Origin: Thermoplasmata archaeon
GTDB taxonomy: Archaea; Thermoplasmatota; Thermoplasmata; GCA-020350865
Direction: 5' to 3'
Length of the DNA: 28,959 nucleotides
Assembly (NCBI GenBank): GCA_020348445.1
Contig: CP070751.1
Coordinates: 1,075,250-1,104,208 of the forward strand
This document shows, in pieces, positions 1-28,959 of the stretch. The notes beneath the pieces are model-generated. The model was not told where the DNA came from and did no database searches. It saw only the letters and a program-made list of their open reading frames with translations. The first letter of the stretch is position 1, and each line of letters begins with the position of its first letter. A program made the position numbers and the translations under genes.

Positions 1-3000
1 CTTAGAGCCTTAAAAGTTGGAATTACAAATGGTATCACCAACGGAAACGGTATCACCAATGGACTTGGGGGAAGGCAGGATCCATTAGAAGGAAAGAAGA
101 CTCTTAATAGATTGGTTATGGTGGTGGTACTGGTCTTGATTATAATTGGAACTCCTTATATCATATTCATAACCCATAGTCAACCAGATACGATTAAGAT
201 AGACGGTAAGTTCAGAGATTGGAGGGGGACGCCGATGATCTCAGATCAAATGGAGGGATCGCCTTTTAATCCCAATATAGATATCGTGGATTACAGGATA
301 GACGATAGAAATCTAGATTTATCCTTCTATTTACGGGTTGCAGGCAATATATTTGCTGGTCAGCCCGTTGGTAAAGAGAATGTGGACACGGCCTACATCT
401 TCATAGACAGGGACCAAAGTCCCGATTCGGGATATTATATTGAGGGTATTGGTGCCGATTATGTTGTTGAGGTGTATGGGCGAAGAGGCAATGTAGTTGG
501 CAGTGCCCTATACTTTTACCAGGCTTTCGAGCAGGATTGGGATCTGTGGGAGATTCATTGCGGTGTCGATGCTTTGGCAAGCGGCTCTGAGCTTGAGATG
601 CAATTCCCATGCAGTGCTATAGATATGAGAAAACAGGATGAAATCGATGTTCTATTTTATATGCAGAGCTGGGACAGATTTGAGGATTTTTCAGATACCA
701 TAATCAGCAATGAAGCTGGTATTCTATCCATTATCCAGCAGGGTGTGAGCGAGGGTGTAATAAACGGTAATGGCAACAGGTTGACCTGTTTGGAATTATA
801 TGCGATAAATTCTGATATTACAGTAAATGAGATAAAGGCAACAAGATTGGGTTTGGGAATCGATAGCGATGTTGTAAGGATAAGGCTTGAGGACGAGATG
901 TGGAATCCCATCACCACAGGTATTATGAACAATGACTTAGTCACATTTCAACCTAGGCTTTTCATACCTGAAGGTCAGAGCTCCACACTTTATATCGTGG
1001 CAGATGTTGGCGCAAGCACAATTGTAGGAAACAGCATTGGATTCAGGATCATGAACAATCACGATGTGGAAATAGACAAGGGCACGGTATCGATAAGACG
1101 TTTAAAACCTGATTTGCAACGTCATGAAAGCGGATACCTGATGGGTGTCCCGGAGAACGTGATAATCGACGGTGCCTTTAAAGATTGGGCAGGTAAGGGC
1201 ATACTAAACGACACCGAAAAAGATGTGGATCGGTGTGATTTGGATATATATAATTATGGAGTTTCGAATACAGATTTCGGAGCTGCATTTTATTTGAGGG
1301 TGGATGATGAAATATGCGGAGGTGTTGCTGTACCTTATTGGAATGTTAAACTTAAACACGAACCTATGATCCAAGAAGAGCCTCCCATCAATGGTACCCC
1401 CCCAGTGGTCTTGCCCAAGACAGGCGAGGACATTGTGTATATTTTCATTGACACGATTCCTTCAAAAGGCTATAGTCGCAACATTCCCATAGATGCGGAT
1501 TATTTAATTGAGATTAAAGGAAGACATAACAAAGTGCAAAACAGGACCTTCTACGAATGGGCTGGTAAAAATAAAGGGGAATGGAGCTGGACAGAGAGTG
1601 GTTTTGTGGATGTGGCTCTGGACTCTTATCAAATGGAAGTGGAAATTGAATGGGATAAGCTTGGAGTTGATCCCCAAAATAGCAGTTATGATGTGTATTT
1701 TTTAACCACTGATTGGGAACGAAGAGAAAAGGATTATTCCAATGGCGAAGGACCCATAACAGGACCCAGGGGAACCAGGGCAGTGACTCTGGCTGAGATT
1801 GCGACTGGAGTTGGCTCTGCTGACAATGACGGATTTGGATGGAATGTCTCATACGCAGGGGATGTGAACGGAGATGGATATCCCGATATCATTGTAGGTG
1901 CCCCTTTCAATGACACGATCGATGGTGCAAATCCAAATTGGTGGAACACTGAATGGACACATCGCAAGAAACTAACATTCGATAACAGCCAACAATCAGA
2001 GGATCTGGAGAACTTTCCGGTTCTGGTCAAATTAAGATCCGAGAATTTCATATATTCGAATGCGAAAGCTGATGGTTCAGATCTAAGGTTCCTAGATCCC
2101 GATGGATCCACTGAGATGAAGTATCATATAGAGAAGTGGGACTCCTCAGGAGATAGCTATGTCTGGGTGAATGTGACCACAATTGATGCCTCTTCGAAAA
2201 CAGACTATATATATATGTACTATGGTAATTCTGGGGCTTCCGATGTTCAGGATATCACAGGGACCTATGATGCTTTCTTTGAGGCAGTGTGGCATTTCAA
2301 TGAGACCTCAGGGACTCATTACGATGCCACATCGAACGATAACGATGGAACGCCCTACAACGGCGTATCCCAGGACAGGACAGGCCAAATAGACGGTGCC
2401 GACGAGTTCAACGGCAGCAACCACCATATCGATATCGATCCGTTCTCCATAAACAATTACACCATCAACTTCTGGTTCAATGGAGACGGGACCATCATGG
2501 GATTCGAGAACATTACCATGAGGACGACCCTGGACCTAAACAGCGAGAGCGCCGATACCACCATCTATGGAGAGGATGTGGATGATTATTCTGGTCGCGC
2601 AGTATCTTCAGGTGATATCAATGGTGACGGATATGACGATGTGATCATAGGCGCTCCTTCTGCGGACCCTGCTGGTGGGGGCGATGCAGGGGAGACATAT
2701 GTCATCTATGGTAAATATAGGGCCTCTGGCTCCACCATCGATCTGAATTCCACATCGGCCGACATCACCATCTATGGAGATGATCTAAATGATTTTTCTG
2801 GTTATGCAGTATCTTCGGGGGATATCAACAATGATGGATATGACGATGTGATAATCGGTGCCTATGGAGCGGACCCTGCTGGTGGGAGCGCTGCAGGAGA
2901 GACCTATGTCATCTACGGTGGAGACTGGGCGTCGGGCTCCTCAATCGATCTGAATTCCCAATCGGCCAATATCACCATCTATGGAGATGATCTAGGTGAT

Positions 3001-6000
3001 AGTTCTGGTTGGGCAGTATCTTCGGGGGATATCAACAATGATGGATATGATGATGTGATCATAGGCGCTCGTAACGCGGACCCTGCTGGAGGATCTCAGG
3101 CAGGAGAGACCTATGTCATCTATGGCGGCGATTGGGCCTCGGGCTCGACGATCGATCTGGATTCGGTATCGGCCAACATCACAATCTATGGAGTTGATCC
3201 GGATGATTCTTCTGGTTATGCAGTATCATCGGGGGATATCAACAATGATGGATATGATGATGTGATCATAGGCGCTTATTGGGCAGATCCCGCTGGTGGA
3301 TCTCAGGCAGGAGAGACCTATGTCATCTATGGCGGCGAATGGGCGTCCGGCTCCACAATTGACCTGAATTCCACATCGGCCAACATCACCATCTATGGAG
3401 ATGATAGCAGTGATTATTCTGGTTCTGCAGTATCTTCAGGGGATATCAACAATGATGGATATGATGATGTGATCATAAGCGCTCCTTCTGCGGACCCTGA
3501 AGAAACGCTCCAGGCAGGGGAGACCTATGTGATCTATGGTGGAGAATGGGCGTCGGGCTCCACAATTGATCTGAATTCGGAATTGGCAAATATCACAATC
3601 TATGGAGTTGATCTAGGTGATCTATCTGGTTGTGCAGTATCTTCGGGGGATATCAATAATGATGGATATGACGATGTGATAATGGGTGTTAGGGGAGCGG
3701 ACCCTGCTGGTGGGAACTTCGCAGGAGAGACATATGTAATCTACGGCGGGGATTGGGCGTCGGAATCTATAATCGATCTGAATTTGGAATCGGCAAACAT
3801 CACAATCTATGGAGATGATGCGGATGATTATTCTGGTTGGGCAGTATCTTCGGGGGATATCAACAATGATGGATATGATGATGTGATCATAGGCGCTCCT
3901 AACGCGGACCCTGCTGGTGGGAGCAGGGCTGGTGAAACATATGTGATAAATCCGGTCTCACCTTATGAGGTGGTTAAGGTCGAAACCATCGACTCCAAGA
4001 TCAGGTCCGTGTTCGCAGTCGATGGTATTACATCCTCTGTCATCTCATCAACCATAGATACCACCGAGTGGCATTCTGCAACTGTCACCAAGGGCAGTGA
4101 CCTGCGACTTTATGTGGATGGCTCCTTGGTAGCAACTTCGAGCGTGGACAGCGGCTCTTTTTCAGAGGCTCTGAACTTCACAATTGGCGTTCTTAACTAT
4201 AACGGCACACTTCTGAACTACTTTGATGGCCTGATCGATGAGATCAAGTTCTCCAACACCGCAAGGAGTGCAGAATGGATAGCAGCCCAGTACCTCACCA
4301 TGACCGATGATTTCATAAATTACGGGGAAGAAGAATCCACATGGTGGAACACCAACTGGAAATATCGTAAGAAACTGAGATTCAACAACCTCGAACAGAC
4401 AGAAAACCAAGAGGATTTCCCTCTAATGGTAAAATTAAGCTCTTCCAATTTCGATTATTCAAAGGCAAAATCAGATGGAACTGATCTTCGATTCATTGAT
4501 TCCGACGGTTCAACCCAGCTTAATTACCATATCGAGAACTGGGACAATTCTGGAAATAGCTATATCTGGGTCAATGTGTCCCAAATCGATGGAGCATCAT
4601 TAGAAGATCACATAAGAATGTATTACGGCAATTCAGGAGCTTCAAATGTCCAGAATGTGGAGGGAACTTATGATATAAACTTCTCCGCAGTTTGGCATCT
4701 GAACGAGACTTCCGGAACCCATTACGATGCCACGTCTAACAATAATGACGGGACAAAGCAGGGAGGTGTAAATCAAGATGTCACTGGATGGATCGGTGGT
4801 GCAGATAGTTTCGATGGTGATGGCGATTATATTGACTGTGGAACAAGTGACAGCTTGAATATCACAAATGCCATTACCATAGAAGCTTGGGTCAAGACCG
4901 ATGGTGAGTCACATGTTTACAATGATCCAGTAGTGGTTAGTAAATATGAAACAGGCAGCAAAAGGGCTTATCTGCTTAAAATCGACGATGATTCTGGACA
5001 GGATGATTGGGACTTCTATCTGAGTTCAAATGGAGATTCATCGGACGGTCAGATCGGTGTCTCAGACGCATGTAAAAATGGTGTATGGCATTACATCGCG
5101 GGAACATGGGACGGCTCCACCATGATCCTTTACAGGAATGCAGATCCCATAGGTACTAACCTTACCTTCACAGGGCCCATCCATCAATCAAGTACCAATC
5201 TGCGTATCGCTGATAGTACCGATTATTTTGAAGAATATAATGGAACAATCGACGAGGTTCGCATATCGGATAAGGCAAGAAGTGAGGACTGGATCAGGAT
5301 CCAATATGTATCCATGGCAGACAGTTTCTTAACATATTGCAATGAGGAGGATATTTTAGATACCGGGGCTGCTTACATATTCTTTGGTTATTCAGGAATA
5401 AGATCCGGTGATATCAATGCATCAAATGCCAATGTCACCATATATGGAGAGAATGCCGGGGATCTTTTCGGATGGAGCGTATCAGATCTCGGGAATGTGG
5501 ACTCCGATTCCAAGGACGACATCATCATTGGCGCACCTGGAGCGGGAGCTGGAAAGGCCTATATCTTCTATGGTCGCACCTCTTGGAGCGCAAGTTATGA
5601 TGCATCATCGGCTGATGTAACAATCACAGGTGAGTATGACGGAAACAGGTTCGGGGCGTCAGTCTCGGGTGCTGGAGATGTGGATAACAGCAACTATAAT
5701 GACATCATTGTTGGAGCCCACAATTATAAGGGTACTGCGTGGTGGAATTCCAATTGGGCAAATCGCATGAAACTGGTTTTTGATAACAGCGATCAAACCG
5801 AATCACTGAGCAATTTCCCGGTCATGGTCAATCTGAGCTCATCGAACTTTGATTATTCCAGCGCAAAGGCAGATGGAACCGATCTGCGGTTCATAGATTC
5901 CGACGAGTCCACCGAACTGGATTATCATATAGAGGACTGGGATTCTTCAGGTTACAGTTATGTTTGGGTGGAGGTTCCACAGATAGATGGCAGTTCCTCT

Positions 6001-9000
6001 TCAGATTATATTTGGTTGTACTATGGGAACTCAGGTGCATCCGATGTTCAGGATATAGAGGGAACATGGGATACGAACTTTACGGCCGTTTGGCATCTGA
6101 ACGAGACCTCGGGAAATATCTATGATGCCACATCGAATAACCATGATGGGACCAAACAGGGTGGTGTGACACAGGATACAACTGGGGTTGTCGATGGTGC
6201 AGATGATTTCGATGGGGATGCCGATTATTATGTTGTTTCCACAACTGCCGCCCTGAACATCACAACGCAGATCACTATTGAAGCTTGGGTCAAACCCGAT
6301 GGAGTTGATCATACAGATGTCGATCTAACCGTGGTTGGCAAGTTTCCCACTAACGACAGGGCATACCAACTTGGATTCAATGATGATTCTGGTGATGCCG
6401 ATGACTGGGATTTCAGATTAAGTTCAGATGGAAGCACTTCTGACGGTCAAGTTCATGTCAGTAATACTGTGGACAATAATCAATGGCAGTACATGGTAGG
6501 AACCTGGGACGGCTCGGATGTAAGGCTATATAAGAATGGAGTTGAAATCGGCACATCGGTTTCCTTCTCAGGTCCGATACATCTCTCAGATGCTGACGTA
6601 TGGATCGGAGACGGATCATATTATGGGTCCATGGACGGATGGCTTGACGAGGTACGCATATCAAATATAGGAAGAAGTGAGGATTGGATTGATGCACAGT
6701 ATCTATCCATGACCGACAATTTCATTACTTATTTGAATCAAGGTTCCGGATGGTGGAATTCCAATTGGGCCTATCGCATGAAGCTGAATTTCGATAACAG
6801 TGCACAAACCGAATCACTGAGTAATTTCCCTGTCATGGTCAAATTGAATTCGTCGAATTTTGATTATTCCAAAATAAATTCTGACGGTTCTGATATACGA
6901 TTCGTAGACGAAGACGATTCCACGGAATTGAGCTTTCATTTCGAAGATTGGAATTATGATGGAACAAGTTATGGATGGGTCAATGTAGATAAAATCGATG
7001 GAAGTTCAAGCTCGGATTATATGTGGTTGTACTATGGCAATCCATCTGCAGCCGATATCCAAGATCCCCGTGGTACCTACAATGAAAATTACTCGGCGGT
7101 GTGGCATTTGGATGAGACCACAGGATATAATTTAGACTCCACCCATAATGGTAATCTCGGTATGCCTTCTGTCAATAATACCCTTGATGCCACTGGAAAG
7201 ATCGATGGGGCGGATTATTTTGATGGGACATATGATGAGGTTTTTGTTTCTAATCATTCGAGTGTAAATCCGCCCAATGATATGACAATTGAAGCATGGG
7301 TGAATATGGAGGTCCTAAGTTCAACGTTGGGCAGAACCCAAACCATCCTGGCCAAACGGCATAGTGCTTCTCCCTTTCAGAGCTATGAACTCTATTTGAG
7401 TAGTGGTAGTGATAGTTTCATCTTTGGATGGGGAAACTCAACCGAGGCGTACGGATATGCAGGTTGGAATGCTGGACCTCCATCGCTAAATACCTGGTAC
7501 TATCTTGTGGGTGTCAGGGATGGCGGGACCTTGCGGTTCTATTTAAATGGAGGTACTACTGGCTGCTATACTGATACCGTCAGTGGGACAATGTATCAAT
7601 CTGATCGTGTACTGGAGCTCGGAAATGATGGTGATGAACATATAAACGGAACCTTGGATGAGGTGAGGCTTTCAAACTCTGCAAGGAGTGCCGATTGGGT
7701 CGCTGCACAGTATCTATCCATGACAGATGCCTTCATTACTTTCGGGAGCCAGGAGGAGGGCCAGAATGGAAAGGCATATATATTCTACGGGGATGGTTCC
7801 ATTCCCACCTCTGCAAGCAGTGCGGACAAGACCTATTTAGGCGAGTCCGCAGGTGACCAGTTCGGCTTCTCTGTTTCGGATGCCGGGGATGTCAACAACG
7901 ACGGTAAAGACGATGTGATCATAGGCGCACCCTATAACGATGATAGTGGAGAAGATGCTGGTGAAGCATATGTCTATATAGGGGATCTCACTGGAACATC
8001 GGATCTCGCAGACAGTGTTACCATAACCTATGGAACCGTAGATGCAGGATCCTACACAGATACTCAGGTAATAGGTGGAAACAGCCATGATATCGATGAG
8101 GAGAACATAAACACCGTAAACCCATATACTGAGACGGTGGATTCCGGTGATGAGACCATAACCGAAGGTGTGAATGAAGCAGGCAGCGACTATACAGACA
8201 CTCAATCAGATAACAATGTATATCAGGAGATAAGCGAGTTATATACAGGTGTCGATAGTACAGTCTATGTTGCCACGAATGATACAGCCAATGGTACAAT
8301 CATCAATTTCAATAATGCGAAAAGCGCCTCCGATGGCGGTGCAAATGCAACTATGGAGGAAGAGTTGATATCATGGTATGGTTCTGAAACCTCGGAGATA
8401 ACAATAGATGACACTGTTGACGATGCTTCTGATGAGTACAATCCGGGTCCCGGTGCGGTTTTTATAAATGAAACAGATGGCTATGTCTTTTATATTGACG
8501 CCACAAGCGATGATGTATGTTACCGGAAAACAACAAATGGTGGAGTTTCATGGGGTTCCGCACAAAGTATCTCAACGGACAGGAACTTCCATAATGTGGC
8601 GATATGGTATGATTTGTGGACTCCAGGTGGAACCAGTACCAGGGTGCATATAGTAGCTTATGGAGATTCCGATGACTCGGTGGTGTACAGATGGCTGGAT
8701 ACCGATGACGATTCATTGCGATCCAGTTGGGTCACTGTCTACGATTCAGGCTCATACACTCCCCCTGATGGTGGTGTATCAATTACCAATTCCACCGATG
8801 GAAATCTCTTCGCTTTGGGTTTTGGTGATACTCCATCAGTTTACAAGTCCACCGACAATGGAGACACGTGGTCCGATATCACACCATCATATTATTTTGA
8901 TGATGTAAACGATCATGCTCAGCTATTACCGTTGTCTGATGGGGATATTCTCTGTGTCTATCATGATGCGAGTACTTATTGGGCTAGATCCTTTGTTTAT

Positions 9001-12000
9001 GATGAGGGAACAGATACCTGGGATGGTTCTGCAACCAACATAGAGATATGGTATGCCACTGCTGATGCAAACTGGGGGGCAGTAGTTGATAAATCAACAG
9101 GTGATATCTACCTGGCTGCAGATGAAAGACCTGAATCCAACAATTATGATCTCAAGACCTATATCTTTTCAGACAGCTCCAGGACATGGACAGCTAAAAC
9201 TGATATCATAACTTCCAGTGGAACTGCATGCAAGGATGTAAAACTTATGATAAACGAGGATAATCAGGATGTTTTTGCTGTCTATATCAAAGGAGGAATG
9301 ACTGCCCATGTTTACTATAAAAAATCCACAGATGGCATGACAACCTGGGGTTCCGAAACCCAGTTAAGTACAACGTATGATGATCATATATACGTCAAGA
9401 CCAATTTCATGAGCGATGATGTGGTTTATGCGTTCTATTACAATGATGATCTGAATGATCTTCATGGATGCATAATCGCCAATATTTCCCAAGACTATAT
9501 GATGGATATCGAATTCAATACAACAGGGGTCACTTCAGCTGATAATTATTATTTACAACTCAATTATTCGACTGATGGAACTGAAAACTTCGGGGTTGAA
9601 GCATATAACTATACCTCGTCAGGCTGGGATTCATTAACAGGTAATTTAGACCAATCCTCCTACACATTGAAGGAGTACACCCTGGACCCTGATCATGTAT
9701 CAGGTTCTGGCTATGTCAGGATAAGATACCAAGGATTAACAGAAACGAGTGATGGTACATCTTCTAAGTTGTATATAGAATATCATCGGGTTAAAAGTAA
9801 TTCTTCAGCCACATATTCGTCGCAAGTCACATACACCCTGGACGACTTTCCAACAGACCGGGATAACTACCAGCTGCGGTTCTACGGGGCTACCAATCGC
9901 AGCTCGGGCGGGGAGAGCTTCACAGTCCAATGGCGCGAATCCGATGACAATCCCACATGGAACAATTTGGACACAGGAACGATTAGTGGATCATCCGAAA
10001 CCCAACTATCTGAGAACCTTGTCAGCACCCCTGATTCCAACATCGAAATAAGGATCACTGATGATACTGACTCACCATCTACTCCAAACACAACTCTTAA
10101 GATAGATCTTATCGAGATCTACTGCTGGAATAATACCGAATATGATATCGACCTCTATTATACATTCGATTATGGTACCGTTCCCACTGGCAATTTCGAT
10201 GTGACTGTTTATGCATATTTCAATGATGGTGGGACTGAGACCTTAAGCATCTGGGCGTGGGACTATGACGAGGGCTCACCGGCATTCGAGGATACAAGTG
10301 TAAATGTGAATTCTGGCGGATCCTATGGTTATACAAATGTCACAAATCTAGGAAACGAGTATGTAAGCGCAACAGGTGAGGTCAAGATCAGGTTCAAGTC
10401 CGATACAGTAACAAGTGATGGAACGAATGCAGGCTCATTGAGCGTTGATTATTTACAGGTAATAAATGAAACCGAGAGTTTCGGCAGCCTGAGCGTTACG
10501 TTATCAGGCGAAAGCTCGGAAGATATGTTCGGCTGGTCAGTATCCAATGTAAGCGATATAAACGAGGATGGATCATACGATGATGTGATTGTGGGAGCTC
10601 CCTCAAGTGTTGGTGGTTGGTGGAACACCAGCTGGGGATGTAGGCAGAAACTTACCTTTGATAACAGTGACCAATCCGAGACATTGTTGAATTTCCCGGT
10701 AATGGTTAATCTGTCCTCTTCCAATATCGATTATTCCAGGTGTAAAGACGATGGGACCGATTTGCGTTTCATTGATCCGGATGGATCAACCGAGTATAAC
10801 TATCACATAGAGAGGTGGAACTCATCATCTTATAGTTATGTTTGGGTGAATGTAACTGAAATTACAGGTAGTTCAACAAATGATTACATGTGGATGTACT
10901 ACGGGAATTCAGGTGCTGCAAATGTACTAAACAGTGAAGGGACTTATGATATTAACTTCACAGGAGTATGGCATTTGAACGAGTCTTCTGGAACCCCATA
11001 TGACGCCACTTCATACGACAATGATGGTACCCTATATAATGATGTAACACAGAACGTTACAGGTAAGATCGACGGCGCATATGATTTTGCAGGAACGACT
11101 GATGATGATGACTATATCGACTGTGGAAATGACGCAAGCCTATATTTCTATGCTAATAGAAACTATACTTGGTCTGCCTGGTTTTACAGACATGCCAATG
11201 CTGATTGGGACACCATAATGAGCAAATTTTCATGGAGTAATTATGGTATTCGTGTAATTATCCATAATGCTGGTTCACCGGTTATAAAGGTGGGTAATCA
11301 TACAAATGGATATGTAAATGGAAGTACCACAATAAGTGAAAATACATGGTATCACGTGGTCATAGTTTATGATTCCAGTACACCCACGGTACCTCAAGTA
11401 TATGTAAACGGCAATAAAGAAACAATGGATGGAAGTGCAACCTATCTTACAGATACTTCCACTCAATTCGATATCGGGTATGGATGGACCACGGAGGCTT
11501 GGGATGGTGTAATTGACGAGGTTAGATTTTCGAATATAATAAGAAGCGATGATTGGATTTCAGCACAGTACAAATCAATGTCCAACACTTTCATAACATT
11601 CGGAGGTGAGCAGGAGAACTCCGAAGGAAAGGCCCATATCTTTTTCGGAGGTGACTCCATGGACAGCACAGCCGATGTGAACCTAACAGGTGAATCAGCG
11701 GGTGATAGGTTCGGTTATTCTGTGTCTTGTGCAGGGGATGTCGATGGAGATGGCAAAACCGATGTTATTGTTGGTGCTCCGTACTGGGACAACGGAGCCA
11801 CCACAGACTGCGGACAAGTTCTCGTATTCAAAGGTGGATCCTCAATGGACACCATAGCTGATTATGTTCACAACGGAACCCAGGCCAATGAGCATTTTGG
11901 ATGGTCTGTAAGTTTAGCCTTAATAATGGATGATGGAAGCAACAGCATGGTTGTGGTTGGCTCCCCTCATCATGATGGCAGTACTGATACTGGTAAAACC

Positions 12001-12147
12001 GAAATATTGTATATTCCAGAATATTCCACTATAGTGATGCCAATTTTTTCGATAATCATATTATTTATCATTCAAAAGAGAAGAAAAAAGTGTGTAAAAA
12101 ATTCGACTGGGTTATTATCGACCCATAGATTTGTAAAAAAAGCTTAA
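1..12147 (+). CDS. Giant cell-surface glycoprotein/adhesin-like protein, 5'-partial (>4048 aa): GITN repeats, TM, conserved ectodomain, FG-GAP propellers, 5x DUF2341+LamG, BNR propeller, jelly rolls, PEF-CTERM-like anchor
   Basis: Frame 1 is open from base 1 (LRALKVGITNGITNGNGITNGLGG...RLVMVVVLVLIIIGTPY), so ATG112 is internal. Contains FG-GAP motifs (FGWNVSYAGDVNGDGYPDIIVGAP), WWN..W..R.KL.FDNS..NFPV DUF2341 starts, LamG motifs (IEAWV..W.Y..GTWDG..IDEVRIS) and many N-x-S/T sequons. Ends IPEY-hydrophobic-KRRKK; TAA at 12145-12147. Confidence 0.95.
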   Translation, partial: LRALKVGITNGITNGNGITNGLGGRQDPLEGKKTLNRLVMVVVLVLIIIGTPYIIFITHSQPDTIKIDGKFRDWRGTPMISDQMEGSPFNPNIDIVDYRIDDRNLDLSFYLRVAGNIFAGQPVGKENVDTAYIFIDRDQSPDSGYYIEGIGADYVVEVYGRRGNVVGSALYFYQAFEQDWDLWEIHCGVDALASGSELEMQFPCSAIDMRKQDEIDVLFYMQSWDRFEDFSDTIISNEAGILSIIQQGVSEGVINGNGNRLTCLELYAINSDITVNEIKATRLGLGIDSDVVRIRLEDEMWNPITTGIMNNDLVTFQPRLFIPEGQSSTLYIVADVGASTIVGNSIGFRIMNNHDVEIDKGTVSIRRLKPDLQRHESGYLMGVPENVIIDGAFKDWAGKGILNDTEKDVDRCDLDIYNYGVSNTDFGAAFYLRVDDEICGGVAVPYWNVKLKHEPMIQEEPPINGTPPVVLPKTGEDIVYIFIDTIPSKGYSRNIPIDADYLIEIKGRHNKVQNRTFYEWAGKNKGEWSWTESGFVDVALDSYQMEVEIEWDKLGVDPQNSSYDVYFLTTDWERREKDYSNGEGPITGPRGTRAVTLAEIATGVGSADNDGFGWNVSYAGDVNGDGYPDIIVGAPFNDTIDGANPNWWNTEWTHRKKLTFDNSQQSEDLENFPVLVKLRSENFIYSNAKADGSDLRFLDPDGSTEMKYHIEKWDSSGDSYVWVNVTTIDASSKTDYIYMYYGNSGASDVQDITGTYDAFFEAVWHFNETSGTHYDATSNDNDGTPYNGVSQDRTGQIDGADEFNGSNHHIDIDPFSINNYTINFWFNGDGTIMGFENITMRTTLDLNSESADTTIYGEDVDDYSGRAVSSGDINGDGYDDVIIGAPSADPAGGGDAGETYVIYGKYRASGSTIDLNSTSADITIYGDDLNDFSGYAVSSGDINNDGYDDVIIGAYGADPAGGSAAGETYVIYGGDWASGSSIDLNSQSANITIYGDDLGDSSGWAVSSGDINNDGYDDVIIGARNADPAGGSQAGETYVIYGGDWASGSTIDLDSVSANITIYGVDPDDSSGYAVSSGDINNDGYDDVIIGAYWADPAGGSQAGETYVIYGGEWASGSTIDLNSTSANITIYGDDSSDYSGSAVSSGDINNDGYDDVIISAPSADPEETLQAGETYVIYGGEWASGSTIDLNSELANITIYGVDLGDLSGCAVSSGDINNDGYDDVIMGVRGADPAGGNFAGETYVIYGGDWASESIIDLNLESANITIYGDDADDYSGWAVSSGDINNDGYDDVIIGAPNADPAGGSRAGETYVINPVSPYEVVKVETIDSKIRSVFAVDGITSSVISSTIDTTEWHSATVTKGSDLRLYVDGSLVATSSVDSGSFSEALNFTIGVLNYNGTLLNYFDGLIDEIKFSNTARSAEWIAAQYLTMTDDFINYGEEESTWWNTNWKYRKKLRFNNLEQTENQEDFPLMVKLSSSNFDYSKAKSDGTDLRFIDSDGSTQLNYHIENWDNSGNSYIWVNVSQIDGASLEDHIRMYYGNSGASNVQNVEGTYDINFSAVWHLNETSGTHYDATSNNNDGTKQGGVNQDVTGWIGGADSFDGDGDYIDCGTSDSLNITNAITIEAWVKTDGESHVYNDPVVVSKYETGSKRAYLLKIDDDSGQDDWDFYLSSNGDSSDGQIGVSDACKNGVWHYIAGTWDGSTMILYRNADPIGTNLTFTGPIHQSSTNLRIADSTDYFEEYNGTIDEVRISDKARSEDWIRIQYVSMADSFLTYCNEEDILDTGAAYIFFGYSGIRSGDINASNANVTIYGENAGDLFGWSVSDLGNVDSDSKDDIIIGAPGAGAGKAYIFYGRTSWSASYDASSADVTITGEYDGNRFGASVSGAGDVDNSNYNDIIVGAHNYKGTAWWNSNWANRMKLVFDNSDQTESLSNFPVMVNLSSSNFDYSSAKADGTDLRFIDSDESTELDYHIEDWDSSGYSYVWVEVPQIDGSSSSDYIWLYYGNSGASDVQDIEGTWDTNFTAVWHLNETSGNIYDATSNNHDGTKQGGVTQDTTGVVDGADDFDGDADYYVVSTTAALNITTQITIEAWVKPDGVDHTDVDLTVVGKFPTNDRAYQLGFNDDSGDADDWDFRLSSDGSTSDGQVHVSNTVDNNQWQYMVGTWDGSDVRLYKNGVEIGTSVSFSGPIHLSDADVWIGDGSYYGSMDGWLDEVRISNIGRSEDWIDAQYLSMTDNFITYLNQGSGWWNSNWAYRMKLNFDNSAQTESLSNFPVMVKLNSSNFDYSKINSDGSDIRFVDEDDSTELSFHFEDWNYDGTSYGWVNVDKIDGSSSSDYMWLYYGNPSAADIQDPRGTYNENYSAVWHLDETTGYNLDSTHNGNLGMPSVNNTLDATGKIDGADYFDGTYDEVFVSNHSSVNPPNDMTIEAWVNMEVLSSTLGRTQTILAKRHSASPFQSYELYLSSGSDSFIFGWGNSTEAYGYAGWNAGPPSLNTWYYLVGVRDGGTLRFYLNGGTTGCYTDTVSGTMYQSDRVLELGNDGDEHINGTLDEVRLSNSARSADWVAAQYLSMTDAFITFGSQEEGQNGKAYIFYGDGSIPTSASSADKTYLGESAGDQFGFSVSDAGDVNNDGKDDVIIGAPYNDDSGEDAGEAYVYIGDLTGTSDLADSVTITYGTVDAGSYTDTQVIGGNSHDIDEENINTVNPYTETVDSGDETITEGVNEAGSDYTDTQSDNNVYQEISELYTGVDSTVYVATNDTANGTIINFNNAKSASDGGANATMEEELISWYGSETSEITIDDTVDDASDEYNPGPGAVFINETDGYVFYIDATSDDVCYRKTTNGGVSWGSAQSISTDRNFHNVAIWYDLWTPGGTSTRVHIVAYGDSDDSVVYRWLDTDDDSLRSSWVTVYDSGSYTPPDGGVSITNSTDGNLFALGFGDTPSVYKSTDNGDTWSDITPSYYFDDVNDHAQLLPLSDGDILCVYHDASTYWARSFVYDEGTDTWDGSATNIEIWYATADANWGAVVDKSTGDIYLAADERPESNNYDLKTYIFSDSSRTWTAKTDIITSSGTACKDVKLMINEDNQDVFAVYIKGGMTAHVYYKKSTDGMTTWGSETQLSTTYDDHIYVKTNFMSDDVVYAFYYNDDLNDLHGCIIANISQDYMMDIEFNTTGVTSADNYYLQLNYSTDGTENFGVEAYNYTSSGWDSLTGNLDQSSYTLKEYTLDPDHVSGSGYVRIRYQGLTETSDGTSSKLYIEYHRVKSNSSATYSSQVTYTLDDFPTDRDNYQLRFYGATNRSSGGESFTVQWRESDDNPTWNNLDTGTISGSSETQLSENLVSTPDSNIEIRITDDTDSPSTPNTTLKIDLIEIYCWNNTEYDIDLYYTFDYGTVPTGNFDVTVYAYFNDGGTETLSIWAWDYDEGSPAFEDTSVNVNSGGSYGYTNVTNLGNEYVSATGEVKIRFKSDTVTSDGTNAGSLSVDYLQVINETESFGSLSVTLSGESSEDMFGWSVSNVSDINEDGSYDDVIVGAPSSVGGWWNTSWGCRQKLTFDNSDQSETLLNFPVMVNLSSSNIDYSRCKDDGTDLRFIDPDGSTEYNYHIERWNSSSYSYVWVNVTEITGSSTNDYMWMYYGNSGAANVLNSEGTYDINFTGVWHLNESSGTPYDATSYDNDGTLYNDVTQNVTGKIDGAYDFAGTTDDDDYIDCGNDASLYFYANRNYTWSAWFYRHANADWDTIMSKFSWSNYGIRVIIHNAGSPVIKVGNHTNGYVNGSTTISENTWYHVVIVYDSSTPTVPQVYVNGNKETMDGSATYLTDTSTQFDIGYGWTTEAWDGVIDEVRFSNIIRSDDWISAQYKSMSNTFITFGGEQENSEGKAHIFFGGDSMDSTADVNLTGESAGDRFGYSVSCAGDVDGDGKTDVIVGAPYWDNGATTDCGQVLVFKGGSSMDTIADYVHNGTQANEHFGWSVSLALIMDDGSNSMVVVGSPHHDGSTDTGKTEILYIPEYSTIVMPIFSIIILFIIQKRRKKCVKNSTGLLSTHRFVKKA
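19..66 (+). repeat. G[IL]TN tetrapeptide repeat, terminal cap only (ORF1)
   Basis: GITNGITNGNGITNGL, preceded by LRALKV; matches the cap in ORF2 and ORF3. Confidence 0.9.
106..174 (+). other. N-terminal transmembrane signal-anchor of ORF1
   Basis: LVMVVVLVLIIIGTPYIIFIT, preceded by basic residues (KKTLNR); the positive-inside rule predicts N-in. Confidence 0.85.
193..1779 (+). other. Conserved ~530-aa ectodomain of ORF1 (two IDGxFxDW DOMON/CBM9-like units flanking an Ig-like unit)
   Basis: Aligns by eye with ORF2 13517-15097 and ORF3 21102-22721 (IDG.F.DW, YIFID.D..P..GY.I.GIGAD, VLFYMQSWD.F.DFSDTIISN, KTGED.VY.FID, DYS). The fold assignment is inference. Confidence 0.8.
2530..3948 (+). repeat. 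7 x 207-bp tandem repeat encoding a near-identical 69-aa FG-GAP blade (nested propeller)
   Basis: gcagtatc recurs at 2599, 2806, 3013, 3220, 3427, 3634 and 3841 (exact 207-bp period). Unit: SG.AVSSGDINNDGYDDVIIGA..ADPAGG..AGETYVIYGG.WASGS.IDLNS.SANITIYG. Confidence 0.97.
8400..9480 (+). other. BNR/Asp-box (sialidase-like) beta-propeller in ORF1
   Basis: Asp-box-like motifs RKTTNGGVSWG, YKSTDNGDTWS and KKSTDGMTTWG. Catalytic residues were not established. Confidence 0.6.
12013..12090 (+). other. PEF-CTERM-like archaeal sorting signal (PEY variant) of ORF1
   Basis: IPEYSTIVMPIFSIIILFIIQKRRKK: motif, TM and basic cluster, as in PEF-CTERM (TIGR03024, linked to archaeosortase C). Confidence 0.8.
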
Positions 12148-12151
12148 AATA
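12138..12151 (+). promoter_or_regulatory. Possible archaeal BRE/TATA element for ORF2, overlapping the ORF1 stop
   Basis: aaaagcttaaaata, ~55 nt upstream of ATG12206. Sequence resemblance only. Confidence 0.3.
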
Positions 12152-12205
12152 GAACCTTCCGACATAGATAAATCAGGCAATATAGCCGCTAAATGGTGTA
12201 ATGAC

Positions 12206-15200
12206 ATGGCGAAGGAAAAGAGTCCTAAAAGAAGATGTCCATTATGTGGCACCAAATTGAAAATTCCTTCATTTAAATGCAATGGCTGCGATAAATATTT
12301 TGCTGCTGATGAGGTCATAAAAGAGAATAATAAAAAGTCTAGATGCCCTGAATGCGCAATAAGGGTAAGATCTGTTTCACAGAAGGATATCAAAAAGGAC
12401 ATTAAATGTCAGGAATGTGGTTTTTCTTTTGATGATATGGATTACTGGGAAGAGACCTTAGGAACATACTCTGAGATAACACCAAAAGAGGAAATTGAGG
12501 AACTGGGAGACAAGCTTGAATCGCTTTCTGAAGAAATTGATAATATCATTGATGAAACACTCAAGGAGGAAATTGATGTCTATAAATGCCCAGATTGTGG
12601 AAGGGAAATCGATGTTGATGCAAAATCCTGTCCAGGCTGCGGCGTGGAATTCTTCGAGCTGGAGGAGGTTCCTGAGGTTATTCGAAAGGAGAAAATCGAG
12701 GAAATAATAGAAAAGTTCGAATGCTCAGAATGTGGAACCCTAGTGGACAGCGGAGCTACTGAGTGTCCAAAATGCGGTATACTATTTTCTGAAGAAGAAG
12801 AGGAGAATTTATTTGAATGTCCAACGTGTGGTTGGGAGGTGGACATCTCTTGCGTGGAATGTCCTAGATGCGGAACCGAATTTATTCCTGAGGAAGAATT
12901 TGGGGAGGAACTTGAGGAAGAATTCGAGGAGGAGCCTGAAGATGAATTTGAGAAATTATTGGTGGGAGTATTGGACAGTGAAACTGAAGAGGAATCAGTA
13001 AAGAAAATTGAAGAAATATTAGAAGTGGATTTGGAGGTTGAACCAGAAGTTGAAGTGGATGAGATCCCCACTTCAGAATCTATTGAAAGCCTTATCCCGC
13101 AGGAATATGAAGAGATAGAAATAAGAGAAGAGCAACATGTTGGCCTGGTAAATGGTCTTGTGAATGGGCAAAAGAAAGAGAAACAAGGCTCAGCCAAGGA
13201 TTATGGTTTAACCAATGGACTTGTAAAGGTACATAAGAAGCGAAAGTATGGCATGACAAACGGTCTTACAAATGGATTGACAAATGGATTGACCAATGGT
13301 CTTGCAAACGGTCTGACCAATGGTCTACGGGCATTGAAAACTGGATTGACAAACGGTATTACGAACGGAAACGGTATAACCAACGGTTTAAGTGCAAAAC
13401 ATGGCGTTTTTGAGGGTAAAAAAGGCAAATGGAAACTTGTGGTTGTGCCCATCATTCTAATCATCCTGGTGATTTCTCCTTATATTTTAATTAGCATAAC
13501 TAAAGAGCCCAAAGGAATTGAAATAGACGGCAAGTTCGGGGATTGGAGGAGTGTGGTAACAATGTCAGATAAAGGTGAGGGGGCAGAATTCAATTCCAAC
13601 GTGGATATAATCGATTATCGGGTGGATTCTAGGCTCATGGAACTGTCGTTTTACCTGAAGGTTGACGGCATTATTTTGGCTGGCGAGCAGGGTGAAGAGA
13701 GACATGTTGATACCGCATACATTTTCATAGATACTGACCAAGACCCGAACTCAGGGTATTACATAGAGGGTATTGGTGCAGATTACATGATGGAAATATA
13801 TGGATGGGAAGGAAAGGTGCTGGGTCGAACCATATACAGCTATCAGGCGCAAGAGCAGGATTGGAATCTATGGAAGCTAGGGGAAAGCGTTGCTGTGGCT
13901 GTAAGTGGCTCAGAGCTGGAGGCACAGATATCCCTTGGTGGATTAAATCTCCAGGAAAATGATATAGTTGATGTTCTGTTCTATATGCAGAGCTGGGACG
14001 GATTTGACGATTTCTCTGATACAATAATAAGCAATGATAATGGTATTTTATCTGTAATACAACAGGGTGTTGGTGAATCCAAAATAGATGGGAATAACAA
14101 CAGGTTACTTAAACTGGAAATTAAAGCAAAAAACGCTGATATTAGGATCAACGAAATAAAAGCAGCAAGAACTGGTGTGGGAAGCGAACTTGATGTTTCG
14201 GGAGTATGGCTTGAGAATGAAAATGGTGATAGAATAGTGTTCGGTACGTATACCGAGGGTCAGGTAACATTTCGACCCGATATGCTGATATTAAAAGATG
14301 AAATTCACATTGTGTATTTAGTAATCGCTATCGGCGAGGATTCAGGTGCTATAAACACTATAGGTTTTAATATAGAGGATAATCATGATGTGGTAACCGA
14401 TAAAGGTACAGTATCATTATCTCGAATAAAACCAGAAGAGCATCGTCATGATATTAGCTATATAATTGATGTTCCCATCAATGTGACCATAGATGGAGCC
14501 TTTGCTGATTGGATAGATAAAAATATTCGGGAAGATTTCATTAGTGAAGATGTAGACCATGTAAACTTAGATATCTTGAAATATGGGGCCTCTGAGACTG
14601 ATGACGGCCAAGCTTTCTTTTTGAATGTGGATGGCGATATGTTTGGTGGAGTTGAGGTGCCGTATTGGAACAATAGGAAATATTCTGAGCCAAAATCAGT
14701 TAAAGGGAATGCTACAGGCCCATCTGATCCAGCACCATCATTACCACCGAAGACCGGCGAGGATGTTGTGTACATTTTCATTGATAATGATAACAGCAGT
14801 ATCACTGGCTATATTCTTGGTACCTTAGGTGCTGATTATTTAATAGAATTTAGGGGCAGACATGGAAAGATCATCTCCAGTAATTACTATGGTTATACCG
14901 GGATTAATCGATGGGAGTGGTTATGGGAAAAAGAAGGAGAGGTGGAGGATGTAGCAATAGACTCAACTCAACTTGAGACTCAAATTGGTGTCGATGATTT
15001 AGTACTGAATGCCAATTTCACATGGTGCTTCATGACAACAAACTGGGCAAATAGTACAAAGGATTACTCAGATGATACACTTGTGGGGATAAGAGGCATG
15101 CCAGCCAGTTTCCCAAATATTGAGGGTGAAGATGCAAAAGCACTCCCAGGGATCTTTTCTGAAGGTCAAGCAATGCTCTCAGGAGGACAAGAATTCCAGA

Positions 15201-18200
15201 GAGACACCCTGGTAATGACATATAATGGCACGCTTGTTCCCACAACTGAAAGCGGATATGGATATACTTGCGAAAATTCATTCTATCAGCTGTTCTTCAA
15301 GGAGCGCTCAAATGCAGAGGGGCTGGTAAAATTGGGAAATGAATTAATGGATGGCTCAACTCAAAGTAATACATTAACTTTTCATCCAAAAGAGATGCAA
15401 TATAGTAACCAGCATGACGAATCAGAAAAACTGGCAAATGTGAGTGACGTTCCTTCGTACGCGGGCTCCTCTTCGATTCAATGGAATGAGACCTTTGTAA
15501 TCGGTTCCTCGTCTACCACCCTAAAATATGTTGTAGAGGTTGACAGATTAAAGGAGTTTCTTATTCTAAGTGAACTTCCAAAAGTTCCGCATGAGATGCT
15601 CAATCAGACAAATATAACACTTGACTACGGTTTTATTATTTCATTTGGTGAGAACGTTATTTGGGTAGATGGGGAACAGAAAACCAGCGACTTCGTTACA
15701 ACAGAAACAATAGAATTTCGTAGTACTAACGGGGATATTCAATATACCATGCCCGAGCCTTTTGCTGTGGATGACAACAACATGATCACGCCTTGTAGTT
15801 ATAGTTTTGAGTTTCAAGAAGAGGGTGCACTGCTCTATATCAGGACACCATATGAATGGCTAGCAGACAAAAGTAGGGCTTATCCAGTTACAATTGATCC
15901 CACAACCATAGCCAACAGCCCGAATGTTGGTTTAAGTGTTGTAGGAGCCCAGAGGAGGCTCTTAAGGGATAGTGCAGGATACTGGTATGCATTTTGGGAC
16001 AGAAATATCCTTTTTCCAAGAAGCCAGTGCCGGATCAACGCTTCAAAGTCCACTAACTATTTTGGTAGTGCCTGGGGAGCCGAGATATGTCTTGCTCAGG
16101 ATCCTTCATATGGAACAAGCGTGCTTTCAGGGGATGGTGATGGTGGTGCATGGAATCCTTCAGTAGCAATATACAGGACAGGCACTGTAGCAAATGATGT
16201 CATCCATCTTGTCTGGGAAGGGTATACAACTTCATATAGGCTATTATGGTCCAGCTGTACAGATCTTGCTAATTTTGACCAGACCGCAAGTTGGGATGTT
16301 CCTGAGTTTTTCGGAAACAGTGGTAGTTCAAATACTAATCCCTCAATTTCCGTGGATGAAAGTGGAATCCCTCATGCAGCATGGAGATCAAATCCATCGG
16401 GTGTTGCAGAGGTTTATTATTCTAAGAGGACAGGAGGAAGTTGGCAAACGCCACTGCAGATATCTAATAGTGGTTCTGTACGAAATCCTTCTATAGATAT
16501 TGATCCCGATAATGTACTTCATGTTACATGGGTAAATTTTACATCGCCAAAATCCATTGACTATAAGCAATGTGATAACATAGCAAACAGTATGACTGCA
16601 TCAGAATGGCACAAGGCAGATGGCAGTACTGGTGAGGACACAGTTATCACAACAATGGGCAATTCAAATGATTACACCATGGTTGCAGACAACGATGGCA
16701 ATGTATGGGTTGTGGCAGTTGGCGGTAGTTCCAGTAATGCTCATTTATACTGGAACAAAATGTCAGGCAGTTCATGGGATACAGAAGCACAGCTCACCAT
16801 GTTTACAAGCTATACACCCACAATTGGAGCCAGCTGCGATGAGATAACTGGCGCTGATTATGTACATCTTATGTGGGAGGATGGCACAACTAACGACATT
16901 TTCTATGCCTACAATTTCAACGATGGAAATGGATGGGACAGGGCAGATTGGGATCTGGCCAGTGATGGTTATGCCGAGGATGTTGAGATATTTGTAGGCA
17001 CGTACGGTTCTTTGAGTATGGAAAGGCACATTTACAGCACGCATGCTGGATTTATTGCATGGGATCAAAGTATTGGTAAAATCGTCTTCGCTTGGCAGCC
17101 ATTGCCCCATTTGATGGACGATGGTGGTGCAGGTTATGAGTACGGTACGCGTACAGTTCCTGCACTAATTCGGGATAGTAGCGGTTTGTGGTACGCGATA
17201 TGGAGGGATACATCTACTGTAGCACGTCATGTTAGAAGTGCCAACACTGAAGGGACACACTGGGAGAAGGCACCTCAGAAGGCAATTGGAGGAGGTGCCC
17301 AGATATCCAGTGGCACGTCAGATGAAAATCCCTGTGTCGCTATTTATCGAACAGGCACTGTGGTAAATGATGAGATACATGTCGTATGGGTTGATGGCAA
17401 TGAGATATTCCATAAGAGCTTGACAAATCCTGCCAACTGGGAATCGGGATGGCTGCCGGCAGGTAGTGCCAATCAATTGGATGGTAATGTAGTGAACGAG
17501 GATTGTTATAGTCCCCAAGTGGCTGTGGATTCAAATGGTGTTCCACATGTTGTATGGGCCCAGGTCAATCCGTCGATAGGAGGCACGGAAATCTATTATA
17601 CTAAAAGGGTGAGTGGAAGCTGGCAGACCGCAATATCCCTGACCCCAAACAGTGCATACATTTATTTGGCCCCCTGCATTGATATCGATTCAGATGATTA
17701 CATCCATGTCGCGTATATAAATGCGAGTAGAATCCCAAGTACCATTAATTACAAGATGTGCGACAATCCAAGTCAATCCCTGACTTCTTCTCAGTGGCAC
17801 AGGGCAAATGACAATGCAGGGGAGGATGTTATCATCTGGAATACCAACGATATGAACCTCCCTTCCATCGTGGCTGATGTAGACAATGATGTGTGGGTCG
17901 TGTGTTATGAATTATCAGATTATGATATCTGGTATAATAAATGTGATTATCCTTCAAGTTACTGGGGAAGTGCTTCTACAATTGCCACAGCTTCCATGTT
18001 TCGATATCCGACAATTGGTGCAGATTCGGGAGGTTGGGTTCACGTTGTCTGGCGTATTGCTGGTGTAGCAGAGATTTATTACTCGAGAAACAAAGACGAT
18101 GGAAATGGATGGGGTGTTTGGGATGAGCCTTATGTCAAGGTGACAGAAAGTGGTAGTGGAAAACGCGGTCCAAATATAGAGAAACACATACTCGAAGGCT

Positions 18201-18367
18201 CTACGATCATTGGATTTATATATATTAATTCAAGTTCTAGTGATTTGCTTTTTGACACAAAGCCGGCGTACATCCCAGAATTTAGGGACTTTATTTTGCC
18301 ATGTGCAGGCACACTTATGATATTTATTTATTATAAAAGGAAAAAAAGAGCTCAAAAAACTCCTTAA
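12206..18367 (+). CDS. Large membrane-anchored surface protein (2053 aa): Zn-ribbon/acidic head, GLTN repeats, TM, conserved ectodomain, WapA/RHS-N-like domain, 2 BNR/sialidase-like propellers, PEF-CTERM
   Basis: ORF track. Five CxxC..CxxC pairs, Glu-rich linker, GLTN repeats, TM LVVVPIILIILVISPYILISIT, WLADKSRAYPVTIDPT motif, two ~400-aa internal repeats, C-terminal IPEFRDFILPCAGTLMIFIYYKRKKR. Confidence 0.95.
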   Translation: MAKEKSPKRRCPLCGTKLKIPSFKCNGCDKYFAADEVIKENNKKSRCPECAIRVRSVSQKDIKKDIKCQECGFSFDDMDYWEETLGTYSEITPKEEIEELGDKLESLSEEIDNIIDETLKEEIDVYKCPDCGREIDVDAKSCPGCGVEFFELEEVPEVIRKEKIEEIIEKFECSECGTLVDSGATECPKCGILFSEEEEENLFECPTCGWEVDISCVECPRCGTEFIPEEEFGEELEEEFEEEPEDEFEKLLVGVLDSETEEESVKKIEEILEVDLEVEPEVEVDEIPTSESIESLIPQEYEEIEIREEQHVGLVNGLVNGQKKEKQGSAKDYGLTNGLVKVHKKRKYGMTNGLTNGLTNGLTNGLANGLTNGLRALKTGLTNGITNGNGITNGLSAKHGVFEGKKGKWKLVVVPIILIILVISPYILISITKEPKGIEIDGKFGDWRSVVTMSDKGEGAEFNSNVDIIDYRVDSRLMELSFYLKVDGIILAGEQGEERHVDTAYIFIDTDQDPNSGYYIEGIGADYMMEIYGWEGKVLGRTIYSYQAQEQDWNLWKLGESVAVAVSGSELEAQISLGGLNLQENDIVDVLFYMQSWDGFDDFSDTIISNDNGILSVIQQGVGESKIDGNNNRLLKLEIKAKNADIRINEIKAARTGVGSELDVSGVWLENENGDRIVFGTYTEGQVTFRPDMLILKDEIHIVYLVIAIGEDSGAINTIGFNIEDNHDVVTDKGTVSLSRIKPEEHRHDISYIIDVPINVTIDGAFADWIDKNIREDFISEDVDHVNLDILKYGASETDDGQAFFLNVDGDMFGGVEVPYWNNRKYSEPKSVKGNATGPSDPAPSLPPKTGEDVVYIFIDNDNSSITGYILGTLGADYLIEFRGRHGKIISSNYYGYTGINRWEWLWEKEGEVEDVAIDSTQLETQIGVDDLVLNANFTWCFMTTNWANSTKDYSDDTLVGIRGMPASFPNIEGEDAKALPGIFSEGQAMLSGGQEFQRDTLVMTYNGTLVPTTESGYGYTCENSFYQLFFKERSNAEGLVKLGNELMDGSTQSNTLTFHPKEMQYSNQHDESEKLANVSDVPSYAGSSSIQWNETFVIGSSSTTLKYVVEVDRLKEFLILSELPKVPHEMLNQTNITLDYGFIISFGENVIWVDGEQKTSDFVTTETIEFRSTNGDIQYTMPEPFAVDDNNMITPCSYSFEFQEEGALLYIRTPYEWLADKSRAYPVTIDPTTIANSPNVGLSVVGAQRRLLRDSAGYWYAFWDRNILFPRSQCRINASKSTNYFGSAWGAEICLAQDPSYGTSVLSGDGDGGAWNPSVAIYRTGTVANDVIHLVWEGYTTSYRLLWSSCTDLANFDQTASWDVPEFFGNSGSSNTNPSISVDESGIPHAAWRSNPSGVAEVYYSKRTGGSWQTPLQISNSGSVRNPSIDIDPDNVLHVTWVNFTSPKSIDYKQCDNIANSMTASEWHKADGSTGEDTVITTMGNSNDYTMVADNDGNVWVVAVGGSSSNAHLYWNKMSGSSWDTEAQLTMFTSYTPTIGASCDEITGADYVHLMWEDGTTNDIFYAYNFNDGNGWDRADWDLASDGYAEDVEIFVGTYGSLSMERHIYSTHAGFIAWDQSIGKIVFAWQPLPHLMDDGGAGYEYGTRTVPALIRDSSGLWYAIWRDTSTVARHVRSANTEGTHWEKAPQKAIGGGAQISSGTSDENPCVAIYRTGTVVNDEIHVVWVDGNEIFHKSLTNPANWESGWLPAGSANQLDGNVVNEDCYSPQVAVDSNGVPHVVWAQVNPSIGGTEIYYTKRVSGSWQTAISLTPNSAYIYLAPCIDIDSDDYIHVAYINASRIPSTINYKMCDNPSQSLTSSQWHRANDNAGEDVIIWNTNDMNLPSIVADVDNDVWVVCYELSDYDIWYNKCDYPSSYWGSASTIATASMFRYPTIGADSGGWVHVVWRIAGVAEIYYSRNKDDGNGWGVWDEPYVKVTESGSGKRGPNIEKHILEGSTIIGFIYINSSSSDLLFDTKPAYIPEFRDFILPCAGTLMIFIYYKRKKRAQKTP
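12236..12871 (+). other. Five Zn-ribbon (CxxC-x10/17-CxxC) units with acidic spacers, ORF2 cytoplasmic head
   Basis: CPLC..CNGC, CPEC..CQEC, CPDC..CPGC, CSEC..CPKC, CPTC..CPRC. Confidence 0.88.
13142..13390 (+). repeat. GL[TVA]N tetrapeptide repeats with basic spacers (ORF2)
   Basis: GLVNGLVNG...GLTNGL...GMTNGLTNGLTNGLTNGLANGLTNGLRALKTGLTNGITNGNGITNGL. Confidence 0.95.
13436..13501 (+). other. N-terminal transmembrane signal-anchor of ORF2
   Basis: GKKGKWK followed by LVVVPIILIILVISPYILISIT. Confidence 0.88.
13517..15097 (+). other. Conserved ectodomain of ORF2
   Basis: Colinear with the ORF1 and ORF3 constant regions, from IEIDGKFGDW to DYSDD..GIRG. Confidence 0.85.
15200..15904 (+). other. 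WapA/RHS N-terminal-like beta domain ending in YPVxIDP
   Basis: LKEFLILSELP...PEPFAVDDN...YEWLADKSRAYPVTIDPT resembles the domain found N-terminal in bacterial RHS/WapA/DNRLRE proteins. Recognised from memory. Confidence 0.5.
15953..18260 (+). repeat. Two tandem ~400-aa BNR/sialidase-like propeller repeats in ORF2
   Basis: LLRDSAGYWY / LIRDSSGLWY; AIYRTGTVANDVIHLVW / AIYRTGTVVNDEIHVVW; KRTGGSWQT / KRVSGSWQT; NDGNGW / DDGNGW. Starts at ~15953 and ~17159. Confidence 0.8.
18272..18349 (+). other. PEF-CTERM archaeal sorting signal of ORF2
   Basis: IPEFRDFILPCAGTLMIFIYYKRKKR. Confidence 0.85.
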
Positions 18368-18758
18368 AAGTTGGAGGGAGCAGAATAATAATTGAATCTA
18401 AATTTTATATGAACCATACTAAATAAGATTTGAAATGAAGGTTATTTAATTTGAATTAAAAAGGCCGAATACACCTTATATTTAGTAAAATATCCGGAAA
18501 TTATAAAAAATCATCATTTGTTTTGGTGAAAACCGAGAAACCCTGTATTTAAGTTCGTTATTTAGGTTAATAAAAGGATATTATGATTTCAAACCGGGAT
18601 TATGTTATGATTGCATTTTTCGTACAGATTATTGGATTTTTACTACATAATTAGTATAAATAAACATAGAAATAAAATAGAGTTAGAAAAACCGAAGGTT
18701 CTTGTATATTAGAAGAGAGAGGAAAGCATTCGAAATTTAACACTTGTTATAATCGGTG
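18368..18758. promoter_or_regulatory. 391-bp AT-rich intergenic region, presumed promoter region of ORF3
   Basis: Visibly AT-rich non-coding gap with several TATA-like stretches (e.g. ttgtatatta ~18702, aaatttaa ~18733). The TSS cannot be placed. Confidence 0.5.
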
Positions 18759-18766
18759 ATGGTGGA
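18755..18766 (+). promoter_or_regulatory. Archaeal-type Shine-Dalgarno site (GGTGAT/GGTGGA) at the ORF3 start
   Basis: ggtgatggtgga; GGTGAT ends 7 nt before in-frame TTG18768. Confidence 0.5.
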
Positions 18767-21700
18767 TTTGAGCGGGAATAAAAAAGGGCCAAGGAACTGC
18801 CCCTGTTGTGGAGAGATGATACCCTCAGGGTCCCATAGATGCTCAAATTGCGGCGCTGTTATTAAACTGAAGACTGTAAAAGCCGTTGTTGCCTCTTCAA
18901 AAGAAATCGAGGGTACAGATAAGAAAAACAAAATTTTCAGGGATTTTGTCAAGCGTTACAAGAAAATCGAAGGAATAGCCGAACACAGGCAATCAACGAG
19001 AAGGTCAGGATCACCTAAAATGGTGATAAAGGATGCCCCAGGAAAGTCAAAATCCAAACCAGAACCCAAATTGAAGCCCGAACCTGAATCCAAACCCAAG
19101 CCAAAACAAAAGCCTGAACCGGAGCCTGAACCAGAACTGAGCAATGATGACTTGGATGACTGGGAGAGAAAGTTGGAAGACCTCCTTGGTAAAAAGGTCG
19201 GGACCCTGGTTCCTCAGTTGCCCGAGGATGAAGACCTTGAATTGGACAAAATCGAAACCGAGGAAGATATAAGCCTCGGAGAAGAGGAATCAGATGATTT
19301 TGAGGAAGATTACGAATGTCCCGATTGTGGATATTCCCTGGGCGTAGAAGCAACTTTCTGTCCAAATTGTAAAGCAGAATTTTCAATCACAGATGATCTT
19401 ATAGATGCGCTGGAAGAAGTTGTAGAGGAACAAACAGAAAAAGCACAGGAAGTTGAATTGAGAAAATCGAAGAAGTTGTTGAAACAGAAAAACGAATGCC
19501 CCTCTTGCGGGTGTACTGTTGATCCGTCAGACACAAAATGCCCGATCTGTAAGATGCAATTCAAAGAATTTGAAGAAGTGTTTTTAGATTATGAAGAAAC
19601 ACCTGAAGGATCCCCTCAACCAAAACGGGAGACACCAGAAGATACGGCAAAGGCTGAGGAAGAGTATGAGATAGAGGAGGTAGAGGAATTTGAATGCCCA
19701 ATCTGCAGCGGCATAGTTTCCGAGGACGACATAAGATGTCCGGATTGCGGCGTGGAATTCACAGATTTTGATGAATTACCTGATAAGCTCATTGAATCGT
19801 CAATCGAGGATTTGGACAGGTTCATAGAGGAAACAGCCTCGGAACTTGTGATAGAGGAATCTGTATCTGAAGAGCTTCCCTCAATACCGAGAATGGCAAA
19901 GGAAGGGGATGAGGTAAGAAAAATAGAAGCCGAGCCAACTATGGGGAAGTCCCTGGAGTATCAAAATTTACATATAGACTCATTGATGGAGCAATTAGAG
20001 TTTCTAGGAAAACCAGAACCTGAAAAGAGCAAAGAGAAAAGGATTGCTGAGGAAGGACCAAAATGTCCTATGTGCGAAGCCGATTTTTCTGAGAATGAGA
20101 CCTTCTGTCGAAAATGCGGCATGTTATTGACCCTTGAGACCAAGGCAGATAGAGACCAGGTTTCAGCTTTTATCAGTGGAATACGAGATATAATGAAAGA
20201 GATGCAGATCTCATTGAATGAGGAGGGTATAAGAAAGAGAATACAATCGCTGGACAAGGAGATTTCATTAAACCTCATGAACGAGGAGCTTTGGTTTGAG
20301 AGGGGATTGCTTCTAATTGAACTCGATTCATATAAAAAGGTGCTCAAGTCCTTTGATACTGTTATAAGGCTCAATCCAAATCATAAAAAGGTCTGGATTG
20401 CAAAGGCCGATGTCATGAGAAGGCTCAATCGGATAGAGGAAGCCTCCCGCTGTTATCAAAAAGCATTTGAGATCATGCAAGCGGAGTATCACAAAGAACC
20501 GGGAAAAGAAAAAGAACCAGCAAAACACCCTGTAAAAAGACCTGTAAAAAAACCCGTTGCACCTGATCGAATCAAGCCTGATTTGGGTCTAGCAGGTGGT
20601 ATAAAACAGGGAGAGGATATAACAGAGGGTCCAAGAGGTGGTCTTACAAACGGCCTAAGAAAAGCAAGAGGTCGGGGCTTAACCAATGGCCTGACAAACG
20701 GAGTGAAAAGGGGCAAGCGAGGATTGACCAATGGCCTCACAAACGGAGTGAAAAGGGGCAGGCGCGGATTGACAAATGGACTTACAAACGGCCTCACGAA
20801 CGGATTGACCAATGGTCTAACAAACGGATTGAAGAGGGCCAGGCTGGGTCTTACCAACGGCCTCACAAACGGTCTGACTAACGGAATAACAAACGGTCTT
20901 ACAAACGGTCTTCGGGCTTTGAAGATGGGCCTTACAAATGGCATCACCAACGGTAACGGTATCACAAATGGCCTAGGTGGAGGCCAGGCTTTATTGAAGG
21001 GAAAGAGCTCAAAAAGCAGAATGGTAATGGTGGCTCTGATTGCATTGTGCTTGATTTTTGCACCTTATCTCATTTACATAACCCAGGCTCCACCCGATAA
21101 AATAGAAATAGACGGCAAATTTGGAGACTGGAGGGGAATAACCACCACAACCGATATGAACGATGGTGCGCCTTTTAATCCAAACGTCGACATAATCGAT
21201 TACAGGGTAGACTCCAGGGTGATGGAGCTTTCATTTTATCTGAAGGTCGAGGGTGTCATGTTGGCAGGTGAACCTGGTGATGGAAGACATGTTGATTGTG
21301 CATATATTTTTATGGATATTGATCAAAGTCCTGATACTGGGTATTTAATCAAAGGTATTGGTGCTGATGTCATGGCCGAGATATATGGATGGGACAGTGA
21401 GATTCTCGGCAGCTCCCTTTACAGTTATGAGGCTCCAGAACAGGATTGGAATCTGTGGGAGGTGATAACCAGTATCGCAGTTGCTGTTGGTGGATCAGAA
21501 CTGGAGGCCCAGCTTACACTATCTACACTTTATCTTGATAAAAATGACGAGGTTGATGTTCTATTTTATATGCAAAGCTGGGATGGTTTCGACGATTTTT
21601 CTGATACTATAATATCCAACAAGGAGGGTATTTTAACTGTTAGGCAGCAGGGTGTTGGTGAGGATGAAATAACTGGAAACGGTAACAGATTGCTTAAACT

Positions 21701-24700
21701 GGAACTCGAAGCGAAAAAAGCTGATATCACCTTAACCGAGCTGAAGGCCACAAGAACTGGATTTGGCAGCGATAGCGATGTGGCAAGTATAAGGCTAGAA
21801 AATGAAAATCGAAATTCTGTGGCAGCTGGTTCTCTGTCAAATGGTATAGCCACATTCAGATCGGGAGTGTCATTATCAGAGGGGCAGACAACTGTACTCT
21901 ATATTGTTGTGGATGTAGCCAGCACCGCGATAGCTCATAACAGCATTGGCTTTGTTATCATGACGCATCATGATGCAGTGACAGACAGGGGAACAGTAAA
22001 TTTAGAAAAAGTGAAATCTGAGGCTTGGCAAAATGAAGTCAGTTATATACTTGGTGTGCCAACAAATGTAACTATAGACGGGGCATTCGCAGATTGGGAT
22101 GGCAAACTCAAAAGCAACGAGACTGGCGGGGATGTGAACCGAAGGAATTTGGATATATTGGAATATGGGATTTCCAGTACAGACGAAGGACCTGCTTTCT
22201 TTTTACGGGTAGACTCCGAGATATGCGGAGGCGTTGCAGTGCCGTACTGGAATAAAAAAGCCAAAACAGAGCCTATAGTAGGAGCAATGGTGGGAGGTGA
22301 ATCCCAAATCTCAGAGATAAGTCCTAAGACCGGAGAAGATGTGGTTTATGTTTTCATTGATACGAACTCAGGGACAGGCTACAGATGGGGTCTTCCCATA
22401 TCCGCAGATTATATGATCGAGATTACTGGGAGGCATAACAAAGTATTAAGTAAAATCTATTATGAATTTTCAGGAACTAATTTCTTTAATTGGGTCTGGA
22501 CCGTCCTCGGAGAGGTGGATGTTGGCTTGGATTTACTGAATATGGAAATAGGATTAGATTGGAACGAGATCGGAATCGATCCATATTCTGAATATTTTGA
22601 GGTTTACTTTTTGTCCACGGATTGGGAGAAATCTGAGGTTGATTATTCAGATGATGCTTTACCATTTTCCCTGAATCAGACGATATTGGACAACCTGCTT
22701 GCAAGCAGAAGGGGAACTCGTGGGTATTACACGACAGATCATGTTCATCCGAACGATGCAGCAAATTCGGATGGTGAAGTAACAGATTATCAAAATTTGG
22801 ATGAGGATGCAGCAGGTGACAGCACTTATGAAAACAGCGGTGACAAAAATGATCCTGGTGTAGATTGGATCGAGGTCTACTTCCCAAGCGTGACCATTCC
22901 TGACACTGCCACCATCCATAACATCACATTATATTATGGTTACTATACTGAAGATGGTTGGGAATTGACAACAGATGCAACCTCAAATATCACCTGGAGA
23001 GTTGACGCAACAGAAAATGACCTTGGAAATTACACCCTCAGTGATCCTGCTGATACAGATATTGATGCTACATTAATATTAACCACGAACCTACCTACAA
23101 AATCAAATCTAGCCTCTGGTAACTTTAAAATAAGATTTAGAGGAATCGATGGTGGTGGCAAAGATGAATTTTGGTTGGATTACTGTTACTTCACAATAAA
23201 TTATTCTTACTATTATTATGATGTTAGAATAAACGAAATTATGGCAGACCCTGTTGGGGGAGGGCCCTTTGACGATGATTGGTCGTACCGAAAGGCAATC
23301 ACAATCGATCATACGAAGGTAGTTGAGGATCTGGAGGATTTCCCTGCGTTGATCAGCATCACAGACTCCGACCTTGCGAGCAAGGCACAATCTGATGGGG
23401 ACGACATCTTATTTGTTGCCTCCGATGGAGAGACCAAACTTGATCACGAAATTGAGATTTATACGAGCACTACAGGTGAACTGGTCGCATGGGTTAAGAT
23501 CCCTCTTCTCAGCTCGACTCATGATACCACAATCTACATGTATTATAATAATCCAGATGCCACTGATCAACAGAATTCTGAAGATGTTTGGAGCAACAAT
23601 TACAGATTCGTGGGGCATCTTAGCGAGACAAGTGGTTATTGTTACGACTCCACATCTTATGGGATATCAGCGACACCGGATGTATCGATAGCTCGGGGTG
23701 AAACTGGTCAAATAGGTTATGCCTATCTATTCGACGGGGTGAGTGCTGAGGTGGACTTTCTTACCATTCCTGATGGTCACCTCGATTTTGGTACGAACAG
23801 TATGACTGTCAGTTGTTGGGTGAATGTTAATGAAACATCAGGATATCAGGACTATGTGACTAAAGGAGGACAAGGTACTACAGATGGAGGTTATGCCATT
23901 CGTTCAAGGGATAATGGTGATCAAAGTTATTTTCGTGTTACAGATACAGTAACTTCAGAAACAACCAATTTCAGGTTTGCAAATTACACCTGGGCGTATC
24001 TGGTGGGTGTATGTGACAGAACAAGTGACGTGGGACGGATTTATGTAGATGGTGTAGATCACACTGAAGATGATGGTGACACCATTGCCTCTGGTTTTGG
24101 TGGGATCGACGCGTCCACCGAAGATTTTAAAATAGGAGATGATGCTGAGACACCAGAAGGTTTGATCGACGAGGTTCGCGTCTCTTATGGAGCACACTCC
24201 GAAGGATGGATAATCACAGAATTCAACAATCAATACTCCCCTTCGACATTTCACTCAGTCGGGGCTGAGGAATTAAATAGTGCAGGATGGTCGTATCGCA
24301 AGTCAATCACAATTAATTCAAGTAAGGTTACAGGTGATCTCAACAATTTCCCTGTTCTTATCAACATCACGGACTCCGACCTCGCCAACGATGCACGGTC
24401 AGATGGGTATGATATTGTTTTCACTTTATCCGACGGCATAACCTCTCTTGATCACGAGATCGAGAGCTTCAACAGCACTTCAGGTCAATTATTTGCATGG
24501 GTTAAGATTCCCAGCCTATCATCATCCTCTGACATCACAATTTACATGTATTACGGAAATAGCGGACAGAGTATCCCAACAGAAAATCCAACTGGTGTTT
24601 GGGATTCAAATTATGTAATGGTTCAGCATTTGGAGGAGAGCCCAGCAAATGACGTAGAAGGACATCTTGATTCCACTTCTAACGACAATGACGGCACACC

Positions 24701-27700
24701 AAAGAATTTCGCAGGGACAGCAGGTTCAACAACTGATGCAACGGGCAAAATAGACGGAGCTGACGAGTTTGATGGGGTCGATGATCATGTTGATTGTGGG
24801 AATGATGCGAGTTTGAATATTACTGCAACTGAGATAACAATGGAAGTTTGGGTATATGGTGAATTCCCAACGCAATACAAGAGATATAATGTCTTAAACA
24901 AATACAATCGTGGAACAGGAGGTTACGGCCTAGTAATTTATAGACATTCAAATAATATAGGCACACCAGAGGCTTACCTTCAAAATAGCTCAACATATAG
25001 TGAAAGTCTATGTGGAAATACATATGTAATTAATCCTAATACTTGGCATCATGTTGTTTTTACTTGGGATTCTCCTAATGGTTCTATGTATGTAGATGGA
25101 GTGAAGAGGGCTGATTGTGATTTTGGTGGTTCTATAAATCCTAATCCAAGTAAAAACCTTTGGATAAGTAGATCTGGAGGTGCATCAGGTTCAGATGTAT
25201 ATTGGAACGGCACAATCGATGAAGTCCGAATCTCCAATGTTGCTCGCTCGGGGAACTGGATCAATACTTCATATATCAACCAGAATGATATAAGCTCGTT
25301 CCTTTATGCAGGCAGTGAAGAATCTCTCAGTGGATCAGCAGGCTACGAATGGGTAGAGATTTACAACGCCGAAAGCTCCTCTGTGGATCTCACAGAATGG
25401 TATCTTAAAGATCATCAGGGACACGCTTTCGATTTAAGTGGTGCAGGCAGCATTTCAGCTGGAGGCTATTTGATATGCCATCTGGGTGAGACTGGAACTA
25501 ACAGTTCCACAGATGTCTATGACTCTGCTTATAGTATAACTTTCCAGCCAGATGCAACCGATGGAATAGACAACTTCTTGGATGATTCCGCTTCTACAGT
25601 TAATTTCGGAACAACCACATATCTAGATGTGGAGAACAATACTAATCAAAGAAGACCGATTCTCCAATTCAATCTGTCAGGCTTGCAACAGGGTAAAGTT
25701 TCAGAGGCCAAGGTCTACTTATACAGGTATGACGGGGATATAACCAATGATGCCGATGTCAATGTGCACAGGATGACCCAGAATTGGACAGAGTCAGATC
25801 CAGGTGGTTCTGATTGGAATACGTATGACAACTCCAATAATTGGGTGACTTCCGGTGGTGATTACGATAGCACAGTCGAAGACACAACAACAGTCCAGGG
25901 TGGATCAACAGCATGGTATTCGTGGGATATCACTGATTTGGTCGAAGATTGGATAAGTGGTATGTATGATAATAATGGCATGATTTTCGAGGCAGATCCT
26001 AGTGGGTATCCTCAATATTTCTTTTCAAGTGATTATAATACTGATACAAGTAAGAGACCAAAACTCGTTGTCAATATGACATCGACTCGAATACTCGATT
26101 ATACAGACGGTCTGTATCTTTATCTTAGCTCAGATTCGGTAATGGATTATATAGCTTGGGGTGGTGATCCAGGTTCATGGGATGATGACGCTGTAGATGC
26201 AGGTCATTGGACTGCAGGGGATTATATTAACACCTCATCCATTTCCGAGAATCAATCATTTGGCCGCGATAGGGACTGTACAGATACAAACTCCTCCTCT
26301 GATTGGGAAGGACCTGAGACAAACAAGGCAGATCCTTTTGGCATTCATTCTGGTTCTTGGACACAAGGTTCGGTAAATAATGATCAGGCCATAATCATCA
26401 ATGAAATCATGTTCAATCCCAATGGAAATCCCTACGATAATGGTTGGGATTATAAGAAGAAGATTACGATTCATGCAGGGAAGGTTATGGACGATCTCAC
26501 TGATTTCCCTGTGGTTTTGGATATGACCCTATGGGATCTGGCGACCTATGCTCAATCCGACGGTGGCGATATTCTCTTTGTGGGTGCGGACAATGATACA
26601 AAACTCGACCATGAAATTGAGAAGTTCAACAGCACCACAGGCCAATTGGTGGTATGGATAAAAATACCCTTTCTCTCCTCAACCAATGATACAGTTCTAT
26701 GGATGTACTACGGCAATTCAAGTTGTGGAAACCAGCAGAATCCCAAAGAGGTTTGGAGTAATGGCTTTGCAGGTGTATATCATTTGGAGGAAGATGATCA
26801 ACCATACGCTAACTCAGTTTCCTCGGGTAACTACGGCTCCTGGTGGCTGCCACCTGAAAGAACCTCGGGACAAATTAGTTACGGGCAGGAGTTTGGAGGA
26901 GTATCTGGAGGCGTCGATTATGACCATATGATCGCTGTTGGTGATTTTGGAGAATGCAATGGAACAAATACGAATCTCACAGTCTCCGGCTGGGCCTGGA
27001 TCAATGATTCTTATCTTGATGATTATGCCAAAATTTTTTACAAGAGAAACGCAGCCGACGATGGCGTTTCCTATCAATTGGAGTTTGGTAGCGAGGTTTC
27101 TGATAAGAATATTGGCTGGGCAATCCAGGGAGATTCGCTTGGTAGAAGGGCTGTTGCCAAATACTGTTGGGTGTACGTTGCCGGAACATACAATGGCACC
27201 ACGAAAATATTGTACATAAACGGAAGCGAAGCTTCTCGTGATTACGATACATCAGGGGCACTTGTAAGCACGCCATCTCAAGTGACGTTCGGTTCTGGAG
27301 ATAGTCCTAGTCAAAACTTTGGAGGCATACTGGATGAGATGAGGGTAGCTATAGCAACACGCTCGCCTGCGTGGCTTGCCACAGAGTTCAACAATATGTT
27401 GGATCCCAGTACCTTCTTCAGTATCGGGGACTGTAATAATCGGAAAATCGTCACAATAAATTCATCTCAGGTGTCCGGGGATTTAACAGATTTCCCTGTA
27501 TTTGTTAATATCACAGATTCGGACCTTTCTGCCAATGCACGAGGCGATGGATATGATATTTACTTCACCTCTTTAGACGGTACAACCAAGCTTCATCATG
27601 AAGTTGTAAGTTACGACGGAAGTTCAGGAGGCTTGAGAGCCTGGGTGCGCATACCTTCGCTTTCCTCATCCGCGGACACCAACATATACATGTATTACAA

Positions 27701-28959
27701 CAACCCACTTGCAGGAGATCATTCAAATCCCAAGCGTGTTTGGGATGATGATTATAGGGGAGTGTGGCACCTCGGGGAGCTTCCTAGAGAGAATCATGAA
27801 AATCAAATTTTGGACAGCTCGTCTTACATGAACCACATGCGATCGTATGGATCAATGGATCAAACTGATCAGGTGAATGGAAGAATCGATGGAGCATTGG
27901 ATTTTGATGGGAGTGACGCCTATCTGCAAAGACATTATTCTTTTGCAGATAATGTGAATTTAGGTACAAATGATTATACAATAGAGGCCTGGGTCCAACT
28001 GGATTCCACAGGGTTATTAGCCTATCCAACGATCTGCAATAAGGGTGGAAGTGGGCCTGATACCGCAGGATATTGGTTCTTCGAATACAGAGATAACGAT
28101 GATTTCAGGATGTATTTTGGAGATGGTGATGGTTCACAAAGGGTAACTGCAGACAGTAAAGATGATATTAAGGATGACCAGTGGCATCATGTGGTGGTAT
28201 CGGTAGATAGGGACGGGCCTGTCATTTTTTTCCTCGATGGTAAACTCGATAATCTTAAGGCTGCAAGTTCAAAAGATGGAAAAAACTTGGATAATCCCAC
28301 ATACAGCTTTGAAATCAGTGATTCAGGTTCGAGCTCTAGATGGAAGGGTTTAATCGATGAAGTCCGCATCTCAACCACGGTAAGAAACTATGACTGGATC
28401 AATACTTCATACAAGAACATCATAAACTCCACTTTATTCTGCTCTGTTGGCATTGAAGAGGCAGTTGAATTCTGGTATGCATCCGATTGGAGCTTCCGCA
28501 AGAAGATCACAATAAATTCATCAAAAGTGTCTGATGGTCTTGCCGACTTCCCAATGCTCGTGAATCTCACAGATTCTGATCTAGCAAACGATGCACGTTC
28601 GGATGGATACGATATAATATTTGTCCAAGGCTCTACTAAACTCGATCACGAGATAGAGAGCTTTAATAGTACATCAGGTGAGTTACTTGCCTGGGTGAAC
28701 GTCCCGTGGCTTTCTCCTATACAGGATAAGTTTATCTATATGTATTATGGAAACAGCGGCCAGAGCACTCCAACAGAGCATTCATATGGCGTTTGGAGCA
28801 ATGGATACCTGGGCGTTTATCATATGGTGGAGGAGACTGGAAGTATAGAGAACTCGGTATCTTTGTCCAATTACGGAACTAGGGGTGACTCGCCAACAAG
28901 GGTCTCAGGTCGAATCGGTTATGGGCAGGAGTTCACAGGAAGCACAGGTGATGACAGGT
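18759..28959 (+). CDS. Giant surface protein, 3'-partial (>=3400 aa), absent from ORF track: Zn ribbons, TPR, GLTN repeats, TM, conserved ectodomain, jelly roll, lamin-tail domains, >=5x DUF2341+LamG, DNRLRE-like domain
   Basis: Hand translation of frame 3 from ATG18759 (MVDLSGNKKGPRNCPCCGEMIPSGSHRCSNC...) gives no stop up to the window end. It is homologous to ORF1 and ORF2 over GLTN-TM-IEIDGKFGDW...DYSDD. An alternative start TTG18768 follows a GGTGAT SD-like site. Confidence 0.93.
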   Translation, partial: MVDLSGNKKGPRNCPCCGEMIPSGSHRCSNCGAVIKLKTVKAVVASSKEIEGTDKKNKIFRDFVKRYKKIEGIAEHRQSTRRSGSPKMVIKDAPGKSKSKPEPKLKPEPESKPKPKQKPEPEPEPELSNDDLDDWERKLEDLLGKKVGTLVPQLPEDEDLELDKIETEEDISLGEEESDDFEEDYECPDCGYSLGVEATFCPNCKAEFSITDDLIDALEEVVEEQTEKAQEVELRKSKKLLKQKNECPSCGCTVDPSDTKCPICKMQFKEFEEVFLDYEETPEGSPQPKRETPEDTAKAEEEYEIEEVEEFECPICSGIVSEDDIRCPDCGVEFTDFDELPDKLIESSIEDLDRFIEETASELVIEESVSEELPSIPRMAKEGDEVRKIEAEPTMGKSLEYQNLHIDSLMEQLEFLGKPEPEKSKEKRIAEEGPKCPMCEADFSENETFCRKCGMLLTLETKADRDQVSAFISGIRDIMKEMQISLNEEGIRKRIQSLDKEISLNLMNEELWFERGLLLIELDSYKKVLKSFDTVIRLNPNHKKVWIAKADVMRRLNRIEEASRCYQKAFEIMQAEYHKEPGKEKEPAKHPVKRPVKKPVAPDRIKPDLGLAGGIKQGEDITEGPRGGLTNGLRKARGRGLTNGLTNGVKRGKRGLTNGLTNGVKRGRRGLTNGLTNGLTNGLTNGLTNGLKRARLGLTNGLTNGLTNGITNGLTNGLRALKMGLTNGITNGNGITNGLGGGQALLKGKSSKSRMVMVALIALCLIFAPYLIYITQAPPDKIEIDGKFGDWRGITTTTDMNDGAPFNPNVDIIDYRVDSRVMELSFYLKVEGVMLAGEPGDGRHVDCAYIFMDIDQSPDTGYLIKGIGADVMAEIYGWDSEILGSSLYSYEAPEQDWNLWEVITSIAVAVGGSELEAQLTLSTLYLDKNDEVDVLFYMQSWDGFDDFSDTIISNKEGILTVRQQGVGEDEITGNGNRLLKLELEAKKADITLTELKATRTGFGSDSDVASIRLENENRNSVAAGSLSNGIATFRSGVSLSEGQTTVLYIVVDVASTAIAHNSIGFVIMTHHDAVTDRGTVNLEKVKSEAWQNEVSYILGVPTNVTIDGAFADWDGKLKSNETGGDVNRRNLDILEYGISSTDEGPAFFLRVDSEICGGVAVPYWNKKAKTEPIVGAMVGGESQISEISPKTGEDVVYVFIDTNSGTGYRWGLPISADYMIEITGRHNKVLSKIYYEFSGTNFFNWVWTVLGEVDVGLDLLNMEIGLDWNEIGIDPYSEYFEVYFLSTDWEKSEVDYSDDALPFSLNQTILDNLLASRRGTRGYYTTDHVHPNDAANSDGEVTDYQNLDEDAAGDSTYENSGDKNDPGVDWIEVYFPSVTIPDTATIHNITLYYGYYTEDGWELTTDATSNITWRVDATENDLGNYTLSDPADTDIDATLILTTNLPTKSNLASGNFKIRFRGIDGGGKDEFWLDYCYFTINYSYYYYDVRINEIMADPVGGGPFDDDWSYRKAITIDHTKVVEDLEDFPALISITDSDLASKAQSDGDDILFVASDGETKLDHEIEIYTSTTGELVAWVKIPLLSSTHDTTIYMYYNNPDATDQQNSEDVWSNNYRFVGHLSETSGYCYDSTSYGISATPDVSIARGETGQIGYAYLFDGVSAEVDFLTIPDGHLDFGTNSMTVSCWVNVNETSGYQDYVTKGGQGTTDGGYAIRSRDNGDQSYFRVTDTVTSETTNFRFANYTWAYLVGVCDRTSDVGRIYVDGVDHTEDDGDTIASGFGGIDASTEDFKIGDDAETPEGLIDEVRVSYGAHSEGWIITEFNNQYSPSTFHSVGAEELNSAGWSYRKSITINSSKVTGDLNNFPVLINITDSDLANDARSDGYDIVFTLSDGITSLDHEIESFNSTSGQLFAWVKIPSLSSSSDITIYMYYGNSGQSIPTENPTGVWDSNYVMVQHLEESPANDVEGHLDSTSNDNDGTPKNFAGTAGSTTDATGKIDGADEFDGVDDHVDCGNDASLNITATEITMEVWVYGEFPTQYKRYNVLNKYNRGTGGYGLVIYRHSNNIGTPEAYLQNSSTYSESLCGNTYVINPNTWHHVVFTWDSPNGSMYVDGVKRADCDFGGSINPNPSKNLWISRSGGASGSDVYWNGTIDEVRISNVARSGNWINTSYINQNDISSFLYAGSEESLSGSAGYEWVEIYNAESSSVDLTEWYLKDHQGHAFDLSGAGSISAGGYLICHLGETGTNSSTDVYDSAYSITFQPDATDGIDNFLDDSASTVNFGTTTYLDVENNTNQRRPILQFNLSGLQQGKVSEAKVYLYRYDGDITNDADVNVHRMTQNWTESDPGGSDWNTYDNSNNWVTSGGDYDSTVEDTTTVQGGSTAWYSWDITDLVEDWISGMYDNNGMIFEADPSGYPQYFFSSDYNTDTSKRPKLVVNMTSTRILDYTDGLYLYLSSDSVMDYIAWGGDPGSWDDDAVDAGHWTAGDYINTSSISENQSFGRDRDCTDTNSSSDWEGPETNKADPFGIHSGSWTQGSVNNDQAIIINEIMFNPNGNPYDNGWDYKKKITIHAGKVMDDLTDFPVVLDMTLWDLATYAQSDGGDILFVGADNDTKLDHEIEKFNSTTGQLVVWIKIPFLSSTNDTVLWMYYGNSSCGNQQNPKEVWSNGFAGVYHLEEDDQPYANSVSSGNYGSWWLPPERTSGQISYGQEFGGVSGGVDYDHMIAVGDFGECNGTNTNLTVSGWAWINDSYLDDYAKIFYKRNAADDGVSYQLEFGSEVSDKNIGWAIQGDSLGRRAVAKYCWVYVAGTYNGTTKILYINGSEASRDYDTSGALVSTPSQVTFGSGDSPSQNFGGILDEMRVAIATRSPAWLATEFNNMLDPSTFFSIGDCNNRKIVTINSSQVSGDLTDFPVFVNITDSDLSANARGDGYDIYFTSLDGTTKLHHEVVSYDGSSGGLRAWVRIPSLSSSADTNIYMYYNNPLAGDHSNPKRVWDDDYRGVWHLGELPRENHENQILDSSSYMNHMRSYGSMDQTDQVNGRIDGALDFDGSDAYLQRHYSFADNVNLGTNDYTIEAWVQLDSTGLLAYPTICNKGGSGPDTAGYWFFEYRDNDDFRMYFGDGDGSQRVTADSKDDIKDDQWHHVVVSVDRDGPVIFFLDGKLDNLKAASSKDGKNLDNPTYSFEISDSGSSSRWKGLIDEVRISTTVRNYDWINTSYKNIINSTLFCSVGIEEAVEFWYASDWSFRKKITINSSKVSDGLADFPMLVNLTDSDLANDARSDGYDIIFVQGSTKLDHEIESFNSTSGELLAWVNVPWLSPIQDKFIYMYYGNSGQSTPTEHSYGVWSNGYLGVYHMVEETGSIENSVSLSNYGTRGDSPTRVSGRIGYGQEFTGSTGDDR
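18798..20117 (+). other. Five Zn-ribbon (CxxC-x10-CxxC) units with Pro/Lys/Glu-rich spacers, ORF3 cytoplasmic head
   Basis: CPCC..CSNC, CPDC..CPNC, CPSC..CPIC, CPIC..CPDC, CPMC..CRKC; KPEPKLKPEPESKPKPKQKPEPEPEPE linker at ~19056-19140. Confidence 0.88.
20283..20480 (+). other. TPR pair in ORF3
   Basis: EELWFERGLLLIELDSYKKVLKSFDTVIRLNPNHKKVWIAKADVMRRLNRIEEASRCYQKAFEI fits the TPR consensus (W..[RK][GA].......Y..A..[CS][YF]....[LI].P). Confidence 0.8.
20640..20975 (+). repeat. 18 G[LI]TN tetrapeptide units in blocks separated by basic spacers (ORF3)
   Basis: Hand count of 18 units; spacers LRKARGR, VKRGKR, VKRGRR, LKRARL, LRALKM; codons are synonymously scrambled. Confidence 0.95.
21021..21083 (+). 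other. N-terminal transmembrane signal-anchor of ORF3
   Basis: KGKSSKSR followed by MVMVALIALCLIFAPYLIYIT. Confidence 0.88.
21102..22721 (+). other. Conserved ectodomain of ORF3
   Basis: From IEIDGKFGDW through VLFYMQSWDGFDDFSDTIISN and KTGEDVVYVFID to DYSDD...RRGTR. Confidence 0.85.
23223..26380 (+). other. Split lamin-tail domain (LTD) no. 1 of ORF3 (segments 23223-23252, ~25341-25520, ~26091-26380)
   Basis: VRINEIMADP ... EWVEIYN..SSVDLTEWYLKD..GHAF......ISAGGY ... LYL..SDSVMDYIAWG...SFGRD.D.TDT...DW matches the LTD consensus in three pieces. Confidence 0.7.
23280..28959 (+). repeat. >=5 DUF2341+LamG modules in ORF3 (starts 23280, 24288, 26445, ~27441, 28473; last truncated)
   Basis: Typical unit W.[YF][RK]K.ITI...KV...L.[DN]FP.....TD.DLA..A.SDG.DI.F......LDHEIE.....G.L.AWV.[IV]P, followed by LamG motifs. 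Confidence 0.85.
25533..26076 (+). other. DNRLRE/CBM96-like domain in ORF3
   Basis: ITFQPDATDGIDNFL...NFG...LQFNLS...A.VYLY...VHRMTQNWTE...W....GGDY...SWDITDLVEDW...NNG...RPKLVV. Confidence 0.65.

Follow-up and report, generated by a model that had tools for sequence, protein, structure and literature searches.

We find that three giant genes in the genome bin of an uncultured Thermoplasmata archaeon share a constant module and are members of a large and unnamed family of membrane-spanning surface proteins. The window, the whole 28,959-nt stretch of DNA that was analysed, is one complete contig of a metagenome-assembled genome (MAG), flanked by 100-N joins; the flanking sequence in the assembly belongs to other contigs and was rejected as true neighbourhood. 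ORF calling identified three adjacent, co-oriented giant ORFs on the + strand, the strand of all window features given below: ORF1 (1..12147; 4048 aa in the window, 5' open and cut by the contig end), ORF2 (12206..18367; 2053 aa, complete), and ORF3 (18756..28958; 3401 aa in the window, 3' open and cut by the contig end). The window holds no partner genes, and Rfam and tRNA scans of it were empty.

Common to all three ORFs are a GITNG cap, one transmembrane (TM) helix, and an ectodomain of ~535 aa, which align at 50-54% identity (residues 1-594 of P0001, 374-967 of P0002, and 719-1305 of P0003). This alignment bears out a first-pass annotation of the same DNA, which had proposed a shared GITN cap, TM helix, and ~530-aa ectodomain in the three genes. 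In ORF1, the juxtamembrane cap GITNGITNGNGITNGLGGRQD (19..81) is followed by a TM helix (115..171, aa 39-57), placed by TM prediction and positive-inside statistics, and by the constant ectodomain (175..1779), divided into D1, D2, and D3 by alignment, modelling, and fold search. The corresponding parts of ORF2 are h-x-N-G repeats with the GITNG cap (13142..13405), a predicted TM helix (13436..13492, aa 411-429), and the aligned ectodomain (13499..15106); those of ORF3 are GLTNG/KRxRR repeats with the GITNG cap (20676..20990), a predicted TM helix (21024..21080, aa 757-775), and the ectodomain used for modelling (21081..22730; D1, 1-183; D2, 184-327; D3, 328-535). Across the family, the cap is nearly invariant (GITNGITNGNGITNG) and ends the h-x-N-G repeat tract. 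Slippage or phase variation of this tract was ruled out, as its units differ synonymously, with 75-90% matches. Beyond the shared block, the three ORFs have no collinear similarity to one another, and the switch comes just after a DYS..G.RG motif.

The constant module had no Pfam match at E <= 10, no NCBIfam match, and no match below E 0.1 in a PDB sequence search, and so resembles no named family in these resources. The ORF3 base was modelled with high confidence (pLDDT 90.8, pTM 0.89) as an all-beta structure in which D1 is predicted to be CBM9/DOMON-like, D2 Ig/cohesin-like, and D3 CBM9/CBM74-like. Foldseek returned only generic multi-Ig matches for the whole 550-aa model (TM about 0.1-0.2); the separate domains were resolved by VIA wide structure search. 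D1 matched the CBM9 structure 1i82 (Z 10.9, rmsd 3.5, 152 residues aligned), 4jpq (Z 11.0), and 2ivf (Z 10.8), D2 matched sialidase N-domains (Z 11.3), D3 matched Sas6 (7uwu; Z 13.2, rmsd 3.1, 170 aligned), and the D2-D3 pair superposed on glucodextranase 1ulv (Z 10.8). The D1 and D3 folds therefore resemble CBM9/DOMON-like modules, glucodextranase C-terminal domains (1i82, 4jpq, 2ivf, 1ulv), and Sas6 over 150-170 residues (Z 10.8-13.2), although sequence identity to these structures is 11-14% and there is no Pfam CBM9 match. Two CBM9/DOMON-like domains placed around an Ig-like domain beside the TM helix is an arrangement specific to this family. The CBM matches at Z 10-13 are evidence of fold, not of sugar binding.

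The first-pass annotation had recommended a search for homologues of the module, and this recovered 1070 protein clusters, with about 19 paralogues in this genome and members in 164 of the class's 401 genomes. Cluster representatives show the same layout: cytoplasmic heads are retained and passengers vary, with S8 peptidase, DUF11, beta-helix, LTD, and CBM96 domains among them, so that the proposed joining of a fixed membrane-spanning module to variable ectodomains and cytoplasmic heads holds family-wide. Our literature search found no paper describing the family, in agreement with the earlier impression that the combination was undescribed. In public records, members are named only for the accessory domain that happened to be recognised. 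The recorded sequences of representatives P0006, P0008, P0011, and P0012 end exactly at the junction.

The passengers of ORF1 and ORF3 both carry DUF2341-LamG units. In ORF1, the LamG domain of the first unit (2071..4281) falls into two parts (aa 778-835 and 1347-1427) with seven FG-GAP repeats in between (aa 865-1313, nt 2593-3939). Domain searches placed three further units with FG-GAP repeats in between at 4474..7701 and a fifth unit followed by FG-GAP repeats at 10750..11559, with a central region of Asp-box-like motifs and sub-threshold BNR matches at 7978..10530. ORF3 carries two units (23394..25262), a lamin-tail domain (LTD) followed by a DNRLRE/CBM96 domain (25290..26075), and two further units with the start of a third (26559..28859). 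Pfam/NCBIfam matches agree with the domains named in the first-pass annotation, namely FG-GAP, DUF2341, and LamG (including Laminin_G_3) in ORF1 and LTD, DUF2341-LamG, and DNRLRE (DNRLRE/CBM96) in ORF3. The "WapA-N-like" label given to the ORF2 passenger (15107..18241) was dropped, as no domain matched. The BNR label scored below threshold only (22.7 against 27.3; 15.8 against 31.4), and the ORF2 passenger is predicted by fold to hold two beta-propellers, at about nt 16154-16786 and 17504-18106, after a first stretch of ~290 aa with no assigned domain. The AF2 model of this passenger had a pLDDT of 57.5 and was poor outside the two propellers, and an ESM Atlas search with it was uninformative.

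N-terminal to the repeats and cap, ORF2 has a head with ten CxxC pairs (Zn ribbons, DZR) and acidic linkers (12206..13141), while that of ORF3 combines Zn ribbons, acidic and basic linkers, and a TPR at aa 511-573 (18756..20675). Pfam or NCBIfam confirmed the Zn ribbons of both heads and the TPR of ORF3. The first-pass annotation had recognised these two heads but missed that of ORF1. Contigs 158 and 160 end inside the first 99 nt of the window and encode a ~600-aa Zn-ribbon/GLTNG head for ORF1; the head and its start codon were found on contigs 53/158/160, and a fourth family gene lies upstream of ORF1 on an overlapping contig. Because the window is a whole contig bounded by 100-N joins, the missing ORF1 head is an assembly cut; should the overlapping contigs be accepted, the full gene would encode about 4,700 aa. 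Extension of the contig, suggested for both sides, succeeded at the 5' side but not at the 3' side, where none of the binned contigs continues ORF3.

Several features bear on the orientation of these proteins. Heads before the sole N-terminal TM helix range from 21 to 1291 aa (median 271), and the N side of the helix is the more positive in 111 of 112 members (+4.25 vs -1.98). Long heads have no signal peptides, with a hydrophobic N-terminus in only one of them. CxxC pairs are confined to heads and sequons occur almost only in ectodomains. Heads of paralogues contain KaiC, wHTH, HhH, and SAP domains, with a KaiC ATPase fused into the heads of paralogues F12 and F19 (89.5 and 86.1 bits). From the positive-inside bias, the lack of signal peptides in long heads, the KaiC fusions, and the split between CxxC pairs and sequons, we strongly infer that the family proteins are single-pass and N-in, with the head in the cytoplasm.

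ORF1 and ORF2 end in sorting-type tails, composed of IPEY, a TM helix, and KRRKK in ORF1 (11992..12144) and of IPEF, a TM helix, and KRKKR in ORF2 (18269..18364). They were recognised by sequence and by a family tail HMM (33.7 bits for ORF1, 28.7 bits for ORF2) that matches all 15 of the 15 paralogues complete at the 3' end in the genome. The earlier designation of these tails as PEF-CTERM stands for the tripartite structure (PEY/PEF, TM, KR cluster), with scores that fall below the TIGR03024 cut-off. TIGR03024, the NCBIfam PEF-CTERM model, gave no match to either tail, and the ORF1 tail matched only PEFG-CTERM (16.8 bits vs a cut-off of 25). In a set of 20 relatives sharing this aligned tail, TIGR03024 matched 10 at E <= 1, and one of the 20 reached the cut-off (best 23.6 bits vs 23).

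The best sortase gene (L001:1336-2562:-) scored 53.8 bits against TIGR03762 (ArtC), below the cut-off of 100, and passed the exo/archaeosortase signature (43.9 bits vs 23); ArtA is a separate gene in the same genome (149 bits). The module family tracks the ArtC-like archaeosortase by taxonomic family. The sortase is present in 16 of the 22 taxonomic families with the module, and all eight module-free families of the class, which hold 190 genomes, lack it as well; because related genomes are not independent, this co-distribution overstates the support. Five families with the module (f3, f5, f7, f14, and f28) had no ArtC-like gene with the query used. The tripartite tail with a basic C-terminus, the ArtC-like gene in the genome, and the co-distribution are shared with the PEF-CTERM/archaeosortase C system (TIGR03024 / TIGR03762; Haft et al. 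2012, as cited in PMC5244752 and PMC9723798). The present family differs in that a long cytoplasmic head and a signal-anchor TM take the place of a short signal peptide, curated cut-offs are reached neither by the sortase nor by the ORF1 and ORF2 tails, and the host belongs to Thermoplasmata rather than Methanosarcinales or ANME. ArtA cleaves PGF-CTERM proteins such as the Haloferax S-layer glycoprotein (PMC11980579, 10.1101/2023.06.07.544157). By analogy the same mechanism would be expected here, with the C-terminal helix cut off and membrane anchoring kept, although the motif and the sortase subfamily differ.

Comparison of paralogues revealed recombination inside the constant module. Paralogue F02 is 77-95% identical to ORF1 from the cap to about module residue 210 and, as far as about residue 420, remains nearer to ORF1 than to ORF3. 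Beyond about residue 430, its identity to ORF3 is 64-92%, except in a short divergent stretch just past the junction. Trees placed F02 with ORF1 for positions 1-400 (support 1.000) and with ORF3 for positions 440-536 (support 0.925). Since two parts of the module give conflicting, well-supported trees, the paralogues have recombined within it, with mappable breakpoints around residue 420-450. The idea of a switch at one junction was therefore only partly upheld: the three ORFs diverge at the same place, but the mapped breakpoints lie inside the module. An assembler chimera was ruled out for F02, which shares exact stretches of at most 43 and 72 nt with its mosaic partners, at ~80% nucleotide identity overall, and an apparent frameshift in the ORF2 relative in CP070739.1 proved to be a 100-N gap. 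The closest counterparts in a same-genus MAG keep collinear passengers at ~61-63% identity. By sequence comparison, the family looks like a stable, recombining paralogue repertoire rather than a rapidly swapping polymorphic locus.

On balance, we favour the reading that these are tandem N-in, probably doubly anchored display proteins that bind extracellular polymers. In order, each comprises a head, an h-x-N-G tract with cap, a TM helix, a three-domain base, a variable passenger, and a PEF-type tail. The modular head, with Zn ribbons with or without TPR in the window, may act as a docking site for cytoplasmic partners, and the conserved membrane-proximal base as a fixed stalk. An ArtC-like archaeosortase would cut the tail and re-anchor the protein, leaving the mature form presumably tied to the membrane at both ends. 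Through lectin-like and propeller modules, joined in relatives by proteases, the passengers could bind or process extracellular glycans, polymers, or other cells. The repertoire grows as genes duplicate in tandem and recombine within the constant module. Long strings of beta-domains, lectin-like and propeller modules, and a stalk are also found in bacterial fibrillar adhesins and integrin-like FG-GAP/LamG surface proteins; unlike the bacterial adhesins, this family is archaeal, has cytoplasmic heads, and is anchored by a TM helix and PEF tail rather than by LPXTG or an outer membrane. Any role in adhesion or signalling, like processing by ArtC, is inferred.

A possible though less probable alternative is that the proteins are trans-membrane sensors, in which a passenger binds an extracellular polymer and its state reaches the Zn-ribbon head either through the base and TM helix or by way of regulated proteolysis. 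The head would then engage KaiC-like ATPases and wHTH regulators, making the proteins in logic an archaeal counterpart of RsgI/ToxR-type one-component sensors. The layout of cytoplasmic head, one TM helix, and variable carbohydrate-binding-type ectodomains is consistent with this, as are the KaiC fusions in F12 and F19 and the HhH, SAP, and wHTH domains of other heads. A KaiC (140 bits) and wHTH (HTH_24, 31.7 bits) gene pair lies directly upstream of F02, and KaiC orthologues lie upstream of genes with ORF3-type heads in three other MAGs (loci with an upstream KaiC orthologue: L006, L011, L019, and L010). A conserved non-coding element composed of two 21-nt direct half repeats, found by sequence comparison (18605..18652), lies directly ahead of a TATA-like box and at a distance of about 100 nt from the ORF3 start; the 45-nt element is kept at 92-100% identity where the accompanying proteins are only 45-60% identical.

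In Clostridium thermocellum, the RsgI anti-sigma-I polysaccharide sensors likewise form a set of paralogues in which an N-in effector is joined through one TM helix to a conserved extracytoplasmic domain; the nine RsgI paralogues pair this conserved periplasmic domain with variable sensors (PMC10328401, PMC12203970). The variable modules of RsgI are carbohydrate-binding, and the ectodomains here are predicted by fold to be of carbohydrate-binding type. The layout shared with RsgI/ToxR-type sensors is one of design only, not ancestry: Pfam and NCBIfam searches showed no homology to RsgI, ToxR, or histidine kinases and found no RsgI_N (anti-sigma) or OmpR-type DNA-binding domain in the three proteins or nine paralogue heads. 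The family also differs from RsgI in lacking a sigma-I partner, in the size of its ectodomains, which is about tenfold greater, and in having an additional anchor at the C-terminus. Ectodomains of 2,000-4,000 aa and a second membrane anchor would be unusual for a sensor, proteases occur among the passengers, and the KaiC/wHTH linkage is seen only at paralogues, with no KaiC or regulator gene on the window contig or upstream contig 53. More speculatively, and with a somewhat lower probability, sensing could be Thermoplasmata-specific, with ligand capture passed via base and TM to the head and then to KaiC/wHTH acting on the 45-nt element as a candidate operator, and with recombination re-pairing sensors with heads. 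If true, such a system would amount to a new way for archaea to connect their cell surface with gene control.

We regard it as unlikely that the family forms a structural envelope, a glycocalyx or S-layer-like coat of a wall-less cell in which the base provides lateral or membrane contacts while the heads link the coat to structures in the cytoplasm. The putative anchoring at both ends, large size, acidity, many sequons, and many copies per genome would fit, and archaeosortase substrates include S-layer glycoproteins (PMC5244752). However, an S-layer normally consists of one or two abundant proteins, not of 19 paralogues whose distal domains are unrelated. The passengers here comprise lectin-like, propeller, and protease modules, and no lattice-forming domain was recognised. 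Giant mosaic ORFs arising from repeat mis-assembly in a metagenome bin, or decaying pseudogenes, are very improbable: the contig does break inside the family's repeats, the bin is 81.7% complete with 3.8% contamination, and the same-genus "chromosome" has its 100-N gap inside the closest ORF2 relative, but the ORFs run uninterrupted over 2,053 to 4,048 codons, the layout recurs in hundreds of independent assemblies, the exact matches between mosaic partners are too short and too diverged for an assembler chimera, and the pattern of synonymous variation suggests purifying selection.

The uncultured Thermoplasmata of sediments are abundant heterotrophs whose cell surfaces are, to our knowledge, essentially undescribed. 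The family contributes as many as about 19 proteins to a genome, some of them exceeding 4,000 aa, and could reveal how such cells hold, and perhaps sense, extracellular material. The defined constant module, available as an HMM and a confident model, provides a handle for finding and expressing the family and for asking what the cells bind, and the mosaic paralogues illustrate how such repertoires diversify. The KaiC and DNA-binding head fusions, together with the conserved upstream element, offer a testable link from the archaeal surface to regulation.

BLASTP comparison of the products (P0001, P0002 and P0003) of three giant genes on the same strand, ORF1 (1..12147, 5' end open), ORF2 (12206..18367, complete, 2053 aa) and ORF3 (18756..28958, 3' end open), revealed one shared block with 50-54% identity (P0001 1-594, P0002 374-967, P0003 719-1305). 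It comprises a GITNGITNGNGITNG cap, a single transmembrane (TM) helix and a ~535-aa ectodomain. In each of the three proteins it terminates at DYS..G.RG, and BLASTP detected no collinear similarity among them past this motif. This agrees with the first-pass annotation, which had described co-oriented genes sharing a cap, TM helix and ectodomain before diverging into variable passengers. Its passenger labels held in part: we recovered five DUF2341-LamG units and ~17 FG-GAP repeats in ORF1, and DUF2341-LamG units with a lamin-tail domain and a DNRLRE/CBM96 domain in ORF3, but BNR signals in the central region of the ORF1 passenger were only sub-threshold, and the label WapA-N-like for ORF2 found no support. 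The ORF2 passenger had no Pfam match above cut-off; its model was poor overall (pLDDT 57.5), with two stretches (pLDDT 75-88) matching tandem beta-propellers, such as those of GH74, LRP6 and Photorhabdus lectins. This double-propeller passenger (window 15107-18241) is rare, with only four relatives among 5.8 billion proteins; one of the four is a hypothetical protein from [Eubacterium] cellulosolvens, a rumen bacterium, with 33% identity over one third of the query. At ORF1 aa 778-1427 (window 2332-4281), seven FG-GAP repeats of 69 aa split a single LamG domain into a first part of ~58 residues and a last part of ~80 residues (HMM positions 82-161), which looks like a whole propeller inserted into a lectin-domain loop. 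Two minus-strand ORFs of more than 150 aa, opposite repeat and acidic tracts, look spurious, and Rfam and tRNA scans of the window gave no matches.

The window is one entire MAG contig, flanked on either side by 100-N joins in its genome assembly (G000; 81.7% complete, 3.8% contaminated). Since this assembly strings together ~350 contigs with such joins, the window's neighbours in it are not genuine neighbours. Contigs 158 and 160, both short and from the same bin, share their first 99 nt with the end of contig 53 and end in the first 99 nt of the window. Bounded by these identical 99-mers, they carry alternative ORF1 heads, the part before the TM helix, at G000 1857976-1859795 and 1861799-1863597. 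Each has an open stretch of ~600 aa in which Zn ribbons are accompanied by a TPR-like part and GLTNG/KRKRR repeats; the contigs are 87% identical in nucleotide sequence, have unequal numbers of GLTNG/KRKRR units and represent either two strains that co-exist or a duplicate array that has been collapsed. The ORF1 start (MIGLNEEKETSQLCPNCKK) lies on contig 53, after a ~290-nt spacer preceded by the final 1696 aa of a fourth gene, whose passenger is LamG/DUF2341 and whose tail is IIPEF, so the array extends further upstream. Because these contigs supply the head and start of ORF1, its apparent lack of a head compared to ORF2 and ORF3, noted in the first pass, is an assembly cut.

Using tblastn, we found ~19 copies of the constant module (domains D1-D2-D3 outside the TM helix) in this genome, several grouped in tandem and nearly all having NG repeats and a head rich in CxxC motifs. 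A profile of the module, a search proposed in the first pass, retrieved 1070 clusters at E <= 0.001, and 364 at E <= 1e-30, from 1.84 billion representatives; the best 150 matches had the same layout, with passengers of 0 to ~5,900 aa. The module occurs in 164 of 401 genomes sampled from the class, with a sharply bimodal distribution by taxonomic family, and the closest loci are in Thermoplasmata and Methanomassiliicoccales MAGs. Members carry generic names in public records, chosen according to the accessory domain that had been detected (hypothetical protein, S8 family serine peptidase, zinc ribbon, DUF2341, lamin tail, TPR, DUF11, beta-helix). In CP070739.1, titled a complete chromosome, a 100-N gap lies inside the constant module of the closest relative of ORF2 (locus L009, ~5200), so family copy numbers from this record are minimum values. 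One paralogue (F10; G000 2657444-2669188, 3915 aa) has an unusual layout, with TM helices at aa 13-31, 2876-2894 and 3148-3166 and the constant module only at 3169-3724; it appears to have a giant outer part first, followed by a short loop in the cytoplasm and then by the base and PEF tail seen in other members.

The constant module matched no named family in Pfam, NCBIfam or PDB sequences. AlphaFold (33-row alignment) predicted three beta domains with pLDDT 90.8 and pTM 0.89. D1 matched CBM9 (1i82, Z 10.9), 4jpq (Z 11.0) and the DOMON-like subunit of ethylbenzene dehydrogenase (Z 10.8); D2 matched N-terminal Ig/CBM domains of sialidases (Z 11.3) and cohesins (Z 7-8); D3 matched Sas6 (Z 13.2); and the D2-D3 pair matched glucodextranase residues 691-1018 (Z 10.8). 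These matches indicate fold likeness, and sugar binding is putative. D1 and D3 share an IDGxFxDW start and are an internal duplication. The start of D3 (e.g. P0063 aa 326-372) matched positions 1-46 of NCBIfam TIGR04145 (Firmicu-CTERM) below threshold in 16 of 20 members (best E 1e-8); an IDGAFxDW-type domain may precede sorting signals in Firmicutes too.

The heads are very probably cytoplasmic, as first proposed, because of TM charge bias, head domains and the split between CxxC pairs and sequons. In 111 of 112 members, the 15 residues preceding the TM helix carried more positive charge than the 15 following it (+4.25 vs -1.98), and just one long head in this set had a hydrophobic N-terminus. 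Within the window, CxxC pairs are confined to the heads (10 each), and N-glycosylation sequons almost entirely to the ectodomains. Paralogue heads contain KaiC ATPase (F12 and F19), HhH, SAP and TPR domains, and HTH_24, a cytoplasmic DNA-binding type, was counted in one family head. The precomputed Pfam set for paralogue F14 (P0163; G000 3423525-3430190) lists an S8 subtilisin-type peptidase and an HTH_24 winged-helix domain; if the latter sits in the head, this would be a membrane-tethered protease with a DNA-binding head.

An IPEF motif, TM helix and basic cluster form the tail in 15/15 copies complete at the 3' end. The PEF-CTERM assignment of ORF1 and ORF2 is supported by their match to a family tail HMM built from 20 other members, but not by TIGR03024, which both tails fail; 10 of those 20 members match TIGR03024 at E <= 1 and one reaches cut-off. 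Besides ArtA (149 bits), the genome encodes a divergent ArtC-like sortase, whose 53.8 bits fall short of the cut-off of 100. Orthologues of this ArtC-like sortase occur in 109 of 401 genomes, none in the eight module-less taxonomic families (190 genomes) versus 16 of 22 module-bearing families, although related genomes in these counts are not independent. Co-occurrence with artC, which the first pass proposed to tabulate, is seen at the level of taxonomic families, for a sortase below the ArtC cut-off.

No KaiC or regulator gene was found on the window or contig 53. The KaiC link is real at paralogues: besides the two fusions, F02 is directly preceded by genes for a KaiC-like protein (140 bits) and a wHTH protein (31.7 bits), and KaiC orthologues lie upstream of genes with ORF3-type heads in three other MAG loci (L006, L011, L019) and adjoin a family gene in L010. 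Window 18605-18652 holds a ~45-nt non-coding element, built from two 21-nt direct half repeats and closely followed by a TATA-like box. Further copies (G000 1156067-1156114 and 1552870-1552916; L007 5100-5140, L019 4065-4106, L006 1920-1964, L011 3443-3478) lie upstream of ORF1, F02 and genes in four other MAG loci. The element is kept at 92-100% identity upstream of genes with ORF3-type heads, whereas the proteins share only 45-60% identity; it may serve as an operator for the adjacent wHTH regulator.

F02 is a mosaic with an ORF3-like head. Between the cap and about residue 210 of the module it shares 77-95% identity with ORF1, and it remains nearer ORF1 than ORF3 to about residue 420 (55-78%; 79.7% nucleotide identity, window 1-1535). 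From about residue 430 on it is 64-92% identical to ORF3, except for a short segment immediately after the junction that has diverged. Trees of positions 1-400 grouped F02 with ORF1 (1.000) and F03 with ORF2 (0.998), while positions 440-536 grouped F02 with ORF3 (0.925). F03 joins an ORF2-like front to a passenger without similarity to that of ORF2. An assembler chimera was ruled out for F02, since the longest exact matches were only 43 and 72 nt. In the closest relatives from a same-genus MAG, passengers were collinear (ORF3 vs L005 61-63%, ORF2 vs L009 61%), so the paralogue repertoire appears stable over that distance. Exchange between paralogues uses the constant module as a stretch of homology.

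This family is real, large and unnamed, and our literature search, of incomplete coverage, found no description of it, in line with the first-pass claim. Its parts are of known kinds, but the combination of a cytoplasmic head, constant base, exchangeable passengers and sortase-type second anchor is unusual. The original reading as a display or receptor family holds for the fixed module with variable passengers, but between same-genus MAGs the repertoire appears stable. A signalling role is a serious rival; the family most likely displays binding and degradative modules.
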